The notes beneath the pieces are model-generated. The model had not been told where the DNA came from, made no database searches, and saw only the letters and a list, made by a program, of their open reading frames with translations. DNA of 64,000 nucleotides from the NCBI GenBank assembly GCA_036563785.1, contig DATCLR010000120.1, positions 4,998 to 68,997 of the forward strand, read 5' to 3'. The stretch is from Burkholderiales bacterium. Lineage in GTDB: Bacteria; Pseudomonadota; Gammaproteobacteria; Acidiferrobacterales; Sulfurifustaceae. Position 1 is the first letter of the stretch. The number at the start of each line of letters is the position of its first letter. The position numbers were made by a program, and so were the translations under genes. This document shows, piece after piece, positions 1 through 64,000 of this stretch.

Positions 1-1866
1 CAGAATCCGGGCGGGTTCGACTACGAGGCGTTTCTTTTTCGCCAGCGCGTGCGCGCGACCGGCTACGTACGCGCCATGCCTGCTCCGGTGTATCTCGGCG
101 CCGCGACGGGGCTGCGCTACGGCATCGACCGCTGGCGAGCGCGGCTCGGCGAACGGATGCGTGCGCTCATGCCGGAAGAGCGATTCGCGGGCCTGCTGGT
201 CGCGCTCGCGAACGGCGATACCGGCGGTCTCGGCGACGAGCAGTGGGGGACGCTGCGGCGCACCGGCACGCTGCACCTCGTCGCCATCTCGGGCCTGCAC
301 ATCAGCCTGATCGCGGGTGCGGTCTACTGGCTGGTGCGGCGGCTCTGGGCGCTTCCGGCGGCGACGGTGCTCCGGCTGCCCGCGCCGCTCGCCGGCGCCG
401 TCGGCGGCATGCTCGCCGCGACGCTGTACGCCGCGCTCGCGGGGTTCGTGATCCCCACGCAGCGCGCGCTGGTGATGCTCGCCGTGGCGATGGGCGCCGT
501 GCTCTTGCGTCGGCGCGCACCGCCGAGCAAGCTGCTCGCCGCGGCGCTGCTCGCCGTGCTCGTCTACGACCCGTTGGCCGTGATGGCCTCCGGGTTCTGG
601 CTCTCGTTCGCCGCCGTGGCCGTCATCGTTTACGTGATGTACGGCGAGCGGGCAGGGACGCGGCTGTGGCGCAAGTGGGGCTACCTGCAGCTCGCCATCG
701 CCGTCGGCATGCTGCCGCTCATGCTGTGGCTGTTCCAGCGCGTGTCGTTGAGCGCGCCGGCGGCGAATCTGCTCGCGGTGCCCGTGTTCGATCTGCTGGT
801 CGTCCCGCTCACGCTGCTCGGAGCGCTCGCCGTCGGGCTCGGGATCGATTCGGTCGCCGCCTGGCTGTTCGCGGCGGGCGCCGCGCTGCTCGGCTGGCTG
901 TGGCACGCGCTCGCGTTCCTGGCGGATCTCGAGTACGGCGAATGGCTGCAGCATCGTCCGCCCGTCTGGGCCTTCGCGTGCGCGCTCGTGGGCGCGGCGC
1001 TCTTGCTCGCGCCGCGCGGCTTTCCGGCGCGCGCCGTCGGCGCGATATGGATGCTGCCCATGTTTCTCGTGCGCCCGCCGGCGCCCGCGCCCGGTGAAGC
1101 CTGGTTCACGCTGCTCGACGTCGGGCAGGGGCTCGCCGCCGTCGTGCGTACCGCCGAGCACGTGGTGGTCTACGACACCGGGCCGCGCTGGAGCGCGCGC
1201 TCCGACGCCGGGCGTACGGTCGTCGTGCCGTATCTGCGTTCGCAGGGCGTGGCGCGCATCGACGCGCTCGTGCTGAGTCACGGCGACACCGACCACGTGG
1301 GCGGCACCGCGTCGGTGCTCGCCGAGCTCGAGGTCGCGCGCATCATCGGCGGTGCGCCCGGCATCGAGGGCGAACCGTGCCGCGGCGGCGAGCAGTGGCA
1401 GTGGAGCGGCGTGCGGTTCACGCTGCTCGGACGCGGCGCGGAGACCGGGCGGAGCAACGACGCGTCGTGCGTGCTGCGCGTCGATACCGCGCACGGGTCG
1501 ATCCTGCTGCCGGGCGACATCGAGCGCAGCGGCGAACGCGCGCTGATCGAACGCGCCGCGGACCTCCTCGCGTCGACGGTGCTCGTCGCGCCGCACCACG
1601 GCAGCCGCTCGTCGTCCAGTCCGGAGTTCCTCGAGTACGTCGGCGCACGGCACGTGCTCTTCGCCGTCGGCTTTCGCAATCCGTACCGCCACCCGCATCC
1701 TGCGGTCGTCGAGCGCTACCGCGCGCTCGGCGCAAGGTTGTACGATTCGCCTTCCGCGGGCGCGCTCGAGCTGCGGCTGGGCGCGAGCGGCATCGAGGTT
1801 CAGTCCTACCGCGATCGTGCGCGGCGCTACTGGTTCGCGCAGCCGGCGCCGCTCTCCGCGCCTTGA
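1..1866 (+). CDS. comEC: DNA internalization competence protein ComEC/Rec2, 5'-truncated by window edge
   Basis: Frame 1 is open from nt 1 (QNPGGFDYEAFLF...) and runs into listed ORF 49..1866. Long polytopic hydrophobic core, then a metallo-beta-lactamase-like C-terminus (LSHGDTDHVGG, VAPHHGS). Confidence 0.85.
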   Translation, partial: QNPGGFDYEAFLFRQRVRATGYVRAMPAPVYLGAATGLRYGIDRWRARLGERMRALMPEERFAGLLVALANGDTGGLGDEQWGTLRRTGTLHLVAISGLHISLIAGAVYWLVRRLWALPAATVLRLPAPLAGAVGGMLAATLYAALAGFVIPTQRALVMLAVAMGAVLLRRRAPPSKLLAAALLAVLVYDPLAVMASGFWLSFAAVAVIVYVMYGERAGTRLWRKWGYLQLAIAVGMLPLMLWLFQRVSLSAPAANLLAVPVFDLLVVPLTLLGALAVGLGIDSVAAWLFAAGAALLGWLWHALAFLADLEYGEWLQHRPPVWAFACALVGAALLLAPRGFPARAVGAIWMLPMFLVRPPAPAPGEAWFTLLDVGQGLAAVVRTAEHVVVYDTGPRWSARSDAGRTVVVPYLRSQGVARIDALVLSHGDTDHVGGTASVLAELEVARIIGGAPGIEGEPCRGGEQWQWSGVRFTLLGRGAETGRSNDASCVLRVDTAHGSILLPGDIERSGERALIERAADLLASTVLVAPHHGSRSSSSPEFLEYVGARHVLFAVGFRNPYRHPHPAVVERYRALGARLYDSPSAGALELRLGASGIEVQSYRDRARRYWFAQPAPLSAP

Positions 1867-1917
1867 GGTTTTCGATGCGTCTGTTAAATTAGCCCCACTT
1901 TTCACCCCCGATCGCGC

Positions 1918-2532
1918 ATGTTCGAGCTGATCCAGGCCGGTGGCATCGCCATGTGGCCGCTGATGCTGTTCTCCGTGGCCGCCCTGGCCATCATCGGGGA
2001 ACGCTTCTGGTCGCTGCAGCGCAAGTACGTGTGCCCGCCGAATCTCATTCCGCAGGTGCAGCAGTGGCTCGAGCGCAACGAGCTCGACGACGCGCGCATC
2101 GAGCTGGTGCGGCAAAGCTCGCCGCTCGGGCGCGTGGTGGCCGCCGGACTCGTCAACCGGCACCGCGACCGCGAGATCATCAAGGAGGCGGTGGAGAACG
2201 CGGGCCGGCACACGGTGCCCGAGCTCGAACGCTATCTGCGTACGCTCGGCACCATCGCGACCATCGCACCGTTTCTCGGACTGCTCGGTACCGTGCTCGG
2301 CATGATCGACATGTTCGCCGGCATCAGCACGCGCGGTATCGGCGACCCGTCGATCATCGCGGGCGGCATCTCGCAGGCGCTCATCGCCACGGCCACCGGT
2401 CTCGCCGTGGCGATCCCCGCCGTCATCTTCTATCGATACTTTCGCGGTCGGGTGAGCGAGCTGGTGTTCGACATGGAGCAGGAGGCGCTGCGCTTCATGG
2501 AGATTCTGCAGCGCCAGCGCGAACGGAACTGA
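1918..2532 (+). CDS. exbB: MotA/TolQ/ExbB proton-channel family protein
   Basis: 204 aa. N-terminal MFELIQAGGIAMWPLMLFS and three TM segments typical of ExbB/TolQ. Immediately followed by an ExbD-like gene. Confidence 0.85.
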   Translation: MFELIQAGGIAMWPLMLFSVAALAIIGERFWSLQRKYVCPPNLIPQVQQWLERNELDDARIELVRQSSPLGRVVAAGLVNRHRDREIIKEAVENAGRHTVPELERYLRTLGTIATIAPFLGLLGTVLGMIDMFAGISTRGIGDPSIIAGGISQALIATATGLAVAIPAVIFYRYFRGRVSELVFDMEQEALRFMEILQRQRERN

Positions 2533-2536
2533 CGCC

Positions 2537-2965
2537 GTGGACTTCCGCCCCGGAGAAGACGAAGAGCCGGAGATCAACCTGATCCCGCTCATCGACGTGC
2601 TGTTGATGACGTTGATCTTCCTCATCGTCACCACCAGCTTTTCGGACCATGCGCAGCTGCAGGTACAGCTTCCCGAAGCGTCGGCGGACCCGAGTCCGGC
2701 TCCCGACGCGCTGCGCATCACGGTCGACGCGCGCGGACAGTACTACATCGACAACCGGCAGCTGCTGAACGACAACGTCGAGCTGCTCTATCACGCCATG
2801 GCGCAGGCTGCGGGGGACGACAAGGAGCGGCTCGTCGTGATCCAGGCGGATGCCAAGGCGCCGCACGAATCGGTAGTACGCGTGATGGACGTCGCGCGCA
2901 GACTCGGGCTGACGCGCCTCACCTTCGCCACGCAGCAGCCCGCCCCGGAAGGGTCGGGTTCGTGA
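2537..2965 (+). CDS. exbD: ExbD/TolR biopolymer transport protein
   Basis: 142 aa. INLIPLIDVLLMTLIFLIV single TM plus periplasmic domain. GTG start 5 nt after the exbB stop. Confidence 0.85.
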   Translation: MDFRPGEDEEPEINLIPLIDVLLMTLIFLIVTTSFSDHAQLQVQLPEASADPSPAPDALRITVDARGQYYIDNRQLLNDNVELLYHAMAQAAGDDKERLVVIQADAKAPHESVVRVMDVARRLGLTRLTFATQQPAPEGSGS

Positions 2966-4731
2966 GCGCGGCCGGTACCTCGGCCCGCGGGCACTTCGCC
3001 GAAAGCAGCCGGTTGTACCGCCGGCTGCTGTCGTACGCGTGGCCGTACAAGTGGGTGTTCCTGGTCGCCGTGATCGGCATGGCGATCCTCTCGCTCACGT
3101 CGACGGCGTTCGCCGCCATGATCAAGCCGCTCGTCGACGACGGCTTCGTCGGGCGCGACCCCCGAACGATCAGGCTCATCCCGCTTTTCATCATCGGCCT
3201 GTTCCTCGTGCGCGCGGTCGGCAATTTCCTCGCGCAGTACGGCCTCGCCTGGATCGGGCGGCGGGTGACGTTCGATCTGCGCCAGGCGATGTTCGCGCAC
3301 CTGATGCGGCTGCCGAGCGAGTTCTACGACGCGAGCCCCTCGGGCGGGCTCGTATCGAAGCTCATCTTCGACGTCGAGCAGGTCGCGAAGGCCGTGACCG
3401 AGGCGGTGCTGACGCTCGTGCGCGACGGCCTCACGGTCGTCGCGCTCACGCTGTGGATGCTCTATCTCAACTGGAAGCTGACGCTGCTGTTCGCCGTCGC
3501 CACGCCGGTCGCGGCCTGGCTGCTCTCGATCATGAGCCGGCGCTTCCGCCTCACGAGCACGCTGATACAGTCGAGCATGGGCGAGATCTCGCAGGTGGCG
3601 CAGGAGGCGATCGGCGGGCAACGCATCGTCAAGGCGTTCGGGGCGCAGGCCGCGGAGACCGACACGTTCCGCCGCGCGAACGAGCGCAACCGCAAGGAGA
3701 CGACGCGCAAGAGCGCGATCTCCGCGATCGGCGTCAGCCTGCTGCAGCTCGTAGCCGCGAGCGCGCTCGCGCTCGTGATCTACGCCGCTTTTCTGATCGG
3801 CGACGTCACGGCCGGAAGCTTCATGTCGTTCGTCACCGCCATGACGCTCATGATGGCGCCGGCCAAGGGGCTCGCGAGCGTGAACGAAGTGGTGCAGACC
3901 GGTCTCGCCGCGGCGCAGAGCGCCTTCGCGCTGCTCGACGAGACGCAGGAAGCCGACACCGGCTCGGTGCGGCTCGAGCGCGTGAAGGGGCGCGTCGAGT
4001 ACCGCCACGTCGGCTTCCGCTACCCCGGGAGCGACGGACCGGCGCTGATCGACGTGTCCTTCACCATCGAGCCCGGGCAGACGGTCGCGCTCGTCGGCGC
4101 CTCCGGCAGCGGGAAGACCACGGCGGCCAGCCTGCTGCCCCGGTTCTACCGCGCGACGGACGGCGAGATCCTCATCGACGGTATCAACATCAACGACTTC
4201 GCGCTCGCGAACCTGCGTTCGCACATCGCGCTGGTCAGTCAGGAAACGACCCTTTTCGACGACACCATCCGCAACAACATCGCCTATGGCGCGACCGGTC
4301 CGATCGACGATGCGCGCGTCGAGGCGGCGGCCCGCGCCGCGCACGTGCTCGAGTTCGCGCAGCGCCTTCCCGAGGGTCTCGACACCCGGGTCGGCGAGCG
4401 GGGGCTGGCGCTTTCGGGCGGACAGCGGCAGCGGGTGGCGATCGCGCGCGCGTTATATAAGGATGCGCCGATCCTGATCCTCGACGAGGCGACGTCGGCG
4501 CTCGACGTCGAGTCGGAGCGCTACGTGCAGGACGCGATGCAGAAGCTGCGCGAGAACCGCACGACGCTCGTGATCGCGCACCGGCTCTCGACGGTGGAGC
4601 ATGCCGACTGCATCGTCGTGCTGTCGCGCGGGCGGGTGGTGGAAATGGGCACCCACGCGGAGCTGCTCGCGCGCAACGGCGCGTACGCGGCGCTCTACCG
4701 CCAGCAGTTCGCGGAAGCCGCGGCCGGCTGA
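2962..4731 (+). CDS. msbA: Lipid A export ABC transporter permease/ATPase MsbA
   Basis: 589 aa. Six-TM domain plus NBD with Walker A GASGSGKTT, signature LSGGQRQR and Walker B ILILDEATSALD. GTGA overlap with exbD; followed by lpxK. Confidence 0.9.
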   Translation: MSAAGTSARGHFAESSRLYRRLLSYAWPYKWVFLVAVIGMAILSLTSTAFAAMIKPLVDDGFVGRDPRTIRLIPLFIIGLFLVRAVGNFLAQYGLAWIGRRVTFDLRQAMFAHLMRLPSEFYDASPSGGLVSKLIFDVEQVAKAVTEAVLTLVRDGLTVVALTLWMLYLNWKLTLLFAVATPVAAWLLSIMSRRFRLTSTLIQSSMGEISQVAQEAIGGQRIVKAFGAQAAETDTFRRANERNRKETTRKSAISAIGVSLLQLVAASALALVIYAAFLIGDVTAGSFMSFVTAMTLMMAPAKGLASVNEVVQTGLAAAQSAFALLDETQEADTGSVRLERVKGRVEYRHVGFRYPGSDGPALIDVSFTIEPGQTVALVGASGSGKTTAASLLPRFYRATDGEILIDGININDFALANLRSHIALVSQETTLFDDTIRNNIAYGATGPIDDARVEAAARAAHVLEFAQRLPEGLDTRVGERGLALSGGQRQRVAIARALYKDAPILILDEATSALDVESERYVQDAMQKLRENRTTLVIAHRLSTVEHADCIVVLSRGRVVEMGTHAELLARNGAYAALYRQQFAEAAAG

Positions 4732-4859
4732 GCGAAGTGCCGCGCGCCACAATAACAAGCAACGCGCAGATGACTGCCCCAGGAGCGTCCGTACCGGTAC
4801 TTTCCGGTCTTTGCCCGCGGCTGCGGCACTCCGACCGCTCGACGCGCCGCTGACCGGCC

Positions 4860-5831
4860 ATGGCCCCGATCGAGCGCCACTGGCAGGGCGATACGTTCGT
4901 GAGCCGCCTGCTGCTGCCGCTGAGCGTCGTCTATTGCACGGCGGCGGCGCTCCGCCGGGAAATGTTCCGGCGCGGCTGGCGCACCGCGGTGCGCGCACCG
5001 GTTCCCGTCATCGTCGTCGGGAACATCACGGTCGGCGGGACCGGAAAGACGCCGCTGGTGCTCTGGCTCGCACGCTATCTCGCCGCTCTCGGCTACAGGC
5101 CGGGGATCATCGCGCGCGGCTACCGCGGGCGGGCGCGCAGCTGGCCGCAACTGGTCACCGCACATTCGGATCCGGAGCTCGTGGGCGACGAGCCCGTGCT
5201 GCTCGCGCGGCGCTCGGGGTACCCCGTGGTCGCCGATCCGCAGCGGCCGCGCGGCATCCAGTGGCTGCTCGCGCACGAGTGCAACGTGATCGTGAGCGAC
5301 GACGGGCTGCAGCACTATCGGCTGTATCGGGATCTCGAGATCGCCGTGATCGACGGCGAACGCCGCTTCGGCAACGGCCGCTGCCTGCCGGCGGGACCGC
5401 TGCGCGAGCGGCCGACGCGGCTCGAGACGGTCGATGCCGTCGTGACCCAGGGCGCGGCACGCGCGGGCGAGTGGTCGATGCGCCTCGTGCCGACCGGTTT
5501 TCGCCGCGTCGCGAATCCCGAGGAGGAGCGGCCGCTCGATGCGTTTCGCGGGCGGCGGGTTCACGGCGTCGCCGGCATCGGCAATCCGGCGCGCTTCTTC
5601 GCGCAACTGCGCGCACTGGGCGCGGACGTCGTCGAGCATCCCTTCCGGGATCATCATCGCTTCCGTCCGCAGGACCTCGAGTTCGGCGATGACGCCGACG
5701 TGATAATGACCGAGAAGGATGCGGTAAAATGCCGGCGATTCGCCGGGGAGCGTGCGTGGTACCTGGCGGCGGAAGCGGAGGTCGACCCGGGGTTCGGCGA
5801 ATGGCTGCAGCGGCGGCTGAGGAGCGCGTGA
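4860..5831 (+). CDS. lpxK: Tetraacyldisaccharide 4'-kinase
   Basis: 323 aa. P-loop VGNITVGGTGKTP and SRGY-like ARGYRG. Conserved msbA-lpxK-kdsB context. Confidence 0.9.
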   Translation: MAPIERHWQGDTFVSRLLLPLSVVYCTAAALRREMFRRGWRTAVRAPVPVIVVGNITVGGTGKTPLVLWLARYLAALGYRPGIIARGYRGRARSWPQLVTAHSDPELVGDEPVLLARRSGYPVVADPQRPRGIQWLLAHECNVIVSDDGLQHYRLYRDLEIAVIDGERRFGNGRCLPAGPLRERPTRLETVDAVVTQGAARAGEWSMRLVPTGFRRVANPEEERPLDAFRGRRVHGVAGIGNPARFFAQLRALGADVVEHPFRDHHRFRPQDLEFGDDADVIMTEKDAVKCRRFAGERAWYLAAEAEVDPGFGEWLQRRLRSA

Positions 5832-6017
5832 ATGGACCGCAAACTGCTCGATATTCTCGTGTGTCCGGTCTGCAAGGGGCGGCTGCACTACGACAAGGCC
5901 AGGTCCGAGCTCGTATGCCGCGCCGACCGGCTCGCCTATCCCGTTCGCGACGACATCCCGGTGATGCTGGAGGAGGAGGCGCGCCGCGTGCCGGAAGAGG
6001 AGCTGCCGCGATCGTGA
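5832..6017 (+). CDS. Trm112/YcaR family small zinc-ribbon-like protein
   Basis: 61 aa, [18 protein letters not shown]...; sits in the usual position between lpxK and kdsB. Confidence 0.8.
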
Positions 6018-6060
6018 GCGCGGCGAGCCCTAGGCCGTAGCCGGCTCCGATCCGTCCGCC

Positions 6061-6798
6061 GTGCACATCATCATCCCAGCGCGCTACGCCTCGACGCGGC
6101 TGCCCGGGAAACCTCTCGCCGATGTCGGCGGAAAGACGCTGCTCGAGCGCGTCTACGAACGGGCTCTCGCGAGCGGCGCGCAGCGCATCACCATCGCCAC
6201 CGACGACGACCGGATCCGCCGCGCGGCGGAGGCGTTCGGCGCGGACGTGTGCCTGACGAGCGCGGAGCACCGCTCCGGCACCGAGCGTCTGGGCGAGGTC
6301 ATCGGGCGGCTCGGGATCGGGCCCGAAGAGGTCGTCGTCAACCTGCAGGGCGACGAGCCGCTGATGCCGCCGGCGCTTATTCGCCGGGTCGCCGACACGC
6401 TCGTCGCACGTCGCGAGGCGGTCATGGCGACGGCGTGCCACCCGATCCACGACCGCGAGTCGTTCGAGAACCCCAATGTCGTCAAGGTCGTTACCGATGC
6501 TTCGGGCTATGCGCTCTATTTCAGCCGCGCGCCCATCCCCTGGCCGCGCGCGCAGTCGGGCGGCGCGCCGGTGCAGGCGCTGCGTCACATCGGCATCTAC
6601 GCCTACCGCGCCGGCTTCGTCGCGCGCTATTGCGGGTGGGCGGGCTCCCCGCTCGAGGAAATCGAGCAGCTCGAGCAGCTGCGCGTGCTGTGGCACGGCG
6701 GCCGGATCGCGGTCTGTATCGCCGACGAGGCTCCGGAGGCGGGGGTCGATACGCCCGAGGATCTGGAGCGGGTACGGAGGTATTTCGAGGGGGGGTGA
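6061..6798 (+). CDS. kdsB: 3-deoxy-manno-octulosonate cytidylyltransferase
   Basis: 245 aa. [17 protein letters not shown]-terminus and [11 protein letters not shown] motif. Confidence 0.9.
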
Positions 6799-6857
6799 GG
6801 CGGCGCGCCGCGTCGGCGCCCGCTTGGCGCCCCTTCAACGGCATCGGGGAAAAGCGT

Positions 6858-7331
6858 ATGGTCAGAGTGCTCTTCGTTTGCCTCGGAAATATCTGCCGCT
6901 CGCCGATGGCGGAGGGGGTGTTCCGCAAATTGGTGGAGGAGGCCGGACTCGCGGATCGCGTCGAGATCGATTCCGCCGGTACGCACGCCTATCACGTGAA
7001 CGAGCCGCCCGACCCGCGCGCCCAGGCGGCCGCCGCGCGGCGCGGCATCGACATCAGTCGGCTGCGGGGACGCCAGGTGCAGCGGGAGGACTTCGCGCGC
7101 TTCGACTACATCCTCGCGATGGACGAGGACAACTACGCGCATCTGCAGGCGCGCTGTCCGCCCGCGCACGCGCACAAGACGCGTCTGTTCCTGGAGTACG
7201 CTACGCGTGCGACCACGCGCGTCGTGCCGGACCCGTACTACGGCGGCGAGAGCGGGTTCGACCGCGTGCTCGATCTGATCGAAGACGCCGCGGCCGGTCT
7301 GCTCGCGGAAGTCCGCGAGCGGCTCTCCTGA
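6858..7331 (+). CDS. Low-molecular-weight protein-tyrosine phosphatase
   Basis: Internal ATG of ORF 6249..7331. Active-site loop VLFVCLGNICRSPMAEG (CX5R-S) and DPYYG near the C-terminus. Confidence 0.9.
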   Translation: MVRVLFVCLGNICRSPMAEGVFRKLVEEAGLADRVEIDSAGTHAYHVNEPPDPRAQAAAARRGIDISRLRGRQVQREDFARFDYILAMDEDNYAHLQARCPPAHAHKTRLFLEYATRATTRVVPDPYYGGESGFDRVLDLIEDAAAGLLAEVRERLS

Positions 7332-7351
7332 TCCCTCGCGGAAGCTGAGCC

Positions 7352-9679
7352 CTATTCGGGTTTCGGCCGCTGCGACTCGTCGGCGTCGCGACGCGTTTCG
7401 ACCTGCACCAGAGGCACGGCCGATTCCTCACGCGGCGCGGCGACCGGCTCCGGCGCCGACACAGCGGTCGGCCCGGAGAAGGCGGCGGCGCTTTGCGGTG
7501 CCTCTGCCGGACGCGGCGTATCGGACGCGGCGGCAGGCGGCGCCGCAGGACCGTGCCCTGTGGGCTCATGGTGTGCCTCGCCGTTTCCCTTGCCGGGCGC
7601 AGGCGCATTCGCCGCGCCTTCGCGCGATGCGGGATGGGACGCCGTCTCGGCGCGGCTGCCGTTCCCTTGGGCTTGTTGAGCCTGGGCCTGTGCCTGGGTC
7701 TGGGCTTGCGCTTGCGCGTTGCCGCGACCGCGGCGACCGCGCCGACCGCGACGGCGGCCGCCGCCTTCGCGCGGCGGCGTGCTCGTCGCTTCCGTGCCGG
7801 CGGACTGCGCCGCCGGCCGCGCCTGCTGGGCAGCCGGCCGCTTCTGCGCCTCCGAGCCCGAATTCGCCTGCCCCTGTCGCTGCTGCTGCGGACGTCCCTG
7901 GCGCGTGCGCTGCTCGCTTCGTGACGCCTGTTGCGGCTGCGGCCGCGCGGCCGCTCGCGACGGCTTGGCCGCGGGGACTTCGGGGCGCGATTCGCGCCGC
8001 TCGCCGAAGAGACGGCGAAACAGGCGAGTGAAGAAGCCCTCGGGCTTCTTGGGCGGCGGGGGCGGCGCCACGGGATGGAGCAGCGGTCCGATGACGGGTG
8101 TCTCGGCCGCCGGCGTCGGGCGGCTCGGCGCTTCCTCCTTCTTTTCCTCGAAGTCGACGCGGCGGATCTCGTAGCTCGGCTTGTCCGCCTCGGCCTCGTA
8201 CTCGTCCATGCGCAGTCGGCGGATGCGATAGTGCGGCGTCTCGAGCGTCTCGTCGGGGATCACCATGATCGGTGTCCCGATGCGCGACTCGATCGCGTTC
8301 AGCTCGACGCGCTTCTCGTTGAGGAGATACGTCGCAGTCGGCAACGGCAGGTGCACGTGCACCGCCGCGGTGTTCTCCTTCATCGCCTCCTCCTGGATCA
8401 TGCGCAGCACCGAGAGGGCGGAGGACTGCACCGACCGGATATGGCCCGTGCCGTTGCAGCGCGGGCACACGAGGCTCGAGGACTCGTTGAGCGAGGGCCG
8501 CAGGCGCTGGCGCGACATCTCGAGCAGCCCGAAGCGGGAGATGCGGCCGACCTGCACGCGCGCGCGGTCGTGCTTGAGCGCCTCGATGAGGCGGTTCTCG
8601 ACCTGACGCTGATGGTGCATCGGCGTCATGTCGATGAAGTCGATGACGATGAGCCCTCCGAGGTCGCGCAGCCGGAGCTGGCGGGCGATCTCCTCGGCCG
8701 CCTCGAGGTTCGTGTTGAGCGCGGTTTCCTCGATGTCGGCGCCCTTGGTCGCGCGCGCCGAATTGATGTCGATCGTGACCAGCGCCTCGGTCTTGTCGAA
8801 CACGAGCGAGCCGCCGGACTCAAGCCGGACCTCGCGAGAAAACGCCGTCTCGATCTGGTGCTCGATCTGAAAGCGCGAGAAAAGGGGGATCTCGTCCTTA
8901 TAGAGCTTCAGGCGGTCGAGCCACTGCGGCGCCACCTGCTCCATGAACTTGCGCATGCGCTCGTAGATCTCGGGGTTGTCGACCAGCACCTCGCCGATGT
9001 CCTGGCGCAGGTAGTCGCGGGTGGCGCGCACCACCAGGTTGCTTTCCTGGTAGATCAGGAACGGAGCCGGGCGCTCGGCGGCGGCCTTGGTGATCGCGTC
9101 CCAGAGGTTCACCAGGTAGTCGAGGTCCCACTGCAGCTCCTCGACCGAGCGGCCGATGCCGGCCGTACGGGCGATGAGCGAATAGTCCTCGGGCACCTTG
9201 AGCTGGGCCATCGCCTCGCGCAGCTCCGCCCGGTCCTCGCCCTCGATGCGGCGCGAAATCCCGCCGCCCTTGGGGTTGTTCGGCATGAGGACCAGGTAGC
9301 GTCCCGGGAGGCTGATAAAGGTCGTGAGCGCCGCACCCTTGGTGCCGCGCTCCTCCTTGTCCACCTGGACGACCAGCTCCTGGCCCTCCTTAATGACATC
9401 CTTGATCCGGACTTGGCTCACCGGGGTCTTCTCGTCGTACCCCGTGAAATAGGTGCGCGAGATCTCCTTGAGGGGCAGGAAGCCCTGACGTTCGGTGCCG
9501 TAGTCGACGAACGCCGCCTCGAGGCTCGGCTCGACGCGGGTTACGCGCGCTTTATAGATGTTTCCTTTCTTGAGCTGGTAATTGGAAGATTCGATATCGA
9601 GATCGAGGAGCTTTTGGCCGTCCACGATCGCGAGCCGCAACTCTTCGGGATGAGTCGCGTTAAAAAGTATTCTTTTCAT
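7352..9679 (-). CDS. rne: Ribonuclease E
   Basis: [25 protein letters not shown]1/catalytic N-terminal half. The C-terminal half is Arg/Pro/Gln-rich low complexity ([28 protein letters not shown]). Divergent from rluC as in E. coli. Start taken at the ATG at 9679, 21 codons inside the listed ORF. Confidence 0.9.
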
Positions 9680-10025
9680 TGTAAAATCCCCGACGCCTCG
9701 GGAATCGGCCGGGCATGAGAGCGGTGGTGCTCCGCGCACCACGCGGAAGTAAGCGGCACGGCGTCCAAAACAGACGGGCGCTCAACCTACCGGCGGTAAT
9801 CCTTCAGCGTCTTATCGCTGTGCGCCCCTACTGGACAGGGGTGAGGGACGCGAAACCCTGTGTACCCGGGAGGCTTGCGCGAGAGCGGGAGTCATGGCGC
9901 TGCGGCGTGGCTCACCGGGCGGTACCGGACAACCTTGCCCGATACGAAAACGTTCTGACTGACGGCATTCGGGAGCCGTTCGCTGACCCGCCATACCGTA
10001 GCGAAAATACAACCGCACTATATCA
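9680..10025 (-). promoter_or_regulatory. Long rne 5' leader plus divergent rluC promoter region
   Basis: 346-nt non-coding gap between divergent rne and rluC. In E. coli a long structured rne leader mediates autoregulation; the structure here was not modelled. Confidence 0.4.
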
Positions 10026-11021
10026 ATGAAGGCCCGGAGCGGCAATGAGCAGCGGCCGGTTACCACGGTGAGCACGGATCGCGACGAACAGGGTGTGCGC
10101 TACGTCGACATCGACGACGCGCGCGCCGGGCAGCGGCTCGACAACTTCCTGCTCGGGCAGCTGAAGGGCGTTCCCCGAAGTCACGTCTACCGGGTGCTGC
10201 GGCGAGGCGAGGTGCGGGTCAACCGCCGCCGCGCCGGGCCGGATTACCGCCTTCAGGCCGGCGACCGGGTGCGCATCCCGCCGGTGCGGATGCGCGCCGC
10301 GCCCCCGGCGGTGCGTCCCGACGCGTTCGAATGGCTGCGCGACCGCATCATCTACGAGGACGACGATCTGCTGGCGCTCGACAAGCCCGCCGGACTCGCC
10401 GTGCACGGCGGCAGCGGCGTCGCGGTAGGGCTGATCGAGGCGCTGCGCAGTCTCCGCCCGGACGCGCCGGGCCTCGAGCTGGTCCACCGGCTCGATCGCG
10501 ACACCTCCGGCTGCCTGCTGCTCGCCAAACGCCGGCCGGCGCTGCGCGCGTTGCACGCGGCGCTGCGGGAAGGTCGGGTCGAGAAGCGATATCTGGCGCT
10601 CGTGCAGGGGCGCTGGCGCGGCGGCACCCGGCGAATCAGCGCACTCCTGGGGGCCGAGCGGCGCGGCGGCGAGTGGCGCGTCGAGGTGGACGAGGCCGGG
10701 CGGGCGGCGGAGACCGCATTCACGCCGAGGGGTCATTACGGGCCCGCGACACTCATGGAGATCCTCCTTTATACGGGCCGCACCCACCAGGCCCGCGTGC
10801 ACGCCGCGCACGCCGGCCATCCGATCGCCGGCGACGACAAGTACGGCAGCCGCGACTTCAATCGCGAGCTGCGCCGCCTCGGGCTGCGGCGGCTGTTCCT
10901 GCACGCCGCGCGCGTTCAGTTCGCGCATCCGACGTCCGGGGCTAGAATCAGGCTCGAGGCCCCGCTTCCCCGGGAACTGAACGCGATTCTGGAGCGACTG
11001 CGTGAGCAGCCGGCCGTATGA
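10026..11021 (+). CDS. rluC: 23S rRNA pseudouridine synthase RluC (RluA family)
   Basis: 331 aa. S4 domain (RLDNFLLGQLKGVPRSHVYRVLRRGEVRVN) and catalytic HRLDRDTSG motif. Divergent from rne. Confidence 0.85.
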   Translation: MKARSGNEQRPVTTVSTDRDEQGVRYVDIDDARAGQRLDNFLLGQLKGVPRSHVYRVLRRGEVRVNRRRAGPDYRLQAGDRVRIPPVRMRAAPPAVRPDAFEWLRDRIIYEDDDLLALDKPAGLAVHGGSGVAVGLIEALRSLRPDAPGLELVHRLDRDTSGCLLLAKRRPALRALHAALREGRVEKRYLALVQGRWRGGTRRISALLGAERRGGEWRVEVDEAGRAAETAFTPRGHYGPATLMEILLYTGRTHQARVHAAHAGHPIAGDDKYGSRDFNRELRRLGLRRLFLHAARVQFAHPTSGARIRLEAPLPRELNAILERLREQPAV

Positions 11022-11661
11022 CCTGATCGTCTTCGACTGGGACGGGACCCTCATGGATTCCGCCGCCAAGATCGTGCGCTGCTTTCAGGCGGCGGCGCGC
11101 GACGTCGGCGTGCCGGCCCCGGAAGACGCCGCGGTGCGCAACATCATCGGCCTCGGCCTGAAGGACGCGCTCGATACGCTCCTCCCGGGAACGGACGACG
11201 CCACGCGCTGCGCCCTGGCCGAACGCTACCGCCACCACTTCCTCGAGCTCGACACGACCGAAGCCCGGCTCTTCCCGGGGGTGCTCGAGGGGCTCGCGCG
11301 GCTGCGCGAAGCCGGCTTCCGGCTCGCCATTGCCACGGGGAAGGCCCGCCGCGGCCTCGAGCGGGCGCTCCGCGAGACGGCGATCGGACACTACTTCTGC
11401 GCCAGCCGCTGTGCGGACGAGGCCTTTTCGAAGCCGCATCCGCAGATGCTGCACGACATCCTCGCGTGCACCGGCACGCCGCCCGAGCGCGCGCTCATGG
11501 TCGGGGACACGACGTACGACCTGCAGATGGCGGCCGCGGCGGCGGTCGGGGGGCTGGCGGTGAGCTACGGCGTGCACGAGCGCGAGCGGCTGCTCGCGTG
11601 CAACCCGCTCGCGTGCCTCGACTCCTTTCCGCAGGTGTGCGCGTGGCTGGAGAGCGCCTGA
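11002..11661 (+). CDS. HAD-superfamily hydrolase (phosphoglycolate phosphatase-like)
   Basis: 219 aa. Motif I DLIVFDWDGTLMDS and C-terminal MVGDTTYD motif. Confidence 0.8.
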   Translation: MSSRPYDLIVFDWDGTLMDSAAKIVRCFQAAARDVGVPAPEDAAVRNIIGLGLKDALDTLLPGTDDATRCALAERYRHHFLELDTTEARLFPGVLEGLARLREAGFRLAIATGKARRGLERALRETAIGHYFCASRCADEAFSKPHPQMLHDILACTGTPPERALMVGDTTYDLQMAAAAAVGGLAVSYGVHERERLLACNPLACLDSFPQVCAWLESA

Positions 11662-12002
11662 TCTGCGCGGCGGAGGCACTCACGGAGGGCGGCGACGGCG
11701 TACGCTTCACGGTGACGCACGGCGGGGAGGAGGCGCCCGCCTTCGCGATCCGGTACCAGGGGCGTGTGCACGCGTACCTCAATCGCTGTGCGCACCGCCG
11801 CGTGGAGCTCGACTGGGAGCCCGGCCGCTTTTTCGATCGCGAGCGCCGGTTCCTGATCTGCGCGACGCACGGCGCGCTCTACGAACCGTCGAGCGGGCGC
11901 TGCGTCGCCGGCCCGTGCGCGGGGCGCGGGCTGGTCAAGCTCGAGGTGCTCGAAAAGAATAACGCTGTTTTTCTGGTGTCCGAGGACACAACGGAGCGGT
12001 GA
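11643..12002 (+). CDS. Rieske [2Fe-2S] domain protein
   Basis: CAHRRVEL ... CATHGALY (CxH / CxxH cluster ligands). GTG at 11643 overlaps the HAD stop. The upstream part of listed ORF 11466.. overlaps the HAD gene and was discarded. Confidence 0.75.
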   Translation: MAGERLICAAEALTEGGDGVRFTVTHGGEEAPAFAIRYQGRVHAYLNRCAHRRVELDWEPGRFFDRERRFLICATHGALYEPSSGRCVAGPCAGRGLVKLEVLEKNNAVFLVSEDTTER

Positions 12003-12988
12003 CGGTGGACGACAACGGCAAGAGCGAGACCATGACGGCATCCGGCGGCGGGCGCCAGCCGGGCTGGGAGCGCGAGGTGCTCGAACGCCTCGCATTCGCG
12101 ACGCTCGCCGAGCAGCGCCGCGCGCGCCGCTGGGGCATCTTCTTCAAGCTCTTCTTCGCGGTGTACCTGCTGGTGCTGCCGTTCCTCCTGCTCGGTCCCC
12201 TCTTCGAGGGGCGCCCGCTCGCGGCGCGCTATACGGGCGTCGTCGACCTCGAAGGCACGATCGCTAGCGACACGCTCGCGAGCGCCGAGAACGTGATCGC
12301 GAGCCTGCGCCGCGCGTTCGAGGACGAGCGCACGGCCGGCGTCATCGTGCGCGCCAACAGCCCCGGCGGAAGCCCCGTCCAGGCGGCGTACATCTACGAA
12401 GAGATCAGGCGGCTGCGCGCGAAGTATCCCAAGAAGCCGCTCTACGCGGTGGTTACCGACGTGTGCGCGTCGGGTTGCTACTACGCGCTTGCCGCAGCCG
12501 ACAAGATCTACGCCGATCGCGCGAGCATCGTGGGCTCGATCGGCGTGCTCATGAACGGCTTCGGCTTCGTCGAAGCGCTCAAGAAGATCGGCGTCGAGCG
12601 CCGGCTGCTCACCGCGGGCGAGCACAAAGGGTTCCTCGATCCGTTCCTGCCGATGACGGCGCAGGACCGCCGGCACGCGCAGCAGCTGCTCGATCGCGTG
12701 CATCAGCAGTTCATCGAGCGCGTGCGCGAAGGGCGCGGCCAGACGCTGAAGGAGTCGAAGGAAATCTTCTCGGGATTGTTCTGGACCGGCGAGGACGCCC
12801 TCAAGCTCGGTCTCGTGGACGAGCTCGGAAGCGTGAGCTACGTCGCGCGCGAAGTGATCGGAGCGGAAGACCTCGTCGATTTCACGCAGCGCGAGAGCGT
12901 GCTCAATCAGTTCGCGCGCCGCATCGGCGCCGGCGCCGGCGAGGTGCTCGGCGCGCAGCTCTTCGGGCGTCTGCCGGCGATGCAGTAA
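11999..12988 (+). CDS. sppA: Signal peptide peptidase SppA, 36K type (S49 family)
   Basis: 329 aa. N-terminal TM, RANSPGGSPVQA and AASGCYY-like (CASGCYYAL) S49 motifs. The exact start is uncertain (GTG 11999 or a downstream ATG). Confidence 0.8.
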   Translation: MTVDDNGKSETMTASGGGRQPGWEREVLERLAFATLAEQRRARRWGIFFKLFFAVYLLVLPFLLLGPLFEGRPLAARYTGVVDLEGTIASDTLASAENVIASLRRAFEDERTAGVIVRANSPGGSPVQAAYIYEEIRRLRAKYPKKPLYAVVTDVCASGCYYALAAADKIYADRASIVGSIGVLMNGFGFVEALKKIGVERRLLTAGEHKGFLDPFLPMTAQDRRHAQQLLDRVHQQFIERVREGRGQTLKESKEIFSGLFWTGEDALKLGLVDELGSVSYVAREVIGAEDLVDFTQRESVLNQFARRIGAGAGEVLGAQLFGRLPAMQ

Positions 12989-13076
12989 GGCGCCGGTGGA
13001 CGCCGGCCGGCGGCAGAGCGCGAGGCGCGCGGCGAACGACCGCGCGATTCGCGTATGAACCGCCGCTCGCCGCGGC

Positions 13077-13658
13077 TCAAATCACCGCAACCCCTTCGTT
13101 CTCCAGCATGCGCACGAGCCGTATCAGCGGCAGCCCGATGAGCGCGGTCGGATCGTCGCCTTCGAAACGCTCGAGGAGCGCGATGCCGAGCCCTTCGGAG
13201 CGCACGGCGCCGGCGCAGTTGTACGGCTGTTCCTTGCGGAGGTAGTTCTCGATCTGCTGGTCGGTGAGCCGGCGGAACTGAATGCCGAACGGAACCACTT
13301 CGCTCTGCACGCGTCCCGTCGCCGTGTTGAGCAGTGCGAGGCCGGTATAGAGCACGACCTTGCGCCCGGAGGCCGCGCGCAGCTGCTGCACCGCGGTTTC
13401 GTGGTTCCCGGGTTTGCCGACGATCGCGCCCGCGTACACCGCCGCCTGGTCGGAGCCGACCACGAGCGCATCGCGCGCATGGCGGCCGACGGCTCGCGCC
13501 TTGGCGACCGCCAGGCGTTCGACGAGCGCCTGCGGGCTTTCGCCCGGGAGCGGGCGCTCGTCGACGTCGGGCGAGGCGACTTCGAACGGCAGGCCCAGGC
13601 GGGCGAGCAGATCGCGGCGATAGGGCGAGCTCGAGGCGAGAATGAGGCGAATGGACAT
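13077..13658 (-). CDS. Maf-like nucleoside triphosphate pyrophosphatase (YceF-type)
   Basis: 193 aa, LILASSSPYRRDLLARLGLPFEV N-terminus. Divergent from the yceD-rpmF operon, as is typical. Confidence 0.85.
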   Translation of the reverse strand: MSIRLILASSSPYRRDLLARLGLPFEVASPDVDERPLPGESPQALVERLAVAKARAVGRHARDALVVGSDQAAVYAGAIVGKPGNHETAVQQLRAASGRKVVLYTGLALLNTATGRVQSEVVPFGIQFRRLTDQQIENYLRKEQPYNCAGAVRSEGLGIALLERFEGDDPTALIGLPLIRLVRMLENEGVAVI

Positions 13659-13745
13659 GCGACGAAGGCTCGGGGTTCGACTCGGGAGATTATCGCCGAC
13701 TCGCGCGCCGCGTGCCGCGGCGAGCGGCGGACGAAAAGATCTGTT

Positions 13746-13774
13746 TTGACACGTGTTTGCGGCGACTATATGAT
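13746..13774 (+). promoter_or_regulatory. Sigma70-like promoter candidate for yceD-rpmF-plsX-fab operon
   Basis: TTGACA (13746-13751), 17-nt spacer, TATGAT (13769-13774). Lies only about 10 nt before the chosen yceD ATG. Confidence 0.3.
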
Positions 13775-13783
13775 GCGCGCCGA

Positions 13784-14296
13784 ATGCTTGGCAGCTGGTC
13801 AGCGACCATCGACCCGATCCAGCTGGCCGATCAGGGTGCTCGCCTGGCGGGCGAGCTTCCCATCAAGGGGATGTCGCGGCTGGTCGAGATGTGCCTGGAC
13901 GACGAGGGGACCATCCGCGTCGACCTGCAGTTCGCTCGCGGCTCCCCGGACGGCCTGCGCGTCATGCGCGGGACGCTCGACGCCCGGGTTCATCTCACCT
14001 GTCAACGCTGCATGGGCCGCATGACGGCCGAGCTGCATGCGCGGCCGCAGGTGGTGCTGCTGCGTCCCGGCGAGCGGGAGGATCTGCTCGCCGAGGGCGA
14101 CGCGGTCGTGATTGAGCGGCCCGTCACGGTAGGCGCTCTGGTCGAGGACGAACTGCTGCTGGAGATGCCGATGGTTCCGATGCATCCGCCGGAGGAGTGT
14201 CCGGCGGCACCGCAGGGCCCGCATCCCGCGGCGCCGGCGGGCACGCGACCGAACCCCTTTTCCGTGCTACAAAAGTTAAAGCGCGCGGATCGATAG
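13784..14296 (+). CDS. yceD: YceD/DUF177 family protein
   Basis: Internal ATG of ORF 13712... CxxC-containing (TCQRCMG) acidic protein directly upstream of rpmF. Confidence 0.8.
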
Positions 14297-14330
14297 ATCC
14301 GGCGAGAACAGCAACACCCGAGGAGCCACC

Positions 14331-14519
14331 ATGGCAGTACAGAAGAGCCGAGTAACGCCATCGCGGCGGGGCATGCGTCGTTCGCACGACAAGCTCGCCA
14401 AGCCGACGCTCTCCGTCGACAAGACCAGCGGCGAGCTTCACCGGCGCCACCACATCACCCGTGACGGGTACTACCGCGGCCGCAAGGTCATCGAGACCAG
14501 CGAAGAGTCGGCCGAGTAA
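14331..14519 (+). CDS. rpmF: 50S ribosomal protein L32
   Basis: [22 protein letters not shown], 62 aa. Confidence 0.95.
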
Positions 14520-14547
14520 GCGCTGTTTCCGCCGAAGGAGCTGATGC

Positions 14548-15567
14548 TTGATCGCCGTTGCGCTCGACGCGATGGGGGGCGATTACGGTCCCTCGGTCGT
14601 CGTGCCGGCTGCGCTGTCGGTCCTCGCGAGTGACCCGAACGCGGCGCTGATTCTCGTCGGCCGGCGTGAGCAGGTGCTCGAGGAGCTCGCGCGCCACGGC
14701 GCGAGGGAGAGCGAGCGCCTGCGCGTGCAGCACGCGCCGGAGGTCGTCGCCATGGACGAGCAGCCGGCGCAGGCGTTGCGCACGAAGAAGGCCTCCTCCA
14801 TGCGCGTCGCGATCGAGCTCGTGAAGCAGGGGGAGGCGCGCGCGGCGGTGTCGGCCGGCAACACCGGCGCACTGATGGCGACCGCGCGCTTCGTCCTCAA
14901 GACGCTCCCGGGCATCGATCGTCCCGCCATCATCCGCACGCTGCCGTCGCTGCGCGGCCACACGCACGTCCTCGATCTCGGTGCGAACGTCGACTGTTCC
15001 GCCGAGCAGCTCGTGCAGTTCGCGATCATGGGGTCTATTCTGGTTACGGCGATGGAGGGTAAGCCACGGCCGCGCGTCGGGCTGCTCAACGTCGGCCAGG
15101 AAGACATCAAGGGCAACGAGACGGTGAAGAAGGCGGCGGAGCTGCTGCGTGCGAGCAACGTCAACTACGTCGGCTATGTCGAGGGCAACGACATCTACAT
15201 GGGCGACTTCGACGTGGTCGTGTGCGACGGCTTCGTCGGCAACATCGCGCTCAAGACGAGCGAGGGCCTCGCGCAGATGATCAAGCAGTTCATGCGCGAG
15301 GAGTTCACGAAGCACTGGGGGCGCAAGCTCGCCGCGTTCGCCGTCGCGCCGGCGCTGCGCGCGCTCAACCGCCGGCTCGATCCGCGGCGGTACAACGGCG
15401 CGACCTTCATCGGCCTGAACGGAACCGTGATCAAGAGCCACGGCAGCGCGGACGCGCTGGCCTTCGAGTACGCGATCCGTGAAGCGCTCTCCGAAGTCCA
15501 CCACGAGGTGCCGGAGCGGATCGGGCGCGAGCTGGTCGGCCTCCTCGGCACGGGTCAGGTAGCATGA
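14548..15567 (+). CDS. plsX: Phosphate acyltransferase PlsX
   Basis: [15 protein letters not shown]-terminus, 339 aa, upstream of fabH. Confidence 0.95.
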
Positions 15568-16532
15568 CATATTCCCGCATCGCCGGGGTCGGCAGCTATC
15601 TGCCGGCCAAGGTGCTCACGAACGCCGATCTCGAACGCATGGTCGACACGTCCGACCAATGGATCGTCGAGCGCACGGGCATCCGCCAGCGCCACGTCGC
15701 GGCCGAGCACGAGACGAGCTCGACCATGGGGCTCGAGGCGTCGCGGCGCGCGCTCGCCATGGCCGGGATCGACCCGAAGGATCTCGACCTCATCATCGTC
15801 GCGACGACGACGCCCGATCTGGTGTTTCCCGCGACCGCCTGTCTCGTGCAGCGGGCCCTCGGCGTACACGGGTGCCCGGCGTTCGACGTTCAGGCCGTCT
15901 GCTGCGGCTTCGTGTACGCCCTGGCCGTGGCCGACAAGTTCATCCGCTCTGGCTCGACGCGGCGCGCGCTCGTTATCGGGACCGAGACGTTCACCCGCAT
16001 CCTCAACTGGCAGGACCGCAGCACCTGCGTGCTGTTCGGCGACGGCGCCGGCGCGGTCGTGCTCGTGGCGTCCGACGAGCCCGGCATCCTGTCGTCGCAC
16101 CTGCACGCGGACGGCGCCTACAGCGATATGCTGTGCGTGCCGTCGGGCGTATCCAGGGGCTACGACAAGATGCGCGCCGGCGAAGCCTACGTGCACATGG
16201 TGGGCTCGGAGGTGTTTCGCGTCGCGGTCAACGTGCTCGGCAAGGTCGTCGACGAGGCGCTCGAAGCGAACGGCATGCAGCGCAGCGACATCGACTGGCT
16301 CGTGCCGCACCAGGCGAACATCCGCATCATCGGGGCCACCGCGAAGAAGCTCGGGCTGCCGATGGAGCGCGTCGTCGTAACCGTCGACCGACACGGCAAC
16401 ACTTCGGCCGCCTCGATCCCGCTCGCGCTCGACGAGGCGGTGCGCGACGGGCGTATCAAGCGGGGCGACACCGTGCTGCTCGAAGGGGTCGGCGGCGGCT
16501 TTACCTGGGGTTCGGTCCTGTTGAAGTATTGA
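15564..16532 (+). CDS. fabH: 3-oxoacyl-ACP synthase III
   Basis: 322 aa. Active-site AVCCGF, HQANIRI and GGGFTWG motifs. ATGA overlap with plsX. Confidence 0.95.
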
Positions 16533-16635
16533 ACGTTCCCGAAGCCGCGATGCCGGCGGACGATGCGGACGGAGGTACGAGCATGCACCCGTTCCGTTCG
16601 CAGGCAGCGGCGCTCAACCGCGGTTCGAACGCAAC

Positions 16636-17580
16636 ATGAAATTCGCATTCGTTTTTCCCGGACAAGGTTCGCAGTCGGTCGGCATGCTGCGCGAGCTCGC
16701 GGCGGAGCACCCTGAGGTCGAGCGCACGTTCGCGGAAGCGTCGTCCGCGCTCGGCTACGATCTGTGGCGGACGGTTTGCGAGGGGCCGGAAGAGCGTCTC
16801 GCGCAGACCGAGGTGACGCAGCCGGCGATGCTCGCCGCGGGCGTCGCCGTCTGGCGTGTGTGGTGCGCCACCGGCGGCCCGGAGCCCGCCGTCATGGCGG
16901 GGCACAGCCTCGGCGAGTACAGCGCACTCGTGTGCGCGGGCGCACTCGAGTTTCCGGAAGCGGTGCGCCTCGTGGCGGATCGCGCGCGCTTCATGCAGGA
17001 AGCAGTGCCGGCGGGACACGGCGCGATGGCGGCGATCCTGGGCCTGAGCGACGATGCGGTCGCGGCGGTTTGCGCGCAGGCCGCGCAGGGCGAGGTGCTC
17101 GAGCCGGTCAATTTCAACTCGCCGGCGCAGGTCGTGATCGCCGGCAGCCGCGCCGCGGTCGATCGCGGGATCGAGCAGGCGAAGGCCGCTGGCGCGAAGC
17201 GCGCGGTGCTGCTGCCGATGAGCGTCCCGGCGCACAGCTCGCTCATGGCACCGGCCGCGGCGCGGCTCGGCGAGCGCTTGCAGGGTGTGGCGCTGCACAT
17301 GCCGCGCATCCCGGTGCTGCAGAACGCGACACTCGCGACGGCCGCCGACGTCGAAGCGATGCGCGAGGCGCTCGTGCGTCAGGTCGCGTCGCCGGTGCGG
17401 TGGGTGCAGACGGTGGAGCGGCTCGTGGAAGCCGGCGCACGCGCGCTGGTGGAGTGCGGGCCCGGCAAGGTGCTGACCGGCCTGAACAAGCGCATCGCGC
17501 GTGATGTTGAGTGCCTGGCGATTCAGGATCCGGGAACGCTCGCGGAGGCGCGCGCCCGCCTGGGGGCGGGTGCGGCATAG
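16636..17580 (+). CDS. fabD: Malonyl-CoA:ACP transacylase
   Basis: FVFPGQGSQSVGM and GHSLGEYSAL motifs. Confidence 0.95.
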   Translation: MKFAFVFPGQGSQSVGMLRELAAEHPEVERTFAEASSALGYDLWRTVCEGPEERLAQTEVTQPAMLAAGVAVWRVWCATGGPEPAVMAGHSLGEYSALVCAGALEFPEAVRLVADRARFMQEAVPAGHGAMAAILGLSDDAVAAVCAQAAQGEVLEPVNFNSPAQVVIAGSRAAVDRGIEQAKAAGAKRAVLLPMSVPAHSSLMAPAAARLGERLQGVALHMPRIPVLQNATLATAADVEAMREALVRQVASPVRWVQTVERLVEAGARALVECGPGKVLTGLNKRIARDVECLAIQDPGTLAEARARLGAGAA

Positions 17581-17589
17581 GAGGCAAGC

Positions 17590-18333
17590 ATGTCTTTGGC
17601 GAACGAAATTGCGCTGGTGACGGGGGCGAGCCGGGGGATCGGGCGCGCGATCGCGCTCGAGCTCGGGCGGCAGGGCGCGCGCGTCATCGGCACGGCGACT
17701 TCGAGCGAAGGTGCGGAAAGTATCTCGAATGCATTGAAGGAAAAAGGAATTAACGGGGAAGGCCGGCTGCTCGACGTCACGGTTCCCGAGAGCGTGGAGG
17801 CCCTGATCGCCGATCTGGAAAAGTCCGTCGGATCCCCTACCATCCTCGTGAACAATGCGGGCATCACGCGGGACGGGCTGCTCGCGCGGATGTCGGAGGC
17901 GGACTGGGATGCGATCATGGAGACGAATCTCAAGTCCGTCTACCGTCTGAGCAAGGCGTGCCTGCGCGCGATGATGAAGGCACGGAAAGGCCGCATCATC
18001 AACATCACGTCGGTGGTCGCGGCGACCGGCAATCCGGGACAGACCAACTACGCCGCCGCGAAGGCCGGCATCATCGGTTTCACGCGCGCGCTCGCGCGCG
18101 AGGTCGGAAGCCGCGGCATCACCGTGAATGCGGTGGCGCCGGGCTTCATCGACACCGACATGACGCGCGCGCTGCCGGAGAACGTACGCGAGGGGCTGCT
18201 CGGGCAGATTCCGCTCGGACGTCTCGGCACCGCGGAGGAGGTCGCGTACGCGGTCGCGTTTCTCGCGTCGCCGCAGGCCGCGTACATCACGGGCACGACG
18301 CTGCACGTGAACGGCGGCATGTACATGAATTGA
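17590..18333 (+). CDS. fabG: 3-oxoacyl-ACP reductase
   Basis: TGASRGIGRAIA Rossmann motif and SDR catalytic YAAAKAG. Confidence 0.95.
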   Translation: MSLANEIALVTGASRGIGRAIALELGRQGARVIGTATSSEGAESISNALKEKGINGEGRLLDVTVPESVEALIADLEKSVGSPTILVNNAGITRDGLLARMSEADWDAIMETNLKSVYRLSKACLRAMMKARKGRIINITSVVAATGNPGQTNYAAAKAGIIGFTRALAREVGSRGITVNAVAPGFIDTDMTRALPENVREGLLGQIPLGRLGTAEEVAYAVAFLASPQAAYITGTTLHVNGGMYMN

Positions 18334-18503
18334 GGAAAGTCCGTCGCTGGACGGGTTTACACAAACGTGCTAAGTATGCGCCGCGTAAGGCCGCGGGGCG
18401 GTTGAGGTAAAAAGCGGCGCTGAATAATTGCGGAGCACCGGCCGCCCACTCGCATCCCGTGCGGCGCGCCGGAACGAGTCATACATCGGAGGAAAAGTTT
18501 GCC

Positions 18504-18740
18504 ATGAGCAGTGTAGAGGAGCGCGTCAAGAAGATCGTGGTCGAGCAGCTGGGGGTCAACGAAAGCGAGGTCACCCCGGATGCCTCGTTCGTGGACGATT
18601 TGGGCGCGGATTCGCTCGACACCGTCGAGCTGGTGATGGCTCTCGAGGAGGAGTTCGACTGCGAGATCCCCGACGAGGAGGCCGAGAAGATCACGACGGT
18701 GCAGCAGGCGATTGACTACATCAATTCACACCTCCGCTGA
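18504..18740 (+). CDS. acpP: Acyl carrier protein
   Basis: [18 protein letters not shown]... with phosphopantetheine site [15 protein letters not shown] at 18504 inside listed ORF 18459... Confidence 0.95.
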
Positions 18741-18846
18741 TCCCTCTTCGTCAGATCCGCGGACTCCGTAGTCGTCGCCGGATGGCTGCGAGTTCCCGGA
18801 GCAACGCAAACACATCGAACCGCAACGCACGCGAGGGCTGAATCGC

Positions 18847-20088
18847 TTGGCTGGACGGCGCGTCGTCATTACCGGGCTCGGCATCGTTTCGCCGCTCGGC
18901 CTCGGTCTGAAGCAAAACTGGGAAGCGGTCCTCGCGGGCCGCAGCGGCATCGGCCGCATCACGCAGTTCGACGCTTCGGGCTATCCCTGCCAGATCGCGG
19001 GCGAGGTCAAGAACTTCGACCCGACGGCGTACCTGAGCGAGAAAGAAGTGCGCCGTACCGACCGCTTCATTCATCTCGGAATCGCGGCCGGCACGGAAGC
19101 GCTCAAGGACTCGGGACTCGAAGTGACGGAAGCCAACGCCGATCGCATCGGCGTACACATGGGTTCCGGGTTCGGCGGCATCGCGACCGTCGAGCAGACG
19201 ACGCTCCTCGTTCACCAGAAGGGGCCGCGGCGGGTTTCGCCGTTCTACGTGCCGAGCTCGATCATCAACATGATCTCCGGCAACCTCTCGATCATGTACG
19301 GGCTCAAGGGGCCCAACCTCGCGATGGTTACGGCGTGCGCCACGTCGACGCACGCGATCGGCGATGCCGGCCGGTTGATCGAGTACGGCGACGCGGACGT
19401 GATGATAGCGGGCGGCGCCGAAGCCACGGTGACGCCGGGGAGCATCGCCGGCTTCTGCAGCGCCAAGGCGCTGTCCACGCGCAACCACGACCCCGAGGGG
19501 GCGAGCCGGCCGTGGGACGTGGAGCGGGACGGATTCGTGCTGAGCGAGGGCGCCGGCGCGCTGGTGCTCGAGGAGTACGAGCACGCTAAGCGGCGCGGCG
19601 CGCGCATCTACGCCGAGCTGGCCGGCTTCGGCATGAGCGGCGACGCCTTCCACATCACCAGCCCGCCGGAAGGCGGTGAGGGCGCGGTGCGCTGCATGCG
19701 CGCGGCGCTGCGCAACGCGCGCCTCGATCCGGGCGACGTGCAATACGTGAACGCGCACGGCACCTCGACGGAGGTCGGCGACATCGCCGAGACGATCGCC
19801 ATCAAGACCACGTTCGGCGAGCACGCGCGGCGGCTGGCGGTCAGCTCGACGAAATCGATGACCGGTCACCTGCTCGGCGCCGCGGGGGCGGTGGAGGCGG
19901 TTTATACCGCGCTCGCGGTGTATCACCAGATTGCGCCGCCGACGATCAATCTGACCAAGCCCGACCCGCAGTGCGACCTCGACTACGTGCCGGGCAGCGC
20001 CCGCGAGATGCGGATCGACGCGGCGATCTCGAACTCCTTCGGCTTCGGCGGTACGAACGGGACGCTGGTCTTCCGGCGCCTGACCTAG
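18847..20088 (+). CDS. fabF: 3-oxoacyl-ACP synthase II
   Basis: 413 aa. RVVITGLG, active-site ACATSTHAIG, NAHGTST and SNSFGFGGTNG motifs. Confidence 0.95.
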   Translation: MAGRRVVITGLGIVSPLGLGLKQNWEAVLAGRSGIGRITQFDASGYPCQIAGEVKNFDPTAYLSEKEVRRTDRFIHLGIAAGTEALKDSGLEVTEANADRIGVHMGSGFGGIATVEQTTLLVHQKGPRRVSPFYVPSSIINMISGNLSIMYGLKGPNLAMVTACATSTHAIGDAGRLIEYGDADVMIAGGAEATVTPGSIAGFCSAKALSTRNHDPEGASRPWDVERDGFVLSEGAGALVLEEYEHAKRRGARIYAELAGFGMSGDAFHITSPPEGGEGAVRCMRAALRNARLDPGDVQYVNAHGTSTEVGDIAETIAIKTTFGEHARRLAVSSTKSMTGHLLGAAGAVEAVYTALAVYHQIAPPTINLTKPDPQCDLDYVPGSAREMRIDAAISNSFGFGGTNGTLVFRRLT

Positions 20089-20179
20089 GCGGCGCCCGGC
20101 CGCCGGTGCGCCGATCGCACCCGGCGCTCCCGCCCGGAGGCTGGTAGTATCGCGATGGCCGGGTCAGACAAGTGTCGCC

Positions 20180-21259
20180 ATGCTGGACGTTTCGAAGCCC
20201 ACTTTCGCGCGTATTCTCGGTTCACGCCTCCTGCGCGCGCTCCTCGTGGGGTTCTTCGGCGGCGCGTTCTTTCTCGGGGGGTACCTCTACTGGTTCTGGC
20301 ACCGCCCGCTCGACCCCGGTAACGAACCCTACGTGCTCCGGCCGGGCGCCGGCCTGGCCGTTCTCGCGCGAGAGCTGCACCAGCGGGGCGTGATCTCGAG
20401 CGCGCGGACGTTCGTCTGGCTCGGCCGCCTGACCGGGAAGAGCCGCCAGCTCAAGGCGGGCGAGTACCGCTTCCCTCCCGGCAGCAGCGCGAGCGATATT
20501 GTTGCCCAGGTCGTCGCCGGGCGCGTGATCGAGTATCCGCTGGTGCTGGTCGAAGGCTGGAACTTCCGTCAGGTGCTGCAGGCGCTGCGCGCGGCGCCGA
20601 AGCTCCAGCAGACGCTCACGGGGCTCACGCACGAGGAGATCATGGCGCGCATCGGGCGGCCGGGCGTGCATCCGGAAGGTCGGTTCTTCCCGGACACTTA
20701 TTATTACTCGAGCGGCCACACCGACGCGCAGATTCTCGTGCGCGCCTTCGAGCGCATGGAGGCGGTGCTGCGCGAGGAGTGGGAAAGGCGCAGCCCCGAC
20801 GCGCCGGTTCGCACCCCGGACGAGGCGCTCGTGCTCGCTTCGATCATCGAGAAGGAAACCGGAAGGCCAGACGAACGCGGCGTGATCGCGGGCGTGTTCG
20901 CGAACCGGCTGCGCAGAGGCATGCGCCTGCAGTCGGATCCGACGGTGATCTACGGGCTCGGGGAAGCGTTCGACGGCAATATCCGGCGCCGCGACCTGCT
21001 CGCCGACACCGAGTACAACACCTACACGCGCAGCGGACTGCCGCCGACACCGATCGCCATGCCCGGCCGCGACTCCCTGATCGCGGCGCTGCACCCGACG
21101 CCGACGACCGCGCTCTATTTCGTTTCCCGCGGCGACGGCAGCCACGTGTTCTCGTCCACGCTCGCGGAGCACAACGCGGCCGTGATGCAGTATCAGCTGC
21201 GCCGGCGCGCGGACCCGTCAGGCGCGCCGGCGGCCGAGGCCGCGGCGCAGGGGCGCTAG
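20180..21259 (+). CDS. mltG: Endolytic murein transglycosylase MltG (YceG family)
   Basis: 359 aa. N-terminal TM, ASIIEKET and NTYTRSGLPPTPI motifs. Confidence 0.85.
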   Translation: MLDVSKPTFARILGSRLLRALLVGFFGGAFFLGGYLYWFWHRPLDPGNEPYVLRPGAGLAVLARELHQRGVISSARTFVWLGRLTGKSRQLKAGEYRFPPGSSASDIVAQVVAGRVIEYPLVLVEGWNFRQVLQALRAAPKLQQTLTGLTHEEIMARIGRPGVHPEGRFFPDTYYYSSGHTDAQILVRAFERMEAVLREEWERRSPDAPVRTPDEALVLASIIEKETGRPDERGVIAGVFANRLRRGMRLQSDPTVIYGLGEAFDGNIRRRDLLADTEYNTYTRSGLPPTPIAMPGRDSLIAALHPTPTTALYFVSRGDGSHVFSSTLAEHNAAVMQYQLRRRADPSGAPAAEAAAQGR

Positions 21260-22871
<1,612 letters not shown>

Positions 22872-22878
22872 GGGCGTC

Positions 22879-23280
22879 ATGAGCGAAGCACCGAAGCAAC
22901 CGATCGACGCCTCCCGGCCCCCGATTCGCGCCGTACCTTCCTCGCCCCGACCGGGCGTGCTGTCGCTGACCATCAAGGATAAGAACGCCCTCTATGCGGC
23001 GTACATGCCGTTCCTGAAGGGCGGCGGCATCTTCATTCCGAGCACGCGGCCTTACAAGCTCGGCGAAGAAGTGTTCATCCTCCTCCAGCTCATGGATAAC
23101 AAGGAGAAGATTCCGGTCGCCGGGCACGTGGTGTGGATCACGCCGAAGGGCGCGCAGGGCGGACGCACCGCGGGCATCGGCGTTCAGTTCAGCGAGAAGG
23201 ATTCGGGGCTCGCGCGCAACAAGATCGAGGCCGCGCTCGGCGGCGCGTTGAACTCAGACCGGCCGACGCACACAATGTAG
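22879..23280 (+). CDS. pilZ: PilZ domain protein (type IV pilus assembly PilZ-like)
   Basis: 133 aa, LSLTIKDKNALYAAYMPFLKGGGIFIPS typical of the holB-linked PilZ. Confidence 0.8.
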   Translation: MSEAPKQPIDASRPPIRAVPSSPRPGVLSLTIKDKNALYAAYMPFLKGGGIFIPSTRPYKLGEEVFILLQLMDNKEKIPVAGHVVWITPKGAQGGRTAGIGVQFSEKDSGLARNKIEAALGGALNSDRPTHTM

Positions 23281-23282
23281 GT

Positions 23283-24062
23283 GTGTCGCCGCTCGTCGAT
23301 TCGCACTGCCACCTCGATTTCGATCCCCTGGGTTCCGACGTCTCCGCGGTGCTCGCCCGGGCGCGCGAGCAGGGCGTCGGGCACTGCCTCTGCGTGTCGG
23401 TCACGCTCGAGGCGTTCCCGAGAGTCCGCGAGATCGCGTACACGTACCCCAACGTCTACGCCTCGGTCGGCGTGCACCCGAACGAGCGCGCCGGGCGCGA
23501 GCCCACGGCCGACGAGCTCGTCGCGCTGGCGCGGGATGCGCGCATCGTCGCGATCGGCGAAACCGGCCTCGATTACTACCGCACCGAAGGCTCGACCGAC
23601 TGGCAGCAGGAACGCTTCCGCAATCACATTCGCGCGGCGCGGGCGGCGCGCAAGCCGCTCATCATCCATACGCGCGAGGCGGCGGCGGACACGCTGCGCA
23701 TCCTGCGGGAGGAGGGTGCCGATGAGGTCGGCGGCGTCATGCACTGCTTCACCGAGAGCTGGGACGTGGCGCGCGCCGCCATGGATTTGAACTTCTATAT
23801 CTCGTTTTCGGGGATCGTGACGTTCCGCAACGCCGAGGCGCTGCGCGAGGTGGGCCGCCGGGTCCCCGCGGACCGGATGCTGATCGAGACCGACTCGCCG
23901 TATCTCGCGCCGGTTCCGCACCGGGGCAAGCCGAACGAGCCCGCGTTCGTGCGGCACGTGGCGGAATGTCTCGCGGCGGTGCGCGGCGAGAGTCTCGACA
24001 CGGTCGCCGAGCACACCGCGCGCAACTTCTTTGCGCTCTTTCGCGTGCAGTCGGCGGACTGA
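23283..24062 (+). CDS. TatD-family metal-dependent hydrolase (YcfH-like)
   Basis: VDSHCHLDF start motif, GETGLDY and HCFTES motifs. GTG at 23283 inside listed ORF 23133... Confidence 0.85.
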   Translation: MSPLVDSHCHLDFDPLGSDVSAVLARAREQGVGHCLCVSVTLEAFPRVREIAYTYPNVYASVGVHPNERAGREPTADELVALARDARIVAIGETGLDYYRTEGSTDWQQERFRNHIRAARAARKPLIIHTREAAADTLRILREEGADEVGGVMHCFTESWDVARAAMDLNFYISFSGIVTFRNAEALREVGRRVPADRMLIETDSPYLAPVPHRGKPNEPAFVRHVAECLAAVRGESLDTVAEHTARNFFALFRVQSAD

Positions 24063-24173
24063 CGCGAACCGGGCGCCGGCGGGAAGGTGCCGGCGGCGCG
24101 CGGCAGATCGCCCGCCTCGGACGAACGAATCCGCTCTAGCGGCTTCCTCTGTTGAAGCGCTCGACCGCCGCGC

Positions 24174-25796
24174 TCAGTTGCGTGTAGCCGGAGCGGCGTA
24201 GCGCTCCCGCAGCTTCACTTTCCAGAACTTGCCGGTCGACGTGCGCGGGATGGCGTCGAGGAACTCGAAGCGATCGGGCAGCTGCCATTTCGCGAAACGC
24301 GCCGCGAGATGCGCGCGCAGCTCCTCGGCGCTCGCCCGTGCGTCGGCCTTGAGGACGACGCAAGCGAGCGGCCGCTCGCCCCACTTGGGGTCGGGCACCG
24401 CGATCACGGCCGCTTCCGCGACCGCCGGGTGCGTCATCAGGTGGTTCTCCATGTCCACCGAGCTGATCCATTCGCCGCCGGACTTGATCAGGTCCTTGGT
24501 GCGATCGACGATGCGCACGTAGCCGTGCGCATCGATCGCCGCGACGTCGCCGGTGCGCAGCCAGCCGTCGGCGGTGAACTTCTCCGGCTCCGGCGGAACC
24601 TCGTGATAGCAGCCGGTGATGAACGGCCCGCGCACCTGGATCTCGCCGACGCGCTTGCCGTCCCACGGCTGCTCGCGCTCGTCCTCGGCGACCACGCGGA
24701 GGTCGACGAGGGGCGCCGGAACCCCGGCCATGGCGAAGCGCGCGAAGCGCTCGTCCTCGCTCGCCTGCTGCAGCTCCGGTTTGAGATAGGAGGCCGTCCC
24801 GAGGGGACTCGTTTCCGTCATGCCCCAGCCGTGCACGACCGTCGCCCCGTGGCGCGCATAGGCGCGGATCATCGATTCGGGGACCGGCGCACCGCCCACC
24901 AGCATGCGCATACCGGGCGGGAGCCGATAGCGCTCGGGCTCGGCGTCGAGGAGCTGCAGCATCGACAGCCAGATGGTCGGCACGCCGAGCACGTACGTGG
25001 GGCGTTCGGCGGCAAACAGCTCGAGAAGATCGGCGGGGTGCAGGTGCGGGCCGGGAAAGACGATCTTGATACCCAGCATCGCACAGGCGTACGGCACGCC
25101 CCAGCAGTTCGCATGGAACATCGGCGTCACGGGACAGACGCTGTCCTTCGCCGACAACCCCCAGTAGTCGGGCTGATTCGCCGCGAGCGTGTGCAGCACC
25201 GTGGAGCGGTGCGAGTAGACGACGCCCTTCGGGCGGCCGGTCGTGCCCGAGGTGTAGCACATCGCCACGGGATCGGTTTCCTCGTGCGGGGCATAAGTGA
25301 ACCCGTCGTCGCCCGCCGCGATGAAGTGCTCGTAGTCGGTGAGTCCGGCGGGCACCGGCTGCCCCGTGAGCGGCACGACGATGATGCGCTCGAACGGCGC
25401 ATGCGCGCGAAACTTCTCGAGCAGCGGCAGCAGGATGTCGTCGACGACGAGAAAACGGTCGCGCGCGTGGTTCGCGATCCACGCGATCTCCTCGGGCGCG
25501 AGCCGGAGATTGAGCGTATGCATCACGCCGCCTGCGGCGGGTATGCCGAAGTAGCACTCGAAATGCGCGTAGTGGTTCCAGCAGAGCGTGGCGACACGGT
25601 CGCCTTCTTGCAGGCCCGTGGCGCGCAGCGCCGCGGCCAGCGCGCGTGCTCTGCGGTAGAAGTCCCGGAATCGGTGGCGTACGAGGGATTTGCCGGGCAG
25701 ACGGGAGACGATCTCGGATTCCGGATAGAGCTTGCCGGCGCGCTCGAGGAGATAATTGAGCGATAGCGGCACCTGCTGCATGGTCGACGCAATCAT
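24174..25796 (-). CDS. AMP-forming acyl-CoA ligase (long/medium-chain fatty acid-CoA ligase family)
   Basis: 540 aa. AMP-binding motif YTSGTTGRPKG, TGDVA and C-terminal PRTSTGK (PX4GK) motif. Confidence 0.85.
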   Translation of the reverse strand: MIASTMQQVPLSLNYLLERAGKLYPESEIVSRLPGKSLVRHRFRDFYRRARALAAALRATGLQEGDRVATLCWNHYAHFECYFGIPAAGGVMHTLNLRLAPEEIAWIANHARDRFLVVDDILLPLLEKFRAHAPFERIIVVPLTGQPVPAGLTDYEHFIAAGDDGFTYAPHEETDPVAMCYTSGTTGRPKGVVYSHRSTVLHTLAANQPDYWGLSAKDSVCPVTPMFHANCWGVPYACAMLGIKIVFPGPHLHPADLLELFAAERPTYVLGVPTIWLSMLQLLDAEPERYRLPPGMRMLVGGAPVPESMIRAYARHGATVVHGWGMTETSPLGTASYLKPELQQASEDERFARFAMAGVPAPLVDLRVVAEDEREQPWDGKRVGEIQVRGPFITGCYHEVPPEPEKFTADGWLRTGDVAAIDAHGYVRIVDRTKDLIKSGGEWISSVDMENHLMTHPAVAEAAVIAVPDPKWGERPLACVVLKADARASAEELRAHLAARFAKWQLPDRFEFLDAIPRTSTGKFWKVKLRERYAAPATRN

Positions 25797-25880
25797 GGCG
25801 CCTCCTCGGGCCGGACGGCTCCGGCCCCGTTTCGAGCTGACGCCACATCGTTCTCCAGCCGCCGCGCGGTTGTCAAACGC

Positions 25881-27026
25881 CTACTCGCCGGCGGCGCAGG
25901 CGACTGCCTGCTCGAGGCAGGCCAATGGCGTATAGAAGTGCGGGGAGAAGCGGACCCCGCCGCCCCGCGCGGCGCAGACGATATTGCGCTCGCGCAGCCG
26001 GGCGTGGAGCTCGGCGGCGGGCCGACGGCGGTGCCGGAAGGTGACGATGCCGCCGTAACGGCCGGGCGCGGAAGAGGTGATGAGCTCGAGCTCGGGCTGC
26101 GCCCGGATGAGCTCGAACAGGCGCTCCGCGCGCGCCAGAATGCGGCGCTCGATGTGCTCGATGCCCACCTCGAGGAGCAGCGAGAGGCTCGCGTCGAGCG
26201 CGTGAATGCCGAGCATGTTCGGACTGCCGCATTCGAAGCGCCGCGCACTCTTCGCCGGCTCCCAATCCCTTCGGTCGTAGTCGCCCGCGCGCTCGATCAT
26301 GTGCCAGCCGTACTGGTGGAGCGTGAGGCGCTCGCGCCACTCCGGACGGCAGTAGAAAACCGCGATGCCTTCCGGGCCGAGCAGCCACTTGTGCGCATCG
26401 GCCATGAGGAAATCGATACGCATGGCATCGACGTCGTGGGGCAGCGCGCCTAGCCCCTGGATGGCGTCGACGCAGAAGGCGATGCCGCGGCGACGGCACT
26501 CGGCGCCAAGAGCGGCGAGGTCGGTGCGCCGGCCGCTCGCGTACTGCACCGAGCTCACGGAGATGAGCCGCGTGCGTCCGTCTGCCGCAGCGAGCAGCGC
26601 CCGCTCGGGATGGTCGCCGAGCGCGATCTCGCGGACCTCGACGCCGCGCGGCCGGAGCGACTCCCACACGATGCGGTTCGAGGGGAATTCTTCGTCGGCG
26701 ATCACGACATTGTCGCCGGATCGCCACGGGAAGCCGTGCGCTACCACCGACAGCGCTTCCGACGTGTTCTTGAGGAGCGCGATGTCGTCCGCGGCCGCGT
26801 TGACGAGCGCGGCGCAGCGCGCCCGGACGCGGCGCTCGACCTCGAGCCACGCGGCGTAGCGCGCCGCGCCGAGACGCGCGTTCTCCTCCGCGAACGCCCG
26901 CACCGCGTCGGCGGTGCGGCGCGGCCAGGGCGCGACCGCGGCGTGGTTGAGGTACACCAGCCCCGGCTCGAGCGGAAACTCCGCCGCAAGGAGCGTATCG
27001 AGATCGGGTCGCGGGTCTGCGTTCAT
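25881..27026 (-). CDS. Class V aminotransferase / cysteine-desulfurase-like PLP enzyme
   Basis: YLNHAAVAPWP N-terminus and PLP-lysine context ADAHKWLLGPEG. ATG at 27026 chosen inside listed ORF ..27158. Confidence 0.75.
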   Translation of the reverse strand: MNADPRPDLDTLLAAEFPLEPGLVYLNHAAVAPWPRRTADAVRAFAEENARLGAARYAAWLEVERRVRARCAALVNAAADDIALLKNTSEALSVVAHGFPWRSGDNVVIADEEFPSNRIVWESLRPRGVEVREIALGDHPERALLAAADGRTRLISVSSVQYASGRRTDLAALGAECRRRGIAFCVDAIQGLGALPHDVDAMRIDFLMADAHKWLLGPEGIAVFYCRPEWRERLTLHQYGWHMIERAGDYDRRDWEPAKSARRFECGSPNMLGIHALDASLSLLLEVGIEHIERRILARAERLFELIRAQPELELITSSAPGRYGGIVTFRHRRRPAAELHARLRERNIVCAARGGGVRFSPHFYTPLACLEQAVACAAGE

Positions 27027-27314
27027 GCGCGTCGCTCCATTGTACGCGATTCTCCCGCGCGGCGGCCGCAATTGGGCCGCCGCCTGCGCCGATGTCGTGC
27101 AGGGCCCTCCGGGATGACCGAGGCGGCGCTGTTCATGCGCGCTCGGCCGATCCGGCAATGAGATGCGACGCCGGAGATCGCGGCACGCGCGCTACGGGAA
27201 ACTCTGGTTGCGCAAACGGAGGCGCTGGTCCAACTTGCCGGCTTCGGCCGGGGAGCCTTCCTCGCAGAAAGCTCCCGGACGCCCGGCCCATACCGTTCGG
27301 AAAGGAGACCGACC

Positions 27315-28484
27315 ATGGCTTTGTCGTTATTGGATTCGAAGGGAACGCCGCTCGAGCAGCAGCGCTTCACCTGGAAGGAGCTGGTGCAGAAGCCGATCAG
27401 CAAGCTGGACGACGACGCCTTCACGCGGGTGCGCATCATTCTCATGAACGGCATCGAGACGGAAGCGGTGCGCTTCAGTCATCTCTGTGCGCGCATGAAC
27501 CGCGATCTCCAGGTGCCGCTCGCACGCGCGCGCCGCGTCGATCACCATCAGGCGACGATGGTGAACTGGCTGCTCGGCTCGGACCACTCGCCGCTCGAGA
27601 CCACGGTGGCCTACGAGCAGGTGGCGATCGAGGTGACGGCGGCGCTGGCGCGGCAGGAGCCGGATCCTTACGTGGCGCAGGCGCTGCGCTTCGCGCTGCT
27701 CGAGGACTTCGATCACCTGTACCGCTACGGGGCGCTGATGGACCGGATCGAAGGCATGGATCCGAACAACATCCTGCAGACGTACACGGACATCATGTCC
27801 GGGCGGCCGACCGCGGTCGAGCATCGCGCACCGGAGGACGACGTGCGCAGACCCTACGAGCGCAGCAAGGCGCATCCGGTCACGAAGCTTAACGCCCTGA
27901 CGCTGGTCTCGGGCGAGTATCAGACGCGGGATTACTACATGCATTTCGGGCCCACCTTCGCGGACCCGGTCGCGCGGCAGGTCTACGCGGAAATCGCTTC
28001 CATCGAGGAGCAGCACGTGACGCACTACGAGTCGCTGATCGACCCGGACGAGACGTGGCTCGAGAAGTGGCTGCTGCACGAGGCGAACGAGGCCTGGAAC
28101 TATTACGGCTGCGTGCAGCAGGAGACGAATCCGCGCATCAAGGCGATCTGGGAGAGGATGCTCGACTACGAGATCGGGCAGTTCCGTTTCGCGGCCGAGA
28201 TCTTCAAGAACGTCGAGCGGCGCGACCCGGAGGAAGTGATACCGGCGAAGCTGCCCGATCCGTTCCCCTACGAGAGCAACCGCGACTTCGTGCGCCAGGC
28301 GCTCAAGAGCGAGGTGGATCTGCGCGCCAAGGGAACGGAGTTCGTGCCGCTTTCCGAGGACAGCCGGGAGAGTCAGCAGTATCGGAATCACATGAATTCC
28401 GAAGGCTCGCCGACCGAAACCGTCGCGGCCGGGTATCAGTGGGTGCCGGGCGGCGAGCTCGCGCGTCGGGTGGCGAATCTCTGA
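27315..28484 (+). CDS. Ferritin-like (di-metal four-helix-bundle) domain protein, function unknown
   Basis: 389 aa. Candidate ligand motifs: GIETEA, LLEDFDHLY (DxxH), SGEYQ, IEEQHVTHYE (ExxH). No signal peptide. Confidence 0.5.
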   Translation: MALSLLDSKGTPLEQQRFTWKELVQKPISKLDDDAFTRVRIILMNGIETEAVRFSHLCARMNRDLQVPLARARRVDHHQATMVNWLLGSDHSPLETTVAYEQVAIEVTAALARQEPDPYVAQALRFALLEDFDHLYRYGALMDRIEGMDPNNILQTYTDIMSGRPTAVEHRAPEDDVRRPYERSKAHPVTKLNALTLVSGEYQTRDYYMHFGPTFADPVARQVYAEIASIEEQHVTHYESLIDPDETWLEKWLLHEANEAWNYYGCVQQETNPRIKAIWERMLDYEIGQFRFAAEIFKNVERRDPEEVIPAKLPDPFPYESNRDFVRQALKSEVDLRAKGTEFVPLSEDSRESQQYRNHMNSEGSPTETVAAGYQWVPGGELARRVANL

Positions 28485-28518
28485 GAAGCGGACACGGCAG
28501 GGAACGAGGAGAGCAAGG

Positions 28519-29244
28519 ATGGAAACGGGAACGAGGATGGGAATGAACAAGACCGGCGTTCAGACCTCGCCGATCGACATCGAGCGGATGCTGAGCGACA
28601 TCCGGGAGAGCACGAAGAGCGCGGCATCCGACGGCGCAGGCATCGCGGCGGTGCGCACGAGCTATATCACCGAAGCCGAGGCGGTCGGAACCATACCGAT
28701 GCCGGGAACGGTGAAAGGCGCGGCGAAGACGGCGGCGAAGAAGCTGACGGGCCGACGGCCCGAGGTGCTGATCGACGCGCTCGGTGCGCGGCTCGCGTTC
28801 GAGCGCAGCAGCGTGCGTCTCTACGATGCGGTATTGACCAAGTACCAGGCGACGCCGGAGAAGCTTCCCGGCATGTCGGCGGAGCAGCTCGCGCACTTCC
28901 GCGACGAGGAGGCGCAGCACTACAAGCTGCTCGCGGAGTGCCTGCAGAGCCTCGGCGCCGATCCGACGGCGCAGACGCCGGGCGCGGACATCACCGGCGT
29001 CGAATCGATGGGCCTCATGAAGGTGATCGAGGACCCGCGCGCGAATCTGCAGCAGACGCTGCACGCGCTGCTGGTCCTCGAGCTCGCCGACAACGGCAGC
29101 TGGGAGCTGCTGATCAAGCTCGCGGAAGAGATGGGCCAGGACAAGATGGCGCAGGAATTCCGCAAGGCGCTGGAGAACGAGAACGAGCACCTGGTGCACG
29201 TGCGCCAGTGGCACGAGCAGTGCGTGCTCGGGGAGGCGAGCTGA
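28519..29244 (+). CDS. Ferritin-like domain protein, function unknown
   Basis: 241 aa. Canonical E / ExxH / E / ExxH pattern: LAFERSS, DEEAQH, LELADN, ENENEH. Start ambiguous (ATG 28519, 28537 or 28543; GAGGA lies before 28543). Confidence 0.55.
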   Translation: METGTRMGMNKTGVQTSPIDIERMLSDIRESTKSAASDGAGIAAVRTSYITEAEAVGTIPMPGTVKGAAKTAAKKLTGRRPEVLIDALGARLAFERSSVRLYDAVLTKYQATPEKLPGMSAEQLAHFRDEEAQHYKLLAECLQSLGADPTAQTPGADITGVESMGLMKVIEDPRANLQQTLHALLVLELADNGSWELLIKLAEEMGQDKMAQEFRKALENENEHLVHVRQWHEQCVLGEAS

Positions 29245-29352
29245 GCGCCCGCGCGAACGTCGCGGCGTTCCGCGCTCGCCGCCGCCGGCTTGACCGGCGG
29301 CGCGGCATCGACCAAGCTGCCCGCGGCGCCGCCGGGCGCCGGACCGGGCAGC

Positions 29353-30264
29353 ATGGTGAGCTCACTGTTCTTCGGGGAGGATATCGACGAGGCGCCGCTC
29401 GATGCGGCCGCGATCGAACGCCTGCGCGCGAGCGACGCGGCGCGGTTCGCGCTGGTGCGCCGCGGCCGCGTGCTGGTGCGCAGCGACGCGCTCGAGATCG
29501 ACTGGCGCGGCGCGCGCGATCTCGCCGCCCGCGGGCTGGACGCCGCCGACACCGTGTTCCTCGGCAGCGCCGACAGCCGGGCGTTTTTCGCGGCGGTACC
29601 GCGCGAACCGCCGCTCACCGCGAACGACCGGTTCGACCGCTCGCGCGGACGCGACCCGGACGGGTATGCCGGGCTGTATGAAGCCGCCACCGCCATGCCG
29701 CCGCGCGACGCGCTGCTCGCGGCGCGCGCGGTCCACTACGCGAACTGGATCAACCGCACGCGCTACTGCGGCGTCTGTGCGTCGGCGATGCGCGGCGCGG
29801 ACGGCGGCCGAAAGCGCGTGTGCGCGAACGGACACGAGGAGTTCCCGCGCACCGACGCGGTGGTGATCGTGCTGGTGACGCGCGGCGAACGGTGCCTCCT
29901 CGGGCGGCAGCCGCGCTTTCCGCCGCGGCGCTACTCGGCCGTGGCGGGCTTCGTTCAGCCGGGGGAAACGCTCGAGGCGGCGGTGCGGCGCGAGGTGTAC
30001 GAAGAGGTCGGAGTGCGCCTGCAGCGGGTGTCGTATCGGGCGTCGCAGCCCTGGCCGTTTCCGACGTCGCTCATGCTCGGATTTATCGCCGAAGCCGCGG
30101 ACGAGCGGGTGGCGCTGCACGACGGAGAGCTCGAGGACGCGCGCTGGTTCGAGCGCGCCGACATCGCGCGCTGGGTATTCGACGACGCGCAGGCGCCCAT
30201 CGCGCTGCCGCCGCGCGGCGTGATGGCGCGCCACCTGATCGAGCAGTGGCTCGCCGGCGGCTGA
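29353..30264 (+). CDS. nudC: NADH pyrophosphatase NudC (Nudix, zinc-ribbon type)
   Basis: Zinc ribbon CGVCASAM...CANGHEEFPR, then Nudix box GFVQPGETLEAAVRREVYEEVGV. ATG at 29353 chosen inside the TTG-started ORF. Confidence 0.8.
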   Translation: MVSSLFFGEDIDEAPLDAAAIERLRASDAARFALVRRGRVLVRSDALEIDWRGARDLAARGLDAADTVFLGSADSRAFFAAVPREPPLTANDRFDRSRGRDPDGYAGLYEAATAMPPRDALLAARAVHYANWINRTRYCGVCASAMRGADGGRKRVCANGHEEFPRTDAVVIVLVTRGERCLLGRQPRFPPRRYSAVAGFVQPGETLEAAVRREVYEEVGVRLQRVSYRASQPWPFPTSLMLGFIAEAADERVALHDGELEDARWFERADIARWVFDDAQAPIALPPRGVMARHLIEQWLAGG

Positions 30265-30484
30265 GCGCCGCCGCGGCCCGCAACGTGATTGTCGTACGCG
30301 GCGCAGCACCTGTCGGCGGTAACGTCGCCGACGCGAGCGCGTCTGATGCGTTTCGAGCCGCCGATGAGCGGGACAGGGTACGGCGCAAGCGCCGCCGGAA
30401 AAGCGGCCGTCGGCTCCCGAGAATGCCCGTAGCCCATCGCATGGAACACCGCGCCTCGTGGGTCGAGGCGGCGTTCCTTGCGAT

Positions 30485-30498
30485 TTGATGCTCGTCAT
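30485..30498. promoter_or_regulatory. Weak FNR-like site (TTGAT-GCTC-GTCAT) overlapping a sigma70-like promoter upstream of pat
   Basis: Two mismatches to TTGAT-N4-ATCAA. Followed by TTGCAC (30498-30503), a 16-nt spacer and TATCAT (30520-30525), which places the site near -41 of a putative start. Confidence 0.3.
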
Positions 30499-30579
30499 TG
30501 CACCGCCCGGGGGGCGTCGTATCATCCGACATTACCGGCGCCCGGCCTCCGGCGTCCGGCAAGGAAACAAGGCAACAAC

Positions 30580-33258
30580 ATGGGTCCACATTTCCTCGAA
30601 CGGCTGTTCGCGCCGAAGTCGGTCGCGGTTTTCGGGGCCTCCGAGCGCGAGAATTCGGTCGGCGGCCGGGTGTTCGAAAATCTGCTCGCCGGCGGCTTCG
30701 AAGGCGAGATCTATCCGATCAATCCGAAGTACGAAACGCTCCGCGGACGGCGCTGCTATCCGGATCTCGGGCGCGTCGGCGCGCCCGTCGACGTCGCGGT
30801 GATCGCGACCCCGGCGGCGACCGTGCCGGGCATCTTGCAGCAGTGCGGCGAGCACCGCGTGCGCGCCGCCGTGATCCATTCGGCCGGCTTCGCGGAGGCC
30901 GGCGCGCACGGCCGCGAGCTCGAGCGCGAAGTGCTGTCGCTCGCGCAGCGTTTCCGCATCCGCGTCCTCGGACCGAACTGCCTCGGCCTGATGCGCCCGA
31001 GCGCGCGCTTCAACGCCACGTTCAGCAAGAGCGCCGCGCGGGCGGGGCCGCTGGCGCTGATCTCCCAGTCCGGCGCGCTGTGCACCGCGATCCTCGACTG
31101 GGCGGAGACGCGCGGGGTTGGTTTCTCCGCCGTGGTTTCGCTCGGCGAGGCCGCCGACATCGACTTCGGCGATCTGCTCGACTATTTCGCGCTCGACGAG
31201 CAGACGCGCAGCATCCTGCTGTATATCGAGGGCATACGCGACGCGCGCGCGTTCATGAGCGGGCTGCGCATCGCGGCGCGCTTCAAGCCGGTAGTCGTCA
31301 TCAAGGCGGGGCGCCACGCGGAAGGCTCGCGCGTGGCGCTGTCGCACACCGGGGCTCTCGTCGGCAGCGACGACGTGTTCGACGCGGCCCTCATGCGTGC
31401 GGGTGCCGTGCGCGCCACCTCGGTCGATCAGCTCTTCGCCGCCGCGCAGCTCCTCGCCGCGCAGCATCGGGTGCGCGGCAACCGGCTCGCGATGGTGACG
31501 AACGCGGGCGGCCCCGCGGTGCTCGCGACCGACCGGGCGGCGGATCTCGGTGTGGCCCTGCCGGCGCTCGCGCCGGCGACGATGGCGGCGCTCGACGCCG
31601 CGCTGCCGGCGCACTGGTCGCACGGCAATCCCGTCGACGTGCTCGGCGATGCGGGCCCCGAGCGCTACACGCTCGCGCTCGATGCCTGCCTCAAGGATCC
31701 CAACGTCGACGGCGTGCTCGTGATGCTGACGCCGCAGGCCATGACCGATCCGATGGCGGTCGCCGAGGCCGTGATCCGGCAGCCGAAGCCCGCCGGCAAG
31801 CTCGTCCTCACGTCGTGGATGGGCGGGTCGAGGGTGCAGGCGGCGCGCGACCGCTTCGCGGCGGCGGGGATTCCTTCGTTCCCGAGCCCCGAGCGCGCGG
31901 TCGAGGCGTTCGCCTACCTCGCGACCTATCAGCGCAACCAGGAGCTGCTGCGGCAGGTGCCGGGCCCGCTCGATCCCCGGCGCGAAGCCGACATCGAGGG
32001 CGCACGGCTGATCGTCGAGACCGCGCTCGCCGAGGGTCGGCGCGTGCTCACGGGGATCGAGGCCTACGCGCTGCTCAGCGCGTTCCGCATTCCGCACGTG
32101 AGCGTGGTGCCGGCGCGCAGCGCCTCGGAAGCGCTCGTCGCCGCGCAAACGCTCGGCTTTCCCGTCGCGCTCAAGATTCTCTCGCCGGACATCGTGCACA
32201 AGTCCGACGTCAACGGTGTGCGGTTGAACGTCGGCAGCGCGCAGGCGGTGCGCAGCGTCTACAACGAGCTGATCGAATCGGTGAAGCGCCAGCGCCCCGA
32301 AGCGCGCATCGAGGGCGTCACGGTCGAGCGCATGTACCGGCGGCGCGACGGGCGGGAGCTGCACGTCGGCGTCGCGCGGGACCAGGTGTTCGGCCCGGTG
32401 GTGAGCTTCGGGCTCGGCGGCACGGCGATCGAGGTGCTGCGCGACCGCGCCATCGCGCTGCCGCCCCTGAACACGCTGATCGCGCAGAACCTGATCAGGC
32501 GCACGCGCGCGGGTCAGCTGCTCGGCGCGTTTCGCCATCTCCCGCCCGCGCGCATCGCCGCCGTCGAGCAGGTGCTGCTCGCAGTCTCGGAGATGGTGTG
32601 CGAGCTGCCCGAGATCATTTCGCTCGACATCAATCCGCTGATGGCGGACGCGGACGGGGTCACCGCGCTCGACGCGCGCTTCGAGATCGGGGAGCCGGGT
32701 CCCGGAGCCAAGCGGTATGCGCACATGGCGATTCATCCCTATCCGAGCCATCTCGTGTCGCACATGCAGCTCGCCGACGGCACCGACATTCTGCTGCGCC
32801 CCATCCGGCCGGAAGACGCCGAGCTCGAAGCGGCGTTCGTGCACAACCTCTCGCCGCAGTCGAAGTACATGCGCTTCATGCAGACGCTGCAGGAGCTGAC
32901 GCCCGAGATGCTGGTGCGCTTCACGCAGATCGACTACGACCGCGAGCTCGCGCTGGTGGCGATCACGGAGCAGGACGGACGGGAGGTGGAAGTGGCCGTG
33001 ACGCGCTACAGCATGAATCCCGACGGCGAGAGCTGCGAGTTCGCGCTCGTGGTGGCGGACGCCTGGCAGCGCAAGGGAATCGGCTCGCGGATGCTCTCGG
33101 TGCTCATGGATGCGGCGCGGGCGCGCGGCATTCGGGTGATGGAAGGCCAGGTGCTGGCGGAGAACACCGCGATGCTCTCGCTCGTGCGTCGCTTCGGTTT
33201 CCGCGTACGGCGCTCGCCGGGGAACCCGGGCGTATACGACGTGAGCCGGGAGCTCTAG
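30580..33258 (+). CDS. pat: Protein lysine acetyltransferase Pat (ADP-forming acyl-CoA synthetase-like domains + C-terminal GNAT)
   Basis: About 892 aa. LFAPKSVAVFGAS CoA-binding N-terminus, ATP-grasp region, and C-terminal GNAT (QRKGIGSRML). ATG at 30580 inside the listed ORF. Confidence 0.85.
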   Translation: MGPHFLERLFAPKSVAVFGASERENSVGGRVFENLLAGGFEGEIYPINPKYETLRGRRCYPDLGRVGAPVDVAVIATPAATVPGILQQCGEHRVRAAVIHSAGFAEAGAHGRELEREVLSLAQRFRIRVLGPNCLGLMRPSARFNATFSKSAARAGPLALISQSGALCTAILDWAETRGVGFSAVVSLGEAADIDFGDLLDYFALDEQTRSILLYIEGIRDARAFMSGLRIAARFKPVVVIKAGRHAEGSRVALSHTGALVGSDDVFDAALMRAGAVRATSVDQLFAAAQLLAAQHRVRGNRLAMVTNAGGPAVLATDRAADLGVALPALAPATMAALDAALPAHWSHGNPVDVLGDAGPERYTLALDACLKDPNVDGVLVMLTPQAMTDPMAVAEAVIRQPKPAGKLVLTSWMGGSRVQAARDRFAAAGIPSFPSPERAVEAFAYLATYQRNQELLRQVPGPLDPRREADIEGARLIVETALAEGRRVLTGIEAYALLSAFRIPHVSVVPARSASEALVAAQTLGFPVALKILSPDIVHKSDVNGVRLNVGSAQAVRSVYNELIESVKRQRPEARIEGVTVERMYRRRDGRELHVGVARDQVFGPVVSFGLGGTAIEVLRDRAIALPPLNTLIAQNLIRRTRAGQLLGAFRHLPPARIAAVEQVLLAVSEMVCELPEIISLDINPLMADADGVTALDARFEIGEPGPGAKRYAHMAIHPYPSHLVSHMQLADGTDILLRPIRPEDAELEAAFVHNLSPQSKYMRFMQTLQELTPEMLVRFTQIDYDRELALVAITEQDGREVEVAVTRYSMNPDGESCEFALVVADAWQRKGIGSRMLSVLMDAARARGIRVMEGQVLAENTAMLSLVRRFGFRVRRSPGNPGVYDVSREL

Positions 33259-33265
33259 CGGGCGA

Positions 33266-33279
33266 TTGACGCGCATCAA
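33266..33279. promoter_or_regulatory. FNR/Anr-type box TTGAC-GCGC-ATCAA
   Basis: One mismatch to TTGAT-N4-ATCAA. Centre about 66 nt upstream of the Spy/ZraP-like ATG, compatible with a class II position. Confidence 0.55.
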
Positions 33280-33338
33280 GGCGCGTCCGGTGCGGCGCGC
33301 GACACTGTGGTCGAACCCCAGCACGCAGAGGAGATGCC

Positions 33339-33983
33339 ATGGAACCGGGTAGTGCGCGCAGACTCTCGATCTTCACGCTATTCGCCGCCGCGGCCTTGGC
33401 CGCGGTAGCGCTCAACGCCGCCGCCGATCCGCCCGGCGGATGGGGTTACGGCCACGGGCCGGGCTACGGCATGGCGGCGGGCCCGTTCGGCTACGGCATG
33501 GGCCCCGGAATGACGGGAGGGATGGCTTACGCCGGGATGATGGGGGCTCACGGCACGATGGGGTACGGGCCGGGGCTCATGGGCTTCGGGCACGGCCTCG
33601 GGATGATGGGCGACTTCGGGCCGCTCGCCGCGCTCGACCTCAACGAGGAGCAGCGGCGGACAATCCGCGAAATTCGCAGGGAGCTGCGCCGTCTGCAGTG
33701 GGAGCTCGCCGGCAAGATGCTCGATGAGCACGCACAGCTCGAGGAAGTCTACGCCGAAGAGAAGCCGGATCCGAAAAGAGCCGGAGAGATCTACGCCCGC
33801 ATCGCGAAGCTGCAGCAGCAGAGCCTCGAAGCGCAGTTGAGCGCACGCAACCGCCTGCACGATGTGCTCACCGCCGAGCAGCGCGAGCGGCTCGAGCAGT
33901 GGCGGCGCGGCGGATTCGGACCCGGCGCTTACGGCCGTTACGGGCCGGGACCGATGCCCGGTCCGGGGATGATGCGACGGTAG
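33339..33983 (+). CDS. Periplasmic Spy/CpxP/ZraP-family (LTXXQ) protein with Gly/Met/His-rich repeats
   Basis: Signal peptide ending LNAAA-D. About 60 aa of GYG/GMG repeats. LNEEQRRTIREI and LTAEQRERLEQW LTXXQ-type helices. GAGGAG SD 5 nt before the ATG. Confidence 0.7.
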   Translation: MEPGSARRLSIFTLFAAAALAAVALNAAADPPGGWGYGHGPGYGMAAGPFGYGMGPGMTGGMAYAGMMGAHGTMGYGPGLMGFGHGLGMMGDFGPLAALDLNEEQRRTIREIRRELRRLQWELAGKMLDEHAQLEEVYAEEKPDPKRAGEIYARIAKLQQQSLEAQLSARNRLHDVLTAEQRERLEQWRRGGFGPGAYGRYGPGPMPGPGMMRR

Positions 33984-34048
33984 CGCGGGTTGCGGCGGCG
34001 CGGGCCGCGGCGCTTCAGTCGAAGGGCCGCGGGCGGCCGCGCCGATCG

Positions 34049-34432
34049 CTACGGGAAGATGCGGCGGGCGAGCGCCGCGGCGCGACCGTTCGCGGCGGAC
34101 GCGCCGACCGGCGCGGCGGCCTCCGGGCGCTCCTCGCCGTACAGATAGCTGCGAAGGCGCTCCGTGGTCGCCTCGGGCACGTTGCAGAACATCATCCCGA
34201 CGGCGTCCGGCGTGCTGCGCACGACGAGAGCGGGCAGGGTGAGCGTTTCGGCGGGGCTCAGCGAGAGCTCCAGCCTCACCAGCGTGTTCACCGGAATGCG
34301 GGAACCCACCGGCTCGACGCAGATGCCGCTCAGACTGAGATCGCGCGCTCGCGTGGCGAAGACGCCGTGCTGGGGAGAACGCAGGAGGACAGGACGCTGA
34401 CAGGGCTTTCGCACACTCCAGCGGTGTTCCAT
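34049..34432 (-). CDS. PilZ-domain protein
   Basis: MEHRWSVRKPCQRPV... with DLSLSGI (DxSxxG); the RxxxR half is imperfect. GGAGG SD before the ATG at 34432. Confidence 0.55.
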   Translation of the reverse strand: MEHRWSVRKPCQRPVLLRSPQHGVFATRARDLSLSGICVEPVGSRIPVNTLVRLELSLSPAETLTLPALVVRSTPDAVGMMFCNVPEATTERLRSYLYGEERPEAAAPVGASAANGRAAALARRIFP

Positions 34433-34686
34433 TGTTTTACCTCCGGTGTTGTTGCATATCTCCTCGCGGGCGGCATCAAAGCGGAACATATCTGGTGTCG
34501 TCCGCGCATTTTTTCAACTCGCCGGCGCGGGGCCGAATGGCGCGCCGGCTCAGCCGCTTCCGGATGGCCACCGTCGGTAGGCGCCCCGAATCGCTGCGTT
34601 TCGTGCGCGGCGCGTGCCAGGCGTGTCCTTCCTGCCGGGTTCGACTGGATATGCTCGCAGTCTATCGGCACGCCGCCCGGCGCCAT

Positions 34687-34700
34687 TTGATACAGGTCAA
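34687..34700. promoter_or_regulatory. FNR/Anr-type box TTGAT-ACAG-GTCAA
   Basis: One mismatch to consensus. Lies in a 378-nt non-coding gap, about 261 nt upstream of the PilZ ORF. Confidence 0.4.
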
Positions 34701-34753
34701 AGGCGCGGCGATCGGCGCTCGAAGAAGCTCGGGAGGGAACGAGAACGGGGCGT

Positions 34754-34778
34754 GCGCGGCGCAAAACGTGCGCCGCGC
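34754..34778 (-). terminator. Perfect 10-bp GC hairpin downstream of the DUF2934 ORF
   Basis: GCGCGGCGCA-aaacg-TGCGCCGCGC, about 35 nt after the stop at 34811. No U-tract, so intrinsic-terminator status is uncertain. Confidence 0.25.
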
Positions 34779-34810
34779 GAGCCGGACGATGGGCCCGGCT
34801 CGCGAGGAAA

Positions 34811-35086
34811 TCAGTGCGGCGTCGACTTGCGAGTGGTCGTGCGTCGCGTCGCGCGAGCGCTCGCTGTCGGCTCTGCCGTGAGCACCGGATGATTGTCGAC
34901 GAGCGTCGCGGCGATTTCGCGCTCGGCCGCGAACCAGTCCTCCTCGGGGCTGCCGCCTTGAAAGCCGCGGCTCAGCGCGCGGAAGTACGCGGCCTCGGCG
35001 ATCATGCGGTGACGTTCCTCGGCGGTGACGACAGGCGCCGGGGTCGGCTGCCTGCTGCTGCGGGTCTTGGCCTTCTGTTTCGACAC
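34811..35086 (-). CDS. DUF2934-type small protein
   Basis: GTG at 35086 preceded by AGGAG. Core motif EERHRMIAEAAYFRALSRGFQGGSPEEDWFAAEREI. A paralogous motif occurs at 58255... Confidence 0.6.
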   Translation of the reverse strand: MSKQKAKTRSSRQPTPAPVVTAEERHRMIAEAAYFRALSRGFQGGSPEEDWFAAEREIAATLVDNHPVLTAEPTASARATRRTTTRKSTPH

Positions 35087-35243
35087 GATGGGCTCCTGTG
35101 GTGGTGGTGCGTGCGCGGCGTCGGCACGGTCGCGCCGCGCGACAAGGATGCGGCGAGTATTCTTCGGCGATTTCGTCGTGCAGGCAAACCGGTGCGGATG
35201 AACGCGCACGGCCGCACGATGAGTGCATTCGGCGCGAGCGCGG

Positions 35244-36848
35244 CTATGCCGCATGGGTTGCGAGGCGCGCGCACACGCGGCGCCATTCGGTATGGGCCGC
35301 CGCGCTGTCCGGCGGCAGCGCCGCGTTGAAGCGCTCCACCCGATCGAGCTCGTCCGGGGCGAGCGGCTCGTGCGTCGCGAGCTGGTGCTCGAGCACGGCA
35401 ACGTCGGCTTCGGAAGCATCGCGGGCGCTGCGCGCACGTGCGGCGAGCCGCGCGCGCAGCGTCGCTTCGTCGACGGCGAAATCGACGATGACGAACGGAA
35501 CGCCGCGCGCCGCGGCCAGGCGGCGGAACGCGTCGCGCGGCGCACGCTGCAGGAAAGTCGCGTCGACGACGGCGCTGTAGCCGGCGGCGAGCACGTGCCC
35601 GGCGAGCTCGAGCAGGCGGGCATAGGTGCGTGCCGTCGCGTCGGCGGCGTAAACGCCTTCGGAGATTCCGGAGCCCGTGCGCGCCAGCGCGGGCAGCCCG
35701 TGCAGCCGCTTGCGTTCGACGTCGGAGCGCAGCCGCACCGCGTCGATGGCTTCGATCAGCGCCTGCGTGTGGGTCGTCTTGCCGCTGCCGGAGAATCCGT
35801 GCGTCACGACGAGCGCCGGCCGGCGCGGCTCGGTTTCGCGCCGGGCGAGAGCGAGGTAAGCGCGGTACTGCGCAACGAGGCGTGCGCGGGCGGCGTCGTC
35901 CACGCCGGGCTGGTGCGCGCGCAGCCAGTGAACCTTGGCCCGCACGAGCGCACGGTAAACGACATAGAAGGGCAGGAGCGCGAGACCCGGATAATCGCCC
36001 GTGTGCTCGAGGTAGCGGTTGAGGAAGCGCCGGGCGAAATCCGGCCGCCTCCGATCTTGCAGGTCCATGACCGTGAAGGCGATCTCGTTGATGACGTCGA
36101 TCCAGCGAAGGTCGGCGCTGAACTCGAGCGCGTCGAAGATCGTCACGCGATCGTCGATCAGCGCGACGTTGCCGAGATGCAGATCGCCGTGGCATTCGCG
36201 CACGCAGCCCGCGCGCTTGCGACGGCGGAACTCCGGGTCGAGCGCGTCGAGCTGCGCCGTAGTCCAGCGCTCGAGGGCGGCGAGCGCCGACATGTCGGGC
36301 GCCGCTCCTGCGGCGCGGATCTGCGCGAAGTTGTCCCGCGCCGGGGTCGCAATGGCGGCCGGGGTGCCGTACCCGTCGGCCGGGCTCGCGACGGCCGCGC
36401 GCGCGTGGAATTCGGCGACCTCATCGGCGAGCGCGTCGATGTGCGCGCCGGTCAGCCGCCCCTCGGCGATCAGTCGGCTGAGGAGCTGCTCCTGCGGGAA
36501 GCGGCGCATCTTGACGGCGTACTCCATGACGGGACCGGCGCCGCCCAGCACCGGCCGGTCGGGCGAGCCGGTAACGGGCACCACGTCGAGATAGAGATCG
36601 CGGGCGAGGCGCCGGTTCAGCCGCAGCTCCTCCTCGCAGTAGTGCTTGCGTGCCGAGAGCGTGCGGAAATCGAGGAAGCCGAGGTCGACGGCTTTCTTGA
36701 TCTTGTACGCGTAGTCGCCGGCAAGGAGGACGTAGGAGATGTGCGTTTCGAGGCGTTCGACGCGCTCCACCGGATGCGGATAGCGGCGCGGATCCTGCAG
36801 CGCTGCAATCAATGTCTCCTGTTCGACGATTGCTCCGGTGTGCGTCAT
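35244..36848 (-). CDS. Bifunctional aminoglycoside-phosphotransferase-like kinase / P-loop ATP-binding protein
   Basis: 534 aa. N-terminal APH/protein-kinase-like fold (ETHISYVLLAGDYAYKIKK, HGDLHLGN) and a C-terminal P-loop domain (THGFSGSGKTT). Confidence 0.8.
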   Translation of the reverse strand: MTHTGAIVEQETLIAALQDPRRYPHPVERVERLETHISYVLLAGDYAYKIKKAVDLGFLDFRTLSARKHYCEEELRLNRRLARDLYLDVVPVTGSPDRPVLGGAGPVMEYAVKMRRFPQEQLLSRLIAEGRLTGAHIDALADEVAEFHARAAVASPADGYGTPAAIATPARDNFAQIRAAGAAPDMSALAALERWTTAQLDALDPEFRRRKRAGCVRECHGDLHLGNVALIDDRVTIFDALEFSADLRWIDVINEIAFTVMDLQDRRRPDFARRFLNRYLEHTGDYPGLALLPFYVVYRALVRAKVHWLRAHQPGVDDAARARLVAQYRAYLALARRETEPRRPALVVTHGFSGSGKTTHTQALIEAIDAVRLRSDVERKRLHGLPALARTGSGISEGVYAADATARTYARLLELAGHVLAAGYSAVVDATFLQRAPRDAFRRLAAARGVPFVIVDFAVDEATLRARLAARARSARDASEADVAVLEHQLATHEPLAPDELDRVERFNAALPPDSAAAHTEWRRVCARLATHAA

Positions 36849-36989
36849 GCCGGCTCCGCATATCGGGTGCCCGGTCGCCGCCGCAAGGGGTTCGCGGCTC
36901 CCGCGCAGAATCCCGCGGCGCCGCTGTGGGAAGTCGTGTCGGAAGGCGTCGCCACGACGTACAGCCTACTGCATGGAGGGCCGGGAGCG

Positions 36990-37003
36990 TTGATCGAAAT
37001 CAA
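36990..37003. promoter_or_regulatory. Perfect FNR/Anr box TTGAT-CGAA-ATCAA
   Basis: Exact consensus palindrome. Centre about 148 nt upstream of the kinase ATG at 36848, in the 274-nt gap downstream of capA. Confidence 0.65.
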
Positions 37004-37122
37004 ACTATCCCCGGCGCGGATGGAAGCGCGCCGCGGCACCGGATTGCCGTGATTCGGGAAACGGCACTCGGGGCAAGGGCCTGCGCTCGACGCGAGGGCG
37101 CGGTGTTGCACGCCGGCCCGTC

Positions 37123-38250
37123 CTAGCGCCAGTCGAGCTCGACCAGCCCATCGGCGGCGAAGCGCGCCGAAGTGCCCAGTGCACGGCCTTCGTGCACGAG
37201 CACGGCGCGCAGCCATTCGGCGTCGCGTGAACGTGCACGGTTTACGCGCAGACGCCGCACCTGTATCGGCGCGAGCCGCAGGCGCAGCAGCCGTCCGCTC
37301 GCGGCGTCGAGCGTCGGGAAGTACATGAACGAGAGATCGCCGCGATATGCCTCGTATCCGCGAATGCCTTCGTAGTCGGTGAGGAAATCGCCGCAGCCGT
37401 AGAGAATCAGCCGATCGCGATATACCTCGATCCCCTTGACGTGGTGCGACGAGTGCCCGTGGATGAGATCGATTCTTGCGGTGTCGATGAGGCCATGAGC
37501 GAACGCGCGCTCGTCGGGAGTGATCCCGTAGCCCCAGTTGGCACCCCAGTGCACTGACGCGATTGCGACGTCCCCGCGGCGCTTATGGCGTTGCACCGCT
37601 TCCGCGATGGTCTGAACGCTTCGCGCGGAGAGGTCGTGCAGGAGGCGGATGCCGGCGCGGTTGCGCCCGGCGGCCCACGCGGCGGGCACGCCGCTGCTTG
37701 CGTGAGCGAAGGCGAAGACGAGGACGCGCCAGGATCCGGCCGGCAGCACGGCGGGAGCCGCGGCTTCGGCCGCATCGCGGCCGGCGCCGGCCGTACGGAT
37801 GCCGGCGGCGTGCAGAACGGAGAGGGTGTCGCACAGGCCTTCGTGGCCCCAGTCGAGCACGTGATTGTTCGCGAGCGCACAGCAGTCGATGCCGCCGACG
37901 ACCAGGCAGCCGACGTTGTCGGGGTGCATGCGATAGTGGATGCCCTTGCTCGGCCACGCGGCTTCCGACACCGTGACGGCGGTTTCGAGGTTGACCACGC
38001 GCGCATGCGGGCGCAGCCGCCCGAGCGCGTCGAGCGCCTCTCCCCAGACGTAGCGGTCGTCGACGCGGCGCGGCAGCTGGCCGACCGCGGCCTCGGCGAG
38101 GTGAACGTATTCGCGCGCATCGCGCGCCGCGGGCTCGTAGAGGTGCGGCGCGCTCGGATGGCGCAGGATCTGGTCGACGCCGCGGCCGGTCATCACGTCG
38201 CCGCAAAGGAACAGCGTCAGCTCCGGATCGGATCGCGTCTCGGACGGCAT
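37123..38250 (-). CDS. CapA-family (PGA_cap metallophosphatase-fold) protein
   Basis: ATG at 38250 with GGAGG SD. LFLCGDVMTGRGVD, ANNHVLDWG and IHGHSSHH motifs. The upstream part of listed ORF 37123..38994 is discarded. Confidence 0.85.
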   Translation of the reverse strand: MPSETRSDPELTLFLCGDVMTGRGVDQILRHPSAPHLYEPAARDAREYVHLAEAAVGQLPRRVDDRYVWGEALDALGRLRPHARVVNLETAVTVSEAAWPSKGIHYRMHPDNVGCLVVGGIDCCALANNHVLDWGHEGLCDTLSVLHAAGIRTAGAGRDAAEAAAPAVLPAGSWRVLVFAFAHASSGVPAAWAAGRNRAGIRLLHDLSARSVQTIAEAVQRHKRRGDVAIASVHWGANWGYGITPDERAFAHGLIDTARIDLIHGHSSHHVKGIEVYRDRLILYGCGDFLTDYEGIRGYEAYRGDLSFMYFPTLDAASGRLLRLRLAPIQVRRLRVNRARSRDAEWLRAVLVHEGRALGTSARFAADGLVELDWR

Positions 38251-38270
38251 CGTCACCTCCGTGCTCGGTG

Positions 38271-38289
38271 GGCGAACGCGGCGTTCGCC
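38271..38289. promoter_or_regulatory. Perfect 9-1-9 palindrome GGCGAACGC-g-GCGTTCGCC in the capA / acidic-ORF divergent region
   Basis: Read directly from the sequence, 21-39 nt upstream of the capA ATG. Candidate operator or leader hairpin. Confidence 0.35.
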
Positions 38290-38352
38290 TAAACGTTCGA
38301 CGGCGCGGCCGATCAAAGATTGAAGCACACGACGCAAAGGAGCGCAGAGGCC

Positions 38353-38757
38353 ATGGCGATCGAAGAGCGGCCGATCGTGAATCAGTGGTACCGGCACCTC
38401 GACAAGGGCTACCGCTTCCAGGTAACCGCTGTCGATGAGAAGGCGGGCGCCGTCGAGATCCGGCATTTCGGCGGCGACACCGACGAGCTCGATCTCGACC
38501 AGTGGCCCGATCTCGACATCGAGCCCACCGAGCCGCCTGAGGATTGGCCCGAGCCGATGGACGAGACCGAACGCGAAGAACTCGGCTACGGAGAGGTGGA
38601 CATGAGGCCCGAGAGCTGGGGCGAGTCGCTCGTCGAGGAAGCGGAGCACCCTTACGAAGGAGGCGAGGAGGAAGAAGAGGGGGAGGAAGTGGGCCCGGCC
38701 TGGCTGGAACCCGAGGAAGGCGGAACGCCCGAAGAGGAAGAAGAGGAAGAGGAGTAA
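38353..38757 (+). CDS. Highly acidic hypothetical protein with poly-Glu C-terminus
   Basis: MAIEERPIVNQWYRHLDKGYRFQVTAVDE... ending GGEEEEEGEE...TPEEEEEEEE. AAGGAG 10 nt before the ATG at 38353. Confidence 0.5.
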   Translation: MAIEERPIVNQWYRHLDKGYRFQVTAVDEKAGAVEIRHFGGDTDELDLDQWPDLDIEPTEPPEDWPEPMDETEREELGYGEVDMRPESWGESLVEEAEHPYEGGEEEEEGEEVGPAWLEPEEGGTPEEEEEEEE

Positions 38758-39077
38758 GCGCACGGCCCGACGGCGAGGCCGGCGGCGATGGTGTTCCTCT
38801 GGGTGCTCGCCGTCTTCGCATCCGCGGCGAACGGAATGGAGCGCGGTCACTCTCGGCGCGGCCGCCTTCGGCCAGGAGACGCCGGCGCTGCTCGCGCGCG
38901 GCGGCGCTGCGTGCGCACGGAGACTGGGCACGCCGCCCGTACGTCTTCTTGCAGGCGACGGCGCCCGGGCTCGATACTCTCGTCGTCGGCGCATTCGACG
39001 ACGAGGCGGTGCACGGGACGGCGCGGCTGCCGCGCGATCGAGCGGCGCTGTACCTCATGCCCGCCGGGCACCGTCGT

Positions 39078-39091
39078 TTGACTTGCATCAA
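39078..39091. promoter_or_regulatory. FNR/Anr-type box TTGAC-TTGC-ATCAA
   Basis: One mismatch to consensus. Centre about 145 nt upstream of the Lon-like protease ATG, inside a 472-nt non-coding gap. Confidence 0.55.
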
Positions 39092-39229
39092 GACGGCGCA
39101 ATGCGGTTGCTCTAGCGTTGCGCCGGTGGGACATCCCGGGGAGAGACACGCGTTATGAGGGCTACTGTCGGCATCATCGCGGCGGCTGCGCGCGGGCGCG
39201 CGGCCCGCGCGGGCTAGGGCGGATCGCGC

Positions 39230-41653
39230 ATGGACGGAACGCCGCAGACACCGAGCGCTCTGCCGCCCGAAGCGCTGTACCGGCGTGTCGAGACCGCCGC
39301 TTGGGCGTTTCGAACCACCGACGATCTCGAGGACCTGGCCGAAGTGATCGGCCAGGCGCGCGCCACCGAAGCGATTCGCTTCGGCGTCGGCATGGACGGC
39401 GACGGCTACAACCTGTACGTGCTGTCGCCGCCGGGCACCGGCGGCCACGCCGTCGTGCGCGAGCTGCTGCAGGAGCGCGCGCGGCACGAGCCGGTGCCGA
39501 GCGACTGGTGCTACGTCAACAACTTCGAGCACCCGCACCGCCCGCGCGTGCTGCGTCTGCCTGCCGGTCTGGGGACGAAGCTGCGCGACGACATGCGGGA
39601 GCTCATCACGGACCTCGAGGGCGCGATTCGGGCGGCGTTCGAGAGCGACGAGTACCGCGCCCGCCGGCACGAGCTCGAGCAGAGCATGAAGGAGCGCCAC
39701 GAGCAGGCGTTCGGGGAGCTCGGGCGCCGCGCCGCGGAGCAGAGCATCATCCTCATGCGCACGCCGACCGGCATGGCGTTCGCGCCGACGCGCGACGGCG
39801 AGGTCATGACGCCGGGCGAGTTCGAGAAACTTCCGGCGGAGGAGCAGCAGCGCATCACCGACGCGATCGGAGGGCTGCAGGAGGAGCTGCGGCGCATCCT
39901 GGAGCAGATTCCGCAGTGGCAGCGCGAAGCGCAGCAGCGGATCCGTGCGCTCGACCGCGAGGTGGTGCACGCGGCGGTCCGGCACCAGATCGCCGCGATC
40001 AAGCAGAAGTACAGCGCGCTGCCCGCGGTGCTCGAGTACCTCGACGCGGTCGAAGCTTCCGTGATCGAGCACGCCGACGACTTCCGCGTGGAGGACGGCG
40101 CCGAGTGGCGGCCATTCGGCTTCGTGGCGTCGGCGCGCGAAGCGCTGCGGCGGCGCTACGGCGTAAACGTGCTGATCGACAACGGGAGCACCGAGGGTGC
40201 GCCCATCGTTTACGCAGACAATCCGACGTATCCCGAGCTGATCGGCCGCATCGAGCACCTGGCGCAGATGGGTGCGCTGGTCACCGACTTCATGCTGATC
40301 AAGCCGGGCGCGCTGCATCGCGCCAACGGCGGCTATCTGGTGATCGATGCGCGGCGCGTGCTGATGCAGCCGTACGCGTGGGAAGGGCTCAAGCGCTGCC
40401 TCGCCTCGAACGAGATCCGCGTCGAGTCGCTCGGGCAGATGCTGTCGCTCATCAGCACCGTGTCGCTCGAGCCCGAGCCCATACCGCTCGACGTCAAGGT
40501 GGTCCTCGTCGGGGAGCGCCTCCTCTATTACCTGCTCTACAACCTCGATCCCGACTTCCGCGAGCTGTTCAAGGTGGCTGCGGATTTCGAAGAGGACATG
40601 GACCGCAGCCCCGAGACGCAGCGGCTCTACGCGCGGCTCGTCGCGACGCTGGTGCGGCGCCATCGACTGCGGCCGTTCGATCGCGACGCCGTGGCGCGCG
40701 TGCTCGAGCACGGCGCGCGGCTCGCGGGCGACGCCGAGAAGCTTTCGATCCGCACCCAGGAAATCGCCGACCTGCTGCGCGAGGCGGACTACTGGGCGCG
40801 CGAGGAGGGCTGCGACACCGTGGCGCGCGGGCACGTGCAGCGGGCGATCGCGGCGCGCCTGCGCCGCAGCGACCGCGTGCGCACGCGGATACAGGAAGAG
40901 ATCCGGCGCGGCACGCTGCTCATCGACACCGCGGGGCGCCGGCTCGGCCAGGTGAACGGCTTGTCCGTGGTGCGGCTGGGGGACGCCGAGTTCGGCTACC
41001 CGACGCGCATCAGCGCGCGCGTGCGCCTCGGCAAGGGCGAGGTCATCGACATCCAGCGCGAGGTGGACCTCGGCGGACCGATTCACTCGAAAGGGGTCCT
41101 GATCCTCGCCGGATTCTTCGGTGCGCGCTATCTGCCCGACCGGCCGCTCGCGCTCGCGGCCACGCTCGTGTTCGAGCAGACCTACGGTCCCGTCGACGGC
41201 GATTCGGCCTCCTGCGCCGAGCTGTGCGCCCTGGTGTCGGCGCTCGCCGACGTTCCCCTGCGCCAGGATCTCGCGATCACCGGTTCGGTGAACCAGTACG
41301 GCGAGGTGCAGGCGATCGGCGGCGTGAACGAGAAGATCGAGGGCTTCTTCGACACCTGCAACGCGCGCGGGCTGACGGGCGAACAGGGAGTCATCATTCC
41401 CGCGGCCAACGTGAAGCACCTCATGTTGCGCGAGGACGTGGTCGCCGCCTGCAGCGAGGGCCGCTTTGCGGTCTATCCGGTGACGAACGTCGACGAGGCC
41501 TTCGAGCTCCTGACCGGTCTGCCGGCCGGGACGCGCGGCGACGACGGCCAGTTCCCCGCGGACAGCGTGAACGGCCGCGTCGAGGAGAAGCTCCGGCGGC
41601 TCGCGGAGCAGGCGCACGAATTCGCGCGCGGCGAGGAGCGGGCGCGGTCGTGA
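39230..41653 (+). CDS. LonC-like (Lon-family, AAA_32-type) protease
   Basis: 807 aa. N-terminal AAA-like region with a non-canonical P-loop (LSPPGTGGHAV, no GK[ST]). Long helical insertion. C-terminal Lon protease domain with Ser-Lys dyad context (VDGDSASCAE; GGVNEKIEGF). Confidence 0.85.
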   Translation: MDGTPQTPSALPPEALYRRVETAAWAFRTTDDLEDLAEVIGQARATEAIRFGVGMDGDGYNLYVLSPPGTGGHAVVRELLQERARHEPVPSDWCYVNNFEHPHRPRVLRLPAGLGTKLRDDMRELITDLEGAIRAAFESDEYRARRHELEQSMKERHEQAFGELGRRAAEQSIILMRTPTGMAFAPTRDGEVMTPGEFEKLPAEEQQRITDAIGGLQEELRRILEQIPQWQREAQQRIRALDREVVHAAVRHQIAAIKQKYSALPAVLEYLDAVEASVIEHADDFRVEDGAEWRPFGFVASAREALRRRYGVNVLIDNGSTEGAPIVYADNPTYPELIGRIEHLAQMGALVTDFMLIKPGALHRANGGYLVIDARRVLMQPYAWEGLKRCLASNEIRVESLGQMLSLISTVSLEPEPIPLDVKVVLVGERLLYYLLYNLDPDFRELFKVAADFEEDMDRSPETQRLYARLVATLVRRHRLRPFDRDAVARVLEHGARLAGDAEKLSIRTQEIADLLREADYWAREEGCDTVARGHVQRAIAARLRRSDRVRTRIQEEIRRGTLLIDTAGRRLGQVNGLSVVRLGDAEFGYPTRISARVRLGKGEVIDIQREVDLGGPIHSKGVLILAGFFGARYLPDRPLALAATLVFEQTYGPVDGDSASCAELCALVSALADVPLRQDLAITGSVNQYGEVQAIGGVNEKIEGFFDTCNARGLTGEQGVIIPAANVKHLMLREDVVAACSEGRFAVYPVTNVDEAFELLTGLPAGTRGDDGQFPADSVNGRVEEKLRRLAEQAHEFARGEERARS

Positions 41654-42489
41654 GCGGGCGCGCGCAACCGGCGATCCGCCGCATCCTGGTGGCGCTCGAC
41701 GCTTCCACCGGAAGCGTGGGAGCGCTGCGCGCCGCGGCGGCGGTCGCGGCCGCGGCGTCGGCGGAGCTCGCGGCGCTGTACGTGGAAGACGTGAACCTGC
41801 TGCATCTCGCGGCGCTGCCGTTCGCGAGCGAGGTCGATCCGATCTCCGGACGGGCGCGGCCGCTGCAGCGCGAAGGCATGGAGCGGCTGCTGCGTGCGCA
41901 GGGTCTGCGGGCGCAGCAGGCGTTCGTCCAGGCGACCGCACACCTGCGCGCGAGCTGCAGCTTTCGCGTGACGCGGGGGAGGATCGTGCCGGCGCTGCTG
42001 CAGGCGGCGCTCGAGGCCGACCTCGTCGCTCTGGGGGCGATCGGGAGCGTTTCGGCGGCGCGCGGCGGGCTCGGTTCGATCGCCCGTGCGGTGATCGCCG
42101 AAACCGAGCGGCCGGTCCTGATCCTGCCGCACGGCGCGGCGCTGCGGCCGCCGATCGCGGTGGTCGTCGACGCCGCGAGCGGCGCGGGCGACGCGCTCGC
42201 GTTCGGCGCGCACCTCGGCGGATACTTTCCTTCGTCGGAGCTCGTCGTATTGCTGATCGCGGCCGGTCCGAAGCAGGCGCAGGCGCTGCGGGACGCCGCG
42301 GAAGCCGTCCTCGCCGGGACGGAGGCCCGTTACCGCGCCGTCGACGCCGCCGACGTCGACACGCTCGGCCGCGCGCTGCGGGCCGAGCGCGTCGGGACGC
42401 TGGTGCTGTCGCGCACGAGCCCCTCTCTCTCCGTCGAATCCCTCGGTGAGCTGCTCGGACGCACGAACGTAGCCGTGCTGCTAGTCTGA
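41650..42489 (+). CDS. Tandem universal-stress-protein-like (USP) domain protein
   Basis: GTG at 41650 overlaps the lon stop (GTGA). RRILVALDAS... The first domain keeps G-x2-G-x9-GS (GAIGSVSAARGGLGS). The second domain (IAVVVDAASG...) is degenerate. Confidence 0.6.
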   Translation: MSGRAQPAIRRILVALDASTGSVGALRAAAAVAAAASAELAALYVEDVNLLHLAALPFASEVDPISGRARPLQREGMERLLRAQGLRAQQAFVQATAHLRASCSFRVTRGRIVPALLQAALEADLVALGAIGSVSAARGGLGSIARAVIAETERPVLILPHGAALRPPIAVVVDAASGAGDALAFGAHLGGYFPSSELVVLLIAAGPKQAQALRDAAEAVLAGTEARYRAVDAADVDTLGRALRAERVGTLVLSRTSPSLSVESLGELLGRTNVAVLLV

Positions 42490-42609
42490 TCCGGCGCACC
42501 GGTTTGCACCTCGAGGCCGCCGCGCGCGGGCGAGCGCGCGGTTGACGCCGCGGTGCGGGCGCTGCACGATCCTGACGGTGCGACGGCATAACGGCAGGGA
42601 GGGCGGCCC

Positions 42610-43758
42610 ATGCAGGTGATGCCCGACTATCGCGGCGGCAGCATCGTCAATCTCATGTCCTCGATCGTGCACGCGCTCGGCGGCGAAGAACCGCTCTACG
42701 CGCCGCTCGCTGCGCTCCCGCCCGCCGAGCTCGCGAGCCGCAACGTGGTGCTGCTGGTCGTGGACGGTCTCGGCTACGAGTACCTGCAGTCGCGCAAACC
42801 CGAGGGCGCGCTCGCGCGGCGCCTGCGTGCGCGCATCACGTCGGTGTTTCCCTCGACGACGGCGAGCGCGGTCACGACTTTTCTCACGGGGACGGCGCCG
42901 CAGCAACACGGTCTTACCGGGTGGTTCATGTACTTCGCGGAGCTCGGCGGCGTCATGGCCATATTGCCGTACCGTCCGCGGCACGGCGGCTCCGCTCCGC
43001 GCCTCCCGGTCGGGACGCTCCTGGAGCACGTGCCGGTGTTCGATCGGCTCGATGCGCGCGCGCACATGGTCGCGCCCGCGCGCATCGCACAGTCCGACTT
43101 CAATCTCGCGCACCGCGGCCGGGCGGCGCTCGAGGCGTTCAGGACGCTCGACGAGATGTTCCAGGCGATCGAGCGCATCGTGCGCGTGGCGAGCGGGCGG
43201 ACGTATGTGTACGCCTACTGGCCGGAGCTCGACCGGCTCGCGCACGAGTGCGGCGTCGGAAGCCGCGAGGTCGGCGAGCATCTGGACGCGATCGATACGG
43301 CGTTCGATGCGTTCCTCGGGCGCATCGCCGGCAGCGACACGACCGTCGTCGTGACCGCCGACCACGGTTTCGTCGACGCGGCGCCCGAGGAGGCGATCGA
43401 GCTCGCGGCGCATCCGGCGCTCGCCCGCACGCTGCTCCTGCCGCCGTGCGGCGAGCAGCGCGCGGCGTACTGCTACGTCCGGGCGCGGCAGGAGCGCGCG
43501 TTCGCCGATTACGTCGCGCGCTTCGCCGACCGGGTGGAGCTGCACGAAGCGGAGGCGCTCGTCGCGGCGGGCGTCTTCGGCCTCGGTGCGCCGCACCCGC
43601 GGCTCCACGAGCGGGTCGGCGACTACGTGCTGATCATGAAGCAGAACGCCGTGATCAAGGCATGGCTCTCCGGCGAGCCGCAGTTCGAGCACATCGGCGT
43701 GCACGGCAGCACGAGCCCGGAGGAGATGTACGTGCCGCTGATCGTGGCGCAGGTTTGA
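42610..43758 (+). CDS. Alkaline-phosphatase-superfamily protein (type I phosphodiesterase/nucleotide pyrophosphatase-like), cytoplasmic
   Basis: 382 aa. VVDGLGYEYL and FPSTTASAVTTFLTG (metal Asp / nucleophile Thr context), TADHGF. No signal peptide. GGAGGG SD. Confidence 0.7.
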   Translation: MQVMPDYRGGSIVNLMSSIVHALGGEEPLYAPLAALPPAELASRNVVLLVVDGLGYEYLQSRKPEGALARRLRARITSVFPSTTASAVTTFLTGTAPQQHGLTGWFMYFAELGGVMAILPYRPRHGGSAPRLPVGTLLEHVPVFDRLDARAHMVAPARIAQSDFNLAHRGRAALEAFRTLDEMFQAIERIVRVASGRTYVYAYWPELDRLAHECGVGSREVGEHLDAIDTAFDAFLGRIAGSDTTVVVTADHGFVDAAPEEAIELAAHPALARTLLLPPCGEQRAAYCYVRARQERAFADYVARFADRVELHEAEALVAAGVFGLGAPHPRLHERVGDYVLIMKQNAVIKAWLSGEPQFEHIGVHGSTSPEEMYVPLIVAQV

Positions 43759-43978
43759 GCGCGCCGGCGGGGCACTGTCGCTCGAACCCGGCTCCGGGTC
43801 GCCCGCCGCCGGTTCGGGCATCCGCTGCCTTGACAAACCGTCGGCCGGGGCCGAGCGTTAATCGGTAGGGGCAGGGAAATCCCGGACCCGCCGCTCCGGC
43901 CGGGGCTATAGTGTCCCTGAACAACAACAAGGCGCTGTACGGCCGCCGCGCCGGCACCGCACCCGAAGGGAGAGGTTC

Positions 43979-44215
43979 ATGTCCACGAAGCCCGATTCGC
44001 AGAAAGTGCTGGACGAAGCCCTGCAGCTCGACCCGACCGCGCGCGCGTTCATTGCCGAGACGCTGCTCGAAAGTCTCGAGCTCGAGCACGATTTTCCGGT
44101 GCCGGAAGAATGGCGGGAGCAGGTGCGCCGCCGCTGCCTCGAGATCGATAACGGGCGCACCGGCATGTTCGACGACGCAGCCGTGCTGAACGAGCTGCGC
44201 GCGAAATACGCTTGA
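43979..44215 (+). CDS. Addiction-module antitoxin (TIGR02574-like component)
   Basis: 78 aa, VLDEALQLDPTARAFIAETLLESL... Overlaps the downstream toxin gene by 4 nt. Confidence 0.75.
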   Translation: MSTKPDSQKVLDEALQLDPTARAFIAETLLESLELEHDFPVPEEWREQVRRRCLEIDNGRTGMFDDAAVLNELRAKYA

Positions 44216-44517
44216 TCGACGTTCGCTGGCACCGCGCCGCGCGGGCGGAAGCCGCCGCGGCGGCCGCCTTCTACCGGAGCAAGCGCCCCGGGCTCGTCGA
44301 GCATCTGCTGCAGAATCTCGAAGAAGCGCTGCGCCGGCTGCAGCGGCGGCCGCGCGCCTATCCGCGTGTCGAGGCGAACGTGCACAAGTGCCGCGTGCCG
44401 CATTTTCCCTACGGCATCCTCTATCGCGTCCGCGAAGCCGAGTTCGAGGAGCCGCGCATCGAAATCCTCGCCCTGATGCACCTGCGCCGCCCGCCGGCGG
44501 ACGGCAAGTCCGACTGA
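44212..44517 (+). CDS. RelE/ParE-family toxin
   Basis: 101 aa, ...FPYGILYRVREAEFEEPRIEILALMHLRRPP typical of the ParE/RelE C-terminus. Confidence 0.75.
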   Translation: MIDVRWHRAARAEAAAAAAFYRSKRPGLVEHLLQNLEEALRRLQRRPRAYPRVEANVHKCRVPHFPYGILYRVREAEFEEPRIEILALMHLRRPPADGKSD

Positions 44518-44559
44518 GAATTGCGGCGCGTCGCGCCGTCGTCGGCGGGGCCGCGGAGG

Positions 44560-45138
44560 TTACTTCTCTTTCGCTGCGGGTCCGCGTTCGCGCACCTTGT
44601 CGGCGGGCGCCGGCGTCTCTTCCGCAGACCGCGGCGGCGCCGGCGCGAAGCCGCCGAGGGCGCTCGCTTCGCCGCGCCACGCTTCACCCCAGCCGGTAGG
44701 CGCGTTCGGCAGGGCATAGATGCGCGGACCGTACACGCTTCGCGCGGCATCCAGATCCGCGGCCCGATCGACGGCGGCGGCCGGTGGCTGTTCGGGGACT
44801 TCGTCCGAGACGATCGGCTTGCCGATCTCGCCGCGGCCCGCGCTCATGATCTCGGCCGCTTTCTGTGCCGCGGCGTCGTCGCGGGCGTGCAGCGCGAGCA
44901 CCGCTTTTCCGCCACGCACGGCGCGCGCATAGTGCTCCGTGTCATCGTCGATGAGCCAGCCGCTGAACATGCGCTGCACGACGCCCGCGATGCCGGTCAG
45001 CTCCGCATGCGGCGGCGGGGCGCCGTCGCCGCCTTCGATGCGTATCTGCTCGCGACCGAAGCCGTTCTCCAGGAGCCGCCGGCATGCGGCTTCCGCATAC
45101 GCCCGGGATTCGTAGATCGCTACCACCAGTCTTGCCAT
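44560..45138 (-). CDS. Hypothetical protein (N-terminus resembles YflT/general-stress-protein-type domain)
   Basis: 192 aa, MARLVVAIYESRAYAEAACRRLLENGF... The family assignment is only a weak recollection. Confidence 0.4.
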   Translation of the reverse strand: MARLVVAIYESRAYAEAACRRLLENGFGREQIRIEGGDGAPPPHAELTGIAGVVQRMFSGWLIDDDTEHYARAVRGGKAVLALHARDDAAAQKAAEIMSAGRGEIGKPIVSDEVPEQPPAAAVDRAADLDAARSVYGPRIYALPNAPTGWGEAWRGEASALGGFAPAPPRSAEETPAPADKVRERGPAAKEK

Positions 45139-45325
45139 CGATGCCTCCGCGCGCTGAGCGCTTCTCGTTCTGCAAATTCAGACTCGCGCAGGGCTGCGAT
45201 GTTCCGGCGCGCGCCGCAACAGGCGTTTACCGGATGGGAGCGGCCCGAAGGCGGCCGCTACGCTAGGGCGTCGACGTCCGCGGCTTCGGCGGCCGAGGCC
45301 TCGACAGCGAACAGGAGTACTGGCC

Positions 45326-45952
45326 ATGACTTCGTCCTCGATCCGCGAAATCCTTCCGGGCCTGTTCCACTGGACCACGTACCACGAGGGGATCGACGAG
45401 GATGTGCATTCCTATTACATCGCGGGCACGCGGCCGGCCGTTCTGATCGATCCGCGGGTGCCCGAGGAAGGGTTCGCCTGGTTCATGGACCATCCGGTGC
45501 CGGAGCACATCTATCTGACGAACCGGCTCCACTATCGCCACAGCGACCGTTTCGCCAAACCGTTTCATGCGACCGTCTGGTGCCACGAAGCGGGGCTTCA
45601 CCATTTCGGGGAGGATCGGCCCGTTCGCGGCTTCAGGCACGGCGAAACGCTTCCCGGCGGCATCCGGGCGCTCCCGGTCGGGGCGCTCTGCCCCGAGGAA
45701 ACGGCGTTCTACTGGCCCGCGAACGGCGGTGCGCTGTTCATCGGCGATGCCATCGTGCGGGACGGCGATGCGCTCGCTTTCGTGCCGAACGAGCTCATGG
45801 GAGAGGATCCCAGGGCCGTCAAGCACGGCATCCGCTTCGCTTTCACCCGCCACCTCGCGCTCGACTTCGATCATCTGCTCTTCGCGCACGGCGAGCCCTG
45901 GATCGGCCACGGCAAGGCCGCGCTCACGGGGTTCCTCGCCGTCGCGGATTGA
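45326..45952 (+). CDS. MBL-fold-like hydrolase with non-canonical metal motif
   Basis: 208 aa. LTNRLHYRHSD replaces HxHxDH. C-terminal LLFAHGEP. Confidence 0.5.
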   Translation: MTSSSIREILPGLFHWTTYHEGIDEDVHSYYIAGTRPAVLIDPRVPEEGFAWFMDHPVPEHIYLTNRLHYRHSDRFAKPFHATVWCHEAGLHHFGEDRPVRGFRHGETLPGGIRALPVGALCPEETAFYWPANGGALFIGDAIVRDGDALAFVPNELMGEDPRAVKHGIRFAFTRHLALDFDHLLFAHGEPWIGHGKAALTGFLAVAD

Positions 45953-46100
45953 CCCTTGTCGGCGCGCACCCGTCGCCTGGCGCCGCTCCGAAGCGCTGCT
46001 AATATTTTTCTTCGAGAGTAGAAGCTCATATCCGCGCTTTCTGCTGTCCATCTTCGTTCTTCCCGAAGTCCTGAAAACCGACGTTTCTTCGAGACCCCCG

Positions 46101-46745
46101 ATGTCCCGGCCAGGCCCGCTCGCGCTCTCGTTCGTGTTCCTCCTTGCCGTCGCGCCGCTCGAAGCCGCCGATAGCGCGCCGGACGAAGCGCGAGCGCGGC
46201 TGCGGACCTATCTCACCGCCAACGGCGGGCAGCTCACCGACGAGCTCGTGCGCGCCGCACGCGACCGCGGCCATTTCTGCGTCCGCTGCCACGGCGAGGA
46301 CGGCATGAGCAGCATGCCCCTGGTGCCGAATCTCGCGGGCCAGAATGCGTATTACCTCCTCGAGCAGATCGAGCGGTTCGCGAGCGGCGCGCGTTCCGAC
46401 CACATCATGACGCCGCTCGCGCGCCAGCTCGCGCCGGACGACAGGGCGTTGCTCGCGTTCTACTACGCGAGCCAGCGCCCGCGGCCGCACGCGATCGAGG
46501 CGACGCTCAAGCAGCGCGGCGAGGCGCGGTATCGCCAGATCTGCGTCGCGTGCCACGGCAGCGACGCGCGCGGCGGCGAGCAGTACGCGCGCCTCGCGAG
46601 CCAGCATCCGGAGTATCTGCGCCGCCGCCTGTATCAGTTCCAGTCGCGCACCGACCGCGAGGGGAGCGTGATGACGGGGATCGCGCGCTCGCTCTCGGAC
46701 GAAGACATCAGCGTCATCGCCGCCTACCTGGCGTCGCTTCCCTGA
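46101..46745 (+). CDS. Dihaem cytochrome c4-type protein
   Basis: Signal peptide and two CxxCH sites (CVRCHGEDG, CVACHGSDARGG). ATG at 46101 inside listed ORF 45567... Confidence 0.85.
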   Translation: MSRPGPLALSFVFLLAVAPLEAADSAPDEARARLRTYLTANGGQLTDELVRAARDRGHFCVRCHGEDGMSSMPLVPNLAGQNAYYLLEQIERFASGARSDHIMTPLARQLAPDDRALLAFYYASQRPRPHAIEATLKQRGEARYRQICVACHGSDARGGEQYARLASQHPEYLRRRLYQFQSRTDREGSVMTGIARSLSDEDISVIAAYLASLP

Positions 46746-46833
46746 GGTACGGGCGCGCGCAAGGCGCCGCCGGACGCGAAAACCTCCACGGATTCGGGCG
46801 TGTCCCCGACCGGCTCGCGGCAGTCGGCACGGA

Positions 46834-46847
46834 TTGATCCGTGTCAA
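46834..46847. promoter_or_regulatory. FNR/Anr-type box TTGAT-CCGT-GTCAA
   Basis: One mismatch to consensus. Centre about 61 nt upstream of the CMD/AhpD-like ATG. Overlaps a second palindrome, CACGGAT-tg-ATCCGTG (46828-46843). Confidence 0.5.
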
Positions 46848-46901
46848 AACATTGTTCCGTCGCCCGCGGTTAGCATGCGCTGGTCCACCAGGAGACACGC
46901 C

Positions 46902-47267
46902 ATGAGCAAGAACTTCGTACAGGTCGCACAGGATGTGAGAGGCGGCAGCCGAGAGCTGCGCGAGGCGGCGCCGGAGGTGATGAAGGCGTTCGCGGCGCTC
47001 GCGCAGGCGGCCACGGCGGCCGGCGCGCTCGACACGAAGACGAAGGAGCTGATCGCGCTGGCGCTGGGAATCGCCGGGCGCTGCGACGGCTGCATCGCGC
47101 ATCACACCCGCGTCGCCGTGCAGCTCGGCGCGACGCGCCTGGAGATCGCGGAGACGGTGTCGGTCGCCGTTTACATGGGCGGCGGGCCCGCCAGCATCTA
47201 CGGCGCCGAAGCGCTGCGCGCGTACGACCAGCTCGCCGCGCAGGCGGGCGCGCCAGCGCGAACCTGA
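46902..47267 (+). CDS. Carboxymuconolactone decarboxylase / AhpD-like family protein
   Basis: TKELIALALGIAGRCDGCIAHH (CxxC of the AhpD fold). ATG at 46902 inside the listed ORF. Confidence 0.8.
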   Translation: MSKNFVQVAQDVRGGSRELREAAPEVMKAFAALAQAATAAGALDTKTKELIALALGIAGRCDGCIAHHTRVAVQLGATRLEIAETVSVAVYMGGGPASIYGAEALRAYDQLAAQAGAPART

Positions 47268-47292
47268 TTCGATTCGAGCGGCCGGTCGAGCG

Positions 47293-47769
47293 CTACGCGT
47301 CGACCGCTGCGAGCACGGCGCGCACGCGGCGCTCGGCGCTCGCCGTGCTCGGCGCCGGAATCGAGTCGAAATCGCCGCGCAGCGCTTTCATGGCGTAGCG
47401 CTCGCGCTCGATCTCGCCGGTCGTGCGCACGCCGCGGCGGCGAAAGAGCGGGAGCGGCGGGCACCAGCCCTGGAGCGCGTGCTGCCCGAGGAACGCGAGC
47501 GCGGCCGCCGGCAGCAGAAGGAAGCGTCGATCGACGCGATGGCCGAGCAGCGTGCCGAGAACCACGAGCGTAGCGGCGTTCGCCTGCAGCGTGCGCTCGA
47601 TGTCCCACTCGCGGTCGAGCTCGGCAAGGCGCGCCTCGAACTCGACCCGGCGGCCTCCCTCGAGGCGCGCGACGCGCGCGTCCGTGCGTCCACGCAGCAG
47701 CCGGCTCACTTCCGGATCCGTATTGCGCTGCACGCGCGTCGCTGTCGCAGGCAAACGCAGACTGATCAT
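47293..47769 (-). CDS. DUF2892 (YgaP-like membrane domain) protein, copy 1
   Basis: MISLRL...; LDREWDIERTL, two TM helices, GWCPPLPLFRRRGVRT motif, ERERYAMKALRGDF. Confidence 0.65.
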   Translation of the reverse strand: MISLRLPATATRVQRNTDPEVSRLLRGRTDARVARLEGGRRVEFEARLAELDREWDIERTLQANAATLVVLGTLLGHRVDRRFLLLPAAALAFLGQHALQGWCPPLPLFRRRGVRTTGEIERERYAMKALRGDFDSIPAPSTASAERRVRAVLAAVDA

Positions 47770-48260
47770 CGGCGTCTCTCCGAGGAGCCGACCATCGACT
47801 CCGAAGCCGGCTCCGGCGGAGCGGCGTGGGTGCCGGTCGCTTCGTCGAGCTGCGCGAAGTCGCCGCGCAGCGCCTTGAGTGCATAGCGCTCGCGCGCGAT
47901 CTCGCGCGGCGTCCGCACACCGAGACGGCGAAGCACGGGGAGCAGCGGATACCAGCCGGTGAGCGCGTACGCGAGGAGCGAGCCGCCGACGAGCGCCGGC
48001 AGCGCGAGGAAGGCCGGACGTACGAGCACGCCGAGCGCGAGACCCGCCAGCCCGGTCGCCGCCGCCTCGAGCTCGATCACGCGATCGGTGTCCCATTCGC
48101 GGTCGAGCTTGTCGAGCCTGTAGGCGATCGTCTCCGCGTCCGCGTCCGCGTAGCGCTGCAGGCGCGAGTGCGTCTCGTCGTCGATGCGCCGCAGCACCGC
48201 GGCTGCGGTATGGGTGCGAACCCGGTCGCCTTTCAAGATCGTGTGCATCCTCGCGAGCAC
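47766..48260 (-). CDS. DUF2892 (YgaP-like membrane domain) protein, copy 2
   Basis: LDREWDTDRVIE, TGWYPLLPVLRRLGVRT (Cys replaced by Tyr), ARERYALKALRGDF. 4-nt overlap with copy 1. Confidence 0.65.
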   Translation of the reverse strand: MLARMHTILKGDRVRTHTAAAVLRRIDDETHSRLQRYADADAETIAYRLDKLDREWDTDRVIELEAAATGLAGLALGVLVRPAFLALPALVGGSLLAYALTGWYPLLPVLRRLGVRTPREIARERYALKALRGDFAQLDEATGTHAAPPEPASESMVGSSERRR

Positions 48261-48535
48261 CGTCGATATCGCGCCGCGGACCGCGGCGTTTCGGTTTCAC
48301 TGTACCGCCGTGCAACGACAGCCGCTGTCCGTTCCTTACCCGAGACTGTGTCGCACGCCGTCCCGTTGGGAGAAGTTCTAGGGCCATTGGGACACCGGCC
48401 GGTCCGGACCGAGGCGTGCTGTTCGTCGGAACCGGCGTGTTAGGATTTCCCTACTTCGAGGGTGGGCGGCAGGTGCACTCAACGTTCCCAGCGGACACCG
48501 AAGGCCTGCACAGGGCAACCGCGGAGGGCCTTGTG

Positions 48536-49335
48536 ATGACAGATGATCTCGTTCTTCGCGCCATGCGTCTCGCGGAAGCGGCGCACCGCAAGCGGCCCGA
48601 CGGGCCGCATCTACGGAAAGCGCCGGAGGGAGAGGATCGTCCGCCGTACTTCATCCATCTCGCCGAAGTCGCCTGGATGTTGCAGGACGCCGGTATGGAT
48701 GAAGAAACCGTGGCGGCCGGCTATCTGCACGATGTGATCGAGGGTTGCGGGTATACGGACGCTCAGCTCGCGGCGGATATCGGCAATGAGCGCGTAGCCG
48801 CGCTGGTCGCTTTGTCTCCGCGGGGCAGGAGGGTGAGATTTCGTGGAAGGAGCGCAACCGCCTTTACCGGGAGCGGCTGGCGCGGGAGGCACCGCCGGAA
48901 GCGTTGGCGGTTTCCTGTGCGGACAAGGTAGCGAACATGATGGACATGTGCCGTTACATGAAGAACGGCCATGCCGTGGAGAGTTTCACATCGAGGCCTC
49001 ACGCAGTGCAGCTGCGGAAGTTCGAGGCGCTAGGGGAGCTTTTCCGTGGTCGCGTTCCGAAGAAGCTGTGGGACCGATACGCAAGAGCGCTCGACGAAGT
49101 TCAAGAAGCTTGCGTCCTCGAAAGGACCGGCGTGAGCGGGAAAGCGACCAGCGCCGGCTTCCGGTTCTTTCCGCTCGCCGGGCAGAGAAGGTTTCGCGCG
49201 CGAAGTGCAGGAAACAGCCGCTACGAGCTGCCGACTGCACGGCGAACCCAAGACTTCTGCTCGGCCCGCGCGCGCCCGCGGGTTTCTCACTCCACCACCG
49301 TCCGCGACTGCTCGCGCATGTACTGCGCGAGATAG
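48536..49335 (+). pseudogene. HD-domain (RelA/SpoT-like hydrolase fold) gene interrupted by a -1 frameshift near 48812-48816
   Basis: Frame A gives MTDDLVLRAMRLAEAAH...HLAEVAWML...GYLHDVIEG...VAALVAL. The family-typical continuation VSAGQEGEISWKERNRLYRERLAREAPPEALAVSCADKVANMMDM is in the -1 frame. The 3' end is uncertain because the tail is Arg-rich and overlaps the ALDH 3' end. Confidence 0.55.
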
Positions 49336-50858
49336 TAGAAAGACGCGATCGCTTTGCCGGTCGAGCCCGAGCCTTTCCAGCCGCCGAAGGGCTGATAGCC
49401 GGGCCAGGCGCCGGTGGTTGCGCCCTGCGGCCGGTTGGCATAGGTAACACCCGCCTCGATGTTCTCGTGGAACCACGGGATTTCGTCGGGTGCCCCGTAG
49501 AAGCCGGCCGTGAGCCCGAGCTCGGTGTCGTTCGCGAGCCGCATCGCCTCCTCGCGGTCGCGGACGCGATGCAGCATGAGAATCGGCACGAACATTTCGT
49601 GCTTCCAGAGGCGATGATCGAGCGGCGCTTCCGCGAGCACGGGCTCGACGAAGTAGCCGCGCGCGAGATCGCCGTCGCGTAGCTGCCGGCCGCCGACGAT
49701 CAAGCGCGCGCCGCCGTTCTTGAGCTCGTCCACGTAGCGCGCGTAGTTGGCGTACGCGTTCTCGGTCGCGACCGGCCCGAGCCAGTATTCGCGCTTCGTG
49801 GGGTCGCCGATTCGAATCGCCGCGATCTGCTGCTTGAGGCGCTCGATGAGATCGTCGGCGACCTTCTCCTCGACGTAGAGCCGCGAGAGGGCGGAGCACT
49901 TCTGCCCGGTCATGCCGTACGCGGAGCGAACGATGCCGGCGGCCGCATGATCGAGATTGGCGCGCGCCGTCACGATGCACGGGTTCTTCCCGCCCATTTC
50001 GGCGATGCAGGGTCTCGGCCACGGTCCGCTCACCATCTGCTGCAGGATGTGGCGTCCCACGGCGGCGGAGCCGGTGAAGGTGACGCCGGCGGTGAGCGGA
50101 TGCGTCACCAGCGCCTGGCCGATCTCGGCATCTGCGCCGGACAGGTAGTTGAAAACCCCGGGCGGGAGTCCCGCGTCGCGGATGCAGTCGGCGAGGAGGC
50201 GGCCGGCCCAAGGCGTCTCGATCGAACCCTTGACGACCACGGTGTTGCCGGTGGTGAGCGCGGCCGCGACCGGGCCCGCGGCGAGCGCCAGCGGATAGTT
50301 GAACGGGGCGATCACCACCCAGACGCCGTACGGGCGCATGACGCTTCGGTTGCGCGAGACGGTGCCCGGGAGCGGATCGTTCGGCAGCACGTGGTCGTAG
50401 CCGCCATGCTGCTCGAGGTCGTCCGGATATATTCGAAAGAATTCAACGCTTTCCTGGGCTTCTCCGAGACCTTCCATGCGGTTCTTGCCGACCTCGAGCG
50501 AGAGAGCGGCACCGATCTCGTACACGCGCTCTTCGAGCAGGTCGGCGACGCGGCGCACGAGCCGGGCACGCTCGGCAGCCGGCAGCGCCCGCCAGGCCGG
50601 GAAGGCCGCGTGCGCGGCGCGCATGGCCGCGTCGACGTGGCTTTGCTCTGGCAGCGCGAATTCCCCGAGGATGCGCTCGCGATCGATGGGGGTGGCGCGG
50701 GGCACGTAGGTGCTTGCCGGAACATCCTCGCCGTTGATGTAGAGATCGTGCCGGCGGCCGAGCTTTGCGGAGACGAGGTTTGCGAGCGCCTCGTCGAAGC
50801 GTTCGTGCATCGCTTCGGGCGGGTTGAACATCGTCGCGTACGTGAGTTTGAAGCTCAT
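49287..50858 (-). CDS. NAD(P)-dependent aldehyde dehydrogenase family protein
   Basis: 523 aa. Catalytic Glu context EMGGKNPCIV and Cys context GQKCSALSRLYV. Confidence 0.85.
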   Translation of the reverse strand: MSFKLTYATMFNPPEAMHERFDEALANLVSAKLGRRHDLYINGEDVPASTYVPRATPIDRERILGEFALPEQSHVDAAMRAAHAAFPAWRALPAAERARLVRRVADLLEERVYEIGAALSLEVGKNRMEGLGEAQESVEFFRIYPDDLEQHGGYDHVLPNDPLPGTVSRNRSVMRPYGVWVVIAPFNYPLALAAGPVAAALTTGNTVVVKGSIETPWAGRLLADCIRDAGLPPGVFNYLSGADAEIGQALVTHPLTAGVTFTGSAAVGRHILQQMVSGPWPRPCIAEMGGKNPCIVTARANLDHAAAGIVRSAYGMTGQKCSALSRLYVEEKVADDLIERLKQQIAAIRIGDPTKREYWLGPVATENAYANYARYVDELKNGGARLIVGGRQLRDGDLARGYFVEPVLAEAPLDHRLWKHEMFVPILMLHRVRDREEAMRLANDTELGLTAGFYGAPDEIPWFHENIEAGVTYANRPQGATTGAWPGYQPFGGWKGSGSTGKAIASFYYLAQYMREQSRTVVE

Positions 50859-50876
50859 GATCCTCTCCGAAGTCGT

Positions 50877-52253
50877 TTATCGGACGGGAAAAAATTCTCC
50901 GAGGAGCCGATCGAGCAGAGACAGCGCATCGGCGAGCTCATGTTCCTCTATGACGAGAGGCGGCGCCAGGATGATCAGGTTGCCGCGGGTGGCGAACGAG
51001 ACGCCTTCGCGCATCGCCGCATCGACCAGGGCTTTGAGGCGGGGAGGGGTTTGCGGCCAGGGAGCCAGGGGCTCGCGCGTGGTCCGGTCGGCGACGAGCT
51101 CGAGCACGGCGAAGAGGCCGTGGCCGCCGCGGACGTCGCCGATGACGGGATGGCGGACCGCCATAGCGTCGAGCTCCGCCTTCAGGCGCGGGCCGAGTGC
51201 GCGCGAACGCTCGATCAGCTTCTCCTCCTCGTACGCGGCGAGTGCGGCGAGGCCGGCTGCACAGGAAAGGGGGTGCCCGCAGTACGTGAGGCCCGTGTAG
51301 AGCATCTGGTGCTCGAGCCGCGCGGCGAGCTCGGGCGAGAGCACGACCGCTCCGAGCGGGAGCGCCGCTCCGGTGAGTCCTTTGGCGAGCGTCATGGCGT
51401 CGGGCCGGCCGGCGTCGCCGTAGCGCTGCCACGCGAACCACTCGCCGCAGCGGCCGAAGGCGCTCATGACTTCGTCCGCGATCAGAGGCACGCCGCGCTC
51501 GGCGGTGTAGCGGCGAAGGAGCGGCCAGTAGGTGTCTGGCGGGACGATGCCGTTCGTCCCGGCGTTCGGCTCCATCAGCACCGCGGCCACGTTCTCCGGG
51601 CCGAGCCGGTCGATGCGCTCGGCCACGGCCTGCGCGGCGCGCTCGCCGCATTCGGCGTCGCTCGCCGAGCCGAACGGGCAGCGGTACGCATACGGCGGCG
51701 GGACGTGGCTCACGGCGAGCGCATCGGGATCGACCTGCGTGCGCGTGCGCGCGTCGCCCGAGAGCGCCATCGCGAGATAGGTCGCGCCGTGATACGAGCG
51801 GTCGCGCGCGACGACGACGCCGCGCGGCTTGCCGGTCGCCTGACGCACGATCTTGACGGCGTGCTCGTTCGCGTCCGCGCCGCCCAGCGTGAAGAACACG
51901 CGCCCGCCCTCGAACCCCGAGAGCGCGAGCAGGCGCTCGGCGAGCGCGGCGCGCGGCGCGGCGCCCCAGGCGTTCGTGACGAAGCAGAGCTTTTCCGCTT
52001 GCGCACGGATCGCGGCGACGACCCGCGGGTGCTGGTGCCCGAGGTTGCTGCACTCGGAGAGGCTGCTCATGTCGAGGACGGTGCGGCCGTCCTCGAGGTG
52101 CAGGCGAGCGCCCTTGCCGCCGACCACCGTCGGCGCGTTCCATTCGGACTGCACGCACCAGCTGTGGAGGACGACGTCGCGCTCGCGGGCGGCGGGAATC
52201 ATCGGCAGTAACGCAAAGCGATGTACGGCGGCGGCATCGTACGAGGCGCGCAT
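50877..52253 (-). CDS. Class III (omega) aminotransferase
   Basis: GGADANEHAVK, DEVMSAFGRCGEWFA and PLP-lysine TLAKGLTGA. The start is either ATG 52253 or ATG 52202. Confidence 0.85.
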   Translation of the reverse strand: MRASYDAAAVHRFALLPMIPAARERDVVLHSWCVQSEWNAPTVVGGKGARLHLEDGRTVLDMSSLSECSNLGHQHPRVVAAIRAQAEKLCFVTNAWGAAPRAALAERLLALSGFEGGRVFFTLGGADANEHAVKIVRQATGKPRGVVVARDRSYHGATYLAMALSGDARTRTQVDPDALAVSHVPPPYAYRCPFGSASDAECGERAAQAVAERIDRLGPENVAAVLMEPNAGTNGIVPPDTYWPLLRRYTAERGVPLIADEVMSAFGRCGEWFAWQRYGDAGRPDAMTLAKGLTGAALPLGAVVLSPELAARLEHQMLYTGLTYCGHPLSCAAGLAALAAYEEEKLIERSRALGPRLKAELDAMAVRHPVIGDVRGGHGLFAVLELVADRTTREPLAPWPQTPPRLKALVDAAMREGVSFATRGNLIILAPPLVIEEHELADALSLLDRLLGEFFPVR

Positions 52254-52300
52254 CGGCCCGTCAAACCGGACGCGCGCCGGTCCGGAAATGGCGGCCGGCG

Positions 52301-53512
52301 CTATTCGTGCCGCAGCGCCTCGATCGGATCGAGGCGCGCCGCCTTGCGCGCCGGGAAGTAGCCGAAGACGACGCCGACCGCGGCGGAGAAAAGGAACGCG
52401 AGCGCGATGATGCCGACATTGAGCACGAACGGCACCTGCAGCACCCGGGCGAGGACCGCGGAGCTCGCGAGCGCGAGCACGATGCCGACGACGCCGCCGA
52501 AGGAGGAGAGCACGACGGCTTCGACCAGGAACTGCAGCAGCACCTCGCGCTCGAGAGCGCCGATCGCGAGGCGGATGCCGATCTCGCGCGTGCGCTCGGT
52601 GACGGACACGAGCATGATGTTCATGATGCCGATGCCGCCGACCACGAGGCTCACCGCGGCGACCGCGCTGAGGAGCAGCGTCAGCACCTGCGTCGTGCCG
52701 CTCAGCGTCTGCGCGATCTGGCGCGTATCGATGATCGAGAAGTCGTTCTGCTCGTGCGGCGCGACCCGGCGGCGCTCGCGCAGGAGCTGCTCGATCTCGC
52801 GCTGCGCCTTGTCGATCAGGGCGGCATCGCGCACCGAGACCTGGATGCTGCGGATGTCCTGGTTGCCCGCGATGCGGCGCTGGAACGTACGCAGCGGGAT
52901 CACGATCGTGTCGTCCTGGTCGCGCCCGAAGCCGGCCTGGCCTTTCGGCTCCAGCAGGCCGATCACTTCGCACGCGAAGTTGCGCAGGCGCACGCGGGTT
53001 CCCAGGGGATCCTGCGTGCCGTAGAGCTCGCGGCGCACCGTGGCGCCGATGACGCACACGGCCGCGCCGGCGCGCAGCTCGCTCTCCGTGAACGTGCGGC
53101 CGCTCGCGAGCGTCCAGTTGCCGACGGTGAAGTATTCGTTGGTCGATCCGGCGACGAGCGTGGACCAGCTGCGGTTGCCGTACACGGCGGTGAGGGTGGA
53201 CGAGGCCACCGGCGCGACCGCCTGTAGCGATCCGATCTCGCGCTCGAGCGCCTGCGCGTCCTGCAGACGAAACGGCGCGACGTTGAGCGAGCGGCCGGGG
53301 CCCGGCTGCCCGGGCACGATCATGAGCAGGTTGCTCCCGAGGCTCGAGATCTGCTGCGTGACCTGCGCGGTTGCGCCGCTCCCGAGCGTGACCATGATGA
53401 TGACCGCGGCGACGCCGATGATCACGCCGAGGGTCGTGAGAAAGGAGCGCATGGCGTTGCGCCGGATCGAGCGCAGCGCGAGGAGCAGGGCGTTCCAGAG
53501 CATCAGCGGCAT
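52301..53512 (-). CDS. ABC transporter permease, FtsX/MacB type
   Basis: 403 aa. N-terminal TM, large periplasmic domain and C-terminal FtsX 3-TM bundle ([11 protein letters not shown]). Confidence 0.85.
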
Positions 53513-53525
53513 CGGCGGCCCCCGC

Positions 53526-54263
53526 TCAGGCGCGCCCGCGCGCAGTCTGCGGCGTGCGGCGTTCGTCCGAGGCGACGCGGCCGTCGACGAAGCGCACGAT
53601 ACGCTGCGCGTACTCCGCCATGTCCGGCTCGTGCGTCACCATGAGGATGGTGATGCCGCGCTCGCGGTTGAACTTCGTGAGCAGCTCCATGATCTCGTGG
53701 CTGCGCGCCGTGTCGAGGTTGCCGGTCGGCTCGTCGGCGAGGAGCACTTCGGGCTCCGTGACGACGGCGCGCGCGATCGCGACGCGCTGCTGCTGCCCGC
53801 CCGAGAGCTCGCCGGGCGTGTGGTCTTCCCAGCCCGCGAGGCCGACCGCCGCGAGCGCGCGCCGCGCGCGCTCGCGGCGGACCGCGGCGCTCTCGCCGCG
53901 GTAGAGCAGGGGCAGCTCCACGTTCTCGAGCGCCGAGGTGCGGTTGAGCAGATTGAATCCCTGGAACACGAAGCCGAGGTAGTGGCGGCGAAGCAGCGCG
54001 CGCTGATTGCGGTCCAGGCGGCCGACGTCGACGCCCTGGAACAGGTACGTCCCGCTCGTGGGCGTGTCGAGGCACCCGAGAATGTTCATGCAGGTGCTCT
54101 TGCCGGAGCCGCTCGGGCCCATGATCGCAACGAACTCGCCGGCATCGATGCGCAGATCGACGCCGCGCAGCGCGTGCATCGCGGCGGTGCCGCTTCCGTA
54201 GACCTTCGTAACGCCGCGCAGCTCGATCAGCGGCACGGCGGCCGTCGGCGCGGACGCGCTCAT
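53526..54263 (-). CDS. ABC transporter ATP-binding protein (MacB/LolD type)
   Basis: Walker [10 protein letters not shown], signature [14 protein letters not shown], Walker [12 protein letters not shown]. Confidence 0.9.
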
Positions 54264-55555
54264 CGCTTGACCGCGATCGCGTCCGTGATCACCGGCGTGC
54301 CGGGCTGGAGCGGTCCCGAGCGTACCTCGGTCATGACGCCGTCGGTGGCGCCGATCGTGATCGCGACCGGCTGCGGGACGCCGTTCTGCAGCACCCAGAC
54401 CCGCGGTGTCCCCCCGCGTGCGTTCGCATCGGGCGGGCGCGATGGCGCACGGCGCGGCATGCGGAAGAGCTGCGCGACCAGCCCGCCGCCCGAGGAGCGC
54501 GACTGCGCGGCGGGCGCGGGCGGCGTGAAGCGCAGCGCCGCGTTCGGCACGAGCAGCACGTCCCGCACTTCCTTGACCGTGATAACGGCCGTTGCCGTCA
54601 TGCCGGGCCGCAGGGAGAGGTCGGCGTTATCGACGGTGAGGATCGCCTTGTAGGTGACCACGCCTTCGACGGTTTCGGAGCCGTAGCGCACGGTCCTGAT
54701 CTGCGCGGGATAGGTCCGGCCGGGGTAGGCGTCGACCGTGAAGGTCGCCGGCTGCCCGGGCTGCACGCTCCCGACGTCCGCCTCGTCCACGTCGACCTGC
54801 AGCTCCATCTGCGAGAGGTCTTCGGCGATCGTGAAGAGCACCGGCGCCTGGAACGTGGCGGCGACCGTCTGGCCCGGCTCGACCGATCGCTTGAGCACCA
54901 CGCCGTTGATGGGCGAACGGATCACGGCCTTGGCGAGGTCGGTGCGCGTGGCGTTGATCGTGGCCCGCGCCTGCGCGACCTGGGCGCGGGCGCTCGCCTC
55001 GTTCGCGCGCGCCCGATCCAGCGCGGCCTGCGCGGCGTCGAGCTCGTGCTGCGCCGGCACCTTTCCGCCGCTCAGCTCCTGCACGCGCTTGAGCCGCGCG
55101 AGCTGCGCCTGCGCCTCCTGGACGCTCGCCTGCGCCTGCATCACGTTGGCTTCGGCCGTGGCGAGCGCCGCCTGCGCCTGCTGCAGCTGTGCCTCGAGCC
55201 GCGTGGTGTCGAGGCGCGCGAGCACCTGGCCGGCTTTCACCTTGTCGTTGTAGTCGACCTCGACGGTGCGGATCGTTCCCGAGATCTCGGTGCCGACCTC
55301 GACCTGATTGGTCGGCTGGAGGTTGCCGGTCGCCGTCACGGTCACGGTGAGATCGCCGCGGCGCACGGGCTGCGTTTCGTATCGCCAGGTCTCGCGCGAG
55401 CGGGTGAGCCACCAGGCGCCGAGCAGCGCGAGCAGCAGGAGCGCGATCCCGCCCCAAAGCAGCCAGCGCCGCATTCGCGGCGAGAGGCGCGACGTGCGCC
55501 CGGCGCCGAGCACCTCGGCGATGTCTTTTTTTTGTTCCTGAGTGAGGTCGTTCAT
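54260..55555 (-). CDS. Periplasmic adaptor (HlyD/MacA-type membrane fusion protein)
   Basis: ATG at 55555 inside listed ORF ..56878. TM anchor, long coiled coil (LEAQLQQAQAALATAEANV...) and beta-barrel domains. Confidence 0.85.
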   Translation of the reverse strand: MNDLTQEQKKDIAEVLGAGRTSRLSPRMRRWLLWGGIALLLLALLGAWWLTRSRETWRYETQPVRRGDLTVTVTATGNLQPTNQVEVGTEISGTIRTVEVDYNDKVKAGQVLARLDTTRLEAQLQQAQAALATAEANVMQAQASVQEAQAQLARLKRVQELSGGKVPAQHELDAAQAALDRARANEASARAQVAQARATINATRTDLAKAVIRSPINGVVLKRSVEPGQTVAATFQAPVLFTIAEDLSQMELQVDVDEADVGSVQPGQPATFTVDAYPGRTYPAQIRTVRYGSETVEGVVTYKAILTVDNADLSLRPGMTATAVITVKEVRDVLLVPNAALRFTPPAPAAQSRSSGGGLVAQLFRMPRRAPSRPPDANARGGTPRVWVLQNGVPQPVAITIGATDGVMTEVRSGPLQPGTPVITDAIAVKR

Positions 55556-56997
55556 GACGCGGATTCCACGGCGGCCGGTGCGGCGGCGGGCAGCTCGGGC
55601 GTCCAGCCGCCACCGAGCGCCTTGTAGAGGCGGATCAGGTTCGACGTTGCCTCGGCGCGGCTCACGGCCTGCTGATCCTGGAGCGAGAGGAGCGCGCGCT
55701 GCGACTCGAGCAGCGCCTGAAAATCGATGAGGCCCGCGGCGTACTGCTGGCTCGCGAGATCGAACGCGCGCTGCGCCGCGTCCGCGGCCGCCTGGAGTGC
55801 GGCGAGCCGTTCCTGCTCCTCGGCATAGGCGATGAGCGCGTTCTCGACGTCGTTGAGCGCGGTGCGCACCGCGGCTTCGTATCGTATGAGTGCCTGCTCC
55901 TGCAGCGCGTTCTCGATCTCGACGTTCTGACGCAGCCGGCCGAAGTCGAACAGCGTCCAGCGGCCGCTCGCCGCGAGCTGCGTCGTGCGTGCGGCGTTGC
56001 CGAAGAAGTTCGAGAGCGCGAGCGCCTCCAGGCCGATGCTTCCGAGCAGGCTGAAGCTCGGATAGCGCGCCGCCTCGGCGACGCCGACCCGCGCGGTTTG
56101 CGCGGCGAGCAGGCGCTCGGCGCGGCGCACGTCGGGACGGCGGCGCAGCGTGTCCGCCGGTACGCCGAGCGACACCTCGAGCGGCGCGAGCGGCACGGGC
56201 CGCGGCTCCGCGAGGAGCGACGCGAGCGCGCCCGGATTCTCGCCGATGAGCACCGCGAGCCGGTTCTTCGCCTGCTCGAGGGCGGAGCGCAGCTGCGGTA
56301 TTTGGGCGCGCGTCTGCTCGAGACTGAACCGCGCCTGCTCGAGATCGAGTTCGGTGGTGAGCCCCGCCTCGAGGCGCCAGCGAACGATCTCGTAGGTTTC
56401 CGTCTGCGCGGCGAGATTGGCTTCGGCGATCGCGAGCCGCGTCTGGAACGCGCGCACTTCCGTATAGTTGAGCGCGACCTCCGAGACGAGCGTCACGAGC
56501 ACGTCGCGCAGATCCTCCTCGGCGGCTTCGAGGCTGGCCTCGGCCGCCTCGAGCGCACGGCGGCGGCCGCCGAACACGTCGAGCTCCCAGCTCGCGTCGA
56601 AGTCGAGCGAGTACAAGTCGCCCGCGCCGCCGGGGCGATCGCCGCTGCGGATCTGCACGGCCGAGGCGCCGGCCGAGAGCGTCGGAAAGCGGTCTGCGCC
56701 CGCAATCGCGCGACGCGCACGCGCCTCGCGCACGCGCGCCGCGGCTTCGCGCACGGTGGTGCTTCCCGCCGCCGCACGCGCGACGAGATCGGAGAGCACC
56801 GGATCGTCGAAGAGAGTCCACCAGCGGGCGAGCGCGGCATCGTCGGTGGCAGGTGCACGCGGAACGGTCCGGTTCCATCGGGCGGGGACATCGAGCTCGG
56901 GTTCCACGTAGTCCGGACCGACGGTGACGCAGCCCGCGAGCAGGCTCATCGCCAGGGCCAGGCCGAGGCGGCGGCGAAGGTGGGGCGCGTGCTGCAT
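55552..56997 (-). CDS. Outer-membrane efflux lipoprotein, NodT family
   Basis: Lipobox LLAGC followed by GPDY. 481 aa. ATGA overlap with the adaptor gene. Confidence 0.85.
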   Translation of the reverse strand: MQHAPHLRRRLGLALAMSLLAGCVTVGPDYVEPELDVPARWNRTVPRAPATDDAALARWWTLFDDPVLSDLVARAAAGSTTVREAAARVREARARRAIAGADRFPTLSAGASAVQIRSGDRPGGAGDLYSLDFDASWELDVFGGRRRALEAAEASLEAAEEDLRDVLVTLVSEVALNYTEVRAFQTRLAIAEANLAAQTETYEIVRWRLEAGLTTELDLEQARFSLEQTRAQIPQLRSALEQAKNRLAVLIGENPGALASLLAEPRPVPLAPLEVSLGVPADTLRRRPDVRRAERLLAAQTARVGVAEAARYPSFSLLGSIGLEALALSNFFGNAARTTQLAASGRWTLFDFGRLRQNVEIENALQEQALIRYEAAVRTALNDVENALIAYAEEQERLAALQAAADAAQRAFDLASQQYAAGLIDFQALLESQRALLSLQDQQAVSRAEATSNLIRLYKALGGGWTPELPAAAPAAVESAS

Positions 56998-57172
56998 TCG
57001 TTGATAACTAGGGCGGGTCGGGCTCCGTTGAACGGGCGCAAGGGTAGCACGGCAGCGCGAGCGGGTTGCAGATCGTTCCGGCGCGGCGGGCTCCTCGCAT
57101 TGCCCGCACTAACGCGCGGGGCGCGGGAGCGGTTGACGGATCGACGACGGGCGGTGCGCGCGGGTAGATTGC

Positions 57173-58210
57173 ATGCGCATGCGAGAGATCGACGGTTCCT
57201 ACGGCGAAGGCGGCGGGCAGCTGCTGCGCCTGGCGTGCGCGCTCGGCGCGATCACGGGCGAAGCGGTGCGGGTGCGGAACGTCCGGGCGCGCCGGCGGCC
57301 GCCCGGGCTCGCCGCACAGCATGCGGCGGCGGTGCGGGCGGTGGCGCTGCTTTGCGGCGGGGAAGTGGAGGGCGCCGAGGTCGGATCGGCCGATGTGATC
57401 TTCCGGCCGGGCGCGCGCCGCGGCGGCGAGTTCACGATAGACGTCGGCACCGCGGGCAGCGTCATGCTCGTGCTGCAGGCGCTCCTGCCGCTCGCGGTCA
57501 CCGCGCCCGCGCCGACGGAGCTGCGGCTCATCGGCGGCACCGACATTCGCGCCGCACCGCCCGCCGATTACGTCCGCTTCGTGCTGCTGCCGCTCCTCAC
57601 GGCGATGGGCGCACGGGTGGAGCTCGCGCTCGTGCGGCGCGGCTATTATCCGCGCGGCGCCGGCGAGGTCGTGGTGCGGGTGCAGCCGGGGCCGTTGTCG
57701 GCGCTCGTGCGCGAAGCCGCCGGGAAGCCGGAGCGCATCGAGGGCGCGGTGCACACGGCGCATCTCCCCGCTCACGTCGCGGAGCGCATGGAGCGGCGAG
57801 CGGTCGAGTTGCTGCGCGATGTCGCGCCGGTGCGGCTGACGCGACAGGAGGTCGATGCCGGCTTGGCATTCGGCCCGGGCGGCGGCATCGCCCTCTGGAC
57901 GGCGGGCGCGCCGTCGCTGCTCGGCGCCGCCGAGGTGGCGCAGCGCGGCGTTCCGGCCGAGCAGATCGCCGAGACCGCCGCATGCACGCTGCGGGGCGAT
58001 CTGGAGGCGGGCGCCACGCTCGACATCCACGCCTCCGATCAGGTACTGATTTACGCGAGCCTCGCGCGCGGGCGATCCTGCTTCATCGCGCGGGCGCTCA
58101 CCTCGCACGCGGCCACGGCGTTGTGGCTGCTGCAGCAGTTCCTGCCGCTCGACGTGCGCACGGCGCCGGCGGGAAACGGCATACGCGTCGAGATCGAGCC
58201 GCGTGCGTAA
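57173..58210 (+). CDS. rtcA: RNA 3'-terminal phosphate cyclase
   Basis: IDGSYGEGGGQLLR N-terminus, and an RRPPGLAAQH motif carrying the candidate adenylylated His. 345 aa. Confidence 0.85.
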   Translation: MRMREIDGSYGEGGGQLLRLACALGAITGEAVRVRNVRARRRPPGLAAQHAAAVRAVALLCGGEVEGAEVGSADVIFRPGARRGGEFTIDVGTAGSVMLVLQALLPLAVTAPAPTELRLIGGTDIRAAPPADYVRFVLLPLLTAMGARVELALVRRGYYPRGAGEVVVRVQPGPLSALVREAAGKPERIEGAVHTAHLPAHVAERMERRAVELLRDVAPVRLTRQEVDAGLAFGPGGGIALWTAGAPSLLGAAEVAQRGVPAEQIAETAACTLRGDLEAGATLDIHASDQVLIYASLARGRSCFIARALTSHAATALWLLQQFLPLDVRTAPAGNGIRVEIEPRA

Positions 58211-58254
58211 TGAACCGGCACCGGCACCCGGTGTACGTCACTGCCTAAGGAGGA

Positions 58255-58938
58255 ATGAGCATGTCGAGAGCGCAGGCAGCCGGAGACGGTCGAGGCACCT
58301 ACGCGCGCCCCTCGCCCGAGGAACGGCGGCGCATGATCGCGGAAGCGGCTTATTACAAGGCGCTCAACCGCGGCTTCCAGGGCGGTGATCCGGTCGAGGA
58401 CTGGCTGGCCGCCGAGCGTGAGATCGACGCGATGTTCCCGAATCCCGAGCAGCAGCGCGAGGAAGCAGACCTCTACGAGAAGCTGCGCGCTGCGCTCAAG
58501 GACCTGCTCGCCGAAGCGCAGGCCGTGAACGCGGACACGCTGCGTCAGGCGTTCGAGCGGGCGACGGCCGACCTCAAGCGCACCGGACGCTACACGGCGG
58601 AGACGATCGCCAAGGTGGCCGCGTCGCTGCGCAAGGACATTGCGAGCACGGCGGTGAAGCTCGGACCGCGCTGGGAGGATCTGTCGCGCCGCGGCGGCGA
58701 TCTGTTCGAGGTGTGGCGCGACCGCGGCGCGATATTTCTGTCGCAGGCGGCGACGGCGGTCGGCGAATGGCTGCGGCAGACGGGCACCCGATTCGGCCAG
58801 CAGACCTACCGCGCGGGCGAGATGGTGTACAAGGGCGCGTTCGAGTGTACCGCGTGCGGCGAGCGCCTGACGTTGCCGGAATCCGCGCACCTGCCGCCGT
58901 GCCCGCGCTGCCAGGCGCTCGAGTACCGGCGTCACTGA
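58255..58938 (+). CDS. DUF2934-motif protein with C-terminal CxxC...CxxC zinc ribbon
   Basis: EERRRMIAEAAYYKALNRGFQGGDPVEDWLAAEREI has 29 of 36 residues identical to the ORF at 34811..35086. C-terminus is FECTACGERLTL...PPCPRCQALEY. Confidence 0.55.
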   Translation: MSMSRAQAAGDGRGTYARPSPEERRRMIAEAAYYKALNRGFQGGDPVEDWLAAEREIDAMFPNPEQQREEADLYEKLRAALKDLLAEAQAVNADTLRQAFERATADLKRTGRYTAETIAKVAASLRKDIASTAVKLGPRWEDLSRRGGDLFEVWRDRGAIFLSQAATAVGEWLRQTGTRFGQQTYRAGEMVYKGAFECTACGERLTLPESAHLPPCPRCQALEYRRH

Positions 58939-59077
58939 CCGGCGCTCGATCTCTCCGTCGAGACTCGGGCGCGAGCACGGTGCGGGTTTCCTTCCACCGG
59001 TCGGCGCGCCGCGTTCCGCGCGGCGTGCAGCTGCGCCGGCGCGCAGCGGACCGACTCGCGGCGTTCTGGGAGATGGT

Positions 59078-60880
59078 TCAGTCCGCCTCGCGCTCCGGCA
59101 CGCAGCAGAGCCGCGCGGCCTCCGGTGCGGCCTCGAGCACGCCGCCGGTGATGGTGTTCGGCCGGTAGGTGGTGCAGCCCTTCAATCCCTGCGCGTAGGC
59201 GTAGCGGTAGATGTCCTTGAATTCCTCGAACGGGAAATCCGCCGGCACGTTGATCGTCTTCGAGATCGAGCTGTCGACGTACGGCTGCAGCGCCGCCTGC
59301 ATATCGAGGTGCGCGGCCGGCGGCAGCTCCTGCGCGCTCACGAACGCGCGCGGGAGCGGCTCGTCGCCGCGCAGCGCGCGCCAGCGCTCGAGCGCGTAGT
59401 CGGTGAGCTCGTACTCGCGCGTGCTGCCGTCGAGCTCGAGCACGCGGCGGCGGTAGCGGAACGCGTACACCGGCTCGATGCCGCTCGAGACGTTGTTCGC
59501 GAGCAGGCTTATCGTGCCGGTCGGTGCGATCGCCGTCAGGTGGCTGTTGCGGATGCCGTAGTTCCTGATCCCTTCCTGGATGTCCTCGGGCAGCCGACGG
59601 ACGAACTCGCCCGCGAGATAGCGCTCGTGCTCGAAGAAGGGGAACGGGCCCTTTTCGCGCGCGAGCGCGATCGAGCAGCGGTAGGCTTCGTGGCACACGG
59701 TGCGCATGACGCGCGCCGCGAGCTCGCGGGCCGGCGGCTCGCCGTAGTGCAGCCCGAGCATGAGGAGCGCATCGGCGAGGCCGGTGAGGCCGAGACCGAT
59801 GCGCCGCGCGCCGTTCGCCATTTCCGCCTGGCGCTCGAGCGGGAAGCGCGAAACGTCGATGACGTTGTCCATCATGCGCACCGCGATGCGCGCCGTCGCG
59901 GCGATGCCGTCGAGATCGAGCGAGGCTTTCTCGGTGAACGGATCGCGCACGAACGCGACGAGATTGATCGAGCCGAGGTCGCAGGCGCCGTAGGGCGGAA
60001 GCGGCAGCTCGCCGCACGGGTTCGTCGCGCTGATGTGCTCCCGATACCAGAGGTTGTTGAGCCGGTTGATGCGATCGACGAAGAGCACGCCCGGCTCGGC
60101 GTATTCGTAGGTCGCGCGCATGAGCTTTTCCCAGAGCGCGCGCGCCCGCACGCGCCGATAGACGCGGCAGGGCACCGGCGCGAGCGCGCCGGACCAGCGG
60201 CGCATCACGATTTCGCCTTCGTCGGCGCGCGCGGGGAACACGAGCGGCCACTCCGCATCGGCCTCGACCGCCTGCATGAACTCGTCGGTCACGAGCACCG
60301 ACAGGTTGAAGTTCCGCAGCTCCCCGGGCGTCTGCTTCGCCGCGATGAAGGTCTCGATATCGGGGTGATCGCAGCGCAGCGTCGCCATCATGGCGCCGCG
60401 GCGCGCGCCGGTGGACAGCAGCGTCGCGCACATCGCGTCCCAGATACGCATGAACGATACCGGTCCGGAGGCGACGCCGCCGACCGCGCGGGCCGGCGCC
60501 CCGCGCGGACGCAGGGTCGAGAAGTCGTAGCCGACGCCGCCGCCCTGCTGCATGGTGAGGGCGCCCTCCTTGAGACCGTCGAAGATGCCGTCCATGGAGT
60601 CCTCGATCGTGCCCATGACGAAGCAATTGAAAAGCGTCACGCGCCGCCCCGTTCCCGCGCCGGCCTGAATGCGCCCGCCGGGCAGGAAACGGAATCCGGC
60701 GAGGGCCTCGTAGAAACGCTCCACCCAGGACGGATCCTTCTCCGGCGCGGCCAAGGCACGCGCGATGCGGCGCCACGTGTCCTCGATGGTCGCCTCGAGC
60801 GGCCCTTGCTCTGTCCGGAAGCGGTACTTGGTGTCCCAGATGTGGTACGCGATCGGAGTCGTGAACGGCGCGGTGGTCAT
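59078..60880 (-). CDS. nrdJ: Class II (adenosylcobalamin-dependent) ribonucleotide reductase
   Basis: ATG at 60880 inside the listed ORF. ATNPCGELPLPPYGACDLGSINL active-site region and C-terminal KGCTTYRPN. Confidence 0.9.
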   Translation of the reverse strand: MTTAPFTTPIAYHIWDTKYRFRTEQGPLEATIEDTWRRIARALAAPEKDPSWVERFYEALAGFRFLPGGRIQAGAGTGRRVTLFNCFVMGTIEDSMDGIFDGLKEGALTMQQGGGVGYDFSTLRPRGAPARAVGGVASGPVSFMRIWDAMCATLLSTGARRGAMMATLRCDHPDIETFIAAKQTPGELRNFNLSVLVTDEFMQAVEADAEWPLVFPARADEGEIVMRRWSGALAPVPCRVYRRVRARALWEKLMRATYEYAEPGVLFVDRINRLNNLWYREHISATNPCGELPLPPYGACDLGSINLVAFVRDPFTEKASLDLDGIAATARIAVRMMDNVIDVSRFPLERQAEMANGARRIGLGLTGLADALLMLGLHYGEPPARELAARVMRTVCHEAYRCSIALAREKGPFPFFEHERYLAGEFVRRLPEDIQEGIRNYGIRNSHLTAIAPTGTISLLANNVSSGIEPVYAFRYRRRVLELDGSTREYELTDYALERWRALRGDEPLPRAFVSAQELPPAAHLDMQAALQPYVDSSISKTINVPADFPFEEFKDIYRYAYAQGLKGCTTYRPNTITGGVLEAAPEAARLCCVPEREAD

Positions 60881-60947
60881 CGCTGGTTCCTTCGGACGAC
60901 AGCTAACAGCATAACCAAGCGTGCCCGGCACGTCTCGCGGCAAGCGG

Positions 60948-60961
60948 TTGATTTGGATCAA
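60948..60961. promoter_or_regulatory. Perfect FNR/Anr box TTGAT-TTGG-ATCAA between divergent nrdJ and usp
   Basis: Exact consensus palindrome. Centre about 74 nt from the nrdJ ATG and about 96 nt from the usp ATG. Confidence 0.7.
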
Positions 60962-61050
60962 AGCGGCGCCGCCGCAGTAAGGTAGCCTCTTTTTTCGAGG
61001 GCATTTCTGGGTGAGGATTGCGGGACAACGACGAAACCGCGGAGCAGATA

Positions 61051-61494
61051 ATGTACAAGAACCTGTTGATCGCCACCGATGGATCGCCTAGGTCCCGCAA
61101 GATGGTGCAGGAGGGAGTGAAGCTCGCGAAGGCGCTCGATGCCCGGGTCGTCGGGGTGCACGTCTACCCCGCGCATTTCGGCCTCACGTACGGGAAGGTG
61201 GGTGTCATCGATGCGCGCACGCAGGTGCGGTTGCGTGCAATCGCGCGCAAGGAAGGAGAGCGTTATCTCGAACAAGTGCGCCAGGCGGCAGAGCGCGCCG
61301 GCGTTCCCTGCGAGACGGCGCTGCTCGAGCACGATCAGGTCTGGAAGGCGATCATCGACACTGCGCGCAAGCGCCGCTGCGACTTGATTCTCATGGCGGC
61401 GCACAGCCGCGGGCCGCTGGCCCGGCTGGTGCTCGGGAGCGAGACGAACAAGGTGCTGATGAACTCGAAGATCCCGGTGCTGGTGTACCGCTGA
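61051..61494 (+). CDS. Universal stress protein (UspA family)
   Basis: MYKNLLIATDGSPRS..., C-terminal LVLGSETNKVLMNSKIPVLVYR. Confidence 0.85.
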   Translation: MYKNLLIATDGSPRSRKMVQEGVKLAKALDARVVGVHVYPAHFGLTYGKVGVIDARTQVRLRAIARKEGERYLEQVRQAAERAGVPCETALLEHDQVWKAIIDTARKRRCDLILMAAHSRGPLARLVLGSETNKVLMNSKIPVLVYR

Positions 61495-61528
61495 TCCGGC
61501 GGGCACGCCGCTCGAACCACGCGAGGAG

Positions 61529-61978
61529 GTGCGCATGTTCAAGAACATCCTGATTCCGACCGACGGTTCCGAGATGTCCGAAGACGCGGCGCGCAAGGGG
61601 GCGGCGCTCGCCAAGCTGCACGGTGCACGCATCGTCGGCGTGCACGTGTTCCCGGTGAGCCTCGGCATTTACTACGGCGAGGCCGTGTGGGTGGACGAGA
61701 CCATGCGTACCCAGATGCAGGAAGCCGCGGCGGCCGAAGGGCGCAAGTACCTCGACAAGCTGGAAGAGATCGTGCGCGCCGAGGGGGTGCCGTTCGAGCG
61801 CGTGCTGATCGAGGGCGACAGCCCGTGGCAGGGGATCGTCGAAACCGCCGACCGCAAGGGCTGCGATCTCATCGTGATGGCGGCGCACGGCCGGCGGGGC
61901 ATCGCGGCGGTGCTGCTGGGAAGCGAAACCAACCGGGTGCTGACGCACACCAAGATACCCGTGCTGGTCTACCGGTGA
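61529..61978 (+). CDS. Universal stress protein (UspA family)
   Basis: MFKNILIPTDGSEMS..., AAHGRRGIAAVLLGSETNRVLTHTKIPVLVYR. The start is either 61529 or 61535. Confidence 0.85.
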   Translation: MRMFKNILIPTDGSEMSEDAARKGAALAKLHGARIVGVHVFPVSLGIYYGEAVWVDETMRTQMQEAAAAEGRKYLDKLEEIVRAEGVPFERVLIEGDSPWQGIVETADRKGCDLIVMAAHGRRGIAAVLLGSETNRVLTHTKIPVLVYR

Positions 61979-62102
61979 GAGTCCCGATTCCGGCGGCGCC
62001 CGTTGCGCGCTTTCCCCGTTCGACCGGGGTGGTCCGCCGCTATAGACTGGCGTCGTCGGCCTCCGGACGGACCACAGGCCGCACGGACGACACGGAGGTG
62101 TC

Positions 62103-62750
62103 ATGCGCTTCAAGGATCGCAAGGACGCCGGCCGGCAGCTCGCGGAGCTCCTCGCCGGCCGTTACGCCGGTATCGACGGCATCGTCTACGCTCTGCCGCG
62201 CGGCGGGGTGGTCCTCGGCGCCGAAGTCGCACGGCGGCTCGGGCTTCCGCTCGATCTCATCATCGCGCGCAAGATCGGCCACCCGCGCAATCCCGAGTAC
62301 GCGATCGGCGCCGTCACCGAGCAGGGAGAGCTCGTGACGAATCCGCGCGAAATCGAGTCGGTGCGGCGCGAATGGCTGGCGCGCGAGATCGAGAAGGAGC
62401 GGCGCGAGGCCGAGCGCCGCCACGCGGTGTACCTCGATGGGCGAACGCCGCTCTCGGCCGCCGGCCGCACGGCGATCCTCGTGGACGACGGCATCGCGAC
62501 CGGCCTCACCATGCTCGCGGCCATCCGCGCGGTGCAGCGCCAGAACCCCGCGCGTGTCGTCGTCGCGGTTCCGGTGGTGCCCGCCGACACCGCGGCGCAG
62601 CTCGAGCGGGAAGCGGACGAGGTCGTCGCGCTCGATGTGGCGGCGGACTACCTCGGTGCGGTCGGAGCCTACTACGACGACTTTCCTCAAGTCACCGACG
62701 GCGAAGTCGTCGAGCTCCTGCACGCGATGGAGCGCGAGACGTCCGCGTAG
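62103..62750 (+). CDS. Phosphoribosyltransferase-domain protein
   Basis: MRFKDRKDAGRQLAELL N-terminus and PRPP loop ILVDDGIATGLTM. Confidence 0.8.
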   Translation: MRFKDRKDAGRQLAELLAGRYAGIDGIVYALPRGGVVLGAEVARRLGLPLDLIIARKIGHPRNPEYAIGAVTEQGELVTNPREIESVRREWLAREIEKERREAERRHAVYLDGRTPLSAAGRTAILVDDGIATGLTMLAAIRAVQRQNPARVVVAVPVVPADTAAQLEREADEVVALDVAADYLGAVGAYYDDFPQVTDGEVVELLHAMERETSA

Positions 62751-62821
62751 CGAGACGTGCGTATGGCGGCGGGTTCCGGGTGGCGTCGCGCCGAGGGGCG
62801 CCTGTCGTACGAGGCGGCGGC

Positions 62822-63847
62822 GTGACGACGGTCGATGGTGCGCTCGCCTGGCCGCTCGAACGCAAGGTCGCGCTGCTCGCGCGTCCCGACTGCTACCCCG
62901 AGCGCCCCGCGCGTGTCGAAACCATCGAAACCCACATGTCGTGGGTGTTCCTGACTGCAACGCGCGCCTACAAGCTCAAGAAGCCGGTACGCCACGCCTT
63001 CCTCGACTACAGCACGCTCGCGGCGCGCGAGCACTATTGCCGCGAGGAAGTGCGCGTGAACCAGCCGCTCGCGGCGAGCGTGTATCTGGGCGTCGAAGCG
63101 CTCACCGTGGACGCCGACGGGCGCGCCGCGCTCGGGGGTCGCGGCACGCCGATCGAGTGGCTTGTCGTGATGCGCCGGCTCCCCGCGGCATGCCTGCTGG
63201 ACGCGGCGATCCGGGCGGGCACCGCCACGCGCCCGGCGGTCGCGGCGGCGGCCGAACGGCTCGCGGAATTCTACCGCAACGCGGCGCCCGTGACGCTGAG
63301 CGGCGAAGCGTATCGCCGCGCCTGCCGGACGCGCATCGAGGAGAACCGCGCGGTGCTCGGGGATCGGGCACACGGTCTTGCGCCGACGCTCGTGGCGCAA
63401 GTGCACGACTGGCTGACCGGCGCGCTCGAACGCGAGGCGGCGGCGTTTGCGCGCCGCGCGGAGGAGGGACGCATCGTCGACGGGCACGGCGACCTGCGGC
63501 CGGAGCACGTGGCGCTCGAGACGCCGCCGGTCGTCATCGATCGGCTCGAGTTCGACCGCAACCTGCGGCTGCTCGACGCGGTCGAGGAGCTCGCGTTCCT
63601 CGCGATGGAGTGCGAGCGCCTCGGCGCGCCGTGGGTGCGGGCGGTGCTGTTCGACGCCTACACCCGCGCAACCGGCGACGCCGCGCCCGAAGCGCTCGTG
63701 CGCTTCTACACCGTGCACCGCGCCTGCGTGCGCGCGCGCCTCGCGGCGCTACACACCGTCGATCTCCCGCCCGCCACTTGGCCGAAGTGGCGCGCGCGGG
63801 CGCGCGAGTATCTCGAGCTCGCGCGGGCACACGTTTCCGGCGCGTGA
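62822..63847 (+). CDS. APH-like phosphotransferase domain protein (paralog of the N-terminal half of 35244..36848)
   Basis: GTG at 62822 inside listed ORF 62003... ETHMSWVFLTATRAYKLKKP, HGDLRPEH. No P-loop domain. Confidence 0.7.
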   Translation: MTTVDGALAWPLERKVALLARPDCYPERPARVETIETHMSWVFLTATRAYKLKKPVRHAFLDYSTLAAREHYCREEVRVNQPLAASVYLGVEALTVDADGRAALGGRGTPIEWLVVMRRLPAACLLDAAIRAGTATRPAVAAAAERLAEFYRNAAPVTLSGEAYRRACRTRIEENRAVLGDRAHGLAPTLVAQVHDWLTGALEREAAAFARRAEEGRIVDGHGDLRPEHVALETPPVVIDRLEFDRNLRLLDAVEELAFLAMECERLGAPWVRAVLFDAYTRATGDAAPEALVRFYTVHRACVRARLAALHTVDLPPATWPKWRARAREYLELARAHVSGA

Positions 63848-64000
63848 CGCCTATGCAGCCAGGTTCGATCGAGACGAGCGGCCGGCGGGCGCTATGTGCG
63901 ACGGTGCGCGCTCGAACGCCGCCGCTCGTGCGCGTGCCCGGCCGGCGCCGTCTAGTGCGGCGGCAGCGGCGGGCGCTGCGCGCTTTCGCGCAGGCGCTGG

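Follow-up and report, generated by a model that had tools for sequence, protein, structure and literature searches.

Our analysis supports a model in which FNR-type boxes in the 64-kb window, the whole stretch of DNA analysed here, define a candidate regulon. We consider it about 80% probable that these boxes bind a dimer of the FNR/Anr/FixK/Dnr class encoded outside the window, serving class II activation of at least seven transcription units with low oxygen as the most likely signal. The boxes are real, and their class II spacing, their selective conservation in a relative and their recurrence at LonC-USP loci are independent pointers to function that, together with mismatches of the kind Anr and Dnr permit, support the FNR/Anr-type reading offered by the first-pass annotation. 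The units in the set are likely pat, a spy-like gene, pilZ, an AAA_33 kinase gene, lonC-usp, an AhpD/CMD-like gene and usp-usp.

Results

The seven sites listed in the first-pass annotation (30485, 33266, 34687, 36990, 39078, 46834 and 60948) are confirmed in coordinates and sequence. Six dyads in the window match TTGAY-N4-RTCAA, the Anr/Dnr form, exactly, against 0.04 expected from shuffles, and at no more than one mismatch to TTGAT-N4-ATCAA there are seven matches where 100 dinucleotide shuffles predict 0.19, and no shuffle gave seven. The earlier judgement that chance is a very unlikely origin is borne out by these counts, and its estimate of 0.001-0.01 perfect sites per 64 kb at about 70% GC was sound, the value being ~0.002 at the measured GC of ~0.70, which is uniform along the window. 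An unbiased scan of intergenic DNA for every 5-mer dyad with spacers of 0-10 placed TTGAT-N4-ATCAA at rank 1. All one-mismatch boxes depart from this sequence solely at inner position 5 or 10, where the PRODORIC Anr/Dnr consensus TTGA(T/C)N4(A/G)TCAA is degenerate (PMC4860495). Every half-site of the strong boxes carries TTGA/TCAA, the GTGA/TCAC of CRP type is absent from them, and the N4 spacers differ at each box.

Intergenic DNA makes up 10.3% of the window and holds six of the seven matches at no more than one mismatch (binomial P=7.6e-6); the boxes are non-coding whether genes are mapped by codon usage or taken from the calls in the relative L081. The seventh match, TTCATGCTGATCAA at 40289, was absent from the earlier list and lies inside the LonC-like gene. 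It recurs in distant LonC orthologues at the same codon position, conserved via the protein, and no -10 hexamer was found at the proper distance from it; we therefore regard it as a coding coincidence and reject it as an operator. Intergenic regions are bimodal, their best site having either at most two or at least three mismatches to the consensus, and those of the housekeeping half (1-30264) have no site at fewer than four, in line with the earlier statement that this half lacks boxes. The proposal of a regulon across the accessory half stands as far as a box-defined candidate regulon is concerned, but much of the right half is unboxed: no box was found before the MacAB-OMP operon, the aldehyde dehydrogenase/aminotransferase genes, rtcA, the cytochrome c gene, the toxin-antitoxin pair or the PRTase gene. 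Nor is the label 'accessory' established, because GC is uniform and 27440-48233 is syntenic with L081 save for one gene.

A -10-like hexamer lies 21-23 nt after each strong box and the pat box, oriented to the downstream gene. We assigned the hexamers by pattern, in DNA rich in GC, with the criterion TAnnnT, which is found at this distance from five of the six strong boxes and the pat box against a background of 1.1% per orientation, the spy-like box having GACACT at 21 nt. When box and hexamer were combined into one pattern (hexamer 20-22 nt after the box end), five promoters matched, compared with 0.00 in shuffles. This spacing puts the box centres at about -41.5 (-40.5 to -42.5 relative to the predicted starts), the geometry of class II FNR activation; in Escherichia coli, FNR sites fall at -41.5 ± 4 in 19 of the 23 promoters that FNR activates (PMC3688515). 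A scan of 30200-39300 detected no sigma-70 promoter possessing a -35 element. The -10 elements are TAGnnT-flavoured, as is typical for a GC-rich genome.

For footprinting we used L081, which is syntenic with the window at 86% nucleotide identity, a closeness that limits the resolution of the footprint. Identical positions amount to 55/60 in half-sites, 35/36 in -10 hexamers, 16/24 in N4 spacers and 790/1079 (73%) in other intergenic DNA (Fisher P=1e-6). The flanks of the boxes are mutually 30% identical on average, the random level at this GC, and thus the boxes are not copies of a repeat.

The box before pat is weak (TTGATGCTCGTCAT, 30485..30498, plus strand, two mismatches) and is identical in L081, where it sits inside a 40-nt conserved block beyond which the upstream DNA diverges. 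The hexamer TATCAT (30520..30525, plus), likewise conserved there, follows at 21 nt and implies a centre of about -40.5. The gene (30580..33258, plus) encodes 892 aa, as does the L081 gene call, with NDP-forming acyl-CoA synthetase-like domains and a GNAT domain of the protein acetyltransferase type (Pfam, NCBIfam). Eight nucleotides after its stop, the box TTGACGCGCATCAA (33266..33279, plus) precedes a gene for a Spy/CpxP/ZraP-like periplasmic protein of 214 aa (33339..33983, plus; LTXXQ and Metal_resist by Pfam and NCBIfam), its centre 66.5 nt before the ATG. The L081 counterpart, TTGACGTACATCAA, keeps the half-sites with a changed spacer, and the weak hexamer GACACT (33301..33306, plus), 21 nt after the box, is conserved in L081 and fails TAnnnT.

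Two boxes face leftward. The first, TTGACCTGTATCAA (34687..34700, minus), lies upstream of the gene for a PilZ-domain protein (34049..34489, minus; Pfam) and is followed at 22 nt by TAGACT (34659..34664, minus; conserved in L081), which implies a centre of about -41.5. Its L081 orthologue (at 7258) retains the TTGAY/RTCAA half-sites with three of four spacer bases changed. The PilZ start is at 34489, giving 204.5 nt from the box to that ATG, or at about 34435 by the L081 gene call, which implies a shorter 128-aa product and a distance of ~259 nt that matches the earlier ~261; the predicted leader is 163-217 nt. The second, a perfect box (TTGATTTCGATCAA, 36990..37003, minus), lies 148.5 nt before the gene for a 534-aa protein with a C-terminal AAA_33/zeta-toxin-like P-loop kinase domain (35244..36848, minus; Pfam), with TAGGCT (36963..36968, minus; conserved in L081) 21 nt after it. 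Synteny with L081, whose orthologous box is TTGACCGGGATCAA, breaks exactly where this box ends: the PGA_cap gene at 37123-38994 is missing there, and a 56-nt remnant of it persists, which indicates a deletion in L081 and not an insertion here.

The box TTGACTTGCATCAA (39078..39091, plus; TTGACGTGCATCAA in L081) lies 145.5 nt before lonC, with TAGCGT (39113..39118, plus; conserved in L081) at 21 nt. The 807-aa LonC-like ATP-dependent protease gene and the overlapping gene for a 279-aa USP (39230..42489, plus; Pfam) probably form one operon, and the LonC-USP pairing is kept in L081-L083 and L053. Across 82 other LonC loci, 12 carry a box at most 350 nt upstream, against 1.3 expected, and LonC-like protease/USP operons of other Proteobacteria are also boxed upstream, in one case beside ccoNO. 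In L082 and L083 the box before LonC is proximal and followed 22 nt on by TAAGGT or TAGGGT, L009 has a box between an HSP20 gene and LonC, and in L053 boxes lie between ccoN/ccoO (FixN/O), classic FixK/FNR targets, and LonC-USP.

Farther along, TTGATCCGTGTCAA (46834..46847, plus) lies 61.5 nt before the gene for a 121-aa AhpD/carboxymuconolactone decarboxylase-family protein (46902..47267, plus; Pfam, NCBIfam). The L081 box, CTGATCCGTGTCAA, has one mismatch more, and the hexamer TAGCAT (46871..46876, plus), 23 nt after the box with an implied centre of about -42.5, is conserved. The distances for the spy-like, kinase, lonC and CMD genes agree with the earlier figures.

The remaining perfect box, TTGATTTGGATCAA (60948..60961, plus), lies between divergent nrdJ and usp and has class II geometry toward usp only, with TAGCCT (60983..60988, plus) at 21 nt. 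Its identity in L087 is uninformative because that organism is near-identical. Downstream are two tandem USP genes (61051..61978, plus; Pfam), the first of which more likely starts at ATG 61051. On the other side, nrdJ (59078..60880, minus) encodes a class II B12-dependent ribonucleotide reductase (TIGR02504, above cut-off). With TATGCT, the sole -10 candidate on that side, the box would sit at about -53.5, and no box was found upstream of nrdJ in any of the three relatives L084-L086. Control of nrdJ by this box is thus doubtful, and the gene is probably not driven from it in class II fashion. It would have been the most classical low-oxygen target in the window, and yet it lacks class II geometry.

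Discussion

We envision a scenario in which a dimeric CRP/FNR-family regulator with the DNA specificity of FNR, Anr, FixK or Dnr binds the six dyads and the weaker pat site, each with its centre about 41.5 bp before the point where transcription is predicted to begin. The bound dimer would replace the -35 element and recruit RNA polymerase, jointly switching on pat, the Spy/CpxP-like, PilZ and AAA_33 P-loop kinase genes, the LonC-like protease with its USP, the AhpD/CMD-like gene and the USP pair, with oxygen limitation the most likely signal. We observed the boxes, their enrichment, their intergenic position, their fixed distance to the hexamers and their selective conservation; we infer where transcription starts, that the dimer activates and does not repress, which regulator binds, and that oxygen is the signal. 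The regulator would be encoded elsewhere, as previously suggested: neither Pfam scans of all predicted ORFs but four standard fatty-acid-synthesis genes nor tblastn with E. coli FNR found an FNR/CRP regulator gene in the window. The window has none of the canonical targets in anaerobic respiration or among cbb3 oxidases, and the putative oxygen link of the boxed genes therefore rests on analogy.

The same boxes and class II activation could instead serve a FixK-type regulator under the haem-based FixLJ oxygen sensor, or an NO-responsive Dnr/NnrR-type regulator, so that the signal would be indirect, or NO and not O2. We regard this as possible, at clearly lower odds. FixK, Dnr and Anr share the TTGAT-N4-ATCAA core, so the site sequence cannot separate them (PMC4860495, PMC12071387), and no feature of the window tells them apart. 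The current proposal for the Burkholderia lxa motif is that FixK binds it, downstream of FixLJ (PMC12071387). The relative closest to the window carries the NCBI name Burkholderiales bacterium, and the L053 boxes adjoin ccoNO, alias fixNO; against this, Pfam scans found no fixLJ, fixK or denitrification genes in the window. It is improbable that the sites bind a CRP/Vfr/Clp-type regulator responding to cAMP or c-di-GMP, or act as repressor operators, with a signal unrelated to oxygen: the TGA-N6-TCA core is common to the family and the putative targets include a PilZ gene, but the half-sites are all TTGA/TCAA, as opposed to the GTGA/TCAC of CRP, Vfr and Clp sites, and centres at -41.5 with no -35 element in 30200-39300 are the geometry of activation. 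An origin of the dyads as terminal inverted repeats, or within a dispersed repeat or mobile element of REP or MITE type, is still less probable. The dyads are 14-bp palindromes, and two of them flank PGA_cap, with the synteny break at a box edge; however, similarity outside box and hexamer is random, every N4 spacer differs, the remnant in L081 indicates deletion, and L081 has both flanking boxes without the gene. Chance or compositional matches, or coding by-products without a regulatory role, such as the match at 40289, are effectively refuted by the shuffles, the intergenic bias, the fixed -10 spacing and the selective conservation.

[quoted passage not shown] As described by Sass et al. 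2013, lxa (BCAM0275a-0323) is a Burkholderiales chromosomal cluster with, as in the window, many intergenic Anr/FNR-like dyads (PMC3721108), its motif, with a TGA-N6-TCA core, occurring at 17 intergenic points (PMC3721108, PMC12071387). Gene content is only partly common: each has several USPs together with a class II ribonucleotide reductase and ABC transporter/outer-membrane protein genes, although in the window nrdJ is doubtfully linked to its box and no box precedes the transporter operon. The boxed LonC-like, pat, Spy-like, PilZ, AAA_33 kinase and AhpD/CMD genes are absent from the lxa genes in the excerpts of Table 4 and text of PMC3721108, which name besides alpha-crystallin, alcohol dehydrogenases, acetate kinase, PHA genes and FtsH. 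Two-component systems and an Anr-like regulator (BCAM0287) are encoded within lxa itself, whereas the window encodes no regulator; low-oxygen induction, predicted for the window, is shown for lxa, whose likeness to the window is one of gene content and motif.

The P. aeruginosa Anr/Dnr regulon has the same consensus as the window, TTGA(T/C)N4(A/G)TCAA, and mutation of the box in its class II RNR (nrdJ) promoter abolishes anaerobic induction (PMC4860495). USP genes are direct Anr targets in that species (Trunk et al. 2010, as cited in PMC3721108). The P. aeruginosa regulon has dispersed sites, and its core is denitrification, arginine fermentation and cbb3 oxidases, functions missing from the window, where the boxes cluster within ~30 kb and nrdJ is without class II geometry. 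At E. coli FNR class II promoters the 14-bp TTGAT-N4-ATCAA dyad, which covers part of the -35 region, is similarly placed about 41.5 bp upstream of the start, and partial consensus matches are also tolerated (Myers et al. 2013, PMC3688515); most of the E. coli targets serve anaerobic respiration and fermentation, and the starts in the window are predicted, not mapped. The M. tuberculosis DosR dormancy regulon, hypoxia-induced, USP-rich and including a ribonucleotide reductase, is a functional analogue only, with a regulator of an unrelated family (a NarL-type response regulator) and an 18-bp palindromic operator unrelated in sequence to the boxes described here; two lxa papers describe it as a functional parallel to that locus (PMC3721108, PMC12071387).

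Candidate FNR-type boxes lie in intergenic DNA

GC content is uniformly high across the window (0.65-0.74 per 2 kb), averaging ~0.70, which agrees with the ~70% estimated in the first-pass annotation. In DNA of this composition the dyad TTGAT-N4-ATCAA, allowing at most one mismatch, was matched seven times compared to 0.19 matches expected from dinucleotide-preserving shuffles, and none of the shuffles reached seven. Six of these matches (33266, 34687, 36990, 39078, 46834 and 60948) are the sites from which that annotation had proposed a low-oxygen FNR/Anr regulon, and they lie where it placed them, far above chance; the weaker site at 30485, upstream of pat, was found among the two-mismatch matches. 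Two of the six strong boxes are perfect and the other four deviate only at the inner end of a half-site, reading TTGAC or GTCAA, so that all six fit TTGAY-N4-RTCAA exactly, a pattern expected 0.04 times by chance. The base 5' of the TGA core separates FNR-type sites (TTGA) from CRP sites (GTGA), and all 12 half-sites of the strong boxes (TTGA/TCAA) carry T rather than G at this position. TTGA(T/C)N4(A/G)TCAA is the Anr/Dnr consensus of PRODORIC as quoted in PMC4860495. Among all 5-mer dyads (spacers 0-10), counted without bias in the intergenic DNA of the window, TTGAT-N4-ATCAA ranked first.

Spurious ORFs abound in GC-rich DNA, so genes were called from a codon-usage likelihood map and the chosen ORFs annotated with Pfam and NCBIfam. 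The left 30 kb encodes housekeeping functions (comEC, exbBD, msbA, lpxK, kdsB, rne, rluC, sppA, maf, plsX-fab-acpP, mltG, tmk, holB, pilZ, tatD and others). The right part begins with pat and genes for a Spy/LTXXQ protein, a PilZ protein, a DUF2934 protein, an AAA_33 kinase and a PGA_cap/CapA-like protein, continues with a LonC-like protease gene and its overlapping USP gene, a phosphodiesterase, a ParDE pair, unknowns, a cytochrome c and an AhpD/CMD protein, and ends with an aldehyde dehydrogenase, an aminotransferase, a MacAB-HlyD-OMP operon, rtcA, a DUF2934-DUF1451 gene, nrdJ, two USP genes and a PRTase gene. Intergenic DNA makes up 10.3% of the window and holds six of the seven matches (binomial P=7.6e-6), including every strong site listed in the first-pass annotation, which had called its sites non-coding and whose box-to-start-codon distances are also correct. 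The intergenic regions are bimodal, their best site having either at most two mismatches or no fewer than 3-4. All seven boxed promoters fall within 30485-60961 and none in 1-30264, where no intergenic site is better than four mismatches, in line with the earlier statement that the housekeeping half has no intergenic boxes. The proposed extent of the regulon across the right half stands in part: seven units are boxed, while no box was found in the window at the MacAB-OMP operon, the aldehyde dehydrogenase/aminotransferase genes, rtcA, cytochrome c, the toxin-antitoxin pair or the PRTase gene.

Two coding matches were set aside. The seventh match, at 40289-40302 (TTCATGCTGATCAA) and absent from the earlier list, falls within the LonC-like gene; the mismatch removes the G of the TGA core, no -10-like hexamer follows at class II distance, and the same string occupies the same codon position in L081, a syntenic relative of the window, and in orthologues from unrelated phyla (L001, L008 and L032). 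We reject it as an operator and regard it as a by-product of protein conservation. A match at 61066 was rejected as a coding coincidence.

The boxes show a putative class II promoter geometry

With each box oriented toward its downstream gene, the following sequence was inspected for a -10-like hexamer. All seven boxes have one 21-23 nt past the box on the gene-facing strand: at 21 nt for the AAA_33 kinase (TAGGCT), lonC (TAGCGT), usp (TAGCCT), pat (TATCAT) and spy-like (GACACT) genes, at 22 nt for pilZ (TAGACT) and at 23 nt for CMD (TAGCAT). Six of the hexamers conform to TAnnnT, a string found at this distance for 1.1% of intergenic positions per orientation. A composite of box and hexamer (20-22 nt after the box end, a range that leaves out the CMD promoter) was found at five promoters compared to 0.00 in shuffles. 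If the hexamers occupy -12 to -7, the box centers lie at -40.5 to -42.5 relative to the predicted transcription starts, which would fall near 30532 (pat), 33313 (spy-like), 34652 (pilZ, minus strand), 36956 (AAA_33 kinase, minus strand), 39125 (lonC), 46883 (CMD) and 60995 (usp). Of 23 E. coli promoters that FNR activates directly and whose starts are known, 19 have their site at -41.5 +/-4 (PMC3688515). Scans of 30200-39300 for terminators and for generic sigma-70 promoters, the latter requiring a -35 element, returned no match; the lack of sigma-70 matches lends weak support to activator-dependent promoters in which the box would replace the -35 element. An origin of the boxes from a repeat or mobile element was rejected, since the seven promoters show 30% identity once box and hexamer are excluded, as random sequence of this composition would, and thus are not copies of one another.

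The half-sites are conserved in a syntenic relative

A protein search with LonC identified a 92%-identical protein in an NCBI metagenome-assembled genome named 'Burkholderiales bacterium' (GCA_036381895.1). Its contig, L081, is syntenic with window positions 27440-37003 and 39058-48233 at ~86% nucleotide identity. Most of the region is syntenic in L081 and its GC content is uniform, and no observation supports the earlier description of it as 'accessory'. Six boxes, that of pat included, occupy orthologous positions in the two contigs: L081 5846 (TTGACGTACATCAA) corresponds to window 33266 (TTGACGCGCATCAA), 7258 (TTGACGGAAATCAA) to 34687 (TTGATACAGGTCAA), 9567 (TTGACCGGGATCAA) to 36990 (TTGATCGAAATCAA), 9840 (TTGACGTGCATCAA) to 39078 (TTGACTTGCATCAA) and 17872 (CTGATCCGTGTCAA) to 46834 (TTGATCCGTGTCAA), and the pat box reads TTGATGCTCGTCAT at both L081 3063 and window 30485. 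In the six aligned intergenic regions, 55 of 60 half-site positions and 35 of 36 positions in the -10 hexamers are identical, compared to 16 of 24 in the N4 spacers and 790 of 1079 (73%) in the remainder (Fisher P=1e-6 for functional positions versus remainder). Conserved half-sites flanking drifting spacers are the signature of a protein-binding dyad.

The two contigs differ between the boxes at 36990 and 39078. In the window, the interval between them (37004-39057) contains the PGA_cap/CapA-like gene (37123-38994, minus strand), which is absent from L081, where the boxes are 273 nt apart. L081 retains a 56-nt remnant of the gene (L081 9752-9803, corresponding to window 38287-38341), suggesting a deletion in its lineage. 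The PGA_cap gene was considered as a possible target of the 39078 box, but its strand shows no -10-like hexamer at the class II spacing.

Boxes recur upstream of LonC-USP operons

A search of genome contigs with LonC returned only distant orthologues (at most 62% identity), and these loci contributed to a test of how often the box recurs. Of the LonC-like loci, 82 extend far enough upstream to be examined, and 12 of these have a box with at most one mismatch in the 350 nt before the gene, compared to ~1.3 matches predicted from the density of boxes in the loci as a whole. Two loci whose LonC is 73% identical (L082 and L083) have two boxes each, the proximal one followed at 22 nt by TAAGGT or TAGGGT. 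L009 has a box in the interval separating an HSP20 gene from LonC, and in L053, from a Rhodospirillales metagenome-assembled genome, boxes lie between ccoN/ccoO and a LonC-USP operon. ccoN/ccoO (FixN/FixO) are classical FixK/FNR targets. This recurrence makes LonC-USP a repeated neighbor and likely target of an FNR/FixK-type regulator. In the papers listed by a literature search on this subject, the term 'Lon-like protease' was absent.

In the window, the lonC stop overlaps the start of the 279-aa USP gene by 4 nt (41650-41653). The pairing is conserved across distant Proteobacteria (L081-L083 and L053), which suggests a functional module. The predicted lonC leader contains a 20-codon uORF (MRATVGIIAAAARGRAARAG, 39155-39217) that L081 retains with an in-frame 3-nt indel and that L082 and L083 lack.

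The 60948 box faces USP genes rather than nrdJ

For the perfect box at 60948, the predicted class II geometry applies in one direction only, toward the USP genes; the first of these most likely starts at the ATG at 61051. Toward nrdJ, the sole -10 candidate (TATGCT) would place the box near -53.5. Three nrdJ relatives (L084-L086, 77-82% amino acid identity) have no box upstream, and a fourth locus, L087 (a 93.5%-identical contig; 99% relative), has an intergenic region identical to that of the window and, being so close, is uninformative. In P. aeruginosa the nrdJ promoter has a functional box (PMC4860495); here, control of nrdJ by the 60948 box is doubtful. An Rfam search of 60881-61017 and of the whole window found no cobalamin riboswitch upstream of this B12-dependent gene. 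nrdJ repeatedly adjoins genes for USP, PRPP-synthetase-like, NAPRTase or PRTase proteins (L084, L086 and L087 1639-5131, the last being an extension of the window's nrdJ locus), and its surroundings may represent a nucleotide/NAD salvage neighborhood.

Discussion

We favor a model in which the boxes are most likely FNR-type operators of seven class II promoters. Their activator would be a CRP/FNR-family protein with the DNA specificity of FNR whose gene lies elsewhere in the genome, and the signal would most likely be low oxygen. The reading as a candidate FNR/Anr-type regulon draws support from enrichment, intergenic location, -10 spacing, conservation in L081 and recurrence at LonC loci. As the first-pass annotation had stated, the window itself encodes no such regulator: Pfam scans of nearly all predicted ORFs and tblastn with the E. 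coli FNR sequence, used only as a homology probe, found none. Across the 87 loci fetched for comparison, a single FNR gene was present, in L038, and it is uninformative for the window's organism. The main alternative is that the regulator is FixK or Dnr rather than FNR/Anr; the box sequence does not separate the three.

[quoted passage not shown] This cluster of 50 genes has 17 intergenic occurrences of an Anr-like motif and contains genes for six USPs and a class II RNR as well as ABC/OMP transport genes. At 6% O2 its induction reaches 240-fold, and survival under anoxia depends on it (PMC3721108). The current proposal for the lxa motif is a FixK site, downstream of FixLJ (PMC12071387). The window similarly has a contiguous cluster with the motif at many intergenic points (seven boxed promoters, 30485-60961) and contains USP genes (41650-42489, 61051-61494 and 61529-61978) and nrdJ (59078-60880), the last with a doubtful link to its box. 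The P. aeruginosa Anr regulon also counts USPs and nrdJ among its members. In excerpts of the published gene list (PMC3721108, Table 4), the content of lxa and that of the window overlap only partly.

The window's candidate regulon adds one more, ordinary example to a well-known regulatory system and offers no new regulatory principle: operator, promoter geometry and target type are textbook FNR/Anr biology. What is mildly new is the target set (LonC-like protease/USP, Pat, Spy-like, PilZ and AAA_33 kinase), as is the repeated occurrence of FNR/FixK boxes at LonC-USP operons. If confirmed, an uncultured GC-rich Burkholderiales-like bacterium would gain a clearly delimited hypoxia/stress regulon of non-respiratory functions (protease, USPs, acetyltransferase, periplasmic chaperone, PilZ protein and kinase), the lxa/Anr picture would reach beyond cystic fibrosis pathogens, and the poorly understood LonC-like protease/USP pair would be nominated as a recurrent low-oxygen target. 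We speculate, tentatively and at somewhat unfavorable odds, that across Proteobacteria the FNR/FixK-type hypoxia regulons share the LonC-like protease/USP operon as a widely conserved core member that has so far gone undescribed. In the lineage of the window, the same regulator would further govern a Pat-type protein acetyltransferase, a Spy-like chaperone of the periplasm and PilZ as a c-di-GMP receptor. The direct link from oxygen limitation would then run not to respiration but to regulated proteolysis, acetylation of proteins, envelope proteostasis and second-messenger signaling.

Other features of the region

An Rfam scan of the whole window matched no family, and no known sRNA was found in the long intergenic regions. 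The predicted pilZ leader (34490-34652, minus strand) is long (163-217 nt) and holds a block conserved in L081, CCGGCGAGTTGAAAAAA[T/C]GCGCGGACGACACCAG, with one T/C difference and no Rfam match. DUF2934 occurs in two genes: one of 91 aa at 34811-35086, adjoining the pilZ box, and one fused to DUF1451 at 58255-58938, adjoining rtcA. Inside the boxed region, a ParD-like antitoxin (Unstab_antitox) and ParE toxin pair (43979-44517) is conserved in L081. So are two adjacent small paralogous genes on the minus strand (47293-47733 and 47766-48260), which share the C-terminal motif …RERYALKALRGDF… and have a weak YgaP-like transmembrane match and no clear family. The following 1 kb (48261-49286) contains no intact gene; overlapping frames at 48416-48931 and 48904-49335 match HD_4 (RelA/SpoT-type HD), and the stretch is probably a frameshifted pseudogene. 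Synteny stops here, at 48233 for L081 and 49290 for L087, and both contigs have an SMC_N or AAA_15/OLD-TOPRIM-type ATPase gene in its place, so that this is a variable and possibly defense-related spot.

Follow-up and report, generated by a model that had tools for sequence, protein, structure and literature searches.

A lonC-usp gene pair conserved across phyla and preceded by an FNR-type box in a Burkholderiales bacterium

We found that a 64,000-nt stretch of a Burkholderiales contig (the window hereafter) carries a gene for a LonC-family protease whose stop codon overlaps the start codon of a tandem-type USP gene, and that this pairing recurs at about two thirds of the informative LonC loci surveyed, in many phyla. 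We favor, with somewhat better than even confidence, the proposal that the two genes form an operon behind a class-II FNR/Anr-type promoter and that the USP is a regulatory or adaptor partner of LonC. The protease belongs to a known family; its conserved partner is one for which no description was found. The lonC, USP, and phosphatase genes, the catalytic Ser and Lys codons, and the 472-nt non-coding gap upstream of lonC all lie where the first-pass annotation of this DNA had placed them. The features are as follows:

39078-39091, no strand assigned: FNR/Anr-type palindromic box TTGACTTGCATCAA, centered 145 nt before the start codon (ATG) of lonC
39113-39118, plus strand: -10-like hexamer TAGCGT, 21 nt after the FNR box
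39230-41653, plus strand: lonC, predicted Lon-like serine protease of the LonC family, 807 aa; its AAA-like module lacks canonical ATPase motifs
39425-39451, plus strand: degenerate P-loop SPPGTGGHA, no GK[ST] in the translation
40328-40351, plus strand: Walker-B-like GGYLVIDA without the catalytic Glu, from sequence comparison
41204-41206, plus strand: catalytic Ser codon TCG in PVDGDSASCAE (GDSAS), aligned with the MtaLonC active site
41333-41335, plus strand: catalytic Lys codon AAG in GGVNEKIEGFF, aligned with the MtaLonC active site
41357-41380, plus strand: LonC-specific insertion CNARGLTG (CX3GLX[G/E], residues 710-717)
41650-42489, plus strand: tandem-type USP gene, 279 aa, its GTG start overlapping the lonC stop
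41779-41832, plus strand: USP subfamily hallmark YVEDVNLLHLAALPFASE, with E46, D47, L50, and P57 invariant
42034-42078, plus strand: ATP-binding-type motif G-x2-G-x9-GS, GAIGSVSAARGGLGS, in USP domain 1 (residues 129-143)
42610-43758, plus strand: alkaline-phosphatase-superfamily (PF01663) gene, 382 aa, 120 nt after the USP gene

Judged by its domains and alignments, the protease is a clear member of the LonC family, as the first-pass annotation had suggested. The 807-aa ORF matches all four of the Pfam families AAA_32, LonB_AAA-LID, LonC_helical, and Lon_C, and it aligns with MtaLonC (PDB 4fwd) over its full length (E=7e-90, residues 39-770). More than 8000 homologues were found. The S16 Lon protease domain with its Ser-Lys dyad is present (Pfam Lon_C; GDSAS/NEK), followed by the CX3GLX(G/E) insertion, which lies after the catalytic-Lys helix and is described as a LonC-specific motif (PMC3391209). 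The region of the second LonC insertion, in helix alpha-5 of the protease domain, aligns with MtaLonC without gaps, and the large helical hairpin inserted into the alpha/beta part of the AAA module scores 64 bits against LonC_helical; about 250 residues separate the P-loop from AAA_32. No Pfam match to a LonA N-domain or a LonB membrane anchor was obtained in the window LonC, the hydropathy maximum of which is 1.40 over 19 residues. The features that the protein shares with MtaLonC/TTC1975 (PDB 4fwd, 7euy, 8k8v) comprise the domain set, the Ser-Lys dyad, the CX3GLXG insertion, a Walker-A-like loop in which Ser/Thr is absent, and a Walker-B-like GGYLxxDA that lacks Glu, but it is longer by ~75 aa, with alignment gaps in the region of the helical insertion. 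Work on MtaLonC has included biochemistry, crystallography, and cryo-EM, and the characterized LonC members do not hydrolyze ATP (PMC3391209, PMC13069640); neither of these papers mentions an operon partner or reports in vivo work.

The degenerate P-loop had been singled out as a special trait of this protein, a view that the family comparison does not support. The window sequence SPPGTGGHA stands against GPPSLGKHE in MtaLonC and a family consensus of GxPGTG[KR][HR], and the LonC family as a whole shows a non-canonical Walker A, GxxGxG[KR][HRQ], together with a Walker B that lacks the Glu (GYLILDA in MtaLonC; PMC3391209). By these alignments, P-loop degeneracy typifies LonC proteins in general and is no peculiarity of the window copy. 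The subclade of the window protein goes one step further, with Gly in place of the P-loop Lys/Arg also found in MtaLonC; because of this replacement, the phosphate binding reported for MtaLonC (PMC13069640) may be lost. Odd P-loops are confined to USP-linked LonCs, but there they occur in just 8 of 47.

At ~48 of 74 informative loci, the gene immediately following lonC encodes a tandem USP of ~280 aa (44 detected by tblastn and four more by HMM), so the Lon-USP adjacency proposed from the window alone proved to be widely conserved; at about a third of the 74 LonC loci, no USP was found within 8 kb. The intergenic distance peaks at -4 nt (20/44), and 40 of the 44 gaps fall between -29 and +9. 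In the window itself, the lonC stop TGA (41651-41653) and the USP start GTG (41650-41652) share the GTGA that the first-pass annotation had pointed out, and a Shine-Dalgarno-like GAGGAG precedes the USP start by ~14 nt. When the survey was reversed, all four USP homologues found by sequence (33-47% identity) sat immediately after a lonC, and all their other neighbors differed between loci. The pair is also present in each of the closer relatives L081-L085. All-against-all clustering of the neighbors returned no third conserved gene, only generic families at variable positions. DUF2267 is a repeated neighbor of lonC solely among the nearest proteobacterial relatives. Natural Lon-USP fusions were sought with an artificial query in which the USP was appended to residues 560-807 of Lon. 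Only P0254 and P0248 looked fused, and both look like artefacts and were given no weight; the P0254 contig is frameshift-ridden, and an assembly frameshift is the likeliest source of its fusion because lonC and a ribonucleotide reductase gene are each split in two there.

Sequence comparison sets the lonC-linked USPs apart as a distinct ~280-aa tandem-USP subfamily. In the window member, the Pfam Usp match covers residues 9-160, and the AF2 model (pLDDT 92) shows two alpha/beta domains, 11-159 and 169-278. The subfamily hallmark, (V/L)ED..LL.LA.LPF, is carried by 33/41 and 57/59 Lon-linked USPs in two sets, and the subfamily numbers no fewer than 2,246 representatives when clustered at 50% identity (E<=1e-30), all of ~280 aa. 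In the model, the hallmark segment forms a helix (48-54) and a loop beside a folded strand, with a pLDDT of 92-97. The first USP domain does have the G-x2-G-x9-GS motif that had been claimed for it; no such motif was found in the second half of the protein (domain 2). The further idea that nucleotide sensing is supplied to LonC in trans is weak: the window USP has the motif, but only 10/41 and 16/59 Lon-linked USPs keep it in its strict form. With the strict motif in just ~25% of the partners, gating by nucleotides is excluded as a general mechanism.

Among USPs of solved structure, the closest to the window protein is the tandem-type TTHA0350 from Thermus thermophilus HB8 (PDB 3ab7/3ab8), which is the best match both by profile (E=2.4e-24) and by fold in Foldseek (TM 0.7-0.8). 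ATP binding by each of the two domains of TTHA0350 has been reported (2013 structural USP review), but the protein does not have the ED..LL.LA.LPF hallmark. In four metagenome loci with TTHA0350-like genes, no lonC was found beside them within the ~1.5 to 5 kb searched upstream or the downstream flank, available in two of the four and at most ~2 kb long; an adjacency of TTHA0350 and Thermus LonC is not supported by these loci, the flanks of which are short. Foldseek also retrieved Rv2623 of M. tuberculosis, a tandem USP of the dormancy regulon with the same tandem fold and a hypoxia-linked expression. Rv2623, however, is only ~20% identical to the window USP, and it is described as interacting with an ABC transporter, not a protease (PMC5549992).

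The FNR box upstream of lonC is real. It departs from TTGAT-N4-ATCAA at one position, and the pattern TTGAYN4RTCAA occurs six times in the window versus 0.04 expected, with more than one match in 0 of 100 shuffles. The other five boxes adjoin genes such as those for other USPs and a ribonucleotide reductase. Two further USPs of the window sit behind another FNR box. Of 83 relatives, 13 have boxes before lonC, and these 13 are all proteobacterial; low-oxygen control would therefore be lineage-specific; the box of L081 shares 13 of 14 bases with that of the window. The arrangement of the box, 21-22 nt, and a TAnnGT hexamer is common to the window, L081, L082, and L083, and the spacing fits a box center near -41.5, as in class II FNR promoters. 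The FNR-type box of the first-pass annotation thus gains a conserved position and a class-II-like promoter context, which would place the transcription start near 39125. No ORF in the 472-nt gap passes the GC3 coding test, and a candidate leader uORF (39156-39218) was discarded, being kept only in a 92%-identical relative. No terminator-like or sigma-70-like site was found in 38200-44600, an Rfam scan of the window gave no match, and no Crp/FNR-family regulator gene was present among the window ORFs scanned. Clusters of TTGA-N6-TCAA before USPs and stress genes are likewise known from Anr/FNR loci, such as the Anr regulon of P. aeruginosa and the low-oxygen-induced lxa locus of Burkholderia cenocepacia, for which the motif is given as TGA-N6-TCA (lxa paper). 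Compared with lxa, the window differs in that its box precedes a lonC-usp operon; a whole-word search of the lxa paper text found no Lon, and its sole protein-turnover entry is an FtsH-type Zn protease.

We propose that LonC and the USP would be made together at low oxygen or low energy, and that the USP would dock onto the LonC ring, where it would serve as an adaptor or a regulatory subunit. Its domain 1 may respond to an adenine nucleotide in the window organism, and the USP would determine at what times this energy-independent protease/holdase engages its targets, whether unfolded or specific proteins. The proposal presupposes a putative physical interaction of LonC with the USP. Its most specific form, a complex in which the hallmark USP is the ligand-sensing or gating subunit, is put forward tentatively. 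A protease from a class that does not hydrolyze ATP would suit energy limitation, and the pair appears also to be wired into an FNR-type low-oxygen response in the window organism and other Proteobacteria. If true, such a complex would provide a molecular function for a large subfamily of USPs, one that spans no fewer than 2,000 clusters at 50% identity, in a family whose precise biological functions are still unknown according to the 2013 structural review, as well as a physiological control mechanism for LonC, a topic not addressed in PMC3391209 and PMC13069640. In the literature searched on LonC, USPs, TTC1975, and TTHA0350, we found no description of the pairing. The suggestion of an undescribed system may hold for the lonC-usp pair but not for the protease family, which is known, or for the phosphatase, which is no component. 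The translationally coupled, cross-phylum pair offers a concrete experimental entry for both the Lon and the USP fields.

Two readings of the pair compete with a regulatory partnership. LonC and the USP may merely be co-expressed stress genes that act independently, their adjacency reflecting shared regulation only; USPs are common in low-oxygen regulons, as the two further FNR-preceded USPs of the window illustrate, and the third of LonC loci without a USP points the same way. We regard this as unlikely, since shared regulation leaves a dedicated subfamily with its own hallmark unexplained, and the same position, orientation, and 4-nt overlap are kept across phyla with very different regulators and unrelated neighbors. 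The USP may instead serve LonC as a dedicated substrate or pro-protein (a client that it processes), or inhibit it as an inbuilt brake, with ED..LL.LA.LPF as the recognition site. Conservation in the partner is indeed highest in this short segment after strand 2 and not in the nucleotide motif; moreover, LonC is unable to use ATP to drive unfolding, and its helical insertion has been implicated in substrate recognition (PMC3391209, PMC13069640). The hallmark segment is, however, modeled as the helix and loop described above and not as a disordered tail, and we consider this second reading distinctly unlikely.

The remaining readings turn on the phosphatase gene. The first-pass annotation had described a three-gene Lon/USP/phosphatase module, in which the USP would sense nucleotide for a P-loop-dead Lon. 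The genes are co-directional, the 120-nt usp-phosphatase gap contains no terminator-like site, so that the phosphatase gene may be co-transcribed with lonC-usp, and all three genes are retained by the relative of 92% identity, the only other place where the phosphatase adjoins lonC-usp. By contrast, tblastn with the window protein found a phosphatase homologue at 0 of 80 LonC loci, and the gene is absent from relatives of 69-73% identity; the loss of the ATP motif in ~75% of the partners and the small share of odd P-loops among USP-linked LonCs weigh further against such a system, which we judge highly improbable. From this distribution, the phosphatase is a recent, lineage-specific local neighbor outside the conserved module, and it was rejected as a member. 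A remnant or variant of a BREX-like phage defense (Lon-like BrxL plus PglZ phosphatase) was suggested by PglZ matches that stay below threshold (Pfam 20.7 bits versus 25; NCBIfam BREX_PglZ_4 22.7 versus 140). PADLOC models match none of the Lon, the USP, and the phosphatase, the protease is a LonC and not a BrxL, and other BREX genes were not found nearby; this reading has a negligible probability and was rejected, as were other defense readings. The phosphatase protein itself matches PF01663 (type I phosphodiesterase/NPP) well above the cutoff (E=1e-24, 88 bits versus 23, residues 46-367), and PDB sequence matches cover residues 198-272 only. As had been noted, it lies 120 nt downstream of the USP gene and has no signal peptide, its N-terminus not being hydrophobic (maximum Kyte-Doolittle 19-residue window 1.45). 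The motifs VVDGLG, FPSTT, DRLAH, TADHG, and GVHG, assigned by eye as candidates for the metal ligands and the Thr/Ser nucleophile, are present.

Three open reading frames (ORFs), all strongly GC-rich at the third codon position (0.91-0.92 in the first and third), are arranged in one direction in this region. They and the key sites of the first are as follows:

39230..41653, plus strand, lonC, 807 aa
39425-39451, plus strand, degenerate P-loop, translated as SPPGTGGHA
41204-41206, plus strand, catalytic Ser codon TCG, in GDSAS
41333-41335, plus strand, catalytic Lys codon AAG, in VNEKIEGF
41650..42489, plus strand, USP partner, 279 aa, its GTG start overlapping the lonC TGA stop (GTGA)
42610..43758, plus strand, PF01663 phosphatase-superfamily ORF, 382 aa, 120 nt after the USP gene

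The 1668-aa antisense ORF opposite lonC-usp (37583-42589, minus strand) and several other long antisense ORFs in the window failed the GC3/GC2 test and are artefacts of the 70% GC.

The 807-aa product belongs to the LonC family, as the first-pass annotation had suggested, and the codons and loop that it named are exact. The protein contains the Pfam domains AAA_32, LonB_AAA-LID, LonC_helical, and Lon_C, a set common to all >8000 matches in this very large family. Among solved structures it matches the Meiothermus/Thermus LonC best (4fwd and related entries; residues 39-770 aligned, E=7e-90). The CX3GLX(G/E) insertion is present as CNARGLTG, the Walker-A-like loop contains no Ser/Thr, the Walker-B-like GGYLVIDA is missing the catalytic Glu, and the large helical insertion is retained; all subfamily-defining features used in the LonC papers are present. 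Neither a membrane segment nor a LonA N-domain was found in the protein, which is an ordinary new member of the characterised LonC family.

The lonC and USP genes show an operon-like coupling, with the GTGA overlap confirmed. We surveyed 80 loci (L001-L080) of LonC relatives at 50-62% identity, one genome per species, from Chloroflexota, Acidobacteriota, Chlorobiota, Bacteroidota/Rhodothermota, Planctomycetota, Deinococcota, Latescibacterota, Bradymonadales, and several proteobacterial classes. In 74 of these loci the sequence reaches far enough downstream, and in 44 of the 74 lonC is followed immediately, on the same strand, by a gene for a homologue of the window USP; an HMM built from the partner USPs recovered 4 further loci. 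From the Lon stop to the USP start, the commonest distance is the window's own -4 nt (ATGA/GTGA, 20/44), and 40/44 fall within -29 to +9 nt. Five closer-relative loci (L081-L085, with L084 and L085 encoding the same protein) also carry the pair. In the reverse test, all four USP homologues found by sequence alone (33-47% identity, long contigs) directly follow lonC with an overlap of 4 or 8 nt, while all their other neighbours are different. The adjacency is conserved well outside the window, the partner USP subfamily adjoins lonC in every context examined, and unbiased clustering of all neighbouring ORFs revealed no other family at a fixed position. When the Lon proteins are placed on a neighbour-joining tree, USP-linked members occur throughout it yet cluster (31 switches among 81 tips, a value that 0.7% of shuffles reached), which fits an ancient linkage that was repeatedly lost or relocated. 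No description of a conserved, translationally coupled LonC-USP pair was found in the literature searched, and the pair is probably visible in gene-neighbourhood databases.

No reliable natural LonC-USP fusion was found. The apparent fusion P0254 (contig L090, 3191-6490) is probably an assembly frameshift artefact, because the same contig also has both lonC and a ribonucleotide reductase gene broken into two pieces.

The degenerate P-loop is present, but it is not special to the window gene: GxPGTG[KR][HRQ] occurs in nearly all LonC family members, so the degeneracy is the family signature. In the window subclade (homologues P0001-P0009, 73-98% identity), Gly is fixed instead of Lys/Arg (SPPGTGG[HQ]). 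The loop of Meiothermus taiwanensis LonC is reported to keep phosphate binding only (PMC13069640), and the window subclade may have lost even this. Among the surveyed loci, P-loops without the last Gly or Lys/Arg (GG, DK, DR, CR, HR) occur in 8/47 USP-linked versus 0/28 unlinked LonCs, and the loop is a canonical GKS[ST] in a few relatives (L017, L031, L034, L056, L080).

The Pfam Usp match in the 279-aa partner covers residues 9-160 only. The AlphaFold2 model is confident (pLDDT 92, pTM 0.89; 59 homologues in the alignment) and contains two alpha/beta domains (11-159 and 169-278), and the folds closest to it are those of the tandem USPs TTHA0350 (TM 0.72-0.81) and Rv2623. The proposed two-domain organization is upheld, as is the G-x2-G-x9-GS signature in domain 1; a motif search found none in domain 2. 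Conservation among the partners is highest in the block RILVALD.S...AEL.GLFVED..LLRLA.LPFA.E, and R11, E46, D47, L50, P57, G110, and D124 are invariant in 59 sequences. The hallmark [VIL]ED..L...P is found in 33/41 and 57/59 partner USPs in two sets but not in TTHA0350, whereas the strict ATP motif is kept in only 10/41 and 16/59. Searching 1.84 billion representatives with a profile gave 2,246 proteins at E<=1e-30; the top 150 all measure 256-350 aa and include no fusion.

We propose that LonC and the USP would be made together when oxygen or energy is low, and that the USP may bind LonC and act as its regulatory or adaptor subunit. With its domain-1 motif intact, the window USP could sense nucleotides, as the first-pass annotation had imagined, although the motif is no proof that it does. 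Since the ED..LL.LA.LPF block is the element conserved across the subfamily, protein-protein contact seems likelier than ATP binding as the general mechanism. Alternatively, LonC and the USP could be independent stress proteins that are co-regulated, or the USP could be a substrate or inhibitor of LonC rather than its regulatory subunit.

Of the three-gene module originally envisaged, the lonC-usp pair is conserved, but the phosphatase does not belong to it. The 382-aa ORF matches PF01663, an alkaline-phosphatase superfamily, with the expected motif set assigned by eye, and no hydrophobic N-terminus was found, in agreement with the predicted lack of a signal peptide. A homologue occurs in 0/80 LonC loci and is missing from the 69-73%-identical relatives; the only other locus where it stands with lonC-usp is in the 92%-identical Burkholderiales MAG (L081), which has the same ParDE-like pair, so the gene is a lineage-specific neighbour. 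This toxin-antitoxin pair (Unstab_antitox and ParE_toxin, 4-nt overlap) lies directly 3' of the phosphatase gene at 43979-44517. A BREX reading (Lon-like protease with PglZ) was rejected, as PglZ matches were sub-threshold and no PADLOC model matched.

The 472 nt upstream of lonC contain no ORF passing the GC3 test and, as first described, carry an FNR-type box. Strict TTGAYN4RTCAA sites number 6 in the window against 0.04 expected:

33266, before the LTXXQ protein gene
34687, before the PilZ protein gene
36990, before the AAA_33 kinase-like gene
39078-39091, TTGACTTGCATCAA, upstream of lonC
46834, before the CMD-family gene
60948, at the divergent ribonucleotide-reductase/USP pair

These boxes look like a low-oxygen regulon cluster and resemble the clustered Anr-like motifs of the Burkholderia lxa locus; the text of the lxa paper, searched by whole word, nowhere mentions Lon. 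The scanned window ORFs included no Crp/FNR regulator gene. TTGA-N6-TCAA occurs <=450 nt upstream of lonC in 13/83 related loci, all proteobacterial, against about 0.6 by our own base-composition estimate. The layout before lonC is conserved: a TAnnGT hexamer follows the proximal box at 21-22 nt in the window, L081, L082, and L083, and the alignment of the window with L081 shows conservation beginning at the box. This spacing points to a class II FNR/Anr promoter, with a predicted transcription start near 39125.

The lonC leader also contains a 20-codon uORF (MRATVGIIAAAARGRAARAG, 39156-39218) overlapping a GC-rich, hairpin-prone stretch; L081 retains it, with an indel of 3 nt that preserves the frame, and it is absent in L082 and L083. 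A minus-strand PGA_cap (CapA-like) gene and a DUF6763 gene whose product has a poly-Glu tail lie at 37123-38757, separating the AAA_33 gene from lonC. Neither is found at this place in L081, so they are a recent insertion or rearrangement, the end of which lies a little upstream of the lonC box.

In L082-L085 (69-73% identity), a DUF2267 gene converges on the USP gene just downstream of the pair, and the surroundings encode HSP20, a ribosome hibernation factor, FtsH, DUF883/YqjK, and a YbaK-like tRNA_edit protein, marking these neighbourhoods as stress or dormancy islands. In the window, a ribonucleotide reductase gene (59078-60961, minus strand) stands beside two single-domain USP genes in tandem (61018-61494 and 61529-61978) behind the box at 60948. 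An RNA 3'-phosphate cyclase (RtcA) gene followed by one for a DUF2934 and DUF1451 zinc-ribbon protein spans 57173-58938, with neither RtcB nor RtcR seen among the scanned window ORFs. A 926-aa fusion at 30478-33258 joins an ADP-forming acyl-CoA synthetase (CoA_binding, Succ_CoA_lig, ATP-grasp_5) to a C-terminal GNAT acetyltransferase, an architecture like that of protein-lysine acetyltransferases, and is kept in L081.
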